A stretch of DNA of 64,000 bases. It comes from Saprospirales bacterium. Its GTDB lineage: Bacteria; Bacteroidota; Bacteroidia; Chitinophagales; Saprospiraceae. Position numbers and translations under genes: made by a program. Shown here one piece after another: positions 1 to 64,000 of this stretch. Below the pieces are notes generated by a model. The model was not told the origin of the DNA and did no database searches. It saw only the letters and a list, made by a program, of their open reading frames with translations. The stretch is taken from contig RECS01000123.1 in NCBI GenBank assembly GCA_007693915.1, forward strand, positions 19,923 through 83,922, written 5' to 3'. Numbering within the stretch: position 1 is the stretch's first letter; each line of letters opens with the position of its first letter.

Positions 1-180
1 GGACGATCTTTGCTGAAATTTTCAAAGCAATTTCAGAAGCAAATTGAGGGCTTAAAGGAAAAGAATTATGTATTAAAAACAGTCAGCGTGAATTTCATTG
101 TCATCTGGTTTAATGAAGAGTTAGATAAAGAAGTAAAAATCATTTTGCCGGAGGTGTACTTTGAGAGGGTGGATGAGTAA
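1..180 (+). CDS. 3' end of an unidentified protein-coding gene (partial; continues upstream of the window)
   Basis: Frame 1 is open from nt 1 to TAA at 178-180, followed by a second TAA (59 codons, ...NFIVIWFNEELDKEVKIILPEVYFERVDE*). It is partial and too short for the ORF track. No family recognised. Confidence 0.3.
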   Translation, partial: GRSLLKFSKQFQKQIEGLKEKNYVLKTVSVNFIVIWFNEELDKEVKIILPEVYFERVDE

Positions 181-395
181 TAAAACACTGGATTATTCTG
201 TGGATATTCCGCTTATGCTGATTTCTCAAAATCTACAAGAAACTTAATTATTCCATATTCGAAAATAAAATAATTGTTTGACTTAAAAACTACTTTGGAC
301 GGATACCTAAAAAAAATAATAGTTACCTTGCAGCCATAAAAGAGATAAAGTTAAAAAATAAGCAATACCTCGTTGCATCTAATTAAAATAAACCG

Positions 396-1376
396 ATGAA
401 AGCGGTTGTACTGAAAAAATACGGATTACCCCATGTTCTCGAGATTGGGGAAGTTGAAAAGCCAATTCCGAAAGACAACGAGGTGTTGGTGAGAATCCAC
501 TCTGCATCCATCAATGATTGGGATTGGGGCTTGGTCAGGGGAAAACCATTTGTGATTCGTCTCTTTTTCGGCCTTAGGAAGCCCAGGGTAATTATTCCGG
601 GTGTGGATATTTCCGGAACTATTGAGGCGGTGGGTAGTAAGGTTGAATCCTTTAAAATCGGTGATGAGATATACTGCGATCTTTCCGAATGCGGAATGGG
701 TGGCTTTGCCGAGTACGTCTGCGTACCGGAAGAAGTATTGACCAAAAAGCCATCTATTATCAGTTTCAATGATGCCGCAGCCCTGCCACATGCAGGATTA
801 CTGGCTCTTCAAGGACTTGTGGACATGGGAAAGGTAAAATCCGGACAACATATCCTGATCAATGGTGCCGGAGGTGGTGTGGGCACCATTGGAATTCAAA
901 CCCTGAAATCATATCAGGTAAAAGTAACCGGGGTTGACAGTGCTAAAAAACTCGATTTTATGAAATCGCTTGGATATGATAAAGTGATGGACTATAAAAA
1001 AGTGGATTTTACTAAAACTGAAGAGAGATATGATCTTATCCTTGATACCAAATCAAACAGATCTGTATTTAAATATGCACGATCTCTCAAAAAAAATGGC
1101 AGGTATATTACAGTAGGTGGATCGATGTACAGATTAATTGAAACTGCATTTTTAGGTTCGCTAATTTCACTTTTTACCGGTAAAAAGCTGAAGGTACTTT
1201 TTCATAAGCCAAATCGAGGTTTAGACCAGCTCTCTAAACTCGTGGAAAAGGGACAAATAAACCCTGTTGTAGATGGCCCGTACAAACTTGAAAAAATCCC
1301 TGAGCTGATTCAATATTTGGGTGAGGGGAGACAAAAAGGCAAGATTGTAATAGAGATAATAAATAAGGATACCTGA
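396..1376 (+). CDS. NAD(P)H-dependent medium-chain dehydrogenase/reductase (quinone-oxidoreductase-like)
   Basis: 326-aa ORF with a GroES-like N-terminus (MKAVVLKKYG...NEVLVRIHSASIND) and Rossmann motif ILINGAGGGVGTIGIQ. Antisense ORFs 383-769 and 426-791 are shadows. Confidence 0.85.
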   Translation: MKAVVLKKYGLPHVLEIGEVEKPIPKDNEVLVRIHSASINDWDWGLVRGKPFVIRLFFGLRKPRVIIPGVDISGTIEAVGSKVESFKIGDEIYCDLSECGMGGFAEYVCVPEEVLTKKPSIISFNDAAALPHAGLLALQGLVDMGKVKSGQHILINGAGGGVGTIGIQTLKSYQVKVTGVDSAKKLDFMKSLGYDKVMDYKKVDFTKTEERYDLILDTKSNRSVFKYARSLKKNGRYITVGGSMYRLIETAFLGSLISLFTGKKLKVLFHKPNRGLDQLSKLVEKGQINPVVDGPYKLEKIPELIQYLGEGRQKGKIVIEIINKDT

Positions 1377-1461
1377 ATCTGAGTTTTTCAAATCAAACCA
1401 TTTCACCACGGATTATTCATGAAGGCCTCTATTAAAAGAATACCCCAAAATAACCACCCAA

Positions 1462-2451
1462 ATGAAAGCACAAAAAAAACCAGAAAAAACCATCAAGTGG
1501 GGCATCATCGGTCCCGGAAAAATAGCACATAAATTTGCCGGAGACCTTAGCTACGTCTCCAATACAGAACTTTACGCTGTGGCATCAAGAGACCAAAGCA
1601 GGGCTGAAGCTTTTGCCAAACAATACAAGGTTCCATTCGCCTATAGAAGTTACTGGGCTCTTGCTGAAGATCCTGAGATAGATGCAGTCTATGTTGCAAC
1701 ACCACACAGTCTGCATAAGGAAAACAGTCTGATGTGTCTCAAGCAAAAAAAAGCAGTTTTGTGCGAAAAGCCACTTGCTATAAATTCCACTGAAGTGGAG
1801 GAAATAATAGCAGTTGCCAAATCAGAAAAAATATTGTTGATGGAAGCATTATGGACTGCATTCCTTCCCGGCTTTCAATCTGCTGTACAGAAATTAAAAG
1901 ATGGAACAATCGGTAAAATCATCAGCATTGAGGCCAGCTTTGGATTCCAACCACCCTATCAAGCTGAATCTCGTTTATTCAATAAACAACTTGGCGGAGG
2001 AAGTCTATTGGATATTGGCATTTATCCATTGTTTCTAGCACTGTCTCTTTTGGGAAAACCTTCAGATATAGATGCAAAAGCCACCTTTTTTGATACAGGA
2101 GTTGACTCCTCCTGCAAAATCAACCTTCTTTATGAGAATTCGGTAAAAGCAAAACTGTTCAGCACCTTCCTCAGGGAAATACCTGTAGAAGCATTTATTC
2201 AAGGAAGTGAAGGCAGCTTGAAAATTCATCATCCCTTTCATGAAGCCCCATCTTTTTCCATAAAAAAGAAAGGCAAAACAGAACAATTTAACTTTGCCAA
2301 TGAGGGAGGGGGTTTTGTTTATGAAATAGCGCACTTCTGCGAGCTTCTGCGTCAGGAAAAAACTGAAAGTCCCGTTATGAGCTTTGAAGTCAGTAGCCAT
2401 CTCATAGGTCTTATGGATGAAGTGGGGAAAAAGATAGCATTTACCAAGTGA
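1462..2451 (+). CDS. Gfo/Idh/MocA family NAD(P)-dependent oxidoreductase
   Basis: 329-aa ORF with N-terminal Rossmann IKWGIIGPGKIAHKF and the conserved VLCEKPLA (EKP) motif. Confidence 0.85.
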   Translation: MKAQKKPEKTIKWGIIGPGKIAHKFAGDLSYVSNTELYAVASRDQSRAEAFAKQYKVPFAYRSYWALAEDPEIDAVYVATPHSLHKENSLMCLKQKKAVLCEKPLAINSTEVEEIIAVAKSEKILLMEALWTAFLPGFQSAVQKLKDGTIGKIISIEASFGFQPPYQAESRLFNKQLGGGSLLDIGIYPLFLALSLLGKPSDIDAKATFFDTGVDSSCKINLLYENSVKAKLFSTFLREIPVEAFIQGSEGSLKIHHPFHEAPSFSIKKKGKTEQFNFANEGGGFVYEIAHFCELLRQEKTESPVMSFEVSSHLIGLMDEVGKKIAFTK

Positions 2452-2478
2452 GTACACCCATCAAATAAACCAAAAGTA

Positions 2479-4146
2479 TCAGCCTTCCATCTCCTCAATC
2501 AACCCCAACAGTAAACTCTCTAGTTCTTCCCCATCGTACAGATAGTAGCCGTAGGCGCTATTAATGAGATTCTGTCTGATTTTAAGTAAGTCGAGAGCGA
2601 CTTTTTCAGGGGCAACTGCATTCAGCTTTTCTTTCAGATTATCTTCGGTCCATTCCGACATAGGCAGACCGGTGGTTTTAACCAGAAAGGATTCAAGTGC
2701 CTGAAGTACTGCTGTGTAGTGCGATTTTTGGTTAGAGAATTGAGATTTCCCTATTCTGTCCAATTCATTCTTAAAGATTTCAAACTCATTCTTTTCTGTG
2801 ACTAAAGTGTTTCTTTTTCTGTAGGCGAGAAATAAAATAAGACTCAACAACACCATAGCTGTTGGGATGCCATATACCGCCAGAGGAGAGGAAAATAATC
2901 CCCCTCCGGTACTCGCTGTGGTATCACCACCTTCTCTACCCAACACTAGTTCTCCTCCTTCGGAAGTCAAAATCTGAAGTCGCAAAGTATCACCAAAAAC
3001 CTGATAAAATGAGTCTTTTTCTGCATTGTAGGCGGTAATATGAGGATAAGCAGTCGCCCAGCCGGCTTTATCAGCTCTGAGAAGTACCCGCCACTCTCTA
3101 TTATATCTGAATCTCCCGCGAAATTCCTCCGTCTGTTCATTCTCAAATTGGACATCTGCAATAGACAGACCATCACTCAGTTGAATCTGAGGAAGACGCA
3201 TTTGAGCTGGGTCTCCATCTCCGCGCAAGACCAATCTCATAGAAGTTAGCTCTCCTTCTCTCAGCTCAACAGACGGAAACCTACCAGCTATCTGGAAATC
3301 ACCAATTAGCCCTGTAAAACTTTCAGGTGCACCTTCGGGTGCTGAGACAACTGAAATGGGCGGAACTGAACCGGATAAATAATGAATTTCACCCCCTACA
3401 CTCAACAATCCACCCCATCGGGAGGACCTATCCTGTTCCACCACCCTCAAATCAAATCCTCCAAACTCAAAATCCCCGGCGAACTGTGGAAAAAGGATAA
3501 ATCTTCTCAAAAGATGCTTATTGTAAATTCTGTTATTCAACGTATCTCTCGAAGTTCTGAAATTTCTAATATTACCTAACCTTTTTGCACTAAAACCATC
3601 AAAATCCGGCGCTGCCAATATGCTGTAATCGGTTATAGACTTGGTGGTATACAGGTACAAATCCACTGCAATTTGCTGACCGACGTAGCAAGTGTCACAA
3701 CTAATTTCTGTCTTGATTAAAATATCGCGCGATGCAGCGTGAGATTCAGCCGATTTCGGCAAAACTAAAATTTCTACCGGATTGCTGTAAAGACTTTGCC
3801 CACTTTTCTCCAATAATCCCTGATCTATGGTAAAATCACCTGCTGAAGTAGCTCTGAAGCGCCAGGACATAGTGGTGGTATGGCTCACTTGTCCGTTGAC
3901 TACGCTTGTTTGCGAAGACCTCGCAGGACCACTTATGCGCTGAAAGTCATTCATTTCAGGCATAAAGAAATCACCCCATTGATTACTGTTTACCGAAAAA
4001 CTCAGTTCAAATATTTCTCCCTCGTAAATGGTAGAGGGATTAGCCGTTGCTGTAAAATTCAGACTTTGGGCAGCAATTGAAGATTGCGTTGTCAGATTGA
4101 AAAAAAATAGAATATAGCTCAGTATTGTCAGCGACCTCAGCATCAT
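2479..4146 (-). CDS. batD: BatD-family (oxygen tolerance) membrane protein
   Basis: 555-aa ORF with a signal peptide, an N-terminal BatD-type beta-sandwich, one C-terminal TM helix (AMVLLSLILFLAY) and a helical tail. It is the last gene after the vWA and TPR genes, as in Bacteroides bat operons. Confidence 0.8.
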   Translation of the reverse strand: MMLRSLTILSYILFFFNLTTQSSIAAQSLNFTATANPSTIYEGEIFELSFSVNSNQWGDFFMPEMNDFQRISGPARSSQTSVVNGQVSHTTTMSWRFRATSAGDFTIDQGLLEKSGQSLYSNPVEILVLPKSAESHAASRDILIKTEISCDTCYVGQQIAVDLYLYTTKSITDYSILAAPDFDGFSAKRLGNIRNFRTSRDTLNNRIYNKHLLRRFILFPQFAGDFEFGGFDLRVVEQDRSSRWGGLLSVGGEIHYLSGSVPPISVVSAPEGAPESFTGLIGDFQIAGRFPSVELREGELTSMRLVLRGDGDPAQMRLPQIQLSDGLSIADVQFENEQTEEFRGRFRYNREWRVLLRADKAGWATAYPHITAYNAEKDSFYQVFGDTLRLQILTSEGGELVLGREGGDTTASTGGGLFSSPLAVYGIPTAMVLLSLILFLAYRKRNTLVTEKNEFEIFKNELDRIGKSQFSNQKSHYTAVLQALESFLVKTTGLPMSEWTEDNLKEKLNAVAPEKVALDLLKIRQNLINSAYGYYLYDGEELESLLLGLIEEMEG

Positions 4147-4622
4147 AATCTTATTGTTCTTCTTGGGTTTGCCGGCGTTTCCTTTTCAGCAGGAACTTCT
4201 TCTCTTTGCAGTTGTCTCAATTGATGTGGATTTTCTATAATTCCATCCGGATTGGGAAGGACATTTATTTCCAAAATTGGAGTTTCCATGATTTTTCCGC
4301 CAATTTCAATTGAAGCCGGCTCTATAAAAAGTATTCCCTCCTGCAATGGCTCCAAATAATAAGTATAGCTCGCACTTTGAGTGACTTTTCCATTGATCAT
4401 CGAAAAACTACTAGCCTGATTGGGACCGCCAACCACCTCGAATCCATAAAAATCAGGGGGAACAAAGCCACCACGCGCATTTTCTACCGTAAATTTCAAT
4501 TGAAAATAATTTCCGATCAGTACAGTGTCGGAGCTGACTTCAACTTTGAATACGACATCGCCTGCCTTTACAAAAGACCAACTGCAAAATACCAGAAATA
4601 AGATTGGAATAAAGCTTTTCAT
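4143..4622 (-). CDS. Secreted stand-alone BatD-N-terminal-domain paralogue
   Basis: 159-aa ORF with a signal peptide. About 110 aa align by eye with the N-terminal domain of the downstream BatD (VFKVEVSSDTVLIGNYFQLKFTVEN...NGKVTQSASYTYYLEPLQEGILFIEPASI). 4-nt overlap with the batD start. Confidence 0.6.
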   Translation of the reverse strand: MKSFIPILFLVFCSWSFVKAGDVVFKVEVSSDTVLIGNYFQLKFTVENARGGFVPPDFYGFEVVGGPNQASSFSMINGKVTQSASYTYYLEPLQEGILFIEPASIEIGGKIMETPILEINVLPNPDGIIENPHQLRQLQREEVPAEKETPANPRRTIRL

Positions 4623-4714
4623 AGTTTTTAAATTTAGTTCTCCTGTTTAAGTTTTTCAAATTTATAAACGCAAAAGGAATTCATGTATGATGTGAAAAAT
4701 CATGAAATCTAAAA

Positions 4715-5485
4715 TCACCAATCGCGCAGTTTTTGTGATGGTTGTCGCCGCTCTTCATTCATCTTTCTCTGAGTTCTTTGATCTTCTTCCTCCGCTAAAT
4801 CGAGTAACTGTTCCAGCATAGTCAAGTCCGAATCCAACTCAGGAATATCTGATTCTACCGACTCCTCAGGCCTTGACTCTATTGTCTGATCATCTTCGTC
4901 TCCCCCATCGACAATACCTTCGCTGTGAACTTCTTCACCTTCATCCTGACCATTTTCCTGCTCCGCTATTGTTTCCGATCCTTCAGGGGCCATATCCGGT
5001 GGGGGCTGATCGCCCTCTTCTCCCTCATCGCCCTGATCTTGTTGCGGTTGTGGGGGCATCATCTGCATTAATTCTTTAGCCAATAGAAAATTATTTCTGG
5101 CGTCCTCATTTCCCGGGTTGTGAATTAAGCTCTCCCGATATGCATTTAAGGCTTGCTCCAATTCTTTTTTTTCAAAAAAAGTATTCCCAAGATTATGTGC
5201 CGCATCACTTTTATTTCCCCTTTCAGAAAAAGCATCCCTTGCTTGTGAAAAAAACTGTGCTGCCTCTTCATGCCTCCCCTGATTAAATATGGCATTCCCC
5301 AGATTGAAAAGGGTTTCCGGACGGGAATCCAACTCCAAAGATTGCCTGTATAATTCCTCGGCACGATCAAATTTCTCCAGCCTGTACAATGCATCAGCCT
5401 CTCTTTTTAAATCCAATGCATCCTGCGCCGTCATACTGCTCAGCAGAAATAGAAGAAAGAAGAATATAGAAAAAATGGACTTCAT
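4715..5485 (-). CDS. TPR-repeat protein, BatC/BatE-like, with long acidic C-terminal tail
   Basis: 256-aa ORF with a signal peptide and three TPR-like units (ALYRLEKFDRAEELYRQSLELD, FNLGNAIFNQGRHEEAAQFF, HNLGNTFFEKKELEQALNAYRESL), then an Asp/Glu/Gln/Pro-rich tail of about 110 aa. It starts 2 nt after the stop of the vWA gene. Confidence 0.7.
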   Translation of the reverse strand: MKSIFSIFFFLLFLLSSMTAQDALDLKREADALYRLEKFDRAEELYRQSLELDSRPETLFNLGNAIFNQGRHEEAAQFFSQARDAFSERGNKSDAAHNLGNTFFEKKELEQALNAYRESLIHNPGNEDARNNFLLAKELMQMMPPQPQQDQGDEGEEGDQPPPDMAPEGSETIAEQENGQDEGEEVHSEGIVDGGDEDDQTIESRPEESVESDIPELDSDLTMLEQLLDLAEEEDQRTQRKMNEERRQPSQKLRDW

Positions 5486-5486
5486 C

Positions 5487-6482
5487 TTATTTAGGGGATT
5501 TTGATCGATGAACAGATAAAAAACGATATAGCAATAAAAAAATCAGACCTATTGCTGTTAACCAGGGGTAAAAATTTCTATACACCCGGAAAGACCCCTG
5601 ACTGATTCCGCTTGTAGAAAACTCCTTAATTTGATCTGAAAGTTGAATCATCGCATTTGGTGAAGGGTTTGCCAGAAAACCACCTCCCGATTCAAAGGCA
5701 ATTTCTTTAAGTGTCTCAGATTCTAATCTGGTAATAACCAAATTGCCATCGAGATCCCTTCTATTCTCTTTTCTCCCCGAAATGTATTCAGGAATGGTCG
5801 AGCCCTCTTCAGTACCAATACCTACTGTAAATACCGGAAAATTATTTTCACTTAATAGGCGCAAAGCTGTACTGTATTGGTCATCATGGGTCTCTCCGTC
5901 GCTGATAACGACCAAAACGCCTGACCCCGCCTCTGAAAGTAAGGATGCAGCTTCGGACAACATCTGTTCAAATGATGTTCCTTGTAGGGGCAAAGTCCCT
6001 GCTTCTAGTGAACGAATACCCATTTTTACTGCTGCTCTGTCAGATGTAAATGGCAAATGTTGCTCTGCTACTCCTGCGAAATTCAGTATGGAAAACCTGC
6101 TTCCGGGTAAAGCATCTATGAGTTCAATAGCTCTTTGCTTAGCCACTTCCAATCTATTGGGCATTCTGTCCTCTGCCAGCATACTGAAAGAGAGATCTAT
6201 TGCTATCAAGACACTTACCGTTTCCGTCATGATTTCCTGTCTCTCGGTGCCCACACGGGGATTAACTAATGCGAGGACAAAAAATACCAAAGCAATACCC
6301 AGGGAAGACAATGCCAGATATTTTCTCCGGAAAGAAAATCCGGGAAGTAAATTGACCAATTGTTGGGAACCAAAATAAGCCAACAAACTTTTCCATTGCC
6401 GCCGAAAAATCAACAGCCTCCATAGGATAATGGATACTACCGGAATCAATAACCACAACCAATCGAGACGCTCAAACTCCAT
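5487..6482 (-). CDS. von Willebrand factor A domain membrane protein (BatA/BatB-like)
   Basis: 331-aa ORF with N-terminal TM helices (LDWLWLLIPVVSIILW...), a vWA domain with MIDAS DxSxS (IAIDLSFSM) and a C-terminal TM helix. The 211-aa antisense ORF 5743-6378 is rejected. Confidence 0.85.
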   Translation of the reverse strand: MEFERLDWLWLLIPVVSIILWRLLIFRRQWKSLLAYFGSQQLVNLLPGFSFRRKYLALSSLGIALVFFVLALVNPRVGTERQEIMTETVSVLIAIDLSFSMLAEDRMPNRLEVAKQRAIELIDALPGSRFSILNFAGVAEQHLPFTSDRAAVKMGIRSLEAGTLPLQGTSFEQMLSEAASLLSEAGSGVLVVISDGETHDDQYSTALRLLSENNFPVFTVGIGTEEGSTIPEYISGRKENRRDLDGNLVITRLESETLKEIAFESGGGFLANPSPNAMIQLSDQIKEFSTSGISQGSFRVYRNFYPWLTAIGLIFLLLYRFLSVHRSKSPK

Positions 6483-6517
6483 AATTTCTTTTTCAATTTT
6501 CGGTTAAAATTTCCGAA

Positions 6518-7684
6518 TTATTGAGTAATTCTTGACTTAAATTCTTCATATTTTTCTATTTCACTCTCCAAACCGAGATCGATTGCCCGGTCAATAGCTC
6601 TTTCAGCTTGTCTTTCATTTCCCTGCAAATGTAAAACCTTTGCATGGCGGTAATGCAGTTCTGCATTTTCAGTCCTTCGGGCTATACGTCCTACAGCGGT
6701 AGCGACTTCTACCAGCTTGGGGTCTTCACCAAATGCCCGAAATCCAAGATCGTAAAACTCAATACATGCAGCAGGATCATCAATTCCTTCCTCATCTAAA
6801 AAACGCTCAAAATAAGTTACAAAATTTTCTTTATCTCGTATTCGTGTCGCAAAGTAAAGATTGGCCTTTATTTCAAATGAATTGGCATCTGTCAATCCCG
6901 CTCTTTTCATATTTTTTATGGCCTCATCCCTCAAAAAAGGTTCCCTGAAATTCATGGCTTTTCGCAATGTATTCCAGCCCGCATCCCTGATTTTTGTGAA
7001 ATAAAAGTCCTCATCGTATTCGCTGATTATCCTGTCTTTGTTTTGTATAAACTGATTAAAAAGGCGACTGTCAGACTCTGTCATCGCTATTACCAGAATT
7101 TTGAGATTGTAGGGATCGTCCAGATTTGAGGTTCTTGAAAAATGCTCATTAGCTAAGGAAAGAATATCTTCATTGCCCCTTTTTAGGTTTTCAAGATGAT
7201 AATATACCACTTCACTACTTCTGTCACCTTCAGCAAAGCGGTCGGAATACCCAATATTGGGATTGTAGCGGGCGAGAGCCTGTTCTGCCAATTGAACTAT
7301 ACCGTTAACATCCCTTCCTCCAGCCACACTCAGAACCACTTCACCTGATTTATCAATAAAATAATGCGTCGGAAAACCGGAAACAGGATACTTCCTTCCA
7401 AACTCCCTTCCCGGGCTTTGCTCCATATCCAGTTTTAGATTAATAAAATTGCTATTGAAAAATAAGCCCACCTTTTCGTCAGGAAAAACATGGTTAGCCA
7501 TCCTTCTACAGGGACCGCACCAAACTGCGAAGCAATTGATGTAGATAAGTTTATCCTCCTTTTCAGCCAACTCAAGAGCCTCATCCCAGCTCCCTTCAAA
7601 AAATTCAATTCCCTGAGCACTGCAGATGGCGCCAAAAGCCAAAAAAAATGAAAAAGCAGTGAAGTAGTTTTTTAAATAATTCAT
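6518..7684 (-). CDS. Secreted thioredoxin-fold protein (WCGPC active site) with C-terminal helical-repeat domain
   Basis: 388-aa ORF with a signal peptide (...FGAICSAQ) and a thioredoxin-like module with canonical WCGPC, followed by a helical/TPR-like region of about 230 aa. It is co-oriented with and 35 nt upstream of the vWA gene. Confidence 0.75.
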   Translation of the reverse strand: MNYLKNYFTAFSFFLAFGAICSAQGIEFFEGSWDEALELAEKEDKLIYINCFAVWCGPCRRMANHVFPDEKVGLFFNSNFINLKLDMEQSPGREFGRKYPVSGFPTHYFIDKSGEVVLSVAGGRDVNGIVQLAEQALARYNPNIGYSDRFAEGDRSSEVVYYHLENLKRGNEDILSLANEHFSRTSNLDDPYNLKILVIAMTESDSRLFNQFIQNKDRIISEYDEDFYFTKIRDAGWNTLRKAMNFREPFLRDEAIKNMKRAGLTDANSFEIKANLYFATRIRDKENFVTYFERFLDEEGIDDPAACIEFYDLGFRAFGEDPKLVEVATAVGRIARRTENAELHYRHAKVLHLQGNERQAERAIDRAIDLGLESEIEKYEEFKSRITQ

Positions 7685-7920
7685 AAAAAAGGCAACTATT
7701 TTTAAATTTATGAGTAGTAAATATGTGTGACTTAAAGTTAACGAGTAAATTTCAGGTTTATCATTGGATAAAAGTTAAATTCTAAACTAACTCAATAATA
7801 TTCGCATTTGACCGTATGTAGTATTGAAAGTTCATTGAAAAAATTTCCTCATTACTTCTGTTTGATCCAATTTTTTGCAGATTGTCATGACGGAATTCCC
7901 TTTAAAGAATCTAAAGAGTA

Positions 7921-8457
7921 ATGAAAAAGTTTAAAACCAGATGTAATGAAATTTTCATTTTTTCCATTCTCCTTTTTGCGATTTCATCTTGTCAATCTGA
8001 AAAGCCCCAATCAGATACTGAGTCTATAAATATAGGGCAACAAATGGAAATTTCGGAGGGAGATAAAAAATCAGATACTTCAGATTCAGCAGATACTGAC
8101 TTAAAAGCAGAAAGTCAGAAAATAAGTGATGAAGAATTGGAATCTTTATCAGCCTTAAATACAAAAATGAGATCTGAAAGAAATCAACTATCCGAGAATT
8201 TGATCAATTTTATTGCCGATGAAGGTTATACCATGGAGGAATTTAGGCGACTATCCCGAAGATCAGAAAATGAATTAACTTCAGAACAGAAGGCGACAAT
8301 TAGTAGGGTAAATGACAAGATGATGGAATTCCAACTACGAGCCGATGCATTGACGCAAAGATTAGTAACTGAAGCCGGATATACTATGGAGGAATTCAGG
8401 GAGATTGGAAGAATGATCAATAGCGATCCGAAATTAAGAGCTAAAATTGAAAGATAA
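7921..8457 (+). CDS. Hypothetical lipoprotein with two helical repeat units (DUF4168-like, tentative)
   Basis: 178-aa ORF with a lipobox (FAISSC), an acidic Ser/Asp linker, then two units ending DEGYTMEEFRR and EAGYTMEEFRE. Confidence 0.6.
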   Translation: MKKFKTRCNEIFIFSILLFAISSCQSEKPQSDTESINIGQQMEISEGDKKSDTSDSADTDLKAESQKISDEELESLSALNTKMRSERNQLSENLINFIADEGYTMEEFRRLSRRSENELTSEQKATISRVNDKMMEFQLRADALTQRLVTEAGYTMEEFREIGRMINSDPKLRAKIER

Positions 8458-8507
8458 ATAACCCTTAGGGTATAAAGAATTTTTTTTAACAAAAACCATT
8501 AATAATT

Positions 8508-8951
8508 ATGCTTTATGCAAACGCAAGCAGACTTTTTTTAGGTCTGATGATTTTTATGGCATTTTCTGCCAACTTATTTGCTCAAATTGAAACTACTGAA
8601 GTGGAAGATGCTGAGCTGAAAAAATTTGTTGAGATTCAAGAGATGATTACTGAGACTCAACAAAGTGTTCAACCAAAGATGATTGAAGTAATTCAAAACA
8701 ATGAATTTGAGTTGAATCGATTCATTGAAATTTCTCAAGCCATTGAACACAATCAGGAAATTGATGCTACTGAAGAAGAAATGGAAAGATTCGAAGAAAC
8801 CGAAAACACCATCAATGAATTGCAAATGGTTGCAAATCAAAGCATCTCTGATGGCATTCAGGAAAGAGGTCTTACTGTTGAAAGATATCAGGAAATAATG
8901 ATGGCTGTTCAACAAAGTCCTGAATTGCAAAACAGACTTCAAGATCTGTAA
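8508..8951 (+). CDS. Hypothetical secreted protein, same helical repeat type as the preceding gene (DUF4168-like, tentative)
   Basis: 147-aa ORF with a signal peptide (...FSANLFAQ) and two helical units (ELNRFIEISQAIEHN; RGLTVERYQEIMMAVQQSPELQNRL). The antisense 122-aa ORF is rejected. Confidence 0.6.
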   Translation: MLYANASRLFLGLMIFMAFSANLFAQIETTEVEDAELKKFVEIQEMITETQQSVQPKMIEVIQNNEFELNRFIEISQAIEHNQEIDATEEEMERFEETENTINELQMVANQSISDGIQERGLTVERYQEIMMAVQQSPELQNRLQDL

Positions 8952-9002
8952 TTATATTAATTGCAACCTGTAGGCCTAAAGAATTAGGTCTAAAGTGAGG
9001 AT

Positions 9003-9040
9003 AAAAAAAAGGAGCTGAGATATCTCAGCTCCTTTTTTTT
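9003..9040. terminator. Bidirectional rho-independent terminator between convergent genes
   Basis: A8 - perfect 22-nt palindrome GGAGCTGAGATATCTCAGCTCC (9011-9032) - T8. Confidence 0.7.
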
Positions 9041-9348
9041 ATTGACCTGAGTTCGATTATTATCGTAAAGCATAATTCTTTACTTCACAATTAAAAAACT
9101 ATCTACTTTGTTTGCGCATTGAAAAGGAACAAGTCGTAAAACTCTCTTGACGAAGCTCTTTTTTGAATTTGTAGCGGGCTACATCGAAAAAATGGAACGA
9201 AGTATATGGAGAATTTACAAGAACATTTTAAATTTTGTAGGACTTTCGTAAAAAAAAATATGGGGAACTACCATAATTTAAATTTTGCTCTTTTTTTTAA
9301 CCTCTGCCTTACAATTTACTTATGCGAGCTAGTATAATCAAACACAGG

Positions 9349-9924
9349 TTATTGGTTATGCCATGCTTGATTGTGTGCTAATTGCTTATTACAAACTGGG
9401 CAAAAACCCGGGTTTTCGGAATGACCGCCGGCACATTGGTCAATACAAATATAGTGATGTACTATGCCATCTGGACCTGCAGGTATATTCACTTGTTGCA
9501 TTTGCTGCTGCTGTTGTTGAGCAGGTGGGGTTTCTCCTCCACCTCTCATGGGATCAAACTGAGTCCTAGGATCAGCCTGATCCGGCTGTTGTTGTTGTTG
9601 CCCCTGTTCATGCCAAGCTCTATTATGCGCCAATTGCTTATTACAAACTGCACAAAATCCGGGGTTTTCAGAATGACCGCCCTCACATCTATCAACACAG
9701 ATGTAATGGTGAACAATTCCATCAGGACCGGCTGGGATATTCACTTCACCGGGAGGTTGCTGTTGCTGCTGTTGTTGCTGAGGTGCAGTTTCATCAGCAG
9801 GTAAAGGTGCAATTTCCATTGGTGACTGCTCACCGGCATCTGAATCTGTTCTTTCTGATCCGCATGCGACTAAAAACAAAGCTAATCCTGCAATCAGGAT
9901 TGCTGATTTCCAAATTTTTTCCAT
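9349..9924 (-). CDS. Lipoprotein with two poly-Gln-preceded Cys4/His-rich putative metal-binding modules
   Basis: 191-aa ORF with a lipobox (FLVAC). Two near-identical ~49-aa modules, VNIPAGPDGIVHHYIC(V/I)D(R/Q)C(E/A)GGHSENPGFC(A/P)VCNKQLAHN(R/Q)AWH, lie at ~9610-9759 and ~9352-9498. Each is preceded by a Q6-Q8 run. The plus-strand poly-Leu ORF 9382-9804 is its antisense shadow. Confidence 0.7.
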   Translation of the reverse strand: MEKIWKSAILIAGLALFLVACGSERTDSDAGEQSPMEIAPLPADETAPQQQQQQQQPPGEVNIPAGPDGIVHHYICVDRCEGGHSENPGFCAVCNKQLAHNRAWHEQGQQQQQPDQADPRTQFDPMRGGGETPPAQQQQQQMQQVNIPAGPDGIVHHYICIDQCAGGHSENPGFCPVCNKQLAHNQAWHNQ

Positions 9925-9954
9925 TTCTTACTATTTGAGTTTCAATAATCTATA

Positions 9955-9962
9955 CAAAGATA
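9955..9962 (-). promoter_or_regulatory. Candidate Bacteroidota -7 promoter box (TATCTTTG = TAnnTTTG) for the poly-Gln lipoprotein gene
   Basis: Exact match to TAnnTTTG on the minus strand, 31-38 nt upstream of the ATG at 9924 and downstream of the preceding terminator. Confidence 0.25.
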
Positions 9963-10007
9963 ACGGATTTATGTTCAGAGGACAAAAAAAACACTCTATT
10001 TTGGCAT

Positions 10008-10048
10008 AAAAAAAAGAACCCCCCTTATCACTTTTGATAAAGAGGGGG
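10008..10048 (-). terminator. Rho-independent terminator of the 1348-aa gene
   Basis: Minus-strand hairpin CCCCC(UCU)UUAUCA-AAAG-UGAUAAGGGGGG followed by UUCUUUUUUUU, about 30 nt after the stop codon. Confidence 0.6.
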
Positions 10049-10080
10049 TCCCATCCCAAAAAACAGTAATCTATATTGTT

Positions 10081-13000
10081 CTACTCGAGAATAATCATCT
10101 TTCTCGAAGCATTAAAGTTCTCAGCATCAAGTCTGTAATACATCACACCACTACCCGGTAAATCATTTCCGGAGATGGTCAATTCGTTATACCCTGCAGT
10201 GAAGTCAGCAGTTTGCTGGTAAATCAATTTTCCGGTGACATCAAAAATACTTAGCGTTGCATTTTGATTTTCAGGTAATCTAAACCCGATAATTGTCTCA
10301 TCCTTGAAAGGGTTAGGTCTGTTTTGATACAATACATATCCATCACCTTCAAGAGTTTGGTCGAATCTGATTTCCAATGGTCTGTTTTCCATATTTGTGT
10401 AAATCTCAGCAGAAGTAATTACAGAACCCATAAACAGATTATCGGATATAGTTCCGCTTTGCTTTGCATGGAAAGTCAATTCAAATAATTCTTCATTTTC
10501 ATTTAATTCCATAGCTGAAACATCAGACCAGGATACAGTTAATAAACCTTCACTCAGGTAAGTAAATCCGAAATTTTTGTCATCAATATTTACAAGCCCC
10601 TCCTTCAAGTCAATCAATTCAAATACTTCAGTATCAAACATGAATGTACCTTGGAATCCCAACAAATTGGCAAAGTCAGCAGCTCTGAATGGGACTGTAA
10701 CTAGTTCACCTCTTTCAAATGAGCGGTCATCCACCATAAACGCAAGAGGATATTCATTACTTCTTTCTTCTGATGAATTACTATTTGCAGTAGCAGAACT
10801 ATTCAAGTCACCTACTTTTACAGCAGTGAAGCTGGCATCAAGTAGCGCCTGATTAAAGTTTCTCACTACATAGGTTTCATTGAAGTTACTATTTAATGGA
10901 TTGCCCTGAACAAATTGATTATACATGTCGATAAATCTCCATGAATTGTTATTCTGAAATTCATCATTAGTACCGAGTATTAATCTTCTCAATTCTGCTA
11001 CATCAATTACGTTTACATCACCACTCCTATTAATATCGGCGGCAAAGTATTGATAGGGATCTTCAAAAGGAGTGATTCCCAGAATATGTCTTTGCATTAA
11101 AACAATATCGTAAGTGGTCACACCATTTAAAGGATCATCATTTTTAAAAGGGACTATTTCATAGTCTTCGTTAAAAGGTACTGAAGTAAACCCATAGAAT
11201 CCATTGTCATTACTCAAAGAAGGTGCCATGGCTGATCCTTCTAAATAAACTGAAACATTTTCTACCGGCTCATTATCCTGATTGGCAATTAATCCTGCAA
11301 TTGCTCCGCCTGATCCACTGCCGGAATCAGGGCACACCTCGTTATTATCTTGAACTATTAGGTAGGTAATACAGTAATCCTGATTTCCATTTTCATCTGT
11401 TACCCAGATTTCTACAAAGTTTTGACCAAGGTCATCACAGTTAAATACCCTAATAGTGTCACTGAAATCGGGTGAGAATGAAAGTGTAATATCATACCCA
11501 CAAGAATGGAAACTACCTGCATCAAACCAACTAGCTTTTACATCTAATTCTGCCCAATCAGCAATACCGTCACCACTTAAGTCCATTGGCATTAGTTCTA
11601 CTGCAAGGCCATTATAACAAACAGGTGATGGCTGCTTACCGTTCACTATTTCAAACAGATGTGAACATGTCGTCCTATTTCCACAGCCATCCTGAACCGT
11701 CCAGATAATTCTGTGGACACCTAGTGGATACTCACCACTAGCTTCATTCGGTGCATTGCCCGCTGCTGCAAAAGGATTGTTGTTATTAGTGAAATCAATT
11801 GTTCCATTATTAAAGGCGTCTATCTGATATGACCATACAAGGTCAGCCGCATCTGTGCAATCATCTTCAGCATCCTGAGTCAATTCAATAAAAGCGACAG
11901 AGCAGTCAGGATCAAAAGATGTTATCGAAATATCCTCGCAATCTGAGGCAAATAACGGACCAATAGTATTGTTTACTTTAATGGTTTGTGTATGTTCCCA
12001 AATCTGGTATTGACCATTGTTAAACTGACACCAATCAATAACCTTCCATTTTCTCAAAATTTTAAAGCAAGATGGATCATCTGGTGAGCTGAAGTAGAAC
12101 ACATGATCTTCGGGATCATTCGCAGCAACCAAATCGCAAATACCGGCATTCAAAATCGGTCTTCCGGTAACATCAGGACCTAAGTCACCGGGATCACACA
12201 TACCAGGATCATTCTCGATTGTCACATCATCTGGCCATACAATATTGCTTGGATTGAATGGAGAGAAATTTGTAACGCTAATGGTTTGAACACAGGAAGT
12301 TGAAGGGCCACCCGGACCAATTGCCGTGAATGTTCTTGTAATTTCACCACCACCGCACTGATCGATATTTGTGGAAGAAGACTCAAATACTTCCACTTCA
12401 CAATTATCATATGCAAATCCATCCAAGCCCCAGTTATTTGGATCTGGCACATTTGGATTATCCGGATCGCTAATGATAATTGGATTTCTCGGATCTAAAT
12501 TTGGGTTTTGTAAATTAAGCAAGTTTTCAATCTCAACAACAGTCCCAAAAATATCGAGATTGTCTGGATTGAAAATAAACTGACAACTAATAGTGATATC
12601 CGGGGGACAGCTGATAGTCGCAGGGAGTTTATCCTGAACCTCTACCTCCACCATACACTCATTGAAATTTCCTGCTTCATCCCATACTCTCACAACAACC
12701 ATGGAGAGATTATTGGGAATATCACAACATGAAAATTCTACATAAGGACGAAATTCCGTATCATATCCACAAGACGGATCCATACGGGCTACTTCAAGAA
12801 AATCAATGCCACACTCATCATAGCTTCCATTATCAAATACCTCAGCAAATACTTTTGCAAGACCATTTGAACCAAGTGATACAACTGTAACAGTATTACA
12901 TACTGCTACAGGAGGAGTTTGATCAACAACTGTGACGGTCATTTGACAGCTATTGGAATTACCACACTCATCATAAGCAGTATAAATAACAGTATTTTCA

Positions 13001-14127
13001 CCAACTTCAAGGCTTACAATACCACCATTACTGTTTTCTATTATGCCACCTGGATAAGATACATCTACCTTGTCCACTTCATTACAAATATCAGAAACTA
13101 ATGCAGGTGGTAAAAAAACTGTACCTGAACAACCATTGGTAGTAGTAGAAACAGTAATATCAGCGGGACAAACAATTTCAGGTCCTTCTTCATCTACTAT
13201 TTCAATTACCTGAACATAAGTTCTTGCTATTTCGGTATTGCACCAATACTCTCTGACAGTCCAGGTCCTCATAATTTTTTCTTTGCAATTAAAGGTTGGA
13301 AGAACTAAATCGGAGTAAGTAGTAAAGGCGTTGCAATAAGAACCATGTAAAGGAAATAATTCAACTCCATCAATCGTCGGTACTCCCGTAAAAGATGGAT
13401 CTGGGTTTCCGCTTGCATCTTTGGGATAGTCTTCATCACATGCAATTGCACTTCCCTCTGCTACGGAAAAATTGGCAGGAAAATTTACCTCCTCTAGGTC
13501 AATTCTCTCAAGGTAGTAGGTCTTAGTACAGCTAGCAGAATTACCTGATGCATCAGTTGCTGTATAAGTCCTGTAGATAATCTTTACAAAATTGGAATCA
13601 CAATTTAAATGATCAAACGATTCACCTGAAAGATTGACGACAATATCATCAGTTGGTGTGCAATTGTCAGAAACCACAGGACCATCATAATCAATTAATG
13701 TCCAACAAGCTACTGTATCAACACTGCACTCAATATGAGGAGGCATTTTATCCTCAATGTGAATAGTACTCCAGCAATAGTTTCCACTTGGAATGTCTGT
13801 AACCCTGACGGTTAATGTTTCATCTACATATTCACCAGTTACAACAGGTGAGGTAGGTATAGGAAGGTGGTCATCACCCAATACCTCTACAAGATAATCA
13901 CCTGAACATTCAGAGGGTTTTGAAACCATTTCCCAGGTAATTTCTGCTTCGCAATTTTGATCTACAGAGACTTGTGTGTTAATACATGCCATCACACAAT
14001 TCTGTGCATTGATCGTGAATGAATTAATGAAAAGGAAAAGACCAAATAATGGCAGAAACCGAAACAGCTTCTTTAAGTTATTATCAAGCCTGACCTGCTC
14101 AATTGAAGTTAAGTTAGTTTTCTTCAT
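10081..14127 (-). CDS. Giant Cys-rich T9SS-secreted surface protein, paralogue 1 (HYR-type repeats + dockerin-like + cohesin-like + type-A CTD)
   Basis: 1348-aa ORF with a signal peptide (...FTINAQ). It has many Cys-containing beta-sandwich modules, including HYR-type units (PEIVCPADITVSTTTNGCSGTVFLPPALVSDIC...YTAYDECGNSNSCQMTVTVVD), and recurrent RTWTV/KWKVIDWC motifs. The C-terminal cassette is CRD-like, a 58-aa dockerin-like module (~10969-11142), a cohesin-like module (~10357-10752) and a T9SS CTD (YQNRPNPF...RKMIILE, ~10084-10332). Confidence 0.85.
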   Translation of the reverse strand: MKKTNLTSIEQVRLDNNLKKLFRFLPLFGLFLFINSFTINAQNCVMACINTQVSVDQNCEAEITWEMVSKPSECSGDYLVEVLGDDHLPIPTSPVVTGEYVDETLTVRVTDIPSGNYCWSTIHIEDKMPPHIECSVDTVACWTLIDYDGPVVSDNCTPTDDIVVNLSGESFDHLNCDSNFVKIIYRTYTATDASGNSASCTKTYYLERIDLEEVNFPANFSVAEGSAIACDEDYPKDASGNPDPSFTGVPTIDGVELFPLHGSYCNAFTTYSDLVLPTFNCKEKIMRTWTVREYWCNTEIARTYVQVIEIVDEEGPEIVCPADITVSTTTNGCSGTVFLPPALVSDICNEVDKVDVSYPGGIIENSNGGIVSLEVGENTVIYTAYDECGNSNSCQMTVTVVDQTPPVAVCNTVTVVSLGSNGLAKVFAEVFDNGSYDECGIDFLEVARMDPSCGYDTEFRPYVEFSCCDIPNNLSMVVVRVWDEAGNFNECMVEVEVQDKLPATISCPPDITISCQFIFNPDNLDIFGTVVEIENLLNLQNPNLDPRNPIIISDPDNPNVPDPNNWGLDGFAYDNCEVEVFESSSTNIDQCGGGEITRTFTAIGPGGPSTSCVQTISVTNFSPFNPSNIVWPDDVTIENDPGMCDPGDLGPDVTGRPILNAGICDLVAANDPEDHVFYFSSPDDPSCFKILRKWKVIDWCQFNNGQYQIWEHTQTIKVNNTIGPLFASDCEDISITSFDPDCSVAFIELTQDAEDDCTDAADLVWSYQIDAFNNGTIDFTNNNNPFAAAGNAPNEASGEYPLGVHRIIWTVQDGCGNRTTCSHLFEIVNGKQPSPVCYNGLAVELMPMDLSGDGIADWAELDVKASWFDAGSFHSCGYDITLSFSPDFSDTIRVFNCDDLGQNFVEIWVTDENGNQDYCITYLIVQDNNEVCPDSGSGSGGAIAGLIANQDNEPVENVSVYLEGSAMAPSLSNDNGFYGFTSVPFNEDYEIVPFKNDDPLNGVTTYDIVLMQRHILGITPFEDPYQYFAADINRSGDVNVIDVAELRRLILGTNDEFQNNNSWRFIDMYNQFVQGNPLNSNFNETYVVRNFNQALLDASFTAVKVGDLNSSATANSNSSEERSNEYPLAFMVDDRSFERGELVTVPFRAADFANLLGFQGTFMFDTEVFELIDLKEGLVNIDDKNFGFTYLSEGLLTVSWSDVSAMELNENEELFELTFHAKQSGTISDNLFMGSVITSAEIYTNMENRPLEIRFDQTLEGDGYVLYQNRPNPFKDETIIGFRLPENQNATLSIFDVTGKLIYQQTADFTAGYNELTISGNDLPGSGVMYYRLDAENFNASRKMIILE

Positions 14128-14382
14128 GAGAACTTTGTTTTAGTTAGTAAAATTTTAAATACAATGACCGAATTTATTGAACCAACTCGTCCTCAAGCAG
14201 CTTATAACCGACTATCCGGAAGAGATGACCAAAAGCGTTTCTTCTTTGAATGCGCACTTGCATTCATGCAGGTTTATTTATTTAAGGTAGGTTGGGTTGG
14301 TTGGTTTTTTTTATGTAATCTAATTGTGGTTGGAAATAAATTAAGATTACAAGTAATACATGACTTATCATGTTTTCAGGAG

Positions 14383-14390
14383 CAAATATA
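14383..14390 (-). promoter_or_regulatory. Candidate -7 promoter box (TATATTTG) for the 1348-aa gene
   Basis: Exact TAnnTTTG on the minus strand, about 260 nt upstream of the ATG at 14127. The same octamer plus a following GC occurs upstream of the 1682-aa gene. Confidence 0.25.
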
Positions 14391-14493
14391 TTACGATTAT
14401 TTTTAATTCAACAAGTCTTCTTGTGGGTATTTTTTAGATTATATTTTTTTATAATGTGTAATAGATTGACTGCAAGTAGATATTGATAAAAAT

Positions 14494-14530
14494 AAAAAAA
14501 CCTCTCCTTCAAACTTTTTTGAAGGAGAGG
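14494..14530 (-). terminator. Rho-independent terminator of the 1682-aa gene
   Basis: Perfect 13-bp stem (CCTCTCCTTCAAA/TTTGAAGGAGAGG, 14501-14530) with a 4-nt loop, followed on the minus strand by U7. Confidence 0.7.
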
Positions 14531-14589
14531 TTCCATCCCAAAAAACAGTAAACTATATTTTGGATTTCAGTTAACTTAAACAATTGTCA

Positions 14590-17500
14590 TTAGCGAACCA
14601 ATATCATTTTTTTAGTTGCACTGAAACCTTCCGTATCTAATCTGTAATAATAAACCTGGCCTGTCCAGTCACCCAGATCGTTTAACCTTAACTCATTATA
14701 TCCACTATTGAATTTCCCATCAAACGTTCTTACGACTTTACCTGTTACATCAAAAACAGTCAAAGTAACTTCAGAATCTTCGGCTAATCGAAATCCGATT
14801 ATGGTTTCATCAGTGAATGGGTTGGGTCTGTTCTGATACAATTCGAAATTGTTAGCATCAGAAAGCAAATTATTAAACTCTAAACCAATAATTTTCGCCT
14901 GCCCTCTTTCGTAGGCTCTTGCTTCAGTAACTAGGGATGAAATCTGTATTGCTGAAACTAAGCTACCATAAGAGCTACTCTCAAAAATGAGTGTAAATAA
15001 AACTTCATCTTCATCTACAGTTATCGGCATAAGATCATTCCAACTCACTGTCAATATACCCAGATCCTTGGCTTGTGTACCAATATTTGAATTTTCAAAT
15101 TTTAGGGCTTCAGAACGGATCTCAACTAAATCAAGTTGACTTTCTTCAAAAAGAAGTGTGAACTGGAAAGCATCAATATGCTGGAAATCTCTTGACGTAA
15201 AACTCACCTCAACCCTATCTCCGTTTTGGAAATTTTTATCCTCAATTTCGAATACAAGTGGTTGACTCTGGCTTCTCTCATCAGACTGATTTACTCCTGA
15301 AGGATCTACACTGTTATTGATATCACCAACCTTTACTGCAATAAAATCTAACCCTGTCATATTAGAATTAAAATCAGGGATTCTGTAAGACTCATTGAAT
15401 TGCTCATCTAAAGGATTAAAGCCACTAAAGTAATATTCTGCATCCACAAACCTCCATGAGGTGTTATTTTGAAACTCATCATGCGTTCCTAAAACTAACC
15501 TTCTTAATGCAGCAACATCTCTAACATCTACAACTCCATTATTATCAATATCAGCGGCTATCCATTGATATGGTGTTTGAAAGAATTGAGTACCAAGGAT
15601 ATGCCTCTGAATCAATGCTATATCATAAGTTGTCACCCCATCAAGTGGGTTATCGTTTTTATAGGGTAAGACCTCATAAGTTCCGCCAAATGGCATAGCA
15701 GGGAACTGATAGTTTCCACTTGCTGCACTCATCACTGGATTAAGCGAGGAGCCGACAAGACTGATTTCTGCATTTTTAACACCTTCACCATCCTCCATTT
15801 TTATGGCACCACTGATTAAACCACTACTACTCCCACCGGAGCTACCTGATCCAGGCGGGCACACATTGTTATTATCTTGCACTGAAATTTCAACTACGCA
15901 CAAATCAAAAGTGTCATTAGAAGAGTGAACATAAATTGAAACCATTCTATCTCCAACGTCATCACAAGTAAAAACTCTAGTCTGCTCATCTGGATTAGAT
16001 GAGAATGAAAAACTGATATCATAACCACAAGTATGATAACTGCTATTGTTAAAATATTCTGCATTCACTTCGAGCATGGCCCAATCAAATGTGCCGTCAC
16101 CATTTGTATCCATAGGCATAAGCTCAACTGCTATTGATCGACAAATAACTTTGGGTTGAGTCTTATTCACTATAGTAAAAATCTGTTGACAGCTGGAAGT
16201 ATTTCCACAACCATCTGTAACTGTCCAAACTATTCTATGCTCTCCAACTGGGTAAGTACCTGAGGCATCCGTTGGATCGCTTGGATTATCTGCAAAAGGA
16301 TTATTGGAAGAATTCAAATCAAATACTCCGTTGTTATTCACATCAATATCATATCTCCATATCAAATCTTCCTCAGCTGTACATACGCTTGTAGCACTTT
16401 GAGTTAATGAAACTGGTGCAGACTGACAACTAGCGTCTATAGAATAGACTATAATATCCTCGCAACTACCACTAATAACCGGCTCATCATCTATGATGAT
16501 TTTGATTGTTTGGTGGTATTGCCAAGTGATATAGTGCCCATTTTCAAATTGACACCAGTCTATTACTGTCCAAGTACGAATTATTTTGAAACAAGTTGGA
16601 TCATCCGGGCTGTTAAAATAGTAAACCTCATCTTTGTAATTATGATGGACATTATCACATACACCTCTGATGTATTCAGGAACCCCAGTATTGTTTGGAT
16701 GTACGTCAGGACTAGACATGCACGTATTCACTAAAGTCACATCATCAGGCCATGTAATGTTCTCACGCACAAAAGGACTTAAATTTTCTACAGTTATTGT
16801 TTGTTGACAACTTGCACTTGGAGTATTATTTAAAGCCATTGCTGTAAATGTTCTTGTAATAGTACCTGTACCACACATATCAATGTTCTCCGCAAAGGTA
16901 TCAGTAACAGTTAAAGCGCAGTTATCATAAGCAAAGCCATCAACACCCCAATTTCTAGGTTGAGTATTTACATTATCCCCAATATCATCTATAATTATGG
17001 ACTCCCTTGGATCAATTGCAGGATTTTGCAATACCGATAAATCATTTACTATTACTACCTTACCAAAAATGGTGAGATCGTCAGTATCAAAAGGATACTC
17101 ACAGCTCACAGTAATGTTTGGTGGACAAGTAATTGACGCAGGTAATTTATCCTGAACCTCTACATTGATCATACACTCATTCTGATTACCTGATTCATCA
17201 GTTACCCTGAGAACTACCATTATGGGATTATCCATCAAGTCACAGCAATAAAAGTCCACATATGGTCTAAAAGCCGGTTCATTGACGTCGCATCCCTGAT
17301 CCATTCTTTTCACATCAAAGGTGACATTTCCACATTCATCATAACTTCCGTTATCAAAGGACTCTGCGAATACTCTTGCAGTTCCATCAATAGTTAATGA
17401 TACAACTGTATTTTCTTTACACACGGGAATTGGCGGCGTCATATCAGTAACTTCTACAATCATTGTACAACTGGATTGATTATTACATTCATCAAAAGCT

Positions 17501-19638
17501 GTAAAAATCAATGTGCTTGTTCCTGCTCCAAAAGAAATATTTCCTCCCTGCCAGTCACTTTCAAATCCCTGATCTACAATATTTAAGTCAATTCGGATAA
17601 CATCACTACATACATCAGATGCATCCGGTCTCGGAATAAAAACCCCTGCAGTACAACTGTGATTAGAACTTGTAGTTACAGAAATATCCGGTGGACAAGT
17701 AATTGAAGGATCCTGATCATCAACAATTTCAATCTTTTGGATGGCCATTGCTACTACTTCCCAACCACCATTGCAATGCTCAAAAATAGACCATCTCCTA
17801 TCAATGACAGTTTTACAATTATTTGAAATAATCAACTCATCCTGAAAGCTTGCAGATATCCCACATAATTCATCTAAATTACCGACGTCTTCACCACCTA
17901 AGGTTGGATAACCCGTAGCATCCGGAGAGGGAAAGCCATTTCCGGTTAATGGTAGGTCTTCAGTACAACTAATGGCAGTATCCTCTGCTTTTGTAAAATC
18001 TAATGGAAATTCAATTTCATTTGTATTTACAGTCTCAATAAATAATGTCTGAATACATGGCTCGGATAAATTCCCTGAAGCATCCTCAGCGATGAAAACA
18101 CGATCAATTCTTCTTATAAGTCCGGGGCTATTATGACACAAATCTATTATGTCCTGGTCAATTAAAGTAATTGTTGGATCAGAATCACAATTGTCTACTG
18201 CTATTGGTAATGGAAAATCAATTACCTCCGCACATGAAATAGTGTCCACAACACATTCAAGGGTTGGAGGCAATTTATCCTCAATGGTTACATTACTCCA
18301 ACAACTATTATTACTGCCATCTCGCGATACTGTAACCATTAGGGTCTCACCTATATCATCGCTGGTAATATTGGCATTTCCTCTTTGTTCAATTTCTACT
18401 GTATGTACTTCATTAGCACATGGAGTATTGCCTGATAATATCATATCAGGTGTAATTATTGCAGTACAATTTTCATCTACGGAAACTTGCACATATTGGA
18501 TACAATTAAGTTGAGCTCCGGGAGGTGCAGGATTCTCTACAAAAACGTTTACATTTGCTGTGGCCGTATTTCCACAGGCATCTGTCACCTCAACAGTATA
18601 TACAATATTACTGGTCGGACTGGCGACCGGGTTAGCAATATCAGTATCACTCAATCCTGTGGTAGGTGACCAACTAAACTGATAACCGGAAAAAGAGTGG
18701 TTTAACAATGCCAAGCCACATATGGAACCCGCCTCAATTCCTACAACTCCGGACTCTCCGGTATGGGCATTGACCAATAATCCAGTTACATTAGAACCAT
18801 CATTTATAGTTATGTAAAGTTCATTTGATATAGGGTCAAAACCACCTCCAGTACATGAAGTAACCTCAAACCCAATATTACCAATTAATTCAACTTCACC
18901 ACTACTCAAATCCAGTGAGTAAAGAGAGCTATCAATACTATTTAACACATAAGCCTCTCCATACTTATCAATACCAAACCATTGGACGCAAATATCTTCA
19001 TCAACAGAACCTATTTGGGATATAGCACCATTTGAAGGATTTACAAGATAAATTAAGGATTCATCTTTACAAGTACTATGCGTAGAAATGGCATACAAAT
19101 TGGAATACACCTGATCATAAGCAAGACCTGCCCAGTTGTGATTGAATGGGAAAGAAGGCACTGGCAATGAACCAATGACAGTTATACTTGCGTTCCCTGT
19201 GTCTATGGTTACCAAATTCTCCTGATCCAGGTCAATGGTATAGTATGTACCATCTATAAATACTGCGGGACCAAAGTGGTTACTGCTGCCAATACTTAAT
19301 GCCGATACATTGGATTCATCAAGATTCCCCTTAACAAAGAAATTGTTTCCGGAAGACCTCAGTACTCCAAAACTTCTTGAAATACCCTGACTTCCACCAC
19401 TAGCAAATACATTTAACTCTTTAGAAGAGCCGGAGCAGATACTTAATGGAGATTCCGCAGTGACTTGCAATTCTAAAGGAGGTGGATCACTGCATACACC
19501 GCCTTGTGCTTTTAAATCTGAATTCATCAGATTAAGGGTGAAAAACGTCAACATTGCTACCGTAAGGGATGGAAAGATGTGTTGACTCATGACTTTCCAT
19601 GCTCCGCCTGAGCGGTTAAAAAGTTTAATTTTCATCAT
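14590..19638 (-). CDS. Giant Cys-rich T9SS-secreted surface protein, paralogue 2 (extra N-terminal propeller-like/Ig-like head)
   Basis: 1682-aa ORF, colinear with paralogue 1 from about aa 375 onward. The N-terminal ~370 aa add a beta-propeller-like region and an Ig-like unit (YQFSWSPTTGLSDTDIANPVASPTSNIVYTVEVTDACGNTATANVNVFV). The C-terminal cassette has a dockerin-like module at 15484-15657 (NDNPLDGVTTYDIALIQRHILG...AADIDNNGVVDVRDVAALRRLVLGT), a cohesin-like module and a CTD (YQNRPNPF...KKMILVR). Confidence 0.85.
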   Translation of the reverse strand: MMKIKLFNRSGGAWKVMSQHIFPSLTVAMLTFFTLNLMNSDLKAQGGVCSDPPPLELQVTAESPLSICSGSSKELNVFASGGSQGISRSFGVLRSSGNNFFVKGNLDESNVSALSIGSSNHFGPAVFIDGTYYTIDLDQENLVTIDTGNASITVIGSLPVPSFPFNHNWAGLAYDQVYSNLYAISTHSTCKDESLIYLVNPSNGAISQIGSVDEDICVQWFGIDKYGEAYVLNSIDSSLYSLDLSSGEVELIGNIGFEVTSCTGGGFDPISNELYITINDGSNVTGLLVNAHTGESGVVGIEAGSICGLALLNHSFSGYQFSWSPTTGLSDTDIANPVASPTSNIVYTVEVTDACGNTATANVNVFVENPAPPGAQLNCIQYVQVSVDENCTAIITPDMILSGNTPCANEVHTVEIEQRGNANITSDDIGETLMVTVSRDGSNNSCWSNVTIEDKLPPTLECVVDTISCAEVIDFPLPIAVDNCDSDPTITLIDQDIIDLCHNSPGLIRRIDRVFIAEDASGNLSEPCIQTLFIETVNTNEIEFPLDFTKAEDTAISCTEDLPLTGNGFPSPDATGYPTLGGEDVGNLDELCGISASFQDELIISNNCKTVIDRRWSIFEHCNGGWEVVAMAIQKIEIVDDQDPSITCPPDISVTTSSNHSCTAGVFIPRPDASDVCSDVIRIDLNIVDQGFESDWQGGNISFGAGTSTLIFTAFDECNNQSSCTMIVEVTDMTPPIPVCKENTVVSLTIDGTARVFAESFDNGSYDECGNVTFDVKRMDQGCDVNEPAFRPYVDFYCCDLMDNPIMVVLRVTDESGNQNECMINVEVQDKLPASITCPPNITVSCEYPFDTDDLTIFGKVVIVNDLSVLQNPAIDPRESIIIDDIGDNVNTQPRNWGVDGFAYDNCALTVTDTFAENIDMCGTGTITRTFTAMALNNTPSASCQQTITVENLSPFVRENITWPDDVTLVNTCMSSPDVHPNNTGVPEYIRGVCDNVHHNYKDEVYYFNSPDDPTCFKIIRTWTVIDWCQFENGHYITWQYHQTIKIIIDDEPVISGSCEDIIVYSIDASCQSAPVSLTQSATSVCTAEEDLIWRYDIDVNNNGVFDLNSSNNPFADNPSDPTDASGTYPVGEHRIVWTVTDGCGNTSSCQQIFTIVNKTQPKVICRSIAVELMPMDTNGDGTFDWAMLEVNAEYFNNSSYHTCGYDISFSFSSNPDEQTRVFTCDDVGDRMVSIYVHSSNDTFDLCVVEISVQDNNNVCPPGSGSSGGSSSGLISGAIKMEDGEGVKNAEISLVGSSLNPVMSAASGNYQFPAMPFGGTYEVLPYKNDNPLDGVTTYDIALIQRHILGTQFFQTPYQWIAADIDNNGVVDVRDVAALRRLVLGTHDEFQNNTSWRFVDAEYYFSGFNPLDEQFNESYRIPDFNSNMTGLDFIAVKVGDINNSVDPSGVNQSDERSQSQPLVFEIEDKNFQNGDRVEVSFTSRDFQHIDAFQFTLLFEESQLDLVEIRSEALKFENSNIGTQAKDLGILTVSWNDLMPITVDEDEVLFTLIFESSSYGSLVSAIQISSLVTEARAYERGQAKIIGLEFNNLLSDANNFELYQNRPNPFTDETIIGFRLAEDSEVTLTVFDVTGKVVRTFDGKFNSGYNELRLNDLGDWTGQVYYYRLDTEGFSATKKMILVR

Positions 19639-19725
19639 GAGAACTTAGTTTTAGTTTTAAAATCGTTATATATAGGATAGCTGATGTAATGAAATACATA
19701 CAGATATATCTATATCAGTCTATGC

Positions 19726-19761
19726 GTAGGTTGGATAAAAAAATCAGGTAGGTTGGATAAA
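19726..19761. promoter_or_regulatory. Two perfect 14-bp direct repeats GTAGGTTGGATAAA spaced 22 bp apart in the leader/promoter region of the 1682-aa gene
   Basis: Copies lie at 19726-19739 and 19748-19761, 88-123 nt upstream of the ATG at 19638. The core GGTTGGA recurs upstream of paralogues 1 (14328-14334) and 3 (29700-29706). Confidence 0.35.
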
Positions 19762-19835
19762 TATTACAATTATTATTAACTTATACAACTCTTTTAATCA
19801 GCTATAAATAAATTACTAATATCTGTAATACATTG

Positions 19836-19843
19836 CAAATATA
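19836..19843 (-). promoter_or_regulatory. Candidate -7 promoter box (TATATTTG) for the 1682-aa gene
   Basis: Exact TAnnTTTG on the minus strand (context GTTTATATTTGCAATG), about 200 nt upstream of the ATG. Confidence 0.25.
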
Positions 19844-19984
19844 AACACTTTTTATAATATATAACAAACTAATTAATAAGGTATTTTTTACATATTTTTT
19901 TTTATTATGGGTAGATCATCTTAAATATAATAGTTTCACACCTTTACATATTTTTTGCGATCATATTTGAAATTATGAAATATG

Positions 19985-20027
19985 AAAAAATTAAAAATGG
20001 GGTAACGAAATACACTCGCTACCCCAT
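19985..20027 (-). terminator. Rho-independent terminator of the 3144-aa gene
   Basis: 11-bp stem (AUGGGGUAGCG/CGUUACCCCAU, including one G-U pair) with a 9-nt loop, followed on the minus strand by UUUUUAAUUUUUU. It lies about 25 nt after the stop. Confidence 0.6.
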
Positions 20028-20050
20028 TTAGATAGTATTCTAAAGGAATT

Positions 20051-23000
20051 TTACTTGACGATCATTTTTCTAACAGCCTGATGATTGCCCACTTGAAGTT
20101 TGTAATAATACACTCCATTTGAAAGCCCTAATGCCCGAGCATTGATTTCCCAATGATGGTAACCTTCGGTAAACTCATCTGATAATACAGCAAGTTGTTT
20201 TCCTCTAACATCATAAATCACCAGACTTGCTCTACCATCTTCATCCGTTATAAAAGGAATGGACGTTATCCCGGTAAATGGATTCGGTCTGTTCTGAAAA
20301 AGTTGAAATGATTTTAAATCATCATTTTCTGAAACAAATACTTCATTAAATCTCAATTCTAAAATATTATAATCGCTAAAACCCGAGAAAATCTCAGTTG
20401 GGATACTACTTTCCTCAAATCTTATCCATTCAGACAGCTTACCGGACTGATTTGCAATAAAGGTCAGACTAAATAGCTGTCCATTATCACCTGGTTTGAG
20501 CAATGAAGGTGAACTCTGACTTAACCTGATGGAGGTTTCTAAACCATCAAAATTAATTAGGTAAGAATTATCAGTTATCTCTAACTGATCAGCCCAATTA
20601 ATATCTTCAATATCAAGAGCAATATTATCCCACCTTAAATCAAATTGAATGCCATTAAACTCTATTCCATTTCTTAAATGGAATTCTACTGTTACAATTT
20701 CACCCGCATTAACTAAGCGATCTTCGACATAAATACCTTCATATGATGTTCTTTGCCGAGACTCGGATCGTAAGTCTGTAGTAGCTACATTTCCATTCAG
20801 ATCACCAATTTTTACTCCAACGAAGTCCTGCTGGAAGAATCTATCGGTTGAGAAATAAATATCTACAGTTTCAGGCAGGTCAATCTGAGTAGGCATTACC
20901 CCATGAGGAATAATAAAATTCTTATCTAAAAACCTCCATGATGTATTATTTGGAAATTGATCAGAGCTGCCTAGAATTAATCGCCTCAGCTCAAGTACAT
21001 CAATAACATTAATCAGACCGTCATTGTTAACATCTGCTGCAATTAGATAATAGGGATCAGTTATCACATTGATGCCGAGTATATGTCTTTGTAATAGATA
21101 TATATCAAAAGTAGTGACGCCATTTAGTGGATCATCATCTTTGAATGGCCGTAGCTGCATATTTGAAAGTTGAGGTACATGCAGAAACTCAAATAAACCA
21201 AAATAATCTGTATTTATTTGATCATTGAAAAATGGAGACTCTACATTAAGCTCTACTCCCTCAACCATTCGATCCATATCGTGATGGTAAACTAGACCAT
21301 TAATATTACCAACCAAACTGTCAGGGCAAAAGCCCATGGGATCTTCAAAGGCTATTTGAGTCTCACAGGAATCGATATTTCCTGATGCATCAATTGCATA
21401 AATAGTTATTGGAAATAAACCAGGGATACTATCACAATTTGTAAAATTAAAAAATAGCGTATCAAGATCAAAATCTGAAAGATCAAAGGTAATCTCTATA
21501 TCAATTGAATCAATACAATTATCTGATAGTTCAGTCAAAAAATCAGTATCAACAGCAACAGCACTAAGGTTGTCATCAATTATATATCTAAACTTAAAGC
21601 AGTTAATCACAGGAGGAATGGTATCAACTACTAGAACATTCACCTCTAAAATTGTAACATTTCCACAATTATCTACAGCCTCAAACTCAAAAGTTGTCAA
21701 TCCTATCGGATAAACTCCACTTGCATCAGCACCACTACTATCTGCGAATGGTGAATTATTAGTAATAATTACATCACCTCCACAATCATCTATCGCCTCT
21801 ACCATTATCTCTACAAATGCATCACATGATATTGAATCAGCAAATGCTGTTAATGTATCTATTGGAGCCACCGTAAATTCAGGAGCTATTGTATCCTCCA
21901 CGGTTATTGTCTGAATAAATACCCACTCCCCTGTGAGTGGATTACAAAGATCTGTAACTGTCCAAGTTCTGATAATAATATCACAAGCTGTATCGACCAT
22001 TATCATCTCATCTTCCATGACAATAGAAACCTCATTACATGTTTCTACGTCAGGGTTTAAGATAGGCTCTCCCCCAGGAATGCTATCAGGGTTAAATATA
22101 CTGCAGTCAGTTATTAAGATAAAATCATTAGGCCAGATAAAATCACTTGAATCCAGTGAGGTAACCCCTTCAAAAGTAATTACTTGAGTACAAGAACTGT
22201 CTGAATTACCTGCACTATCAAAAACAGTAAACATCCTGGTTATGGTACCTGTGGACGTACAACTATCAATATCAATTTCAAATGTCTCGATTACCTGAAG
22301 ACCAACTGGGCAATTATCATTGACTTCCGGTTCACCAAATTGTGAGATATCGATACCTTCTTCATATTCAGAACATGGTAATACTTCATTATCAGGACAA
22401 GCTATAAACACAGGTGCTTCATCATCAAGTATAATTACCGTAAAACTACATCCCGCACTATTACCACTAGCATCTACTACAGTATAAGTTACTACGGTAG
22501 TATCAACAGGATAAAGTGCACTGGCATCGTCCACATTAGTGAAGTCATTGGTAATACTTGCACCCGGGCAATTATCTGAAAAATCAGGAATATCTATGTC
22601 TAAAAATGCTCCACATTCGCCCGGATCATTAACTTGCACAATATCCTCCGGACAGTTAATAGTTGGATCCTCATTATCCTCAACAGTTATTGTCTGCTCG
22701 CACTCGGCGGTATTTCCGCTTGAATCAATAGCAATATAAATTATACTTGTAGTCCCTAACTCAAAAGTATCAGGAATAATTACATCAATTATTACGCCCG
22801 GACAGTTGTCATTAGCCTCTGCATCACCTAAATCAAAATCAGTAGCAAAACACTCCCCATCGTCGGCACTAACAGTTATATCCTCAGGGCACTCGATAGT
22901 AGGAGCCTCAGTATCATTTACCGTAACTGTAAAAGAACAAATAGCAATTGCTCCCACCTCATCTATGGCAGTAAATGTTACAACTGTTATTCCTACATTA

Positions 23001-26000
23001 TAAAAATCCGATGCATCAGCTGTGAAATTGAAGTCATTAAACAAACTATCAAGCCCACATCCACCGGTTACCATTGCTGAATCAATAGTTACAAAAGCGA
23101 AGCACTCTTCGGAGTCATTATCCACCATTATATCCTCAGGACAAATTACCTCTAATGGTTCATCTCCTTCAATAAGAACTGTTACAGAGCAACTGTCAAT
23201 ATTACCTGCTTCATCGGTAACAGTGAAAACCACAATAGTTTCACCCAATGGATAAAGATCGCTTGCATCAGCACCTCCATCATTAAACGAATTTACAATT
23301 ACCAAACTATCCGTGCAATTATCTGTCGCAGATGCAATTAATCCGGTAACCAATGCTTCGCATTCACCCGGGTCAACCTCTATAACGACATCATCGGGAC
23401 ATGTAAGCATTGGTATTTCGTTATCAAAAATAACCACAGTGAAGCTACACTCAGCACTATTTCCATTCACATCAATCACAGTATAAGTCACCACGGTAGT
23501 ATCCACAGAATAAAAACCGTCAGCCGCTATAGTTTCTGAAAAATCATTGAAGATGGTATCAATTCCGCAATTATCCGAAAAGGAAACTACAGTTACCTCA
23601 ATATCTGCACCACATTCTCCGGGATCATTTTCCTGAACTATATCCTCAGGACAAACAATGATAGGATCTTCATTATCTTCAACTATCACAATAAATGTAC
23701 AAGTAGCACTTGCACCAAACGAGTCAACAACAGTAAACTCAACAACAGTTTCACCTACAGAGTAGATTCCACTTGCATCCTCGGTAAAATTGAAATCATT
23801 TGTAATGCTTTCTATTCCACAACCTCCGGTAACTGTTGCGGGAGGAATCGTAATACTTGCTTCACAAGAATCAGGATCATTAGTTTGTATTATATTTTCA
23901 GGACAATCTATTTCAAGTGGTTCGTCTCCTTCTACAATAACTGTCACTGAACAACTATCTACATTTCCGGCCTCATCCTCAACTGTAAAGACTACTATCG
24001 TTTCACCAAGTGGATATATTCCACTTGCATCTGCTCCACCATTATTAAAGGAATTGGTAATCGTCAATAAATCCGTACAATTATCAGTAGCTGTAATCAT
24101 AAGCATGACCTCAGCTTCACACTCCATTGGTTCTACTTCTACAACTATCTCATCAGGACAAACTAATTCAGGTAGTTCATCGTCTATCACCCTAACACTC
24201 GCCTCACAAATTGCACTATTACCGTTCACATCGATAACTGTGTAAATTATGGTATTTGAACCTAAAAAGAAGGTGTCAGGTGCCGTTATAATAACCGTAT
24301 CAACACCACAATTATCTGACACAACCGCCGCGTCAAAATCAATATCAGTAGCAAAACATTCCCCAACATCGTTACTCACAACTAATTCCTCAGGACAACT
24401 AATACTTGGATCTTCATCATCCTCTACAGTAACCATTTGACTACAAGATGAAGAATTTCCACTGGAATCTATTGCTGTATAAACGATTACAGTCAGCCCC
24501 ACTTCAAAAGTATCGGGTATGCTTACTTCCAACATTACTCCCGGGCAATTATCACTGAATTCAGGGGTACCTAAATCAACTTCAGTGGCAAAACACTCAC
24601 CTTCATCTGTAGATGCAGTGACGTTGGCAGGACAATCAATGATCGGAGCTTCTTCGTCATTTACAGTAACCGTAAAAATGCAGGTTGCAGTTGCGCCTGT
24701 TAAATCAACCACAGTAAAAGTAACAAATGTCTCTCCTACCGGATATATATCACTTGCATCTTCCGTAAAATTATAGCTATTGAATAGACTATCTATTCCA
24801 CAGCCTCCAGTTACTACTGCAGAATCAATCATTATATCAGCCTCACATAAACCAGGATCGTTACTTACTTCAACGTTTTCCGGACACTCAATTTCCAATG
24901 CATCATCTCCTTCAACAATAACTGTCACTGAACAACTAGCCACATTTCCAGACTCATCCTCAACTGTAAAGACCACTATGGTCTCCCCAAGAGGATAGAC
25001 TCCACTTGCATCCGCTCCACCATCATTAAAGGAATTGGTAATCAGCAGTGAATCACTACAATTATCAGTAGCTGTAATCACAATTGTTACCTCAGCTTCA
25101 CACTCTCCGAGATCTACCTCAACTATTATTTCATCAGGACATTCCAGAATAGGCAGTTCACCATCAATTACAGTAACACTCGTCTCACATTCGGCAGTAT
25201 TGCCATTAATGTCCGTCACTATATAAACAATCGTAGTTGTTCCTAAAAGAAAAGTATCGGGAGCTAATATAATCACCGTATCAATTCCACAATTATCAGC
25301 TACTGCTGCCGGATCAAACTCCACATCTGTAGCAAAGCACTCTCCCGCATCATTGCTCACAACTAATTCCTCAGGACACTCTATTGTTGGATCCTCATTG
25401 TCTTCAACTGTTACTGTTTGTTCACATTCTGCCGTATTTCCACTTGCATCTGTTACTGTATAGGTAATTATGGTTACCCCTAGTTCAAACGTATCGGGTA
25501 TGCTTACTTCCAAAACTATACCAGGACAATTGTCACTGAATTCAGCTTCACCCAATTCAACTTCCGTCGTGAAACACTGACCTTCATCTGTGGATACCGT
25601 GACATCAGCAGGACAATCAATAATCGGAGCTTCCTCATCATTTACTGTAACTGTAAAGGTACAAGTCGCTGTAATCCCGGTAATGTCCACTACTGTGAAT
25701 ATAACTTCTGTCTCACCCACAGGGTAGATATCACTTGCATCCTCCGTAAAATTATAGCTATTGAATAGACTGTCTATCCCGCAGCCTCCAGTTACTACTG
25801 CTGGATCAATCGTTATATCAGCCTCACATAATCCGGGATCATTGCTTACTTCAATGTTCTCAGGGCACCCAATTTCAAGGTCTTCGATATCAATAACAAG
25901 TGTAAAGACCCACTCAGCTATATTTCCTGCACAATCCTCGTACTCATAGGTATAAGTAATGATCTGAAGATTATTTTCTGTCATGGATTCAACTTGTGGC

Positions 26001-29000
26001 TCTCCAGCCTCAACTGATCTACCACATTGATCAACTATATCAGTTGGAAATGGTATGACATACAATGAATCCGGACATGGTATGGTGTCAGTTTGATTTG
26101 CTGGCAGGATTGGACCTTCGTTCAACTCAATCGTATAAACAAAGCTCCACTCTTTAGAATTTTCAGCACAATCTATATAAGTCCAGGTATAAGTTCTTTG
26201 TCCCTCACATTCCGGCTTTTCACTTACCACAGGCCCCATAGGTGTAAGGGGATTATCACATGCATCCAGAACAACAGGTGGTGGCGGAACTACATCTGTA
26301 TCATCAGGGCAAGCCACTGTAGCCTGACCATTAACAGGCAACTCGAAATCTTCGTATTCAATTATATAGATAAATTCCCAAATAAATTCATTCCCCGCAC
26401 AATCCTCATAAGTATAGATGTATGACCGTGTACCTTCACAAGTAACCGGATCAGGGTCATCTGTTATAGCAGGTTCAGGAGCCACTAATACATTTCCACA
26501 GGCATCTTCAACTACTGGTAAATTAATAGGATTCGTCGCCTGATCGACACAGTTTACAATGGCTAAAGTCTCCACAGGACCTCCTATTTCAGTTGGCGGA
26601 TCAGTTATTTCAATAATATAGGTACCTGTAAACTGATTTTGGTTTCCTGCACAATCTTCAAAAGTCCATGTAAATGTTACCATCCCTTCACATTCCGGAA
26701 ATTCACTTATCTCAGGGTCACCAATGGGTTCAAGTTCTATAAAACAATTATCAAATACTTCAGGAGGTTCAGGCATCCCGATCTCCCCAATGCACATGAT
26801 AGGAAAATCAAAGTCGGATATAGTCTCAAAGGGTTGGTATTGAACTAAAAAAGTATAGGACCAAAATTGGATATTCCCGGCACAATCCTCATATTGAAAA
26901 ATATACTCTGCTTCACCCTCGCATTCTGGAATTTCTGGAGTTTGAACTAATACCCCCTCTAGTTCATTTCCACAATTATCAAAAACAACTGGAGGAGTAG
27001 GAGTCTTAATTTCTAAAGAACATTCAATAGTATCAATCACATTGGATACCCCAATTTCAAAATTTTCAAATTCAATAATGTAGGTAAATATCCAATTATT
27101 GGAATTTCCTGCACAATCTGTAAAAGTCCAGGTATAAATTCTTTCCCCTTCACATTCTGGTTTTTCAGTCACTTCAGGACTACTTGGCTGAATGGGATTA
27201 CCGCAGGAGTCATTTACCAAGGGAGGCTCTGGCTGGTTGTCTGTATCATCCGGGCAACTTACTACCATTACTTCATTTTCAGGCACTGAAAATCCCTCGT
27301 ATTCGATGGTATAAGTAAATGTCCAATCTAAAGTATTTCCATTGCAATCCTCATAAGTATAGGTATATACCCTTACACCCTCACAATCTGCCCCCGAAGG
27401 ATCATCAAAAACTGAGGAAGAGACCGGTGTTAAAATCCTGCCACAAGCATCTTCTACCACAGGCAAACTTGGATCAAGAGCTTCTTCAAAACAACTAACT
27501 GTAGTTGCGGAAAGCACCTGACGGGTGATTTCAAGTTCACCGGGATTGAGGAGATCAATCCTTTGAATATGAGTAAACTGAAGTCCAGGATAACAAGATT
27601 GCTCCGAAATCCAGGTTCTGTATATTGTTGAACAAAAATCATTATCAGTAGCAATAGAATCGGAAAAACCAAACTGTATTATTCCATTACAAGCATCAGC
27701 CGTGACTTCAGGATGACTGTTTATTTCATTAGGGTCGATGGAACTAGGACAACTAACGATTAGGGTATCCACTGGCCAGATAATATTGTCCTCAGAAAAA
27801 TCAAAAGGATTGGTAACAGTTAAGGTTTGTACACAGGAGTCTCCTATGCCACCCGTATTAAATACAAAATGTGTAATAAATACATTTCCCTCCCAACAAG
27901 AATCAATCTCAACACTTACTTCAAAATCAAATATTAGATCACAAAGTCCAATTGCCTCAGGTTCTCCAAAACGAGAAAAATCTAGTGAAAGCTGATCACA
28001 AGTAATGGCTGAATCTGGAGCACAAGATATAATTACCGGAGGAACCTTGTCTTGGATGGTTATTTCAAACATACAGAAGTTAGCATTTCCATTAACATCA
28101 GTAACCTTTACTTCGACTGATACGGACTGTTCTACATCCTCACAACAAAATGCAATACTGTCCCCAAAGTCCAAATCCTCCTGAGAATCACATAAATCTT
28201 CCATTCTTCTTATTTCCACCTCCCCTATTCCACAATTATCTGTGAATGTAAATCCAGAGGTAATGACTTCCACTGGCACTCTCAATGGCTCATCATTTGT
28301 AAGAGAAATAACGAGATTTTGGCACAATAGTATCGGTGGTACATTGTCCTCAACAGTCACTGTGTACTCGCAAGTACTCATATTCAAACAAGGATCAATT
28401 GCCTGAACTTCAATAGTATTTTCCCCAATTGGCAGGACAGTTAATGGATCAAAATTCAAAGCACCATTAACCCTAAACCGAATGTCAATTTCGTTGGGAT
28501 CACTACAGGCATCCTCTACATCAATATTTGGAAAGATATATGTGGCATTGCATGTTTGTATTCCTGTAAAAATAGTAATATCATCAGGACAAATTAATCC
28601 AGGTGGAATGGTATCCTTAACCTCAATAGTCTGAGTGGAAGTAGTGATAATCATTGCGCACCAATCCATAGCAGTCCATGTTCTGAAAAATTTATATGAT
28701 TGGCCACCATTACAAAGGGGGATAGGATTAGTATCTGTATATCCTATTAAAATGCCGCAAGATGGAGTTATTTCATTCCCATTTAATGTAGGATAACCCA
28801 ATACATCAGGATCTATATCAGTAAATGGACAATTTAGTAAGGTGTCGGCAGGAAAAAATACCTGATTGATATCACCTCTGAGCACATTAATTGTCTGCTC
28901 ACAGCTTGAAGAATTCCCGGACTTATCAGTAACAGTCCAAGTTCGATTGATAACCAATTCATAATTGGGGTCACAATTCAAGGTTTGTATGTTTTGTGAA

Positions 29001-29485
29001 AACCACAAATCGAGCTCTTCGGTTTCAGTACAATTGTCATACAATGTATCTAAAAAGTAGTCCGGGTCAGCAAAATCCAAAGGTTGCCAGCAGTCTATTT
29101 CTTTTTCTGAACATTCAATCACCGGCGCCGATTTGTCCTCGATAAGCACCATGCTCCAGCAGGAATTATTGGTAACTGTATTCGTTACCTTTACAGAAAT
29201 GGTTTCATCCACATGGCTACAATCCGCTATATTACCTCCAATTGGCGGATCAACGATATTAACGTCAAATATACCGTAATTGGGTTGCGGATTAGAAAGT
29301 AGCATTTGCGGTGTCAAAACTGCTTCACCATTAGCTGAAAGGGAGACCTGAAGCCATGAGATACAACTCATTTGTAAAGCATTTAGCTCAGGGTTTTCAG
29401 CCTTTATTGGAAAAGCAATAAATAGTAATGCATAAAATAACATTCCTACCTGTAAGCTACTTTTTAAATTGTTTAACTTCTTCAT
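20051..29485 (-). CDS. Giant Cys-rich T9SS-secreted surface protein, paralogue 3 (repeat-expanded: 7 four-Cys units + 14 HYR units)
   Basis: 3144-aa ORF with a signal peptide (...LLFIAFPIKAE). Its N-terminal modules are colinear with paralogues 1 and 2, then come two internal repeat arrays (see the repeat features). The C-terminal cassette has a dockerin-like module at 20966-21139 (DDDPLNGVTTFDIYLLQRHILG...AADVNNDGLINVIDVLELRRLILGS), a cohesin-like module and a CTD (FQNRPNPF...VRKMIVK). Confidence 0.85.
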   Translation of the reverse strand: MKKLNNLKSSLQVGMLFYALLFIAFPIKAENPELNALQMSCISWLQVSLSANGEAVLTPQMLLSNPQPNYGIFDVNIVDPPIGGNIADCSHVDETISVKVTNTVTNNSCWSMVLIEDKSAPVIECSEKEIDCWQPLDFADPDYFLDTLYDNCTETEELDLWFSQNIQTLNCDPNYELVINRTWTVTDKSGNSSSCEQTINVLRGDINQVFFPADTLLNCPFTDIDPDVLGYPTLNGNEITPSCGILIGYTDTNPIPLCNGGQSYKFFRTWTAMDWCAMIITTSTQTIEVKDTIPPGLICPDDITIFTGIQTCNATYIFPNIDVEDACSDPNEIDIRFRVNGALNFDPLTVLPIGENTIEVQAIDPCLNMSTCEYTVTVEDNVPPILLCQNLVISLTNDEPLRVPVEVITSGFTFTDNCGIGEVEIRRMEDLCDSQEDLDFGDSIAFCCEDVEQSVSVEVKVTDVNGNANFCMFEITIQDKVPPVIISCAPDSAITCDQLSLDFSRFGEPEAIGLCDLIFDFEVSVEIDSCWEGNVFITHFVFNTGGIGDSCVQTLTVTNPFDFSEDNIIWPVDTLIVSCPSSIDPNEINSHPEVTADACNGIIQFGFSDSIATDNDFCSTIYRTWISEQSCYPGLQFTHIQRIDLLNPGELEITRQVLSATTVSCFEEALDPSLPVVEDACGRILTPVSSSVFDDPSGADCEGVRVYTYTYEDCNGNTLDWTFTYTIEYEGFSVPENEVMVVSCPDDTDNQPEPPLVNDSCGNPIQPSSPEVTEKPECEGERIYTWTFTDCAGNSNNWIFTYIIEFENFEIGVSNVIDTIECSLEIKTPTPPVVFDNCGNELEGVLVQTPEIPECEGEAEYIFQYEDCAGNIQFWSYTFLVQYQPFETISDFDFPIMCIGEIGMPEPPEVFDNCFIELEPIGDPEISEFPECEGMVTFTWTFEDCAGNQNQFTGTYIIEITDPPTEIGGPVETLAIVNCVDQATNPINLPVVEDACGNVLVAPEPAITDDPDPVTCEGTRSYIYTYEDCAGNEFIWEFIYIIEYEDFELPVNGQATVACPDDTDVVPPPPVVLDACDNPLTPMGPVVSEKPECEGQRTYTWTYIDCAENSKEWSFVYTIELNEGPILPANQTDTIPCPDSLYVIPFPTDIVDQCGRSVEAGEPQVESMTENNLQIITYTYEYEDCAGNIAEWVFTLVIDIEDLEIGCPENIEVSNDPGLCEADITIDPAVVTGGCGIDSLFNSYNFTEDASDIYPVGETEVIFTVVDITGITATCTFTVTVNDEEAPIIDCPADVTVSTDEGQCFTTEVELGEAEFSDNCPGIVLEVSIPDTFELGVTIITYTVTDASGNTAECEQTVTVEDNEDPTIECPEELVVSNDAGECFATDVEFDPAAVADNCGIDTVIILAPDTFLLGTTTIVYIVTDINGNTAECETSVTVIDGELPILECPDEIIVEVDLGECEAEVTIVITATDNCSDSLLITNSFNDGGADASGVYPLGETIVVFTVEDESGNVASCSVTVIVEGDDALEIECPENVEVSNDPGLCEADIMIDSAVVTGGCGIDSLFNSYNFTEDASDIYPVGETFVTFTVVDLTGATATCIFTVTVNDEEAPIIDCPANVTASTDEGECFATEVDLGTPEFSDNCPGVMLEVSIPDTFEVGLTVIVYTAIDSSGNSSSCSQMVTVEDDEDPSISCPEELVVSNDVGECFATDIDFDAAVVSDNCGVDTVIITAPDTFFLGSNTIIYTVIDVNGNSAICEASVRVIDDELPELVCPDEIVVEVEPMECEAEVMLMITATDNCTDLLTITNSFNNGGADASGIYPLGETIVVFTVEDEAGNVDSCSVTVIVEGDEPLEIDCPENIIQTNDPDSCEASITIPPATVTGGCGIESITNDFNFTEDASGIYSVGETVVEFTVVDSFGASATCTFIVIVEDNEDPIIVCPEDIVQENDPGECGADIEVTVVSFSDNCGIDTIFNDFSETIAADGFYSVDTTVVTYTVIDVNGNSAECSFTVVIFDNEIPMLTCPDDVVIEVDPGECEALVTGLIASATDNCTDSLVIVNSFNDGGADASDLYPLGETIVVFTVTDEAGNIDSCSVTVLIEGDEPLEVICPEDIMVDNDSEECFAFVTIDSAMVTGGCGLDSLFNDFNFTADASDFYNVGITVVTFTAIDEVGAIAICSFTVTVNDTEAPTIECPEDITVSADDGECFATDFDLGDAEANDNCPGVIIDVIIPDTFELGTTSIIYIAIDSSGNTAECEQTITVEDNEDPTINCPEDIVQVNDPGECGAFLDIDIPDFSDNCPGASITNDFTNVDDASALYPVDTTVVTYTVVDASGNSAGCSFTVIILDDEAPVFIACPDNEVLPCSEYEEGIDISQFGEPEVNDNCPVGLQVIETFEIDIDSCTSTGTITRMFTVFDSAGNSDSSCTQVITFEGVTSLDSSDFIWPNDFILITDCSIFNPDSIPGGEPILNPDVETCNEVSIVMEDEMIMVDTACDIIIRTWTVTDLCNPLTGEWVFIQTITVEDTIAPEFTVAPIDTLTAFADSISCDAFVEIMVEAIDDCGGDVIITNNSPFADSSGADASGVYPIGLTTFEFEAVDNCGNVTILEVNVLVVDTIPPVINCFKFRYIIDDNLSAVAVDTDFLTELSDNCIDSIDIEITFDLSDFDLDTLFFNFTNCDSIPGLFPITIYAIDASGNIDSCETQIAFEDPMGFCPDSLVGNINGLVYHHDMDRMVEGVELNVESPFFNDQINTDYFGLFEFLHVPQLSNMQLRPFKDDDPLNGVTTFDIYLLQRHILGINVITDPYYLIAADVNNDGLINVIDVLELRRLILGSSDQFPNNTSWRFLDKNFIIPHGVMPTQIDLPETVDIYFSTDRFFQQDFVGVKIGDLNGNVATTDLRSESRQRTSYEGIYVEDRLVNAGEIVTVEFHLRNGIEFNGIQFDLRWDNIALDIEDINWADQLEITDNSYLINFDGLETSIRLSQSSPSLLKPGDNGQLFSLTFIANQSGKLSEWIRFEESSIPTEIFSGFSDYNILELRFNEVFVSENDDLKSFQLFQNRPNPFTGITSIPFITDEDGRASLVIYDVRGKQLAVLSDEFTEGYHHWEINARALGLSNGVYYYKLQVGNHQAVRKMIVK
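22400..25867 (-). repeat. In-frame array of 14 consecutive HYR-type units (~79-88 aa each) inside the 3144-aa gene
   Basis: Every unit starts with CP and ends ...C.FTVTV.D.E.P.I. (for example CPENIEVSNDPGLCEADITIDPAVVTGGCGIDSL...TATCTFTVTVNDEEAPIID). Unit types run A-B-C-D, A-B-C-D, A-E-D, A-B-E. The array is 3468 nt, which is 1156 codons. Confidence 0.8.
23906..25867 (-). repeat. Tandem duplication of a 981-nt (4-HYR-unit, 327-codon) block
   Basis: The first Cys codons of successive A-type units are at 25865, 24884 and 23903, exactly 981 nt apart. A ~110-nt stretch aligned by eye shows 14 mismatches (about 87% identity). Confidence 0.75.
25868..27510 (-). repeat. In-frame array of 7 units (~77 aa) of an unclassified four-Cys repeat
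   Basis: The unit signature is C...P.PP.V.D.CGN...CEG...Y.WTF.DCAGN...W.F.Y.IE (for example VSCPDDTDNQPEPPLVNDSCGNPIQPSSPEVTEKPECEGERIYTWTFTDCAGNSNNWIFTYIIE). Units 1-2 resemble units 5-6. Confidence 0.65.
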
Positions 29486-29764
29486 TTTTAAAAGTTTTAA
29501 TAGACTGTCAAATAATGGTTTCTTGTTTAGAAAATTACCTTAAACGGGTATCCAAAAGACTGTAAGCCCTTGAATCCCCGTCCTCAGATAATAATCATCA
29601 GGTTTGTGTAACAGATGATAGCAACATCATCAAACAAGTCAGTTTAAATCTGACTCTTAATCGGAAATTCAATTTCTTTCTTAGAGAAGTTTTTAATCAG
29701 GTTGGAAAAATTAAAAACCTAAATCCTAAGCTTGGAATCGAAATCCAGATTTTTTCTTCTTTCT

Positions 29765-29798
29765 AAAAAAAGACCCTGCATATCCACCGGATACGCAG
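29765..29798 (-). terminator. Rho-independent terminator of the 798-aa gene
   Basis: 10-bp stem (CUGCGUAUCC/GGAUAUGCAG, including one G-U pair) with a 3-nt loop, followed by GGUCUUUUUUU on the minus strand. It lies 17 nt after the stop. Confidence 0.6.
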
Positions 29799-29814
29799 AG
29801 CCCATGTTCATGGT

Positions 29815-32211
29815 TTATTTTCTTATCAATCTTTTTACAATCCTATTTGCTTCTGTCTCAATATGCAAAAGATATATCCCCGACACAACAGACTCAGCAT
29901 CCAAAGTCCAGGTCGCTCCGTCTAAATTTTCTTCACCTATTGTCATATTTTGAATTATTCTACCACTTATATCAGTAAGTTTTAAGGTCACAGGACTGCT
30001 AATAGGGAGACTTTCATTTATTTCTATTGATAATTCATTTGAAAATGGATTCGGAAATACGCTAATCAAATCATAGATATTAGCACTTGATGGGTTGATC
30101 TGATCAGCAGGAATAAGTTTAAGTTTTTTAACATCGGACAAATCAGAATAAAATTCACTTTCAAATGATTTTGATTCATAGCTTACCATTTCCTTAGTGA
30201 AAATCAATTCCAGAATATGTTGACCCTCCGAGACTAATAATTTTTGATTAGAGAAAACGCTGACTCTCAACTCACCATCAGGCATAACGTTCCATCTGAT
30301 TTCATCCTGTGAAAAAATATCAGAATTCACTTGCAGTAATTCATTTTCAGACCCAAGATGCATTCCAAACTGGAAGCCGTAAGTATGCATTTTTAAATCA
30401 TTTAGCCCAAGTCTAAGAATATGAAGTCCATTTTCAATTTCTGCATCCACTTTGAATTCAGTAATACTTCTCTCCGAAGCCTGATCATCAGACAGACTAT
30501 TTGATCTCGCTGATGAATTCAAATCACCAAGCTTGATACCTGAAAAATTGACATTTTCAATAATTTCCTCAGGGTCAATTAATTCAATTTTAACCGGTAT
30601 TTCATCCAAATAGGGTTGTACCCTATTTTCAACTTCATATTCGGAATTGTAAAATCTCCATGAGCTTCCCGACGGAAAATTGCTCCGATTGCCAAGGATT
30701 ACATCTCTTACAATAAGAAGGTCTTTACTGTTAATTTCACCATCGAAATTAACATCGGCTGCTAATAGGTCCATAGTATTTTCGGGTTCCCATTCTCCAA
30801 GAATATATTTACTCATCAACAGCAGATCAAAGGTAGTTACTCCATTTAAAGGGTCATCAGATGAAACAGCCTCAACATACAATTTATCAGCATCACCTTT
30901 ATTGACCAACTCATAAGAACCATTTATAACGGGAGCTGTACTCAGTACTATATCATTTTCATCTTTCAGAATTACCGATACATGGTCTATATAATCGTAT
31001 CTGATGTCATAAACTGTTCCTCCTACAATTAGGGAATCTTCCGGAGGACAAAGACCAAAATTATCGGTGATGGTAATATAAGTTATACAAAAATCGCTAT
31101 TTCCGGATTCATCAGTTACAGTAAGTATGACTTCTACCCTGCCTAAATCATCACAGTCCACTCTCTGAGGACTTACTTCTAATTTCAAATCTTCATCCGC
31201 GGTACAATTATCAAAACTTTTAAGATTAAACCAATGGGCTTGAAGATCAAGATAGTAGCCATCCGACATCTGACTCAAAGTGGAGGATAAACCGTGATAA
31301 CATACCGGAGTAGGTTGTTTCATATCCTTCACAGTGACCTTAGTGGTACAACTTGATTTTTCAGAACAACCATCATCCGCCGTAAAAGTAACTACAGTAG
31401 TTCCCAAAGGATAGAATCCGCTAGCATCCCCATCCCTTTTAATGGCAAAAGGGCTGTCATTCATCACATTGGCAGGGTCTCCACATACAGAGGTAGCCGT
31501 TGCTTTATCCAATTGAACATCAGCACCATCGCACTCATCATTTGTTGTAGAAACAGTAATATCTTCAGGACAGACAATCTCAGGTCCCTCTTCTGATTTG
31601 ACCATTATTACTTGCGTATGCTCCCAAATTCCTTTAGGATAGTATGAGTTTGGATCAAATACACAACAATCAATAACCGTCCATGTCCTTAATATTTTTT
31701 TACATCCTCCACCAAAATCAAAAACCCAATCATGAAAACTGGAAAGGGGTTTCCCGCATTCCACTTCATCAAATACAGGTTTATCAAAACCCGGAGGAAG
31801 ATTATTTGGATGAAGAGAAGCTCCACATTCATCGGTTGTATAGTCTGCAGGCCAGGTAATATTAGACAAACCAAAAGCACCCCCTTGTACAGTTATGACC
31901 TGTGTGCAGGAATGCCAAACATTGTAGTAATCTTTTACCATCCAAGTACGAATGATGTGACCTACACCACATTCATTCAAGTGATATGCAACATGGGGGT
32001 TAGGAGCAGGATAAGGATCACCATATCCATGAACAAAAGCTATCCCAAATTCGTCGAGATCACTTAAATCTTCGTCGCAAGGAACAATGACATTGGGTGG
32101 ACAATCCAATGTAAGTAAAGCATCAGCATTTAAATGGAAATTATCAGCTGATAATTGGTAGCTGCAAACCAATAGTGCAGCGAGTACATGTGTAAGAATC
32201 ACTCTTTTCAT
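29815..32211 (-). CDS. Cys-rich T9SS-secreted surface protein, paralogue 4 (minimal version of the family)
   Basis: 798-aa ORF with a signal peptide (...LLVCSYQLSAD). It matches the C-terminal half of paralogues 1 and 2 (KILRTWTVIDCCVF; an HYR-type unit PEIVCPEDITVSTTNDECDGADVQ...). The cassette has a dockerin-like module at 30688-30861 (SDDPLNGVTTFDLLLMSKYILG...AADVNFDGEINSKDLLIVRDVILGN), a cohesin-like module and a CTD (FPNPFSNE...VKRLIRK). Confidence 0.85.
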   Translation of the reverse strand: MKRVILTHVLAALLVCSYQLSADNFHLNADALLTLDCPPNVIVPCDEDLSDLDEFGIAFVHGYGDPYPAPNPHVAYHLNECGVGHIIRTWMVKDYYNVWHSCTQVITVQGGAFGLSNITWPADYTTDECGASLHPNNLPPGFDKPVFDEVECGKPLSSFHDWVFDFGGGCKKILRTWTVIDCCVFDPNSYYPKGIWEHTQVIMVKSEEGPEIVCPEDITVSTTNDECDGADVQLDKATATSVCGDPANVMNDSPFAIKRDGDASGFYPLGTTVVTFTADDGCSEKSSCTTKVTVKDMKQPTPVCYHGLSSTLSQMSDGYYLDLQAHWFNLKSFDNCTADEDLKLEVSPQRVDCDDLGRVEVILTVTDESGNSDFCITYITITDNFGLCPPEDSLIVGGTVYDIRYDYIDHVSVILKDENDIVLSTAPVINGSYELVNKGDADKLYVEAVSSDDPLNGVTTFDLLLMSKYILGEWEPENTMDLLAADVNFDGEINSKDLLIVRDVILGNRSNFPSGSSWRFYNSEYEVENRVQPYLDEIPVKIELIDPEEIIENVNFSGIKLGDLNSSARSNSLSDDQASERSITEFKVDAEIENGLHILRLGLNDLKMHTYGFQFGMHLGSENELLQVNSDIFSQDEIRWNVMPDGELRVSVFSNQKLLVSEGQHILELIFTKEMVSYESKSFESEFYSDLSDVKKLKLIPADQINPSSANIYDLISVFPNPFSNELSIEINESLPISSPVTLKLTDISGRIIQNMTIGEENLDGATWTLDAESVVSGIYLLHIETEANRIVKRLIRK

Positions 32212-32293
32212 ATTATAAAGTTTAAATTGTTAGCTTGGCTAAGATGGGATGGAAAGAGTATAGTTTACCGGGTAATTAACCATTAATCAATTG

Positions 32294-32301
32294 CAAACAT
32301 A
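32294..32301 (-). promoter_or_regulatory. Candidate -7 promoter box (TATGTTTG) for the 798-aa gene
   Basis: Exact TAnnTTTG on the minus strand (context ATATGTTTGCAATTG, similar to the box upstream of paralogue 2), 83-90 nt upstream of the ATG at 32211. Confidence 0.25.
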
Positions 32302-32418
32302 TGTCAAATATTTTTAATATGTATTGCTTTGGGAAATATTTTTTAAAAAAAATCTGTACTAATTAGATTTCCAATCAATTAGAAGAAAAATAAAATCTGA
32401 GGAGAAAGGGCATAAACT

Positions 32419-32449
32419 AAAAAAGCCACCCTGAAAAATCAGAGTGGCT
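32419..32449 (-). terminator. Rho-independent terminator downstream of tRNA-Asn
   Basis: 9-bp stem with one mismatch (AGCCAC.CUG/CAG.GUGGCU), a 6-nt loop and U6 on the minus strand. Confidence 0.5.
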
Positions 32450-32453
32450 TTTG

Positions 32454-32527
32454 CGCCCCCTCAAGGACTTGAACCTTGGACCTACGGATTAACAGTCCGC
32501 CGCTCTAACCAGCTGAGCTAAGGAGGC
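32454..32527 (-). tRNA. tRNA-Asn (anticodon GTT)
   Basis: The reverse complement folds as a 74-nt cloverleaf: acceptor GCCTCCT/AGGGGGC, D-arm GCTC/GAGC, anticodon stem GCGGA/TCCGT with loop CTGTTAA, and T-arm CAAGG-TTCAAGT-CCTTG. The discriminator is G and no CCA is encoded. Confidence 0.9.
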
Positions 32528-32605
32528 TTTTTCTTAAAGTGGTGCAAAGATAAGTTGTCAATTAATTTTGCACAAACTTTTCGTTTTTATTTTTGAAAAA
32601 TAATT

Positions 32606-32731
32606 TTACGACCACGAAAGGACAAAGTTCAGTCTGTATATATAAATAATAAGACCGATGAAAAGCAAAAAGAAGATGATGATCCACATTATTGCTCTAC
32701 CCTTTCCACCGTAATTTTCAATATTTGCCAT
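32606..32731 (-). CDS. Possible 41-aa single-pass membrane peptide
   Basis: An ORF below the track cutoff: MANIENYGGKGRAIMWIIIFFLLFIGLIIYIYRLNFVLSWS*. It has one clear hydrophobic helix. No homology is recognised, so the only evidence is the ORF plus its TM character. Confidence 0.3.
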   Translation of the reverse strand: MANIENYGGKGRAIMWIIIFFLLFIGLIIYIYRLNFVLSWS

Positions 32732-32975
32732 GAGGTTTCAATTTAGATCGCAAAATAAAGGATTTTTTAGCATTTAAAAAAGGTATGTTCGAAAAAATTC
32801 AATTGCTACCTAAAAAATTCATGCAGAAGGCAATGTGACTGTTTTATTCCCAAAGCCTTAGATTTAAGCATAAGTTTGATATTTTGTTCAGTCTTCAATT
32901 TCTCGATTTATTTATTGAAGGTGGAAGATGAAAAGTTACAAACATTAATCAAATGGTATTCTCCCTTATAAATTA

Positions 32976-35099
32976 TCAATCCTCATCATCCGGCTTATTT
33001 TCCCCAATTAACCTCTTCTGTACATCCGTCGGCACTTCAGCATATTCTGCAAACTCCTGTCTAAATTTAGCCTTCCCCTGAGTAATCGATCTCAAACTTG
33101 ATGAATACTGATGCAATTCAGCTAATGGCACTTTGGCTTTGATTACCTGATAATGCCCATCAGCATCCATACCCATAATCATCGCTCTTCTTGCCTGAAG
33201 GTCACCCATCACATCACCCATTACATCACTTGAACACATGATTTCAAGATCATAAACCGGTTCCAGCAACAGAGGGTTAGCCTTTTCAAAACCTCGGTTA
33301 AAAGCTATCGAAGCAGCCATCTGAAATGCCGAATCATTGGAATCCACAGGATGCATTTTTCCGTCAAAAACCGAAACTCTGATATCAATACAAGGTGAGC
33401 CGGTCAACGGACCATTTTCCATTCTAAGCATTAAACCTTTTTTAATAGCTCCCATAAACCTGGAATCTATACTGCCTCCAACTATACACCAGTTGTAGAC
33501 TAGTTTTCCACCCCAAGGAAGATCAACTATTTCCTGATTTCTGATAGAAAGCCCGGATGGATCAGGCATACCCTCAGTCCACGGCTCAATTCGCAAATAA
33601 ACTTCACCAAATTGCCCTGAACCTCCACTTTGTTTTTTATGTCGGTAGCTACTGTCTACAGCACTTCTGACTGTTTCCCGATAGGAAATTCTTGGTTTTT
33701 CAAACTGCATATCTAACTGATATACCTTCTCTATGCGATATTTTATGATATCCAGATGTAATTGTCCCTGCCCGTGAAGTATCATCTGCTTCAACTCTTG
33801 CGAGTTCTCAACCACTATTGTCGGATCCTCTTCCTGAAGAGTGTAGAGTGCCTTTGTCATCTTTTCCATTTCTGATTTGGAAGGAGGCACAACAGCCATT
33901 CTGATTTTAGGAGAGGGAAAACGAATATGCCGGACCATTAAATCTGAGGATTTATCAGCGAGAGTATTGCTCGTATGAGCGTTTTTTAATTTAACAGTAA
34001 CTCCAATGTCCCCTGCGCTCAACTCACTGACAAGTTTTCTTTCTTTACCAGTCGCTTCAAATATTTGGTTGATCCGCTCATTTGATCTAAGGTTTTTGTT
34101 CTCCAGTTCATCTCCGGTTTTTAGTGTTCCACTGAACACCTTAAAATAAGAGACATTACCAATCCTCGGCTCAGATATAGTTTTATAAATAAAAACCACT
34201 GTTGGTCCGTTGGGGTTAGGTTCTAAAACTCTGGACTCAGTCAATACATTATTAGTTCTCTCGGCAGGTGAAGGAGCTATATCATTTATAAAACCCATAA
34301 TTCTGCCACTGCCCATATTTCTAAAAGCTGAACAACAAAAGACTGGAAATATCTCCTGTTTAGACATTGCAATTTTTAATCCTTTTGTCAGCTCTTCCTC
34401 TGTCAAGGATCCCTCATCAAAGAATTTCTCCATCAAGCCTTCGTCGTTTTCAGCTGCTGCCTCTACAAGGGCATTGTGCATTTCCTGAGCTCGTGCTATC
34501 TCACTGTCGGGAATAGCGACCTTTTCGGGTTTACCTCCATCCGGACCAAATACATACATAGTCATCCTAAGAGCATCTACTATTGTATTAAAATCACTGC
34601 CCTGATTTAAAGGGTACTGAATTGGCAGGACGTTATGACCAAATCTATCCTTCATTTGTTCCAAAGTCTCCTCAAAGTTAGATTTATCGTGATCCAATTG
34701 ATTTATCACAAACATGGTTGGGGTGCCATAATCTCTGATGGTCTCCCAGACCAACTCTGTTCCAACTTCCACGCCATTGGCAGCATTTACGGTTACCAAA
34801 GCTGTATCGGTAACTTTAAGTGCAGACATGACCTCACCAACAAAATCATCCAAACCCGGTGTATCAAGAATATTGATTTTTGAATCTTTCCACTTTACTG
34901 TCATCAATGAAGTGAAAATAGAATTTCCTCTTGTCTTCTCAATATTGGTATAATCTGATACTGTATTTCCATCTTCCACACTTCCTCTTCTCGGAATAGT
35001 ACCTGATTCAAAAAGCATAGTTTCAGCTAAAGAGGTTTTTCCACAGCCTGAGTGTCCAAGGAGGACTACATTCCTAATATCTTTGGCTTGATAGGTCAT
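32976..35099 (-). CDS. Elongation factor G paralogue (EF-G2-like) with non-canonical GTPase motifs
   Basis: 707-aa ORF with full five-domain EF-G colinearity. P-loop is GHSGCGKT, switch II is DTPGLDDF (canonical DTPGHVDF) and G4 is NQLD (canonical NKxD). It is monocistronic and not in an rpsL-rpsG-fusA-tuf context. Confidence 0.9.
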   Translation of the reverse strand: MTYQAKDIRNVVLLGHSGCGKTSLAETMLFESGTIPRRGSVEDGNTVSDYTNIEKTRGNSIFTSLMTVKWKDSKINILDTPGLDDFVGEVMSALKVTDTALVTVNAANGVEVGTELVWETIRDYGTPTMFVINQLDHDKSNFEETLEQMKDRFGHNVLPIQYPLNQGSDFNTIVDALRMTMYVFGPDGGKPEKVAIPDSEIARAQEMHNALVEAAAENDEGLMEKFFDEGSLTEEELTKGLKIAMSKQEIFPVFCCSAFRNMGSGRIMGFINDIAPSPAERTNNVLTESRVLEPNPNGPTVVFIYKTISEPRIGNVSYFKVFSGTLKTGDELENKNLRSNERINQIFEATGKERKLVSELSAGDIGVTVKLKNAHTSNTLADKSSDLMVRHIRFPSPKIRMAVVPPSKSEMEKMTKALYTLQEEDPTIVVENSQELKQMILHGQGQLHLDIIKYRIEKVYQLDMQFEKPRISYRETVRSAVDSSYRHKKQSGGSGQFGEVYLRIEPWTEGMPDPSGLSIRNQEIVDLPWGGKLVYNWCIVGGSIDSRFMGAIKKGLMLRMENGPLTGSPCIDIRVSVFDGKMHPVDSNDSAFQMAASIAFNRGFEKANPLLLEPVYDLEIMCSSDVMGDVMGDLQARRAMIMGMDADGHYQVIKAKVPLAELHQYSSSLRSITQGKAKFRQEFAEYAEVPTDVQKRLIGENKPDDED

Positions 35100-35286
35100 A
35101 TTTTAATGTTTTTTATGAATAAAACGGAGAAAATAAAATTCAACTCTCTGAATTTACGGGGGTAAATTAGAGGCTTTTAACCTAAAAAACAAGAGAAAGG
35201 AAGACAAAAAAGAGGTATAAATAACATTTTAAATGAGTCTATTTGTTATTTCCTCTAATACAATACCTTTTAAATAGAAAAAAAAA

Positions 35287-36333
35287 CTAATTGATAGGAA
35301 GGATGCCAAACTTGGTATTTAATTCCTTAGATTTCCTGAATTGCAAAGCCGTTTCTCTAATAGTCTCTTCAATTGGTCTGTAGCTAAAACCAGTTTCTTT
35401 GATAAATGCTGAGGCATCATATAAAGTTTCTTGTGCAGATGCAATAAGCATTGGTTTACTTAAGGGTGGAACCTTGGCTCCAAAAGACCGTAGAAATTTT
35501 AAAATCGGAGGTAGGGTGGCAATCATTAACTTATTGATACGACGTTTCGGCGCTGGCTTATCGAGGTAGAACCCGATCCTTTTTAAAACTTCAAAATAGG
35601 ATAGATTTGCAGTACTTGATATAAAGCGTCTCCCATTGAATTGATGGTCGGCACAATGTATCAGCATTTCTGCCACATCTCTAACATCAACAAATCCAAT
35701 TAGGCCTGATGGATAGAAAGGTAATTCTCTATTTACTTGAGTGAACAATGCAGCTGTACCACTGTTCCAGAAGCCTGCTCCCATAACCAAAGAAGGATTG
35801 AGAATAGTAACATCTAAACCCTCCGCTGACGAACGCCATACCTCCAATTCGCTTTGATGCTTGGACAAAGCGTAATCAGAGATCCCGGGAAACTCTTTCC
35901 ATTCGGTTTCTTCTGTTATAGGCTTGCCTTTTAATTCTTTTCCTAAAGCAGATATTGAGCTACAGTGTACTAATTTTTTTACTCCATTCTCTATAGCCGC
36001 ATTGCAAAGCTCGGCGGTACCTCCCACATTAACTCGATAAAGTTGTTTCTTTTTTGATGGATTAAACGATACAGCAGCAGCGCAGTGAAATAGTATATCT
36101 ACATCTTTAGTGAAATCCCATACTATCTCGGTATCAAGCAAATCACCCTTAACCCACTGAATTTTATGCTCATCACCATCCAGTAAATCAAAAGAACTGC
36201 TTTCTCTTTTGATGGCTTTGATATTGGTACACCCCTGTCTTATAAGAGTCCGCAGTAAATAGGAACCAACAAACCCGGTACCTCCTGTTACCGCAATTCT
36301 AGCGTCTTTACTGAAAGGTAATGTTAAATTCAT
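35287..36333 (-). CDS. NAD-dependent epimerase/dehydratase (extended SDR family)
   Basis: 348-aa ORF with TGGTGFVGSYL Rossmann motif and catalytic YxxxK (YALSK). 4-nt overlap with the upstream anmK. Confidence 0.8.
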   Translation of the reverse strand: MNLTLPFSKDARIAVTGGTGFVGSYLLRTLIRQGCTNIKAIKRESSSFDLLDGDEHKIQWVKGDLLDTEIVWDFTKDVDILFHCAAAVSFNPSKKKQLYRVNVGGTAELCNAAIENGVKKLVHCSSISALGKELKGKPITEETEWKEFPGISDYALSKHQSELEVWRSSAEGLDVTILNPSLVMGAGFWNSGTAALFTQVNRELPFYPSGLIGFVDVRDVAEMLIHCADHQFNGRRFISSTANLSYFEVLKRIGFYLDKPAPKRRINKLMIATLPPILKFLRSFGAKVPPLSKPMLIASAQETLYDASAFIKETGFSYRPIEETIRETALQFRKSKELNTKFGILPIN

Positions 36334-37448
36334 TTTTTATTATTTGTTTTAAAATTAGCCGGCAAATATACCCCTCCTCCGTAAACCTCAAGGGTGTTTT
36401 CATGGTTTTCGGGAATAAAATTACTGACGCCTCTCCACCTCAACCAACCGGCATAAGCCATCAATAAACTTTCTTTAAAATCTATAAAATTATTATCCGG
36501 AACTATTATCTCAATATTAAAAGCCGCTAACTCTTTTTTTAATCTCTCCATAAGTGTAAGGTGATGTGCTCCACCCCCGGATACCATCATTTTTTTTGGG
36601 TGACCTTCACTTCCTGACTTCAATTCAAGGGCAATTGCCTCCACTATGTGCTCAACCATAGTTCTCATTTTATCTTCAACAGGTAGGTGGTTGTTACGAA
36701 GTAATGGAATATAATAGGATCTTATTTGTTGATTGGAAAGTGATTTTGGTGCTTTTTGTTGAAGAAAATCAAATTCATTAAATTTTGAAAGCAACTCAGT
36801 ATCGGTATTACCTTTCGACGCCATTTTCCCATTTTCATCGTACTCCATTCCTGCCTGAGCTGCGAGAAAATCGAGCACCTGATTACAGCCGCATACATCC
36901 ATTGAAAGCGTATATTTATCTTCAATAATGCTCAGATTGGCAATTCCGCCAAGATTGAGAAAAAAGTCAGCTTTGCTTTTAAACAGATGATCCAAAATCG
37001 GCACCATTGGCGCTCCTTGCCAACCTAGGGCAATGGCATTGTTTCTAAAGTCAGTTACCACCGGTACTCCGGCATTTTCTGCGATGATACCACCAAGTCC
37101 CATTTGAATAGAAAAGCCCTTGTCCGGCTGGTGGAATACAGTATGACCATGCACTGATACGAGATCAATAGAATGCCCCTCATTTTTTATTTCTCTAATG
37201 AGCTGACCATAATACCTGCTCAGTTCTGCTTCCAATTCAAAATAGGATTCGAGGGGCAATTGGTCTGACCTTTTTAGCTTTTCTTTAAGATGATCGGGAT
37301 AGGCATTGGTCTGAGTTTTTAACCATTCGATATCGGGATCTGAACCATCGCTGTTTTCTGTAAACTTAAAAATACCAATATCTGTACCGTCAAGTGAACT
37401 TCCGGACATCAAACCCAAAACTATCATTGTATCACTCAAGTTTTTCAC
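36330..37448 (-). CDS. anmK: Anhydro-N-acetylmuramic acid kinase
   Basis: 372-aa ORF with the typical N-terminus (VLGLMSGSSLDGTDIGIF) and ASKHA-fold motifs (NLGGIANLS, VSGGGAHH). Confidence 0.85.
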   Translation of the reverse strand: MKNLSDTMIVLGLMSGSSLDGTDIGIFKFTENSDGSDPDIEWLKTQTNAYPDHLKEKLKRSDQLPLESYFELEAELSRYYGQLIREIKNEGHSIDLVSVHGHTVFHQPDKGFSIQMGLGGIIAENAGVPVVTDFRNNAIALGWQGAPMVPILDHLFKSKADFFLNLGGIANLSIIEDKYTLSMDVCGCNQVLDFLAAQAGMEYDENGKMASKGNTDTELLSKFNEFDFLQQKAPKSLSNQQIRSYYIPLLRNNHLPVEDKMRTMVEHIVEAIALELKSGSEGHPKKMMVSGGGAHHLTLMERLKKELAAFNIEIIVPDNNFIDFKESLLMAYAGWLRWRGVSNFIPENHENTLEVYGGGVYLPANFKTNNKK

Positions 37449-37791
37449 TGGTATCTTCCTCTTTAAATTTCATAGTATAACGAGCAACTGCATCGATTTC
37501 AGCCGGGCTAAGAATCCTCCTGTATGCAATCATTACCCCTACACCATCTCGGATAACCGCTTTTCGCTCTTCAAGGGTGAGCTCAGAAACACTAAGGTCT
37601 CCCGCATCATTTAATCCAAGCTTACCATCATTGCCATGACAAATCACACAGTGAAGTTCATATAACGCCTTACCTGCGCTCAGTGGTAATACCTCAACCG
37701 GTCTTTCCGGTGGTTCTCTTTCTACTGAAGGCCCACAAGCATGAATAAAAAACACTGCTACTAACACCAATAAAGAAATTACTCTCAACAT
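37432..37791 (-). CDS. Small class-I c-type cytochrome (periplasmic)
   Basis: 119-aa ORF with a signal/lipoprotein-like N-terminus (...FFIHAC) and a single CxxCH haem motif (CVICH). Its 3' end overlaps the anmK start by 17 nt. Confidence 0.75.
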   Translation of the reverse strand: MLRVISLLVLVAVFFIHACGPSVEREPPERPVEVLPLSAGKALYELHCVICHGNDGKLGLNDAGDLSVSELTLEERKAVIRDGVGVMIAYRRILSPAEIDAVARYTMKFKEEDTSEKLE

Positions 37792-38214
37792 AATGCAACT
37801 TTAAATTATAATTCTTTGTACGCGGCAAAAATTTAAAATCTTATAGAATAAAATTAAAAGACCAAGAATACTTTGACTACAAATAACTGTGATTTAGCCA
37901 CTTAAACAAAATAACACAATTTTTTATATGCACCCTACTTTTATTTGTTTAATTGTTGAAATAAATGAATTGGTTCACGATAAGTCGCCAATTTTTCGCT
38001 AAGACAACTGAGCAAATTTAGTATTTATGAATACTAATTATTGGTTTTCAAGCAATTTCAAACAAACAAAAAATTATTTGCCACGCCCTACGTGATAAAC
38101 TCAACTTTGCGTCTTCTTTTCGCCTTTGCGCCTTTGCTTGAAATAAAAGCTTGTAAACTATTCTAATTTTTTGTCATGTACTCAGAGAAAAATTAAAAAA
38201 ATTTGGGCTGAAAA

Positions 38215-38260
38215 TTATGAAAACGGGCTTCCAACTATCATCTATTGAAATCCCGTTTTT
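38215..38260 (-). terminator. Terminator-like hairpin downstream of ahcY
   Basis: Minus-strand AAACGGGAUUUC...GGAAGCCCGUUU stem followed by UUCAUAAUUUUC, about 25 nt after the ahcY stop. Confidence 0.45.
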
Positions 38261-38284
38261 AAAAATGATTCATCAAAAACCAAA

Positions 38285-39598
38285 TTAATATCTATAAGTG
38301 TCCGCCTTGAACGGACCATTCTTGGCAACACCTATATATTTTGCCTGATCATCCGTTAACTCTTCCAGCTCGACACCAATTTTAGCCAAATGAAGTCTGG
38401 CGACTTTCTCGTCCAGTTTTTTAGGAAGAACGTAAACTTTTTTATCGTACTTTTCAGCATGATTCCAAAGCTCTATTTGTGCCAAAGTCTGATTGGTAAA
38501 TGAATTGGACATTACAAATGATGGGTGTCCAGTTGCACAACCAAGATTTACGAGACGTCCTTCTGCCAAAACAATAATATCATTTCCATCGATAGAGTAT
38601 TTATCCACCTGAGGCTTGATTGTTTTCTTCGAATGACCATAATTTGTATTTAACCAAGCCATGTCTATTTCGTTATCAAAGTGACCAATATTGCATACAA
38701 TAGTTTTGTCATTCATTAGTCTGAAGTGTTCCTCAGCAATTATATCTTTATTGCCGGTTGCAGTCATAACTATATTAGCCCTTGGGATAGCATCTTTCAT
38801 TTTAATGACTTCATAACCATCCATAGCTGCCTGAAGTGCACATATCGGATCTATTTCAGTAACAATTACTCTGCAACCTGCACCCCTTAAAGAAGCTGCT
38901 GAACCCTTACCCACATCACCATAACCTGCGACCACAGCAACTTTACCTGCCATCATAATATCAGTTGCTCTTCTAATCGCATCTACAGCAGATTCCTTGC
39001 ATCCATATTTGTTGTCAAATTTTGACTTTGTAACGGAATCATTGACATTAATTGCAGGCATTGGGAGTGTTCCATTCTTTTCTCTGTCGTACAAGCGAAG
39101 AACTCCGGTTGTGGTCTCTTCGGTAATGCCTTTAACACCGGCTGCTAATTCGGGATACTTGTCCAACACGATATTAGTAAGATCACCACCATCATCCAAA
39201 ATCATATTCAAAGGCTTTCCACCTTCAAATGCAAAAAGAGTCTGCTCAATGCACCAGTCGTACTCCTCTTCAGTCAAGCCTTTCCATGCATAAACAGGTA
39301 CACCGGTCTTTGCAATTGCAGCAGCTGCATGATCCTGAGTTGAAAAAATATTACAAGAAGACCAACTTACTTCAGCTCCTAACTCAAGTAATGTCTCAAT
39401 CAGTACTGCTGTTTGGATGGTCATGTGTAAACAACCCGCAATCCGGGCACCTTTTAAGGGCTTAGATGCACCAAATTCTTCTCTCAGTGCCATCAAACCG
39501 GGCATCTCTGCCTCTGCCAGTTCAATTTCCATTCTTCCCCATTCAGCCAGACTGATGTCTTTTACTTTGTACTTTAATTTTTTGTCTACTGCTTGCAT
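38285..39598 (-). CDS. ahcY: Adenosylhomocysteinase (S-adenosyl-L-homocysteine hydrolase)
   Basis: 437-aa ORF with highly conserved family sequence throughout ([26 protein letters not shown]..., NAD motif [11 protein letters not shown]-terminal [10 protein letters not shown]). Confidence 0.95.
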
Positions 39599-39744
39599 TA
39601 ATTATGTGTTTTTAATTCAAAAATTCGCGCAAAGATACGGAAAACTAATGGATTAGCTTCCATTTCAAAGCGCATTTCTAACACATTATCGGACTTCAGG
39701 GTTTAGAGAAAATTGAAAAGATGACATGAGGGCAACAATTTGTC

Positions 39745-40326
39745 CTACTCCCCCACTTCTTTCCGCCAATTATACCACCCATAAATCGCCAGAATATTGT
39801 ACACCACAAACAAAAGTGCAAACAAATTGGCATCTCGAGAAAGATACAATCCAATGTAAGCTGAATTGACAATTACCCAAAGCGGCCAACTTTCCGTCTT
39901 TTTTTGAATCAGTAAAACTGTGGCAATAATTGAAAAAACTGTTGTACCGGAATCCAGGTAAGTAGCCATGGCCTCCGTATACTGTGATAAAAAATAGCCC
40001 CCAGCAAAAGAAAGTCCCAAGCCAGTCAGAGCAAAACCAATTCGTTGGCTCCAACTCAACTGACTGATGGCAAGTTCTGTACCCTTACCTCCTTTTTTCC
40101 ACTGATAGAGCCCAACAAAACCCATCACCACATAAAAGAATTGTAAAAGTCCATCAGCATAAAGATCATAAACCTTTACTGTGACTATCATCCATGCTGC
40201 GCAACTGAATATACCCCAATACCAGCACCTGTAGTCATTTCTGGCAGCATAAAAAATATAGATGAGTCCGGTCAAAAAAGCCGACCATTCAAGCAGAGAA
40301 TATACCACCTGTGGTATTTCCATCAA
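39745..40326 (-). CDS. pnuC: Nicotinamide riboside transporter PnuC family
   Basis: 193-aa polytopic membrane ORF with Trp/Tyr-rich helices typical of PnuC (...YNILAIYGWYNWRK at the C-terminus). 4-nt overlap with the upstream gene. Confidence 0.7.
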   Translation of the reverse strand: MMEIPQVVYSLLEWSAFLTGLIYIFYAARNDYRCWYWGIFSCAAWMIVTVKVYDLYADGLLQFFYVVMGFVGLYQWKKGGKGTELAISQLSWSQRIGFALTGLGLSFAGGYFLSQYTEAMATYLDSGTTVFSIIATVLLIQKKTESWPLWVIVNSAYIGLYLSRDANLFALLFVVYNILAIYGWYNWRKEVGE

Positions 40327-42866
40327 TCAATGATAAACACTCTGAATCTTGCCGATCGAACCATTGGATTGGTGTTGGCAATAATGTCGATTGTTACTTC
40401 CTCCTCCCCGGAGCGTTTTGTGGGATCGAAAACAGCTTTAATGTAGCCTCTTTCTCCGGGAGCTATAGCCGACCTTGTCCACTCCAGTTCTGTACACTCA
40501 CAAGCGGTGGCAAAGTCGATGATCAAATCTACCTCACCGGTGTTGGTAAACTCAAAGGTATGTTCAGGACGATCTTCTTTTTTAATTAGACCAAAATCGT
40601 GGAACTGCTTATCAAAAGTAATGGCAGCAAATTTAGGTTCATCTTCATAATCTGCTCCGGCACTATTTCCCGGCACGGTATCCATCGGCATTGAAGATAC
40701 AAAGACTATAGATTGCAATCCACCCTGATCAAGCGGAGAATTATTCAATGCAAGGTGCGATGTAAAATCATGCCATGAAGGAGCTGATTTTACAGGCACA
40801 CTACCCTGTGGTGCATTATCTCTTGCTTGTATTCTCTGCTTCCTGATTTCTATGGTCCTAGGTCCTTCAATAATGGTAAATTCTGTCCGACGGTTTAGTC
40901 GGTGTTCCTCCTCTGTACACTCTACATTATTGTGGCAGTGATTGAGGATTCGGGTTTCTCCATATCCCACTGCCTTTATTCTCGAAGGATCAATTCCTTT
41001 ATTAATCAGGTATCTTTTAGCTGAATTAGCTCTCCTCTGTGAGAGATCCATGTTGTAAGCGTCATTTCCTCTTGAATCTGTATGAGAGGAAAGTTCTATT
41101 ACCATATCGCCATATTCAACCATCAAATCATACAAATAATTGAGGTCATTCTCTGCTTCCGGTAAAATACGGTCATCATCAAAATCGTAATAAATATTCC
41201 CCAATCTGATCGCTTCATTGATAGCAATAACCTCAATAACCGGATCTCTTTCAAGAAGGAAAAACTCCCGCTCGAAAGTAGTATTCTCTGCTAGCCCAAC
41301 AGTATTAATTGAAACTGAGTCGCTGTGGTAATCATCACGTTCGATGATAATTCTGTAGGTTCTCTCCGGTTGAAGTGGCACATTGTAGGTATTGCCTACC
41401 TCATTAGTCGCGCCTATTTCATTCACCACCTCACCCCTTCTGATTTCCTGCACCAATATAGATGACCCCAATAAGGGTTGATTATTTTCATCTAAAACAG
41501 TTGCGAGATAATTGACTTTAACATCTTCTACCTGAATGCGGAAAATATCGTCACAACAGCTCGGTGATCTTGAACTTCGCTTTCTTTCATAAGGTCGGTT
41601 AGATACTACAAAACCACTTCTTTCTCCCTCATCCAATCTTATGTACATATCATCGAAAGGAGAATTAATTCCGGGTCCCATATTGGAGGGTTCACTCCAA
41701 CGCGTCCCATCCCAACTACTCTCAAAAACATCAAGACCACCCATTCCGGCATGTCCATCTGAGCTAAAAAATAATTTTCCATCGAGATAAAAAGGAGTTA
41801 CTTCATCACCGGGGGTATTGATCACGGGTCCTAAGTTGACCGGTGTGCCATAGGTATTTCCTCCACGGTGCGTTGCATAGTAAATGTCTTTCCCTCCCCT
41901 TCCGCCATCCATATCAGAAGCGAAAAACAAAACAGGATTTCCAAAAAGCTCTCCAGGTGCAGGATGAGTAGCAATCCAATCGCCATTGACACCCTCAAGA
42001 CGCTGCGGAGCTCCCCAATCACTACCATCCCAAGTGCTCATAAAAATTTCACTTTCAATCAGTAAATCTCCCTGGATCTGCGAACGAGTAAAAAACATCG
42101 TCCTTTTGTCTCTTGAAAATGCAACATTACCGGTATGGTAATTTTCTCTATTGATTCGGTGTCTCATTCTCTCACCTTGTCCCCAACTGTCCTCATCCGG
42201 AGGCGCTGAATAAATCCTCAAAAAGTGTGGTTGCTCATCCTCCGTATAGGTAATCCTGCTTCTGCGATTAAAGGTAGCGTAGTAGAGATTATCATCGGGG
42301 CCCACTGCCGGAGACAAATCGGTCAAGCCGCTGTTGATTCCCTCGCCCAAAGCGGTTACAAAGAGATCCTCAGGCTGTTCCATACCGCGTACAACTTCCA
42401 TTCCGAGAAGCTCCACCTCAGCTCTTCTCTTTAAATCTTCATCATCTGAAAGCGTAAGAAACTCACGAAACATTTCAGCAGCTTCCTCTTCATTGCCTAG
42501 TTTACGCAAAGTCCTGGCGTAATAGAATCTGTCCTCCACAAAAACTTTTTCTTCATCTCTGGCAAGATATCGGGCGTACCATCTCTCAGCACGCTCATAG
42601 TCTCTGAGTAAGTAGGTAAGCTTAGCGAGATAAGGCAACAATTCCTGATCTCTACTTTCTCTGAAGCACTCCTGGAAAAAATCTAAAGCATTGAAATAAT
42701 CGTGATTTGCCTTTAGTTCATGAGCAAACTCCAAGTTCATTTCATAAGTTGGTTCAGAAAGCGGTTGTGCCAAAAGGGTAAGTTGGAATAGTAGTGCCGC
42801 TGTAAAAAACGGAAGAAACTTGTATATCATTCTCATTGAGTTGTGATTTAGTAATTTTAAGACCAA
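40323..42866 (-). CDS. PorE-like T9SS-associated OmpA-family protein (TPR + PD40 propeller + CRD + OmpA_C) with extra C-terminal DUF1573-like domain
   Basis: 847-aa ORF; the true start may be the internal MRMIYKF at ~42836. It has TPR units at the N-terminus, TolB/PD40-like repeats, a CRD-like unit (YLATVLDENNQPLLGSSILVQE...), OmpA_C (NIYYDFDDDRILPEA...SSHTDSRGNDAYNMDLSQRRANSAKRYL) and a DUF1573-like tail (FDKQFHDFGLI...FEFTNTGEVDLIIDFATACECT). Confidence 0.75.
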   Translation of the reverse strand: MVLKLLNHNSMRMIYKFLPFFTAALLFQLTLLAQPLSEPTYEMNLEFAHELKANHDYFNALDFFQECFRESRDQELLPYLAKLTYLLRDYERAERWYARYLARDEEKVFVEDRFYYARTLRKLGNEEEAAEMFREFLTLSDDEDLKRRAEVELLGMEVVRGMEQPEDLFVTALGEGINSGLTDLSPAVGPDDNLYYATFNRRSRITYTEDEQPHFLRIYSAPPDEDSWGQGERMRHRINRENYHTGNVAFSRDKRTMFFTRSQIQGDLLIESEIFMSTWDGSDWGAPQRLEGVNGDWIATHPAPGELFGNPVLFFASDMDGGRGGKDIYYATHRGGNTYGTPVNLGPVINTPGDEVTPFYLDGKLFFSSDGHAGMGGLDVFESSWDGTRWSEPSNMGPGINSPFDDMYIRLDEGERSGFVVSNRPYERKRSSRSPSCCDDIFRIQVEDVKVNYLATVLDENNQPLLGSSILVQEIRRGEVVNEIGATNEVGNTYNVPLQPERTYRIIIERDDYHSDSVSINTVGLAENTTFEREFFLLERDPVIEVIAINEAIRLGNIYYDFDDDRILPEAENDLNYLYDLMVEYGDMVIELSSHTDSRGNDAYNMDLSQRRANSAKRYLINKGIDPSRIKAVGYGETRILNHCHNNVECTEEEHRLNRRTEFTIIEGPRTIEIRKQRIQARDNAPQGSVPVKSAPSWHDFTSHLALNNSPLDQGGLQSIVFVSSMPMDTVPGNSAGADYEDEPKFAAITFDKQFHDFGLIKKEDRPEHTFEFTNTGEVDLIIDFATACECTELEWTRSAIAPGERGYIKAVFDPTKRSGEEEVTIDIIANTNPMVRSARFRVFIID

Positions 42867-43880
42867 TTAAAATCTTGGACAAAAGATGACCGGATCTGTT
42901 TCCGGCTTTTTATAAATCTTGACAATATAGCTTGCTGCAACTTCAAAACCCCCAAAATAATTAGCTGCTCCCGCCAAATCGGAAACGGTAAAATCATAAG
43001 CCATCCCTACTGTCAAGTCGCCAAATTGCATTCCAAACATCAAATGCCCGGAATCGTTAACGCGATATCCAAGCCCTGCGTTCACGTATATGTCCTTTTC
43101 ACTGTTAACGAGAAGTGAACCCCTAAGCTGCGCTATAGCAACCGACGCAGGTTCATAACTCTCGTAGATAAATCCGGGGGTAATAGTTAAAAACTCATTC
43201 AATTTAACATCAACATATCCATGCCCTGTAAATCTCATCGGTAGTCTTCCACCTGAGCCCAAGATACTCAATCTCGGTCGGTTGATATGTTTAACACTAA
43301 AACCCAGCTCCATGAAAGTAGATTCACTAATCTTTGATTTCAGGATAAGGCCTCCTGCGTATTCCTGTGCATTTTGTGCCTGATCTGATAAGGTTCCCTG
43401 AATGGGATCATCCTGTCCAAGGATTAGCGCCTCACTTCGGTAAGCATCAATATCCCTTATTCTTTTTGCAAAAGCACCTGTCTGTAGTCCAAGTACCAAA
43501 TAGGTATTGGCTTCCCTACCTATCGCCTTGTGATATGATCCACTCAATAAAAAGCCTCCTGTCTGAAGGCCTAATGCTCCTGCACGATCAACAAAAAGAA
43601 CACCACCGGCACCAACCCAGTCATTGTCCCAAAATCCATGGGTGACAGGTGCATCAACAGAAAGGCCGGGCGTGTTAAATGCATCGGGTGTAATACTGCT
43701 AAACTGATTTCGGAAAATTCCATTCACTCTGAACGTTCCACTGAAGTCACCGGTTTTGGCAGGATTGAGCAACAGTGGCATCATTTCGTATTGAGTCCAA
43801 TGAATCTCCTGAGCTTTTGTATCCATAAACGGAAAAGCAAAAACCAGCGAGAGTATAACGAGAATACGGATTGTTTGCAT
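42867..43880 (-). CDS. Type IX secretion system membrane protein, PorP/SprF family
   Basis: 337-aa ORF with a signal peptide, the family N-terminal motif (QEIHWTQYEMMPLLLNPAKTGDF), beta-barrel-like alternating pattern and a C-terminal aromatic residue (...CPRF). Its stop abuts the next gene's start. Confidence 0.8.
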   Translation of the reverse strand: MQTIRILVILSLVFAFPFMDTKAQEIHWTQYEMMPLLLNPAKTGDFSGTFRVNGIFRNQFSSITPDAFNTPGLSVDAPVTHGFWDNDWVGAGGVLFVDRAGALGLQTGGFLLSGSYHKAIGREANTYLVLGLQTGAFAKRIRDIDAYRSEALILGQDDPIQGTLSDQAQNAQEYAGGLILKSKISESTFMELGFSVKHINRPRLSILGSGGRLPMRFTGHGYVDVKLNEFLTITPGFIYESYEPASVAIAQLRGSLLVNSEKDIYVNAGLGYRVNDSGHLMFGMQFGDLTVGMAYDFTVSDLAGAANYFGGFEVAASYIVKIYKKPETDPVIFCPRF

Positions 43881-44328
43881 TGGTATATTTTTAGTTAAAT
43901 CACCTGAGTAACTAGGTTTTACTTTCTATTTTAAGCCGGGCAAAAAATTCTGTCAAGTTGAAATTAAAAACTTTCACACTGCAAAAGTAACTTAATTTCA
44001 AGGTACAGACAAACTGCAAATAAAAGGAATTTTTACCGTTTATCCTCCATCTAATGCCTGTCTTTAACTATTAATTTTGTAACTGAGCCGATTTAAGGGT
44101 CTCTAAGTGTAGAAAAATACAGCTGCTAAAAAAAATAACTATGTCCATGCAATGCAAGAGTTTTTAGTTTTGAGTGCTTAGTTTTTAGTTTTAATGTACC
44201 TTCATAATTTAGGTTGACAGCTTATCCCTAAAGCCTAAAAAGAGTAGATAGAATTGAGAAGTCCCGAAATTTTGAGCCTTTCAACATCTTCACTAAATTT
44301 ATTCCCCAATAAAAAAATCAACCACTTA

Positions 44329-45471
44329 CTACTTTAATTTCGAAAAAGTAAAATAAAGAGTATCAAAATAGAGATCCAATGTGCCTCGAACCATAGCATC
44401 TATAGAGAAAAAAGTAGTTGCTTTAGCATAGGCTGCGACCACAATATCCTCTCTTTCAAGAGGATTTTGGGAAAGCCATAAAATGCCATCAGACAGTGCT
44501 TCTACATCACCTACAGCTACTAATATTCCGGTCTGCTTGTCTGAAATTAACTCAGGCACACCTCCACCCGCTGTAGCAACGATGGGTACTTTCATCATCA
44601 TGGCGTCAATTACAGTGGTGCCAAGTCCTTCAGTACTACTTGTAAATAAGAAAACATCAAATTCCTTCAGGTACTTTTTGGCGTTTTCTATATAGCCCGG
44701 AAAAAAAATATCTTCCTCTAAACCCTCATTTTTTACCCTAGATAAAAGTTTTTGTTTCCATGATTCTCCCCCACCTATCCAAACAAACTTGGCTTTAAAT
44801 CCCGATTTTATCATCTTTATCGCCACTTCAAGAAAGGTTTGTGGGTCTTTGTGGTCGTCAAGAGCAGAAATATTGCCCACCAAAATCTCATCCTTTGAAA
44901 GTGAAAATTGGTTCCTCAGTGCTTCAGTTTCTGTTTGACCACTCAAAATTGAGGAGACACCGGAATATACAACTACTGACTTTTTTTCTAATTCAGGAAA
45001 GTGTGAATCCACCACATTTTTGATATTGGAGGAGACGCAAATGATTCTTTTTAGCTTTTTTGAATAAAATTTTTTGCGGGTAAAAAATCCTGATTTAATG
45101 GGATTGTCCACTCTCCTATGAACAATCGCCGGACATTTCAACCCCAATAAATCGGTGAGCAAAAAGGCAAGACTGTGAGCTTTGGAATCGTGGGCATGGA
45201 TCAAATTTACCTTATTTTTTTTGCAAAAAAACCATAGCATAATGGCATCAATTAAAAACCAGGGTTGCCGAAAAAATAATTTTTTCAGATTCACTTTTTC
45301 ATCCGTAAACTTTTTGGAAACCTGACCAGAAGGCACCCAAATCCATTGTTGGACTCCTTTTTCTTTTAGCCCCTGATACAAATAGAGGATTTGCTGTTCA
45401 CCACCTCGCCATTCAACTGCTGAGGACAAGTGAACCACCCTTATATTTCCGTTGTCAGTAGCTTTATTCAT
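44329..45471 (-). CDS. Glycosyltransferase family 4 (GT-B fold)
   Basis: 380-aa ORF with a C-terminal GT1/GT4 signature (SSTEGLGTTVIDAMMMKVPIVATAGGGVPELI). 4-nt overlap with cysQ. Confidence 0.85.
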   Translation of the reverse strand: MNKATDNGNIRVVHLSSAVEWRGGEQQILYLYQGLKEKGVQQWIWVPSGQVSKKFTDEKVNLKKLFFRQPWFLIDAIMLWFFCKKNKVNLIHAHDSKAHSLAFLLTDLLGLKCPAIVHRRVDNPIKSGFFTRKKFYSKKLKRIICVSSNIKNVVDSHFPELEKKSVVVYSGVSSILSGQTETEALRNQFSLSKDEILVGNISALDDHKDPQTFLEVAIKMIKSGFKAKFVWIGGGESWKQKLLSRVKNEGLEEDIFFPGYIENAKKYLKEFDVFLFTSSTEGLGTTVIDAMMMKVPIVATAGGGVPELISDKQTGILVAVGDVEALSDGILWLSQNPLEREDIVVAAYAKATTFFSIDAMVRGTLDLYFDTLYFTFSKLK

Positions 45472-46298
45472 CCAAAATCCTGAATATCCCCATAGACAAT
45501 AAAAGCTGGATTTTTCAAATCCGGTTTATTGTACTTCAGAGGTTGATCGTTATCTGCTCTTAGGACGAGACCACACGCTTCCTCCACTAGAATTTGACCT
45601 GCTGCTGTATCCCATTCGTTAATCCTTCGGTTAGATGGATACAAATGGGCCTCTCCAGTCGCCACCATCAGAAACTTCACTGTACCACCGCGATAAATCA
45701 TTTGTGGCTGATTGAACTTATTAAAATAATTTTGCAAACCACTGAAATCCTGAGCCGGAGAACAAACAAACTTTAAACCCGGGTCCTTTTTTGCAAAAAC
45801 CAAAGCAGAAAGTGGTCGGCTTGATTCAGCATCTTCCACAAAAGCACCATTTCCACTTGTAGCATAAAACACCTCTCCAGTGACAGGGCGACCAATAACT
45901 CCCAAAACTGGCATTTGGTCTTCAATCAAAGCGATATTTATGGTAAAATCCCCGTTCTTTTTGATAAAACCATAAGTGCCGTCAATTGGATCAATCATCC
46001 ACAGACGCCGCATTTTTTTTCGTTCTTCATAGGGAGGATTATCCAATTCTTCCGAAATAATGGGAATATCAGGAGTTAATTTTTCCAGACCTCTGCAAAG
46101 TATATCATTTGCCAGTAAATCTGCTTCACTCAATGGACTTCCATCTGACTTTTTACGAAAATCAATTGCATCACTACTTTCGTAAATTTCCAATACGGCC
46201 TGCATTGTATTTCGGCAAAGTTCAGTCAATTGTGGGATCCAATCTTTGTATGGCATTACTATTCTTTTGACTAAAAAAAAAAGGTAAGTCCAATCCAA
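45468..46298 (-). CDS. cysQ: 3'(2'),5'-bisphosphate nucleotidase (inositol monophosphatase superfamily)
   Basis: 276-aa ORF with motifs WMIDPIDGT and WDTAAG. The first 14 codons look non-native, so the real start may be the Met at 46256 (MPYKDWIPQL...). Confidence 0.8.
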   Translation of the reverse strand: MDWTYLFFLVKRIVMPYKDWIPQLTELCRNTMQAVLEIYESSDAIDFRKKSDGSPLSEADLLANDILCRGLEKLTPDIPIISEELDNPPYEERKKMRRLWMIDPIDGTYGFIKKNGDFTINIALIEDQMPVLGVIGRPVTGEVFYATSGNGAFVEDAESSRPLSALVFAKKDPGLKFVCSPAQDFSGLQNYFNKFNQPQMIYRGGTVKFLMVATGEAHLYPSNRRINEWDTAAGQILVEEACGLVLRADNDQPLKYNKPDLKNPAFIVYGDIQDFG

Positions 46299-46334
46299 TA
46301 TATAATCGAAATGGACTTACCTATATTTTATTTC

Positions 46335-49300
46335 TTATTCATTTCTAACGGGATATGGAGGTATTTCCGGGAACTCAACCGGGTTTTCCTCCAGCGCCTT
46401 TAATAATTCTTCTACCCCTCTTTCCAGCTGTGCATCTACACCCAGGAATTCTAAATGAGGATCATTAATGACCTCAATATCAGGATCCACTCCGTATCCT
46501 TCTATCACCCATTCCCCTGTTTCGGGATCAAAATGACCAAATTCGGGCTTTCTCAAATCAGCACCGTCTACAAAGGGCAATGAACCTCTAATACCAACTA
46601 CACCACCCCAGCTTCTCTGTCCAATCAGTGGACCTATTCCATAAAACTGAAACTGATAGGGAAATAAATCACCATCGGAAGCAGAGTATTGATCAATCAA
46701 GCAAGCTTTTGGTCCAAGGTGAATTTGAGCAGGTCTTGTCCCGGCTCTTTCTGCATTCCTCCAGGATGTGCCAAATACCAGTTCTCGACGCAATCGTTCG
46801 ATCAACATGGGTGAAACATTTCCACCACCATTGCCCCTTACATCAATAATCAGTGCTTCTTTGGCGAGTTGCGGATAAAAATACCTTACAAACATAACCA
46901 ATCCACCGGGACCCATATCGGGTACATGGATATACCCTATTCTTCCGTCAGACAGCTCATCAATTCTGGCTATATTGTGCTCAATCCAATCAAAATAATA
47001 AAGGCTAGACTGATCAGCAATAGGTTGTACATAAACTTTCCTTCCAGAATCCATATCTGGTTGAGATGATATAGTCAACTCTGTAGTCTTACCTGCCATA
47101 CCAATTAATCCGGCATAGATGTTAGGCAGATCGGCTGTAGATTGCCCATTGATCGCCAGAATGAAATCACCTTCAGACACATTCAGGCCGACTTCTGCAA
47201 GGGGTGATTTAACACCATCCATCCAATTGGCACCCGGAAGTATTCTATCAATCTGATAAAAGCCACTTTCGTGTCTTGAAAACTCAGCTCCCAGTTTGCC
47301 CATTGGAGTTCTTTCAACATCCGGGCGATCCCCATCATTTACATAGGCATGACCTGCATTGAGTTCTCCTATCATTTCACCCATTATATAGGTGAGGTCA
47401 TTTCTGTGATTGAGATGGGGAAGAAAAACCTCGTATTTCTCTTTGATGGCATCCCAGTCCACACCATGCATGTCGGGATCATAGAAGAAGTCTCGCATCT
47501 GCCTCCAGGTTTCATAGAAAATCTGTGCCCACTCTGCTTTCCTATCCACATAAACAACAACTGCGCTCATGTCGAGTTGATTTTCCGTTTTTATTTCCCT
47601 TCTTGCAAGGTCTTCAATGAAGTAATTACTACCTCTTCTAATGAGTACTTTTTTTCCATCTGCTGAAATAGTAAAACCATTGAATGAACCAATGGTGGTC
47701 TCTTCTTTCGATTCGAAATTGTAAAACTTAACTGAAGCCTGTTGACCACGTGCTGAATATTGATAGAAAATCCCATCCTCCATTACCTGAAGATTCCAGT
47801 AATTTCCGGCAGGAGTTCCCAGATTTTCAACCCTTTGGAAAATTCCCTCTTTGTCGACTATTATTTTTTTCTCTTCCTCTTCATCCTCCTCAGAATTGTC
47901 GTCATCATCTGACTCTTCATTAAATGCTTCCACATTTTTCTGTTTGTGGACAGAAGGGGTTTCGGCAGTCAGGTGTAAAACAAAAAGATTACCCATGTCG
48001 ATGAAGGCATGATTCCACTCAGCATTGGAATAAATGGGATTAAATTCTCTCTGGGAAACAAAAAACAGTTTTTTTCCATCCTTACTGAATCTAGGTGAAG
48101 AAGCATCATACCATTCGTCGGTTACAGGAAAATTATCACCAGACTCCAGGCTATAGAGGTAAATTTGTGTTACTCCCCGCTGATCAGGAAAAGCATATGC
48201 AATCCATTTATTGTCATGAGACCATGAGAAATCGCGTATTTCCCAATCGGGGCTGTATCCTGCTGTCCTTCGCTCAGAAGTTTCCACATTGTAGTAGTAA
48301 AGGTGGTGAGATCTGTCAGAAAGTGCGATCATTCTGCTATCAGGGGACCAGGCTACCGAGTACTTATATGGAGCACCATCTGATGAAACTGCCCTTGCCG
48401 GTCCGCTGCCGTCTGACGGAATCACATACAATTCATCCTCCCCATCCATATCTGAAATAAAAGCAATCCACTTGCCATCAGGCGACCAGTTCACATATTT
48501 ATCATGTGCATCTGAAGACATCGTAAGATTGCGCGTCACTCCATTTTTAGCCGGCACAGTAAATACATCTCCCCTTGCGCTAAAAACTGCTCTTGAACCG
48601 TCAGGAGCTATATCAGCAGAATAGATATTGGCTGTGGCATCCACCCGCTTATTTCTTCCTGTTGAGAAATCTTCCTTTAGGAATACTTCCACTCTTTGTA
48701 ATTCCTCTGCATCGATATCATAAATGTAGATAAATCCGCCATTCTCAAAAGTGATCAGTCCGTCACTGATATTGGGCCATTTGATATCGTACTCATCGAA
48801 ATTCGTAACCTTAGCAGTATTTCCTGTCTCTCGATCATACACAAAAAGGTTCATCGTACGGTCTCTGTCTGAAGCGAAAAAGACCTTATTCTCATAAGCC
48901 ATTGGAAAAATATCCTGAGAATTATTATTGGTCAGATTTTCCGTCTCACCTGTTTCAAAATCAAACAGCCAAATATCATCGGCCTGACCACCTCTGTAAT
49001 ATTTCCAGGTTCTGAATTCACGAAATACTCGGTTGTGCGCCAATTTACTTCCACCATCGGCATAGGTGCACCAGGATGCAACTGAAAAAGGGAGTTGCTC
49101 AGGCAAATCCCCACTGAGCGGTGCTTTTTTCAAAACCCCTTTAAATGCGTTGAAACTGTTATCCCTTGTTCTGAAAACGACGTGTTGGTCATCTGGAGTC
49201 CAGGTCATTACAATATTGTTTGGCCCCATACGATCTGAGACATCATCTCTACCAAGGGTGGTAGTATAAGTAATCCGCTTGGGCTCTCCCCCTTCAGCCG

Positions 49301-49580
49301 GTATGACGAACACCTCAGTATTGCCATCGTACTGACCGGTAAATGCAATTTTACTTCCATCGTTGGAAAACTTTGGAAACATCTTAAAGCCCGAATGAGC
49401 AGTCAATCTACGGGCTATACCACCTTGTCTTTCAACGGTATAAAGGTCACCCGCATATACAAAGACCACCTGATCACCATGAGCTGTGGGAAAGCGTAAT
49501 AATCTCGTCTCATCTTCTTGTGCAGACAGGGATATAAAAAAGAAAAGAAATGCAAAAGTCATTAAAAGTCTTGTAATCAT
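46335..49580 (-). CDS. Tricorn-protease-like S41 peptidase (TolB-type propellers + PDZ + S41 catalytic domain)
   Basis: 1081-aa ORF with a signal peptide and the characteristic N-terminus (LLRFPTAHGDQVVFVYAGDLYTVERQGGIARRLTAH...FPKFSNDGSKIAFTGQYDGNTEVFV). It has an acidic linker and a C-terminal S41 region (IIDVRGNGGG). Confidence 0.9.
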   Translation of the reverse strand: MITRLLMTFAFLFFFISLSAQEDETRLLRFPTAHGDQVVFVYAGDLYTVERQGGIARRLTAHSGFKMFPKFSNDGSKIAFTGQYDGNTEVFVIPAEGGEPKRITYTTTLGRDDVSDRMGPNNIVMTWTPDDQHVVFRTRDNSFNAFKGVLKKAPLSGDLPEQLPFSVASWCTYADGGSKLAHNRVFREFRTWKYYRGGQADDIWLFDFETGETENLTNNNSQDIFPMAYENKVFFASDRDRTMNLFVYDRETGNTAKVTNFDEYDIKWPNISDGLITFENGGFIYIYDIDAEELQRVEVFLKEDFSTGRNKRVDATANIYSADIAPDGSRAVFSARGDVFTVPAKNGVTRNLTMSSDAHDKYVNWSPDGKWIAFISDMDGEDELYVIPSDGSGPARAVSSDGAPYKYSVAWSPDSRMIALSDRSHHLYYYNVETSERRTAGYSPDWEIRDFSWSHDNKWIAYAFPDQRGVTQIYLYSLESGDNFPVTDEWYDASSPRFSKDGKKLFFVSQREFNPIYSNAEWNHAFIDMGNLFVLHLTAETPSVHKQKNVEAFNEESDDDDNSEEDEEEEKKIIVDKEGIFQRVENLGTPAGNYWNLQVMEDGIFYQYSARGQQASVKFYNFESKEETTIGSFNGFTISADGKKVLIRRGSNYFIEDLARREIKTENQLDMSAVVVYVDRKAEWAQIFYETWRQMRDFFYDPDMHGVDWDAIKEKYEVFLPHLNHRNDLTYIMGEMIGELNAGHAYVNDGDRPDVERTPMGKLGAEFSRHESGFYQIDRILPGANWMDGVKSPLAEVGLNVSEGDFILAINGQSTADLPNIYAGLIGMAGKTTELTISSQPDMDSGRKVYVQPIADQSSLYYFDWIEHNIARIDELSDGRIGYIHVPDMGPGGLVMFVRYFYPQLAKEALIIDVRGNGGGNVSPMLIERLRRELVFGTSWRNAERAGTRPAQIHLGPKACLIDQYSASDGDLFPYQFQFYGIGPLIGQRSWGGVVGIRGSLPFVDGADLRKPEFGHFDPETGEWVIEGYGVDPDIEVINDPHLEFLGVDAQLERGVEELLKALEENPVEFPEIPPYPVRNE

Positions 49581-49771
49581 AAATTTCGCTTTAGTTGAAA
49601 AATAAATGTCGATTCTATTAAATTTCGAATCTACTGATTTGGGCGGGTGAAGGTACGAAAATTTGTTGAAAGTAATGGGGATTTATTGGGAATATCAGGT
49701 CTATAAAAGCTAATCAAGGAGTACCAAAGGAAATATAATTATCTCTAGGGATGGAATTTGGAAAGCAATAT

Positions 49772-49954
49772 CTAGCCCGGATTATTCATGAGATTTCGTT
49801 TCGAAAAGCAAAAATGTCAATAGAATTGGGAAGCGCAGAAATTTTTATCTGAAGGAATTGTAGCCCAATTTTGAGGATAACAAATTTCGAGCATTTTCAA
49901 TTATAGCTGACAGTTTGGCTTTGCAGTAGAAATTTTGTGAATAATTCGGGCTAG
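49772..49954. repeat. 183-bp unit bounded by 26-bp imperfect inverted repeats (MITE-like element or long stem-loop)
   Basis: CTAGCCCGGATTATTCATGAGATTTC (49772-49797) matches the reverse complement of 49929-49954 at 22 of 26 positions. A third TAGCCCAATTTT copy lies at 49861-49872. It sits in a 578-bp divergent intergenic region. Confidence 0.4.
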
Positions 49955-50158
49955 TAAGCTGAGTTCAATTAACATTCCAAAGTAAAAATACTTTAATCAC
50001 CAATCAGGCGATGAGGGACATTTACATATTTCCATGTCAAAAAGGGGTTTTCAGAGTGGGCTCATTTATGCTAATTTGCACATTCAGCTTTATGACACAA
50101 AGTACGATTTAAGCCTGGATTTAAGTATTATTCTTATATTTGTCCAAAATAAAGTACG

Positions 50159-50569
50159 ATGAGAATATTTTTTATCCTTTTTCTAAGTCTTCTTTTTCTA
50201 ACGTCATGCAGTAAAGACGACGACAATTCGAATCCCAACCAAAACCAATTAATAGAGGTTGAATCTATTGACCAAATTCGGGATGAGGTCAAAACCGGTG
50301 TTCATCTGGTTTTTTTCTATTCTCCCTCTTGCAGTATCTGCAACAGACAGCGTCCGATCATCGCAGGATTAATTGATGATACTGAGCTCGAAAAGGTTTC
50401 TTTTTTGCAAAACAACAATGACAATCTCTCGAATGTGGCACAGTTCTACGGAGTAAATGGGCATCCGGTAATCCTGTTTTTCAAGGATGGTGATGAAAAA
50501 AATCGTTTACTGGGGGGTGGACATGAGGCAGGAAAATTAAAAGATTTGCTTTTGGATCTTCTGGATTGA
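50159..50569 (+). CDS. Thioredoxin-like lipoprotein (CxxC = CSIC)
   Basis: 136-aa ORF with a lipobox (FLTSC) and a thioredoxin fold with FFYSPSCSICNRQRP. Confidence 0.7.
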   Translation: MRIFFILFLSLLFLTSCSKDDDNSNPNQNQLIEVESIDQIRDEVKTGVHLVFFYSPSCSICNRQRPIIAGLIDDTELEKVSFLQNNNDNLSNVAQFYGVNGHPVILFFKDGDEKNRLLGGGHEAGKLKDLLLDLLD

Positions 50570-50599
50570 TACTACTATACAGTTAGAATACCATCAATT

Positions 50600-50998
50600 A
50601 TGAAATTAACTTACATCCTTTTCCTTAGTGTACTGCTTTTCATTGGTTGTATAAAAGACGATGATCAACCAACGAATTTGATTGAAGTCGATTCTTTTGA
50701 AATGTATCAAAGCATAAGAGCGAGTGGGGTGAATGTAGTGTTCTTCTATTCACCAACAAGTACTGTTTGTCGCATGCAGCGTCCTGCTCTTGAGGATTTA
50801 GTTGGAGATGAGGAACTCCCTGGTGTTAAGTTTTATCAGACGAAAAACGAAGGATTTGAGTCATTTGGCTTTGTGTTTGGAGTCAGTAGATACCCGGTAA
50901 TCGTTTTTCATAAAAATTCTTCTGAACAAGCAAGACTAACAGGGGGAGGCCATTCAAGTGAAAAGATTAAAGAAATTTTGGTGAACCTAATTGATTAA
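50600..50998 (+). CDS. Thioredoxin-like lipoprotein paralogue with degenerate active site (SxxC = STVC)
   Basis: 132-aa ORF with a lipobox (LFIGC), colinear with the preceding gene (LIEV(E/D)S..., VVFFYSPTSTVCRMQRP, ...GGGH...). Confidence 0.65.
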   Translation: MKLTYILFLSVLLFIGCIKDDDQPTNLIEVDSFEMYQSIRASGVNVVFFYSPTSTVCRMQRPALEDLVGDEELPGVKFYQTKNEGFESFGFVFGVSRYPVIVFHKNSSEQARLTGGGHSSEKIKEILVNLID

Positions 50999-51553
50999 TT
51001 AAAATCGTCTAAAATCATCCAAAAGTCTGTCAAGTTCTTTTTTTAACTCCGGGTCGATGATTTCATTTTTTTCTACCCACTCATAAATTCTGGAGATAGG
51101 CATTTTCTCCGGAAAAATAATGAGTCCAAGGTAATTGAGAATGTCAGAAAGATGATCGAGTCCCCTGATATTACCAGCCCTTCCGGAAGCTACGCCAATC
51201 AGGCAGCCTTTTTTGTGAAAAAAGTTTTCTTTGTAATTCCTGACGGAGATAGCATCAATAAAAAGCTTGAGAATACCGGGCATGCTTCCATTATATTCCG
51301 GCACTACAAATATGTAATGAGTGGTTTTTTTTGAAAAAAACCTATCCTGTATTTCGCTTAACTTTTCGTGTTGCCCCACTTCGCTGTATTCCGAATTGGT
51401 CAGCCAATCAAGTGGGATTTTTGACAAATCTAGCAGATCGATATCGTACGATTTTTCCACCCCATTTTTATATAAGTAAGAGGATATCAAAGCGGTCTGA
51501 CTACCTGGTCGGTCTGTTGAGGCGATCAAAGTAATTTTAGATGTATTTTTCAA
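50999..51553 (-). CDS. NAD(P)H-dependent FMN reductase-family oxidoreductase
   Basis: 184-aa ORF with a flavodoxin-like fold (ITLIASTDRPGSQT..., VVPEYNGSMPGILKLFIDA). Confidence 0.75.
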   Translation of the reverse strand: MKNTSKITLIASTDRPGSQTALISSYLYKNGVEKSYDIDLLDLSKIPLDWLTNSEYSEVGQHEKLSEIQDRFFSKKTTHYIFVVPEYNGSMPGILKLFIDAISVRNYKENFFHKKGCLIGVASGRAGNIRGLDHLSDILNYLGLIIFPEKMPISRIYEWVEKNEIIDPELKKELDRLLDDFRRF

Positions 51554-51727
51554 ATCTTCAGTTTTTTAAATTAGGACAAATTGTCTCGGTTTGACTTAGT
51601 AATAATTCACCCATAAAAACCCATGATTGTCTTTAAGGTTTAGTCATTTTCTTTTCTGCTTTTTAAAGATTAACTTTGCAGTCCGATTCAGGAAAACATT
51701 TTCTAATCTTTACAAAAAATAAGAAAA

Positions 51728-52411
51728 ATGAAAATCAAGTTTTTAGGGCATAGCTGTTTTTTAATAGAAACACAAGGTAAGAAATTAATCGTCGACCCCT
51801 TTATCAGTCCCAATGAGTTAGCGAAAGATGTAGATGCAAATGAGATCAGAGTTGATTATGTGTTGCTGACTCATGGTCATGGAGATCATGTTGCTGACGC
51901 TGAATTAATAGCTAAAAATTCTGATGCAACTATTATTTCCAATTTTGAGATAGTGAGTTGGTATGAAGAAAAAGGCATAAAAGGTCACCCCATGAATCAC
52001 GGTGGGAAGCGAAGTTTTGATTTTGGTGAATTAAAATACGTCAATGCCATTCATTCAAGTGTTTTACCGGATGGTACTTATGGCGGAAATCCCGGAGGAT
52101 TTATTCTGAAATCCGGAGGCATAACCCTTTATATTGCGGGAGATACAGCTCTGCATATGGATATGAAGCTGATACCCATGACATCCGGCAAACTCAATGC
52201 TGCAATTCTTCCTGTCGGAGACAACTTTACGATGGGAACTGATGATGCTCTTATAGCGGCGGAGTTTATCGAATGCGATAAAATAATCGGTTGTCACTTT
52301 GACACTTTTGGTTACATAGTCATTGAGGATAAGGAAGCGGCTGTGGCAGATTTTAAATCAAAAAACAAGGAATTGATACTACCTCAAATTGGGTACGAGA
52401 TCAGCATCTGA
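51728..52411 (+). CDS. Metal-dependent hydrolase, metallo-beta-lactamase fold (UPF0173 type)
   Basis: 227-aa ORF with MKIKFLGHSCFLIE... and the HxHxDH motif (LLTHGHGDHV). Confidence 0.85.
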   Translation: MKIKFLGHSCFLIETQGKKLIVDPFISPNELAKDVDANEIRVDYVLLTHGHGDHVADAELIAKNSDATIISNFEIVSWYEEKGIKGHPMNHGGKRSFDFGELKYVNAIHSSVLPDGTYGGNPGGFILKSGGITLYIAGDTALHMDMKLIPMTSGKLNAAILPVGDNFTMGTDDALIAAEFIECDKIIGCHFDTFGYIVIEDKEAAVADFKSKNKELILPQIGYEISI

Positions 52412-52422
52412 TAGAATAGAAA

Positions 52423-53208
52423 ATGGGTAAAACAATTACAATAGCCAATCAAAAGGGAGGAGTGGGTAAAACCACTACTGCTATTAACCTTGCAGCAAGC
52501 CTTGCTGTTCTGGAATATCGCATATTGATTATCGATGCGGATCCACAAGGCAATGCTACATCAGGTGTAGGACTAGAACAGGGTGCGGAGGATTTAACCA
52601 TATACGACTGTTTACTAAATGAAGCCAACCCAAAGGAAGCCATTCAAAAAACAGAGTTGACCAACTTATCTATTTTGCCATCTTCTATTGATCTGGTGGG
52701 AGCTGAATTAGAGCTTGCATCTAAAATTCAGCGGGAGTTTTATCTAAAAAAAATAGTGGATGTCATAAAGGATGATTACGATTTTATTTTCATCGATTGT
52801 CTTCCTTCCCTAGGTTTGATTACAGTTAATGCGCTGACGGCGGCTGATTCTGTTCTCATTCCTGTTCAGTGTGAAATATTCGCTCTTGAGGGTTTGCAAA
52901 AACTGAAGAATACCATTAAGCTAGTGAAGAGTACGGTCAACCCGGGATTGGAAGTTGAGGGCATTGTTTTGAGTATGTTTGATCAGCGATTGAGACTGGC
53001 AAAAGTGGTAGTTGATGAGGTGAAAAGTCACTCCACAGACCATGTTTTTGAAACTATTATCCATAGAAACTCAAGAATAGGAGAAGCACCTAGTGCACAT
53101 AAACCGGTTATTTTATACGATGCAGCCTGCAAGGGAACGTTTAATTTCCTAAATCTGGCAAAAGAATTTATAGAAAAGAATTCCGCACCCGAGAAGGTTA
53201 AAGGGTAG
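52423..53208 (+). CDS. parA: Chromosome partitioning ATPase ParA/Soj
   Basis: 261-aa ORF with the deviant Walker A motif [14 protein letters not shown]. Confidence 0.9.
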
Positions 53209-53233
53209 AGAATCAAAATACAATTTCACCACT

Positions 53234-54139
53234 ATGGCAAAAATGAAGAAAAAAGAATTGGGTCTGGGCATTCGTGCGCTTTTGTCCAATGTAGAAGAAA
53301 AGGATACAGATACCCGTCAGGAAATAGTTAGAGAGTTATCCAGTAATACGGCATTGATACCCGTGGATCAGATAGAAGAAAATCCTTTTCAACCGAGAAA
53401 AGAATTTCACCCCACTGAGCTAAATGAACTCAGTGAATCCATTCGAATCCACGGTCTGATTCAGCCCATTACGGTAAGGAGAATGCACGACAAGGCTTTT
53501 CAGATTATCAGTGGAGAAAGGAGGTGGAGAGCTACAAAAAATGCCGGATTAACAGAGATTCCGGCTTACATCAGACTGGCTGATGATCAGGCTATGCTTG
53601 AGATGGCACTCATTGAAAACATACAGCGAAAGGATCTCAATCCTATGGAAATTGCTTTTAGCCTCAGCCGATTATTAGAAGAATGTCAGCTCACACACGA
53701 AGGACTGTCTGAAAGGGTAAGCAAAAGCAGGAGTTCAGTGACCAATTATCTCAGATTACTAAAACTACCGCCAAAAGTTCAAGAGTCAGTTAAAAATGAG
53801 GTCATCAGTATGGGGCATGCAAGAGCATTAGCCGGCATTGAAGATACCCTTTTACAAATGGAGCTACTTGAGTTAATTGAAAAAAACGGCTGGTCAGTAA
53901 GGACAACGGAAGAAACGATCAAAAGACTAAGTCAGACTCCTGACAAAAGTAAAGAATCAGCTGAAAAAGACAGCCGAATTCCATCCAAGGAAATGAAAGC
54001 CCTGGAGGATAAGCTGCTTCAAAAATTTGGTGCCAATACCCATATTAAAGAGAAAAAATCCGGGGAAGGGGAAATTGTAATCCGTTTTGAAGATAGGGAA
54101 CATCTCAATCAGTTACTGGAGTATTTTGAAATTATATGA
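53234..54139 (+). CDS. parB: Chromosome partitioning protein ParB/Spo0J
   Basis: 301-aa ORF with ParB-box motifs (GLIQPITVR, ISGERRWRA) and an HTH region. Confidence 0.9.
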   Translation: MAKMKKKELGLGIRALLSNVEEKDTDTRQEIVRELSSNTALIPVDQIEENPFQPRKEFHPTELNELSESIRIHGLIQPITVRRMHDKAFQIISGERRWRATKNAGLTEIPAYIRLADDQAMLEMALIENIQRKDLNPMEIAFSLSRLLEECQLTHEGLSERVSKSRSSVTNYLRLLKLPPKVQESVKNEVISMGHARALAGIEDTLLQMELLELIEKNGWSVRTTEETIKRLSQTPDKSKESAEKDSRIPSKEMKALEDKLLQKFGANTHIKEKKSGEGEIVIRFEDREHLNQLLEYFEII

Positions 54140-54780
54140 TGGTTCAACTGTCTAAATACCCGACAATTTTACTCCTTGGGATCTTATATTTAAACTCAAC
54201 TGCTTACGCTTTTGACTTTAAACAAGATTTTCAAACCACATATGAAACAGTAGACACTTCTGATCGGGTTGAACTACAAAGCCCTGTATCAGACCCGAAA
54301 ATGGCATTACTCGATGATTTAATCATCAACCGACAAAGGGACCGGAATCCTCGGACTGCAGTGATTTTATCTTTGGCCGTGCCTGGTGCTGGTCAATCCT
54401 ACAATGGAGACTATCTCAAAACGGGTGTCATTTACGGAATTTTTGGTTCACTTTTCTATGCTATGGATTTCAATCGAAATCAATTTGACCGATTCAATAT
54501 TGCTTACGAACAGAGATTAAAAGGTGAACCAGATGAGTTTGTTGGACTCATTCCCAATGCTAGAGGAATCAGGAATTTCCGGGATAGGTATAGAAAAGAC
54601 CTTGAATTGACCTACATTGGAATAGGAGCTGCCTATCTTTTTAATGTAATTGACGCTTTCGTATCTGCTCACCTGACCACCTTTGATGTCAGTGATGACC
54701 TGAGCTTTAGGATTGAACCCACCATCAGGACAATGTTTCCGGGCAGCGCCGTTGGGGCCGGAATCGTATTTACTTTCTGA
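54136..54780 (+). CDS. DUF5683-like membrane protein commonly following parB in Bacteroidota
   Basis: 214-aa ORF with the motif ILSLAVPGAGQSYNGDYLKTGVIYG. 4-nt overlap with parB. Confidence 0.65.
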   Translation: MMVQLSKYPTILLLGILYLNSTAYAFDFKQDFQTTYETVDTSDRVELQSPVSDPKMALLDDLIINRQRDRNPRTAVILSLAVPGAGQSYNGDYLKTGVIYGIFGSLFYAMDFNRNQFDRFNIAYEQRLKGEPDEFVGLIPNARGIRNFRDRYRKDLELTYIGIGAAYLFNVIDAFVSAHLTTFDVSDDLSFRIEPTIRTMFPGSAVGAGIVFTF

Positions 54781-54790
54781 ATTCCATGGA

Positions 54791-55450
54791 CTATAAAATT
54801 GGGAGCCTGTAGTGTACTGTATAAAAAATAATGAAGTACTCCATATTTCTCCCACTTACTATATTGTTTCCACCAAACCACCTGTTTACCCTTAGTACCG
54901 GATCTGAATAGGTGTTGGTAATTCTTCCCCCTCCAAGTCCCATTGAAAAACTAAAATTAGGCAGACTTTTGTTGAAATCAAATTCAAACTCCAAACCCCA
55001 TCCCCTTAATCTGCTATCCATATGCCCATCAATAATTTGAATAAAACTCCCTCCTGCCTGAAAAGTTTCTATTTCTCTGAATGCTCTAGCTCTTCGATAA
55101 TTGAAAAAAATACCTAAATGTGCTCTGAAGCTATTCGATTCCCCCAACTTAAGCTGAAGTGAAGGTCTTAATCGATAGCCCCTCGCACCATCAAAAGCCT
55201 GGTCAATTATGGAAAATAAGTAAGCAGATTCCAAGCGGAAATAAATGGGGTCGAAGATTTTTATCTGATGACTTAATTGAACTCCTGGATATTTGTTGAG
55301 CAGAGCTGCAGGGCTAAGTCCTAACTGATATACATAGTTACCATCTTCTTCATCTTTTTCATTTAAAGAAAAATCCTGTGAATTTCCGCTGTAAATAGTA
55401 GCTGTTAATCCTAGAAAAATGAAAATGAGGACTGAAAAACTTACCTTCAT
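54791..55450 (-). CDS. Hypothetical secreted protein, possible small outer-membrane beta-barrel
   Basis: 219-aa ORF with a signal peptide and alternating hydrophobic pattern with aromatic-rich strands. 4-nt overlap with the upstream gene. Confidence 0.5.
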   Translation of the reverse strand: MKVSFSVLIFIFLGLTATIYSGNSQDFSLNEKDEEDGNYVYQLGLSPAALLNKYPGVQLSHQIKIFDPIYFRLESAYLFSIIDQAFDGARGYRLRPSLQLKLGESNSFRAHLGIFFNYRRARAFREIETFQAGGSFIQIIDGHMDSRLRGWGLEFEFDFNKSLPNFSFSMGLGGGRITNTYSDPVLRVNRWFGGNNIVSGRNMEYFIIFYTVHYRLPIL

Positions 55451-56229
55451 TTCAACTTGAATTCACTAATTAGCCGAATATTTTCTTCATCAATTATGTC
55501 ATATTGCAACAGTCGATCACTGGCAACTACAATCAGTAAATTTCCTCTAACCAGGGCATCAAAGGCTGAAAAACCTTCGAATAATTGCTGAAATTCGGGT
55601 TGCTCGGGATTGCCTAGATCAAAAACGTATAAACCGTCTAGAGCGTCGCAAATAAACAACTTCTCCTTACCCAAAGCGAGTCCCTTTGGATTGGAAAGAC
55701 CATAAGTAGATAAATGGTCAACCTTGTTGAAATCAGAAATGTCATAAACCCGCAATTCATCAATTCCAAAGCGCCATCCACACTGCACAAGGTCTGTTGA
55801 TAAGGTGACATATGCCAGGTTGCCTCTTGCAACTATAGGATCAAAAAAGCATTGTGTATCATCAAATGGTTCAAAGTAATCCTCACTGCCCTCTCTTACG
55901 GGAATACCCTTTTCATTCAGACTATAGATGAACATACTTGCAGCAGAACCGATTAATAACAGCCCCTCATGGTGATAGATTGACTCTATATCAAAACCAA
56001 CCTCTTGCCGGTTCAATAAAACAGGCTTTGCGGCATCTGAAACATCATAGGTTGAAATACTCGTTTCATTGACCAGATAGAGATTACTGCCTATCGTCAA
56101 CATAGTAGAATAAGATCCGACCTGACTGTTGGTTTGATTATTATCAGATGATACACTATCATCGGCATAACAGCCGTAAAGGAATACCGTAAGGCTAATC
56201 AAGACTGTGTTTAAGAATAGATTTTTCAT
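55447..56229 (-). CDS. Lipoprotein with LVIVD-type beta-propeller repeats (tentative)
   Basis: 260-aa ORF with a lipobox (FLYGC). It has repeated units of the type GNLAYVTL..., EKLFICDALDGLYVFDL and GNLLIVVASDRLLQYDI. Confidence 0.55.
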   Translation of the reverse strand: MKNLFLNTVLISLTVFLYGCYADDSVSSDNNQTNSQVGSYSTMLTIGSNLYLVNETSISTYDVSDAAKPVLLNRQEVGFDIESIYHHEGLLLIGSAASMFIYSLNEKGIPVREGSEDYFEPFDDTQCFFDPIVARGNLAYVTLSTDLVQCGWRFGIDELRVYDISDFNKVDHLSTYGLSNPKGLALGKEKLFICDALDGLYVFDLGNPEQPEFQQLFEGFSAFDALVRGNLLIVVASDRLLQYDIIDEENIRLISEFKLK

Positions 56230-56236
56230 AATATTT

Positions 56237-56773
56237 TTAATTTGTTCTACATTTCGGGTTGGTTAATAAAGCTTCTTCCCAACCATTAAAAATCCCATTT
56301 CGCTCATTGACACATGCGAACCATCCACTGTAGTTTTCAGGATAAAAGTCGCTTATTTCATCCGGCACATAAACATCCCTCAAATGGTCAACTACTGTGA
56401 TATTTTCTATATCAGAAAAATCAATGAGGATCAAATGTCTTCCATTGTCAGCGTATAATATCTGATCAATAATGATAAGCTCCTGATTACCGGGTATGCT
56501 AAAAAATCTGATGTTTTGCGGATCAAGAGGGTTTCTGTTATCAATTAGGTGAACACCTTTTCGTTTCTCATTGATAAATAGAAAATCACCGAGAGCAACT
56601 ATTTTACCTAAATTTTCAAATTCTCGTGGTGGCAGACTCTCGATATGTGAAAAGTCATCGTAGGAGATGAACACCGGTCTCAACCCCATTTCCTCTATAT
56701 CCTTATCCCGACACGAGGTGAAGGAAAAAGTAAAAATCAGTACGATTATCAGGAGCAAATAGCTTTTCATCAA
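56237..56773 (-). CDS. Lipoprotein related to the N-terminal part of LVIVD-repeat proteins (tentative)
   Basis: 178-aa ORF with a lipobox (SFTSC) and motifs GDFLFINEKRKGVHLIDNRNPLDPQNIRFFSIPGN and ILYADNGRHLILIDFSD. Confidence 0.5.
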   Translation of the reverse strand: MMKSYLLLIIVLIFTFSFTSCRDKDIEEMGLRPVFISYDDFSHIESLPPREFENLGKIVALGDFLFINEKRKGVHLIDNRNPLDPQNIRFFSIPGNQELIIIDQILYADNGRHLILIDFSDIENITVVDHLRDVYVPDEISDFYPENYSGWFACVNERNGIFNGWEEALLTNPKCRTN

Positions 56774-56959
56774 TTGAGCAGATTAACTTTTTTTATTTAT
56801 AAAACGCTTGAGTTACCGAGATGTGCCAGTTTAGATGTCATTTATTTTAAAAAACAACTTAGAGATAAAGTACCATTTTATTGTATTTATGAGTCCAATA
56901 TTTACCTCTTAAAGAGCAAGTTAATATTACCAATACGAGAATAAATAGTCCAACCCAGC

Positions 56960-57985
56960 CTATTGGTTCTCTAAAAAATAATAAACATGTGTTATCCAAT
57001 TTTCAGAATTAGAATCATTAGCCGGACCTATAATATATTTTTCAATGGAAGGACTTTGTAGGTTTTCTCCTAAATTATCCAAATGATCGTGCAAAGCTCC
57101 ATGCACCTTGTCAAGCTTATCATAATTGCCTTTATAAACTATCCTAAATGCGGAACCACTGAACTCCCATTTGGTCAATTTACTACCCGAAAAATCTGGA
57201 ATACTACCTTCAAAAGCCAAACTTACCCCAATTTCGGCTTCCATATTTACTTCATCCCAGATGAAATATAGTGCTGATGGAATTCCCTTCTCCTTCACTC
57301 CTAATTCTTCAAGATTTCTGAAAATTTGATCATAAGCTGAAGCGAAAAACTCTTCCATTTCTGAAAAAGGAACACGTTTCTTCATTCCTAAAAAAGTGGT
57401 AGTCGGAAAATCAATTTCCTCAATGGAAAAATTGCTTCCTCCTAAGGAAAAGCGACCTTCGAGCTTTGATTTGGCACTCTCAAGGCCCTTTCGATAATCA
57501 GCACCAATAGCCTTTTCCATTATTGAGAAAAGATTTAAGAGATTCATTGGGTATGGCATTTCTCCCTCCATATACCAAATTAATTTTGTACCACTCTCAG
57601 TTTCTTCAAAGCGGTATTGCGTAAAACTCTCTGATTCAAAAGGCTCAACAAATCTCAAATCAATATTTATTTTATGCTCATCCATCTCGATTATCTCCAT
57701 ACTGCCCTTTCCTGCCTCATTATCCCCTTCCCATTCGTATTTACTTCCAACTGATTTCCCATCTCCAGTAATGGTGGTAACCATTTCAGGATCTCTGTCC
57801 TGCCACGGGCTCCACTCATTAAAATTATTAAAGTCAGAGATATAGTCATATACCATACTTTTGGGGGCATTTATAACTATGGATTCCTCCACTGTATAGC
57901 TTTTTGATACAAAAATCGGAATAATGAGAACCAACAAGATCAACCCCAAAATACCAATGCCAAGAATCATTAATATTTTTTTCAT
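56960..57985 (-). CDS. Membrane-anchored SRPBCC-domain + GyrI-like-domain protein
   Basis: 341-aa ORF with an N-terminal TM helix, an SRPBCC-like module (SIVINAPKSMVYDYISDFNNFNEWSPW) and a C-terminal GyrI-like effector-binding module. Confidence 0.7.
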   Translation of the reverse strand: MKKILMILGIGILGLILLVLIIPIFVSKSYTVEESIVINAPKSMVYDYISDFNNFNEWSPWQDRDPEMVTTITGDGKSVGSKYEWEGDNEAGKGSMEIIEMDEHKINIDLRFVEPFESESFTQYRFEETESGTKLIWYMEGEMPYPMNLLNLFSIMEKAIGADYRKGLESAKSKLEGRFSLGGSNFSIEEIDFPTTTFLGMKKRVPFSEMEEFFASAYDQIFRNLEELGVKEKGIPSALYFIWDEVNMEAEIGVSLAFEGSIPDFSGSKLTKWEFSGSAFRIVYKGNYDKLDKVHGALHDHLDNLGENLQSPSIEKYIIGPANDSNSENWITHVYYFLENQ

Positions 57986-58262
57986 GTTTATTTTTCTTTT
58001 AATTTTGAGCGAAATATTGAAGCAAAAATATAGAATTTTATTGATATAACTCTGCTTTTATTTATCCTGCATGAAACGAGAATTAAAATATCGTTTTTAC
58101 TCAATGATAAAACTTATATCCCCCTTTTAAAATTCCCAAAAAATCACCCCACTCTTGTCATTCAATCCAAAGGATATTGAACATTTATTGATACTCTTAG
58201 TTCTCATATTAGGTATTGCAGTTATCGACAAAATGACCATTAAATTCAAAGGTATTTCTTAT

Positions 58263-58315
58263 AGAATTCTTCAGTATAATTATGAGAATTCTCTGAAAAA
58301 ATATTCGTAAATTTG
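58263..58315 (+). promoter_or_regulatory. Candidate katG promoter (-7 box TAAATTTG at 58308-58315) overlapped by a palindrome cluster (possible peroxide-regulator operator)
   Basis: Two palindromic octamers AGAATTCT (58263-58270 and 58285-58292, 22 bp apart) flank the palindrome ATAATTAT (58276-83). An exact TAnnTTTG lies 16 nt downstream. The cluster is about 200 nt upstream of the katG ATG. Confidence 0.25.
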
Positions 58316-58512
58316 GGCTTTTTGCCAGTTCATTTAGTAGAAAAATCCTTTATTTTATCTGTGGAAAAATGCAAAACAACGGTAAATTGCTTCAACTGAA
58401 CATATGTAGTCAATTTCAGGTGTTTTCTGAATAAATTTTTAAAATAACGCCTCTTGAAAGAGAGTTAATTTAGCAACAATAAATTTTGGAATAAACTTTA
58501 AAACTTAAGTAA

Positions 58513-60690
<2,178 letters not shown>

Positions 60691-60710
60691 AATTTTGAAA
60701 TAATTATCAT

Positions 60711-60788
60711 TGCCCTTTTGCGAAAGCAGGGATAAGAATTTACGCCACGGCTATTCGGTTCCTGCCTTTTCAAAAGGGCATTTTTTTT
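60711..60788 (+). terminator. Long-stem terminator-like structure downstream of katG
   Basis: Perfect 10-bp outer stem TGCCCTTTTG/CAAAAGGGCA with an inner GCAGG/CCTGC pairing, followed by T8 (60781-60788). Confidence 0.5.
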
Positions 60789-60987
60789 ATAACGGATAGA
60801 TGAGAGTCTATTCCGAAGAAATATCTTGTCCACCTTGACCAATACTATCCGAAGTAAAAAAACATTTCACTAAGTCTATCGTTTGATTGTAGTTGCCTGA
60901 GGAGTAAAAGGCTAAACTCATTCAAATGAGGGATATAATTTTACTATCTTTGGGCTTCTTTTATTATATAAAAACATTTAGCACTTT

Positions 60988-61956
60988 ATGGCAATTACCA
61001 ACGGAACAGAAGTAGAAGCAGTAGACGCTTTAGCATCCTCATATCAAACCCTTAGAAAAGAAATAGCCAAAGTAATCGTAGGACAGGACAAAGTAGTGGA
61101 GTCGGTAATCATCTCCCTTTTTTCCAATGGTCACAGTTTGCTGGTGGGTGTACCCGGTCTGGCGAAAACACTTTTGGTAAGTACCATTGCAGAGGTATTG
61201 GATCTCGATTTCAAGCGTATCCAGTTTACTCCGGACCTCATGCCTTCAGATATCACAGGATCAGAGGTGTTGGGTGAAAACCGACAATTTAAATTCAATA
61301 AGGGGCCTCTTTTCTCCAATATCGTTTTAGCGGATGAGATTAACCGTACTCCTCCCAAGACTCAGGCAGCACTGCTGGAGGCTATGCAGGAGAGACAGAT
61401 CACCTCAGGTAGTAGGTTTTATAAATTGGCCACTCCTTTTTTCGTTTTGGCAACTCAAAACCCTATCGAGCAAGAGGGAACTTATCCACTACCCGAAGCC
61501 CAATTAGACCGTTTTATGTTTAATATACCCTTGGATTATCCCTCCTATGAGGAAGAATTACAAGTTGTAAAAACAACTACTGGGGTGAAAAAGGAAGAAT
61601 TGAAACACATCCTCAATGCCGAACAAATTTTACAATATCAGGAATTGATCAGAAAAATTCCCATTACTGATAATGTGCTGGAGTATGCTGTAAGTACTGT
61701 CAGTAAAACCCGTCCCGGCACACCTAAGGCAGATCCCGTGGTCAACGAGTTTATAGGATGGGGAGCCGGACCAAGGGCATCTCAGTACCTGGTACTCGGT
61801 GCCAAATGTCACGCTGCCATTCACGGAAAATACGCTCCGGATATCGAGGATGTTCAGGCAGTTGCCAAGAATGTGCTCAGACACAGAATAGTTCGCAACT
61901 TCAAAGCCGAAGCTGAAGGAATGACGGAAGATCAGATAATCGACAAGATATTGTAA
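60988..61956 (+). CDS. moxR: MoxR-like AAA+ ATPase
   Basis: 322-aa ORF with Walker A LLVGVPGLAKT, Walker B VLADEINR and the typical MoxR C-terminal lid. Confidence 0.9.
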   Translation: MAITNGTEVEAVDALASSYQTLRKEIAKVIVGQDKVVESVIISLFSNGHSLLVGVPGLAKTLLVSTIAEVLDLDFKRIQFTPDLMPSDITGSEVLGENRQFKFNKGPLFSNIVLADEINRTPPKTQAALLEAMQERQITSGSRFYKLATPFFVLATQNPIEQEGTYPLPEAQLDRFMFNIPLDYPSYEEELQVVKTTTGVKKEELKHILNAEQILQYQELIRKIPITDNVLEYAVSTVSKTRPGTPKADPVVNEFIGWGAGPRASQYLVLGAKCHAAIHGKYAPDIEDVQAVAKNVLRHRIVRNFKAEAEGMTEDQIIDKIL

Positions 61957-62023
61957 GAGGTTTTTTCCTCAAAATAAATTTGTTTGGCTTTGATTTAAGC
62001 TTTTGGGTTTTACTCTCCCGCTT

Positions 62024-62059
62024 GTTGAAAAGTTGAAGGTTGAAGAGTTTAAAGTTGAA
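62024..62059. repeat. Five tandem GTTGAA-type hexamers with 7-8 bp period
   Basis: GTTGAA at 62024, 62032, 62039 and 62054, and GTTTAA at 62047. The array lies 70 nt downstream of the moxR stop in a gene-less region. Confidence 0.4.
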
Positions 62060-62393
62060 TGGTATCAGGTTAATTTCCACCCATCGACAGACTGGGTTCG
62101 ACCCCGCTCACCACATGCAGGGCAACGCTTTCCGCTTTCCACTTCATAACCCAACCATTAAACCAAAATCAGCCTTCGATTCAAAATTATTTCCCCATAG
62201 TTTTAGATCAAAGCCATTTGTTTCAATCAGGTAGTATTTTCAGCTAAATTCAGTTTACCCTGGAAAATATTCGCATTGATTACATTTTTTTTCCACGAGT
62301 TTTGGTTGAGAACATGATTTGAGGGGGTTGTAAGCCTTATTCACTCCGAACCTTTCATGTTTGGGTTTTACTATACTTTACCTGCGCTTTATA

Positions 62394-62421
62394 CCCACCG
62401 GGTGTTTAGAAACCCGGTGGG
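62394..62421. other. Isolated GC-rich perfect hairpin (10-bp stem, 8-nt loop)
   Basis: CCCACCGGGT-GTTTAGAA-ACCCGGTGGG has no adjacent U-run on either strand, so it is not a canonical terminator. Confidence 0.4.
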
Positions 62422-62927
62422 TTCTGCATATCCACACAACTCTAATGAAAATATCTACCAAAGTTCCCAAAAAAAGAAAACCTTACAAAGCTTAATGCTC
62501 CTTAATCCCTTGATGGTTTTTTGAATAAATCCTATTAATTTCTACTCAAGAACGAACACCAACCACCAAAAAAATATTACCTCTGACGGGCTCATAACTG
62601 AATGAATTTCTATATATATATACATATATCACCCCCACATCTAAAAATTACCATTTTAAAATTTGTTTTATAAGTCATAAATACAGTAAAATTTCAGTAA
62701 TTTAATGTTATTTAATTCTGTTAATTTACTTTTTTCTATAAAATGGTTTCCGCATTAACATAGGAAAACAAAGCAGGAAAAGATCCTCGGACCAGAACTC
62801 CCTGATATTTTTTTTAGCTCCTATTTTGGGAATTGTTTTTTAGGGTTTATGTCGTTTTTTTTATTCAACAAGCGACTCCTTTTTACTAAGTAGACAAAAA
62901 TATTTTTTCATATATAAACTACACAAA

Positions 62928-64000
62928 ATGAAAGTTTTACATGTATCTTTAATCTTTTCCCTTCTGCTTTTATTTATTTCCTGTAAAGATGAATTTACAA
63001 TTGAAAAGGAAAAAGGGCCAAATAATGAATTCTTTAGTGAAGTACGATCCGGCACTATTCCGAATAGCCCATATTTTAACCATACGTATGTGTCCGACTC
63101 TTTGGATATTACTCCAAGAACTGAGGTTGAATTCCCGGGTTTTGAGTCTTTAAAGGAGGCTTTTTACCATGCTTCCCTAAACGACCATAGAATTCATAAG
63201 TTTGACTCTCTTTCAGTATTTCCAGCCTGGAGTTTGGCCGAACCCTTTATTTTTTTCGATGGGTTCATACAGTATTATATTCCTATATATGACCTTAACC
63301 AGGCGGAACTGACCTCCATTTTGACCATGAGGTTTGAAGGATCTGTTCCGGGATTTTACATTCTTTCGAAAGACCTCATTGCTTCTATTGAGTCGTCAAA
63401 ATCAAGCCCATTCTCAAAATATTGGCAAGGAGTATTTGATTATTTTGATGGAGAATTAACAGGGTCCAGATATGAAGAGGTGGGTGCCGGCATGAGATCT
63501 ATTTGTGCTCCATCAGTCACCACAGGGTGGTGTATTTGCTCTGGCCCTGAACAAAATGTATGTGGCGATCCAGTTATAGGTTGTACTGAACCTTGCGGAA
63601 GTATAGGTGGTGATCCTCCAGGTGGCGGCAGTTCGGGGGGAGGTCAATGGGATATTGATATCTTCTCCAATGCGGTTGATTTAATTTGGTTGGAAGGATT
63701 AGGAGGTGGCAGTTCAATTGGAACCGGTGGCAGCGGAGGAACCCCTCCTATAGTCTACAAGCATCCTCTCTCGATTAAAGATTTACCTCCATATGATAAT
63801 TGGCTAGAACACAACAATCACTCCACATGGGAAAATTATATTAAGGGATTTAACTGTAACAATGCGGCAGGATTTGAAGAAATGCCCGAGGGTGAAGACG
63901 AGGACGCAGGTGGAGGTTTCTGGGAGATTGAGATAATTATGAATGCGGGGTCACTTTTTCATCTCCAATTGGAACTAATCATCGATGAGTTCAATCTGGC
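62928..64000 (+). CDS. Hypothetical lipoprotein (5' partial; runs off the window end) with Cys cluster and Gly-rich linkers
   Basis: I translated by eye from the ATG at 62928: MKVLHVSLIFSLLLLFISCKDEF... It is open for 357 codons to nt 64000 with no stop. It is absent from the ORF track because it has no stop. Lipobox is LFISC. No family recognised. Confidence 0.6.
   Translation, partial: MKVLHVSLIFSLLLLFISCKDEFTIEKEKGPNNEFFSEVRSGTIPNSPYFNHTYVSDSLDITPRTEVEFPGFESLKEAFYHASLNDHRIHKFDSLSVFPAWSLAEPFIFFDGFIQYYIPIYDLNQAELTSILTMRFEGSVPGFYILSKDLIASIESSKSSPFSKYWQGVFDYFDGELTGSRYEEVGAGMRSICAPSVTTGWCICSGPEQNVCGDPVIGCTEPCGSIGGDPPGGGSSGGGQWDIDIFSNAVDLIWLEGLGGGSSIGTGGSGGTPPIVYKHPLSIKDLPPYDNWLEHNNHSTWENYIKGFNCNNAAGFEEMPEGEDEDAGGGFWEIEIIMNAGSLFHLQLELIIDEFNL

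What the first reader, a model, noticed from the sequence alone, without database searches (positions are those of the whole stretch)
10081..32211. Four tandem giant Cys-rich T9SS cargo paralogues, each carrying both a dockerin-like and a cohesin-like module next to the CTD anchor: candidate self-assembling surface scaffold
SEEN: One third of the window is four co-oriented paralogues (1348, 1682, 3144 and 798 aa), each with a signal peptide, an AT-rich spacer of 240-460 bp and a terminator. I recognised no enzyme domain. The bodies are strings of Cys-containing beta-sandwich-type modules (HYR-type CPxDI...C.FTVTV.D units; recurrent RTWTV.D.C motifs). The last ~430 aa are colinear in all four. 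The order is: a CRD-like unit (...NGFYGF...YEIVPFK); a 58-aa module with two EF-hand-like segments (DDPLNGVTTYDIVLMQRHILG ... AADINRSGDVNVIDVAELRRLILG); N.SWRF; VKVGDLN; a ~130-aa cohesin-like sandwich (GELVTVPF...LLGFQGTFMFD...LTVSWSD); and a type-A T9SS CTD (YQNRPNPF...). The 58-aa module sits 290-304 aa from the C-terminus in every copy. ESTABLISHED: Dockerin-cohesin pairs mediate Ca-dependent protein-protein assembly in cellulosomes. Type-A CTD cargo is cleaved and covalently anchored to the outer-membrane surface by the T9SS. INFERENCE: Proteins carrying both partner modules adjacent to the anchor could polymerise or cross-link one another into a lattice that displays variable Cys-rich heads for adhesion to prey, algae or particles. 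I know of no experimental characterisation of such an arrangement.
Basis: partly seen in the sequence, partly recalled or inferred. Interest (0 to 1): 0.8.

Follow-up and report, generated by a model that had tools for sequence, protein, structure and literature searches.

The report
Surface giants with self-matching cohesin–dockerin tail
Four neighbouring genes of a Saprospirales bacterium encode giant, cysteine-rich secreted surface proteins that all end in the same tail holding both halves of the cellulosome "plug and socket" pair. Sequence covariation indicates the two halves touch each other within the same protein species, so a well-known assembly device is being used in an unstudied, non-cellulolytic way.

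Summary
Four co-oriented minus-strand genes (1348, 1682, 3144 and 798 aa) each have an AT-rich spacer and a strong terminator. Each has a Cys-rich HYR-module body and no enzyme domain.

All four share a colinear ~430-aa tail:
- a CRD-like sandwich
- a dockerin
- conserved strands
- a short tether
- a cohesin
- a type-A T9SS CTD

Pfam, a family profile searched against PDB sequences, and AlphaFold plus Foldseek all support the dockerin and cohesin calls.

The cassette is not a local oddity. It defines a very large Saprospirales family, often in tandem arrays, and databases name its members only generically.

New here is a covariation analysis of 477 tails. Dockerin recognition positions 10, 17 and 22 co-evolve with one exposed face of the cohesin in the same polypeptide, through many independent co-substitutions. 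So the two modules form a cognate, self-matching pair.

One plug plus one socket cannot build a lattice. A fixed-length short tether and the AlphaFold confidence favour an intramolecular clasp, possibly able to swap between copies. Multi-cohesin scaffoldin-like genes beside family members in other genomes keep binding in trans open.

Verdict: a new variant of a known kind, uncharacterised experimentally, of moderate to high interest.

The parts
10081..14127 (-). Gene A, 1348 aa (GenBank TVQ45607, 'HYR domain-containing protein'): signal peptide, about 7 HYR-like Cys-rich modules, conserved tail
14590..19638 (-). Gene B, 1682 aa (TVQ45609): signal peptide, N-terminal extension, about 7 HYR-like modules, conserved tail
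20051..29485 (-). Gene C, 3144 aa (TVQ45610): signal peptide, about 28 HYR/HYR_4C modules, conserved tail. There is no DNA-level tandem repeat, so the array is old and diverged.
29815..32211 (-). Gene D, 798 aa (TVQ45611): signal peptide, about 3 HYR-like modules, most divergent tail with a weak cohesin-like module
10801..11310 (-). A: compact CRD-like sandwich + dockerin + following strands (aa 940-1109), an X-Doc-like unit. The dockerin proper is 10972-11142 (aa 996-1052).
   Evidence: AlphaFold sub-model pLDDT 94.1, pTM 0.88. Foldseek: XDoc dyads and type I dockerins, TM 0.69. Pfam. Couplings CRD-post and Doc-post. Coordinates.
10360..10746 (-). A: cohesin-like beta-sandwich (aa 1128-1256)
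   Evidence: Pfam Cohesin 28.5 bits, above GA. Foldseek top hits are cohesins. Family profile against PDB cohesins.
10084..10326 (-). A: type-A T9SS C-terminal sorting domain (aa 1268-1348)
   Evidence: TIGR04183 33.4 bits against cut-off 23
15316..15825 (-). B: CRD-like + dockerin + following strands (aa 1272-1441). Dockerin at 15487-15657.
14872..15258 (-). B: cohesin-like module (aa 1461-1589)
   Evidence: family cohesin sub-HMM 118 bits
14596..14835 (-). B: type-A CTD
20795..21313 (-). C: CRD-like + dockerin + following strands (aa 2725-2897). Dockerin at 20969-21139.
20345..20740 (-). C: cohesin-like module (aa 2916-3047)
   Evidence: sub-HMM 67 bits
20057..20296 (-). C: type-A CTD
30517..31035 (-). 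D: CRD-like + dockerin + following strands (aa 393-565). Dockerin at 30691-30861, the best Pfam dockerin score of the four (36.5 bits).
30094..30462 (-). D: divergent cohesin-like module (aa 584-706)
   Evidence: sub-HMM only 24.6 bits and partial. It keeps G248, Q250, S290, E332 and Y334 but lacks W291.
29821..30063 (-). D: type-A CTD
   Evidence: TIGR04183 37.4 bits
10019..10046 (-). Intrinsic terminator after gene A (12-bp stem + T-run)
14497..14534 (-). Intrinsic terminator after gene B (17-bp stem)
19995..20029 (-). Intrinsic terminator after gene C (15-bp stem)
29771..29803 (-). Intrinsic terminator after gene D (15-bp stem)

Best explanation
The four genes are separately transcribed paralogues of a very large Saprospirales family of T9SS-exported, non-enzymatic, fibrillar-adhesin-like proteins. 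Each has a variable N-terminal string of disulfide-rich HYR modules, the presumed binding or spacer part. Each also has a conserved, Cys-free C-terminal pedestal.

The pedestal starts with a compact unit: a CRD-like sandwich with a Ca-binding dockerin packed into it, resembling the X-module-dockerin dyads of type II cellulosomal anchors. A tether of about 10 variable residues joins this unit to a cohesin, which sits directly before the type-A CTD.

The dockerin and the cohesin of one gene product are a cognate pair that contact each other through the canonical surfaces. On the dockerin these are recognition positions 10 of repeat 1 and 17 and 22 of repeat 2. On the cohesin they are strand 3, strand 5 and the loop before strand 8.

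The most likely arrangement is an intramolecular clasp that locks the base of the stalk into a rigid, Ca-dependent pedestal next to the outer-membrane attachment point. The same interface could in principle open and be exchanged between copies (domain swapping) to give dimers or head-to-tail chains.

Shown: module identities, family size, 1:1 stoichiometry, Doc-Coh covariation.
Inferred: physical binding, cis rather than trans, Ca dependence, secretion and anchoring, adhesive role of the heads.
For: Module identity:
- Pfam and NCBIfam hits.
- The family profile hits PDB dockerins at E 1.5e-8 and cohesins at E 5e-6 to 1e-3.
- With the full-length profile, the two best PDB hits are ScaB dockerin (4uyq_B) and ScaC cohesin (4uyp_A), cognate partners of one crystal complex.
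- The AlphaFold tail model has pLDDT 92.7, and its top Foldseek hits are cohesins.
- The sub-unit model has pLDDT 94.1 and pTM 0.88. Its best hits are XDoc dyads and type I dockerins (TM 0.69, 35% identity).

Contact between the modules, from mean-field DCA on 477 unique tails (Meff 434):
- The top 50 pairs are almost all intradomain.
- Among long-range inter-domain classes, only Doc-Coh reaches the top 100: T96-S290 rank 33, R138-S290 rank 39, G143-I328 rank 70, R138-S292 rank 71.
- Four Doc-Coh pairs exceed the maximum of 31,443 control inter-domain pairs. 24 exceed the control 99.9th percentile, against 7.7 expected.
- T96, R138 and G143 are positions 10, 17 and 22 of the 22-residue dockerin repeats. 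These are the accepted recognition positions (PMC3413522).
- The coupled cohesin residues lie on a conserved polar stripe that alternates with hydrophobic residues: G248-Q250-T252, T288-S290-N292 and E332-Y334.
- This is not a single-clade effect. On a tree built from other columns, T96 changes at least 19 times. In 16 of 17 cases where a non-T96 sequence has a T-R-S-G nearest neighbour, S290 has changed too. The cluster-level Fisher test gives p = 1e-14.

For cis:
- pTM is 0.77 for the 439-aa tail.
- The tether has pLDDT 77-87 in the full model against 41-65 when the cohesin is absent.
- The tether is variable in sequence but fixed in length (median 18 aa, 5-95% range 15-20). Its first 7 residues couple to the first dockerin loop, next to T95/T96.
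- 143 of the ORFs in the window and fetched loci with any hit have exactly 1 Doc: 1 Coh: 1 CTD.

Other support:
- The dockerin is the most conserved tail module, 1.55 bits mean entropy against 2.16 for the CTD.
- T9SS genes lie in the window: PorP/SprF and a PorE-like gene.
- Precedent for self-recognition: the R. flavefaciens ScaH dockerin binds its own cohesin (PMC5301203).
Against: - No coordinates or PAE were available, so the cis packing is inferred from pTM and pLDDT only. An AlphaFold monomer run can also turn homotypic trans co-evolution into cis contacts.
- Covariation cannot separate cis from homo-oligomeric trans.
- mfDCA on about 430 effective sequences is underpowered. The top Doc-Coh pairs rank only 184 and 291 by MI-APC, and the tree used was a crude UPGMA.
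- Relatives exist that cannot form a cis pair: [CRD-Doc]x2-CTD without a cohesin, Doc-Coh-CRD-Doc-CTD, and an M43-like peptidase with a dockerin.
- Dockerin-less proteins with 3-5 cohesins sit beside family genes in other genomes. These argue that binding in trans also occurs in this system.
- The first Ca loop is non-canonical: Leu at position 5, Asn-Gly shifted to positions 6-7.
- Protein D's cohesin is weak.
- Secretion, CTD cleavage, anchoring, Ca binding and adhesion are all untested.
Confidence: 0.55

Rival explanations
1. The dockerin of one paralogue binds the cohesin of another, or of another copy, in trans. The anchored proteins then polymerise or cross-link into a surface lattice that displays the Cys-rich heads.
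For: - Both modules are real and covary at canonical interface positions.
- All four window paralogues carry the same core interface residues (T96, R138, S290, G/A248), so cross-pairing is chemically possible.
- Tandem arrays of 2-3 paralogues recur in 13 of 80 related loci.
- Trans binding is the classical behaviour of these modules.
Against: - Valency is 1 + 1 per protein, which gives chains, rings or dimers but no cross-linked lattice.
- Co-substitutions are within the same gene product, which fits self-pairing better than pairing between paralogues.
- A short, length-conserved tether that starts beside the interface, together with the AlphaFold confidence, favours a closed form. A closed form would out-compete trans partners through high effective concentration.
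Confidence: 0.15
2. Hierarchical, cellulosome-like docking. The dockerin of these proteins plugs into multi-cohesin scaffoldin-like proteins, and/or their cohesin receives dockerin-only cargo. The scaffoldin-like proteins carry SprB repeats and a type-B CTD and are held on the cell by PorP/SprF-type partners. The cohesin-dockerin pair would then be the means of retaining or organising type-A cargo on the surface.
For: - Dockerin-less, signal-peptide proteins with 3-5 cohesin modules are encoded immediately downstream of family members in three independent loci. One has 4 Pfam Cohesin stretches at 110.9 bits. Two carry SprB repeats plus CHU_C.
- Dockerin-only relatives exist, including two-dockerin proteins and an M43-like peptidase.
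- A PorP/SprF plus PorE-like pair lies in the window.
- A CTD-anchored multi-cohesin scaffoldin has been inferred from genomes of Cloacimonadota (PMC8542988).
Against: - No multi-cohesin or dockerin-only gene is in this 64-kb window.
- The scaffoldin-like cohesins differ from the tail cohesins at the dockerin-coupled position 290 (T, L, V or F instead of S), so compatibility is unknown.
- Such neighbours were seen in only 3-4 of 161 loci.
- This model does not explain why nearly every family member carries its own cohesin at a fixed distance.
Confidence: 0.15
3. No cohesin-dockerin binding at all. The two modules are just a Ca-stabilised helical insert and an Ig-like spacer of an ordinary T9SS adhesin stalk. 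They would be comparable to the Ig-like domain that precedes the CTD in gingipains, needed for folding or export.
For: - Non-cellulosomal cohesin- and dockerin-like modules are widespread, and most have no shown binding function (as summarised in PMC9012536).
- The first Ca loop is atypical.
- Pfam Cohesin is below threshold in three of the four proteins.
Against: - Inter-module covariation falls exactly at recognition positions 10, 17 and 22 and on one exposed cohesin face, with many independent co-substitutions.
- The dockerin is the most conserved module of the tail.
Confidence: 0.1

Closest known systems
Type I cohesin-dockerin pair of Acetivibrio cellulolyticus (ScaC cohesin 3 with ScaB dockerin, PDB 4UYP/4UYQ)
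   Same: - These are the best solved-structure sequence matches to both modules.
- The recognition pattern is the same: S/T + hydrophobic at positions 10-11, R-x at positions 17-18, G at position 22 (PMC3413522).
- The predicted interface uses the same dockerin positions.
   Different: - There, the two modules are on different proteins of an anaerobic cellulosome. Here, they lie about 75 residues apart in one polypeptide of an aquatic Bacteroidota surface protein without enzymes.
- The first Ca loop here is atypical.
- The asymmetry of the two repeats (R17 only in repeat 2, T10 mainly in repeat 1) predicts a single binding mode rather than a dual one.
X-module-dockerin (XDoc) dyads of type II/III anchoring complexes (C. 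thermocellum CipA XDoc, PDB 2B59 and 5G5D)
   Same: A beta-sandwich N-terminal to a dockerin and packed against it as one rigid unit. These are the best Foldseek matches to the whole CRD-Doc unit.
   Different: - The match is weak (E 7.5e-4, TM about 0.3, rmsd 11 Å).
- The sandwich here is CarboxypepD_reg/transthyretin-like.
- About 55 further residues after the dockerin fold back onto both the sandwich and the dockerin.
Monovalent proteins with one cohesin and one dockerin: Ruminococcus flavefaciens ScaH, Archaeoglobus fulgidus cohesin/dockerin proteins
   Same: One cohesin plus one dockerin in a single polypeptide. The ScaH dockerin was shown to recognise its own cohesin (PMC5301203). Archaeal pairs bind specifically (as summarised in PMC9012536).
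   Different: - Those are small adaptor proteins or archaeal proteins of unknown role.
- They have no T9SS signal and no giant HYR head.
- No fixed short tether or clasp has been described for them.
T9SS type-A CTD cargo and fibrillar adhesins of Bacteroidota (Por_Secre_tail-anchored stalk proteins; Aureispira GhpA grappling hook as a Saprospiria example)
   Same: - Signal peptide plus C-terminal T9SS sorting domain.
- Long strings of Ig-like modules.
- Por_Secre_tail is a recognised anchor of fibrillar-adhesin-like proteins (PMC8286594).
- Giant T9SS surface structures mediate prey capture in Saprospiria (bioRxiv 10.1101/2024.01.29.577165).
   Different: - No cohesin or dockerin is reported in those proteins (0 occurrences in both papers).
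- GhpA forms heptamers and is paired with PorP/PorE homologues.
- Oligomeric state is unknown here.
Genome-inferred cellulosome-like system with a CTD-anchored multi-cohesin scaffoldin in Cloacimonadota (Ca. Stygibacter)
   Same: Cohesin and dockerin modules are combined with a T9SS-type C-terminal domain outside the Firmicutes (PMC8542988).
   Different: - There, dockerins sit on hydrolases and the cohesins are tandemly repeated on one scaffoldin.
- Here, every protein carries one of each and no enzyme.

Membership tests
Dockerin (Pfam PF00404, type I-like) | Sequence match to the family model above the curated threshold | tested here: met
   A 24.5, C 24.8 and D 36.5 bits against GA 22.9. 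B is just below at 21.1. The family profile hits PDB dockerins at E 1.5e-8.
Dockerin (Pfam PF00404, type I-like) | Two duplicated 22-residue segments, each a Ca-binding loop (ligands at positions 1, 3, 5, 9 and 12) followed by a helix | tested here: inconclusive
   Repeat 2 is canonical: D1 98%, N3 89%, S/D/N5, D12 100%. Repeat 1 keeps D/N1, D/N3 and D12 (100%) but has Leu at position 5 and Asn-Gly at positions 6-7. Pfam does not match profile positions 1-9.
Dockerin (Pfam PF00404, type I-like) | Three-helix dockerin fold | tested here: met
   The AlphaFold sub-model has three helices with pLDDT above 96. Foldseek matches type I dockerins 4dh2_D (TM 0.69, 35% identity) and 5nrk_D (TM 0.68).
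Dockerin (Pfam PF00404, type I-like) | Ca-dependent binding to a cohesin | not testable with these tools
   Only indirect evidence: covariation of recognition positions 10, 17 and 22 with cohesin residues.
Cohesin (Pfam PF00963) | Sequence match above the curated threshold | tested here: inconclusive
   Met in A only (28.5 against 24.1). B, C and D are not reported by Pfam. 13 of 29 full-length homologues match. The family profile hits PDB cohesins 3l8q at 4.9e-6, 4uyp_A at 2.2e-5 and NagJ at 8.6e-4. D is weak.
Cohesin (Pfam PF00963) | Nine-stranded jelly-roll beta-sandwich | tested here: met
   The AlphaFold model of tail A gives an all-beta module at residues 219-347 with pLDDT above 92. The Foldseek top hits are cohesins: 2w1n at E 3.7e-9, and single cohesins at TM 0.5-0.58. 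Strand numbering was inferred from strand order, not from a superposition.
T9SS type-A cargo | C-terminal type-A sorting domain (TIGR04183 / PF18962) plus an N-terminal signal peptide | tested here: met
   TIGR04183 scores 32.6-37.4 bits against cut-off 23 in all four. Signal peptides were read by eye only.
T9SS type-A cargo | Host encodes a T9SS; cargo is exported, the CTD is cleaved, and the cargo is anchored | not testable with these tools
   PorP/SprF (138 bits against 90.55) and a PorE/CHU_0125-like OmpA protein are in the window. Core T9SS genes were not seen in the 64 kb. Processing and anchoring are untested.
Cellulosome / scaffoldin system | Scaffoldin with several cohesins that integrates dockerin-bearing enzymes | tested here: not met
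   Each window protein has one cohesin and no enzyme domain, and there is no other cohesin or dockerin ORF in the window. Multi-cohesin proteins occur only in related loci.
HYR domain proteins (PF02494, PF23237) | Repeated HYR Ig-like modules with conserved Cys | tested here: met
   C has 15 HYR and 8 HYR_4C stretches. A scores 47.9 bits. D is weak at 20.2 bits. B was not reported by Pfam, but the iterated HMM finds 7 modules in it.
X-module-dockerin dyad (type II/III) | Ig-like module packed against a dockerin as one rigid unit that contributes to cohesin binding | tested here: inconclusive
   The unit is compact (pTM 0.88) and XDoc chains are the best whole-unit hits, but only at E 7.5e-4 and TM about 0.3. 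An in-silico dockerin deletion did not extend the CRD Pfam match.

The most novel reading that the evidence does not exclude
Saprospirales may possess a clade-wide, non-cellulolytic cohesin-dockerin assembly system riding on the T9SS. In this reading, thousands of giant HYR adhesins carry a self-cognate X-Doc/cohesin clasp next to the anchor. The clasp can open and swap between copies, or dock onto multi-cohesin SprB-like scaffoldins. The result would be a Ca-dependent, mechanically strong surface layer used for sheath formation, filament cohesion, attachment to algae or particles, or prey capture. It would be the first cohesin-dockerin 'surface-ome' of a Gram-negative phylum and a natural example of an auto-occupied, switchable cohesin-dockerin pair.
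Probability: 0.25. Interest if true: 0.8.

Novelty: new variant of a known kind. Interest (0 to 1): 0.6.

Why it matters
Cohesin-dockerin pairs are the textbook device for building cellulosomes, and they are widely used in synthetic biology and single-molecule mechanics. Their many non-cellulosomal occurrences have stayed largely unexplained.

Here, one fixed arrangement recurs in more than a thousand protein clusters of an ecologically important aquatic, wastewater and algal-associated order. The arrangement is an X-Doc-like unit, a short tether, a cohesin and a T9SS signal.

Covariation gives a concrete, testable residue-level interface: T96 and R138 against S290 and G248. If the pair is an intramolecular clasp, it would be a new use of the module pair, as a Ca-dependent lock at the base of a surface fibre. 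It would also be a ready-made self-binding, possibly switchable pair for engineering.

If the pair acts in trans with the neighbouring multi-cohesin proteins, it would extend cellulosome-like surface assembly to the T9SS of Bacteroidota. Either way, it offers a handle on the function of the largest surface proteins of Saprospiraceae, which currently carry only generic names.

Tried and rejected
- Nested-domain idea: I supposed the dockerin is inserted inside a complete CarboxypepD_reg sandwich. Deleting the dockerin in silico did not lengthen the Pfam match, which stayed at profile 2-52 of 82. Foldseek aligned only about 60 columns of CRD-like folds. I therefore describe only a compact unit (pTM 0.88; CRD-post and Doc-post couplings).
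- Fifth paralogue: the upstream 707-aa ORF is an EF-G-type GTPase, and tblastn finds only four tails in the window.
- Recent amplification of the HYR array in C: no DNA tandem repeats.
- Hidden enzyme or lectin in the heads: phmmer of heads A and B against PDB sequences found nothing. The family profile hits only SraP-type adhesin modules and one weak F5/8-type-C-containing chain.
- Single-clade artefact for the covariation: rejected by the parsimony and nearest-neighbour tests.
- Sigma-70 promoter scan: no excess over shuffles, and Bacteroidota promoters are not covered. TAnnTTTG motifs were found upstream of A, B and D but are not significant on their own.
- Peer et al. 2009 could not be read because it is not held.
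- The first genome scan with the 74-sequence alignment failed for lack of a conserved stretch. It was repeated with a 14-sequence alignment.
- The word-indexed protein search returned only proteins under about 770 aa. Full-length relatives therefore came from the loci and from the representative search.
- Coordinates and PAE of the AlphaFold models are not exposed, so cis packing could not be inspected directly.

Full report
**1. What is there**

The window region 10081-32211 holds four minus-strand ORFs of 1348 (A), 1682 (B), 3144 (C) and 798 aa (D), exactly as reported.
- The spacers between them are 462, 412 and 329 bp. They are AT-rich, with GC 0.23-0.34 against 0.37-0.385 in the genes.
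- Each gene ends in a strong hairpin plus T-run terminator with a stem of 12-17 bp. They are therefore four separate transcription units.
- The exact proteins are in GenBank from a MAG called 'Saprospirales bacterium' (TVQ45607, TVQ45609, TVQ45610, TVQ45611; contig 98.6 kb). Their names there are only generic: 'HYR domain-containing protein' and 'T9SS C-terminal target domain-containing protein'.
- Near-identical copies occur in one public sequencing run.
- The flanks are housekeeping genes (an EF-G-type GTPase, an epimerase, AnmK, AdoHcy hydrolase) and a small heavy-metal-binding-domain protein.

**2. Anatomy of the proteins**

Pfam and NCBIfam find HYR/HYR_4C modules, a weak CarboxypepD_reg (CRD) match, Dockerin_1, Cohesin (A only above threshold) and the type-A T9SS sorting domain. 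They find no enzyme.
- An iterated HMM counts about 28 HYR-like modules in C, 7 in A, 7 in B and 3 in D.
- All cysteines (20-132 per protein) lie in these heads. The last ~416 aa are Cys-free.
- Heads A and B have no solved-structure relative by single-sequence search.
- The family profile reaches only adhesin stalk modules such as SraP.
- There are no DNA-level tandem repeats, so the HYR array of C is old.

**3. The shared tail**

The last ~430 aa are colinear in all four proteins. Identity to A is 44, 37 and 29%, and a 439-position HMM aligns end to end.

AlphaFold on a 74-sequence alignment gives a confident model of tail A (pLDDT 92.7, pTM 0.77). Its parts are as follows:

| Tail residues | Element |
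|---|---|
| 31-85 | four CRD-like strands |
| 96-141 | three helices (the dockerin) |
| 154-195 | three more strands |
| 201-218 | a less confident stretch (the tether) |
| 219-347 | an all-beta module (the cohesin) |
| 348-358 | a short linker |
| 359-439 | the CTD |

- Foldseek against the PDB returns cohesins as the top hits: 2w1n at E 3.7e-9, CipA, the ScaA dyad and CaCohA2, with TM 0.5-0.58 to single cohesins.
- A profile of the family searched against all PDB sequences hits dockerins at E about 1.5e-8. It also hits cohesins at 5e-6 to 1e-3, a NOMO-type CRD repeat, and weakly T9SS CTDs.
- With the full-length profile, the two best hits are the ScaB dockerin and the ScaC cohesin of A. cellulolyticus. 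These are partners in one crystallised complex.
- A second model of residues 25-215 alone is a single compact body (pLDDT 94.1, pTM 0.88).
- The best whole-unit matches of that second model are X-module-dockerin dyads of type II complexes (E 7.5e-4). Its helical part matches type I dockerins at TM 0.69 and 35% identity.

The first Ca loop is atypical (Leu at position 5, Asn-Gly at positions 6-7). Protein D's cohesin is weak (24.6 bits and partial).

**4. How common it is**

The cassette is not peculiar to this locus.
- The tail of A has 111 relatives in the word-indexed search, and the tail of C has 1094 at E <= 1e-10.
- A scan of one genome per species found at least 545 confirmed copies, and a metagenome scan at least 527.
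- Named sources are almost all Saprospiraceae, Lewinellaceae, Haliscomenobacter, Phaeodactylibacter, Portibacter or 'Saprospirales'.
- No relative exceeds about 43% identity in the tail, apart from the same organism.
- The best 150 representatives at 50% clustering are giants of 1,300-7,400 aa. Most carry the whole tail at the C-terminus.
- Complete homologues in the loci are mostly 1,300-1,700 aa.
- Of 29 complete homologues scanned, 20 match Dockerin_1, 20 the CTD, 19 HYR and 13 Cohesin. None has an enzyme.
- Co-oriented tandem arrays of two or three copies occur in 13 of 80 loci.

**5. Do the two modules touch? Covariation**

From all fetched proteins and loci I aligned 477 unique tails (Meff 434, median identity 33%) and ran mean-field DCA with APC.
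- The top 50 pairs are almost all intradomain, so the signal is sound.
- Many Doc-post and CRD-post couplings confirm the compact CRD-dockerin unit.
- Among domain pairs that are not neighbours in that unit, only Doc-Coh enters the top 100. The pairs are T96-S290 (rank 33), R138-S290 (39), G143-I328 (70) and R138-S292 (71). T96-G248, V100-G248, L107-G248 and A135-G248 follow.
- Four Doc-Coh pairs exceed the maximum of 31,443 control inter-domain pairs. 24 exceed the control 99.9th percentile, against 7.7 expected.
- By MI-APC the same pairs rank lower (184 and 291). Doc-Coh is still the only long-range class in the top 200.
- Numbering each 22-residue repeat from its invariant Asp-12, T96 is position 10 of repeat 1, and R138 and G143 are positions 17 and 22 of repeat 2.
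- These are the accepted recognition positions. A. cellulolyticus dockerins have S(I/L) at positions 10-11, R(X) at 17-18 and G at 22 (PMC3413522). This family has T(F/Y/L), R(K/R) and G.
- On the cohesin side, the coupled residues lie on a conserved polar stripe that alternates with hydrophobic residues. The stripe is G248-Q250-T252 on the third strand, T288-S290-N292 on the fifth, and E332-Y334 on the strand after the 328-331 loop. That pattern is what one expects of one exposed sheet face.
- The coupling is not a single clade event. On a tree built only from CRD, post and CTD columns, T96 changes at least 19 times and S290 at least 60 times.
- Of 17 non-T96 sequences whose nearest neighbour is T-R-S-G, 16 have also replaced S290, mostly a polar pair replaced by an apolar pair.
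- At cluster level, 0 of 22 clusters keep S290 when T96 is lost (Fisher p = 1e-14).

I conclude, as an inference from covariation, that the dockerin and the cohesin of one gene product contact each other through canonical surfaces.

**6. Cis or trans?**

Covariation within one polypeptide fits a contact in the same chain or between copies of the same protein. It fits binding to other paralogues less well.

Points favouring cis:
- pTM is 0.77 for a 439-aa, three-body tail.
- The tether has pLDDT 77-87 with the cohesin present and 41-65 without it.
- The tether is variable in sequence but fixed in length (median 18 aa, 5-95% range 15-20).
- Its first seven residues couple to the first dockerin loop and the CRD. 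Only about 10 residues are therefore free, and they leave the unit right beside T95/T96.
- Stoichiometry is 1 Doc: 1 Coh: 1 CTD in 143 ORFs.

Points keeping trans open:
- Some relatives have two CRD-Doc units and no cohesin (P0048, P0195, P0197). One has Doc-Coh-CRD-Doc (P0114). One is an M43-like peptidase with a dockerin unit (P0098).
- In three independent loci, the gene immediately downstream of a family member encodes a signal-peptide protein with 3-5 cohesin modules and no dockerin. Two of these also have SprB repeats and a type-B (CHU_C) T9SS signal.
- Those cohesins share the invariant Gln-250 and Trp-291 but differ at position 290.

I had no access to model coordinates or PAE and no multimer predictor. 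The cis reading therefore remains an inference. In either case, one plug plus one socket gives closed monomers, swapped dimers, rings or chains. A lattice needs multivalent partners.

**7. Comparison with what is known**

- Cohesin and dockerin modules outside cellulosomes, including proteins with both, have been known since 1999-2009. Most are unexplained (summarised in PMC9012536).
- The R. flavefaciens ScaH dockerin binds its own cohesin (PMC5301203).
- A CTD-anchored multi-cohesin scaffoldin was inferred from Cloacimonadota genomes (PMC8542988).
- Por_Secre_tail is a recognised anchor of fibrillar-adhesin-like proteins (PMC8286594).
- Giant T9SS structures capture prey in Aureispira, another member of Saprospiria.
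- I found no paper that mentions dockerins together with any Saprospirales genus. I also found none describing this fixed cassette.

The finding is thus a new variant of a known kind. The modules are known and the secretion route is known. The arrangement and the apparent use as a self-matching pair at the base of a giant adhesin-like protein are new.

**8. Limits**

- Signal peptides were judged by eye.
- Strand numbering of the cohesin follows strand order in the model, not a superposition.
- The DCA rests on about 430 effective sequences and a crude tree.
- Anchoring of type-A cargo is extrapolated from Porphyromonas-type systems.
- Nothing is known here about expression, Ca binding, oligomeric state or ligands of the heads.

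Noticed in passing
L092:4568-7327 (+), L076:11682-14792 (+), L044:4568-7723 (+); also a minus-strand ORF in L061: The gene immediately downstream of a family member encodes a dockerin-less, signal-peptide protein with several cohesin modules. L092 has 5 modules and (GGND)n linkers. L076 and L044 have 3 each, plus SprB repeats and a type-B CHU_C T9SS signal. L061 has Cohesin + DUF11 + DUF7619 + a type-A CTD. These are scaffoldin-like proteins of Saprospiraceae.
   Followed up: partly
P0048, P0195, P0197, P0181, P0114, P0098 (metagenomic relatives): These are architectural variants of the cassette. Some have two CRD-dockerin units followed by a CTD with no cohesin. One has Doc-Coh-CRD-Doc-CTD. 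One has an M43-like metallopeptidase with a dockerin unit and a CTD.
   Followed up: partly
window 40323-43880 (-): A PorP/SprF-family T9SS membrane protein (337 aa, TIGR03519 at 138 bits) sits directly upstream of an 847-aa PorE/CHU_0125-like OmpA protein that has a C-terminal DUF1573 Ig-like domain. The same kind of pair (GhpB/GhpC) anchors the Aureispira grappling hook. No type-B CTD cargo gene is adjacent here.
   Followed up: partly
window 6518-7684 (-), 7921-8951 (+), 9349-9924 (-): Just downstream of the array lie a 388-aa thioredoxin/DsbD-like protein, two DUF4168 proteins and a 191-aa protein with heavy-metal-binding (HMBD) motifs. A periplasmic thiol-disulfide oxidoreductase next to genes encoding 20-132 cysteines each may be relevant, or may be coincidence.
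   Followed up: no
window 30094-30462 (-), protein D aa 584-706: The cohesin-like module of the shortest paralogue is much more divergent than the others: 24.6 bits against 67-139, Trp-291 replaced by Val, and a partial match. Yet its dockerin is the best Pfam match of the four. It may be a degenerating or re-specified socket.
   Followed up: partly
tail A residues 195-207 (window ~10780-10818) and family-wide: The motif K-x-G-D-x-N (G197 and D198 99% conserved, N200 86%) and the following G-S-A-x-A-N are as conserved as the dockerin itself. They couple to the first, atypical dockerin loop (N92-A203, T95-S202). They may supply the missing Ca ligand or cap that loop.
   Followed up: partly
window 46335-49580 (-): A 1081-aa tricorn-protease-like protein (PD40 beta-propeller, Tricorn C1 and PDZ, peptidase S41). 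The exact sequence is not in the protein collection, although its neighbours are.
   Followed up: no
window 14128-14589 (A-B spacer): An 80-aa ORF on the opposite strand is called as a gene in the public assembly of the near-identical contig (L161:1722-1964). It is probably spurious, lying in an AT-rich spacer.
   Followed up: no
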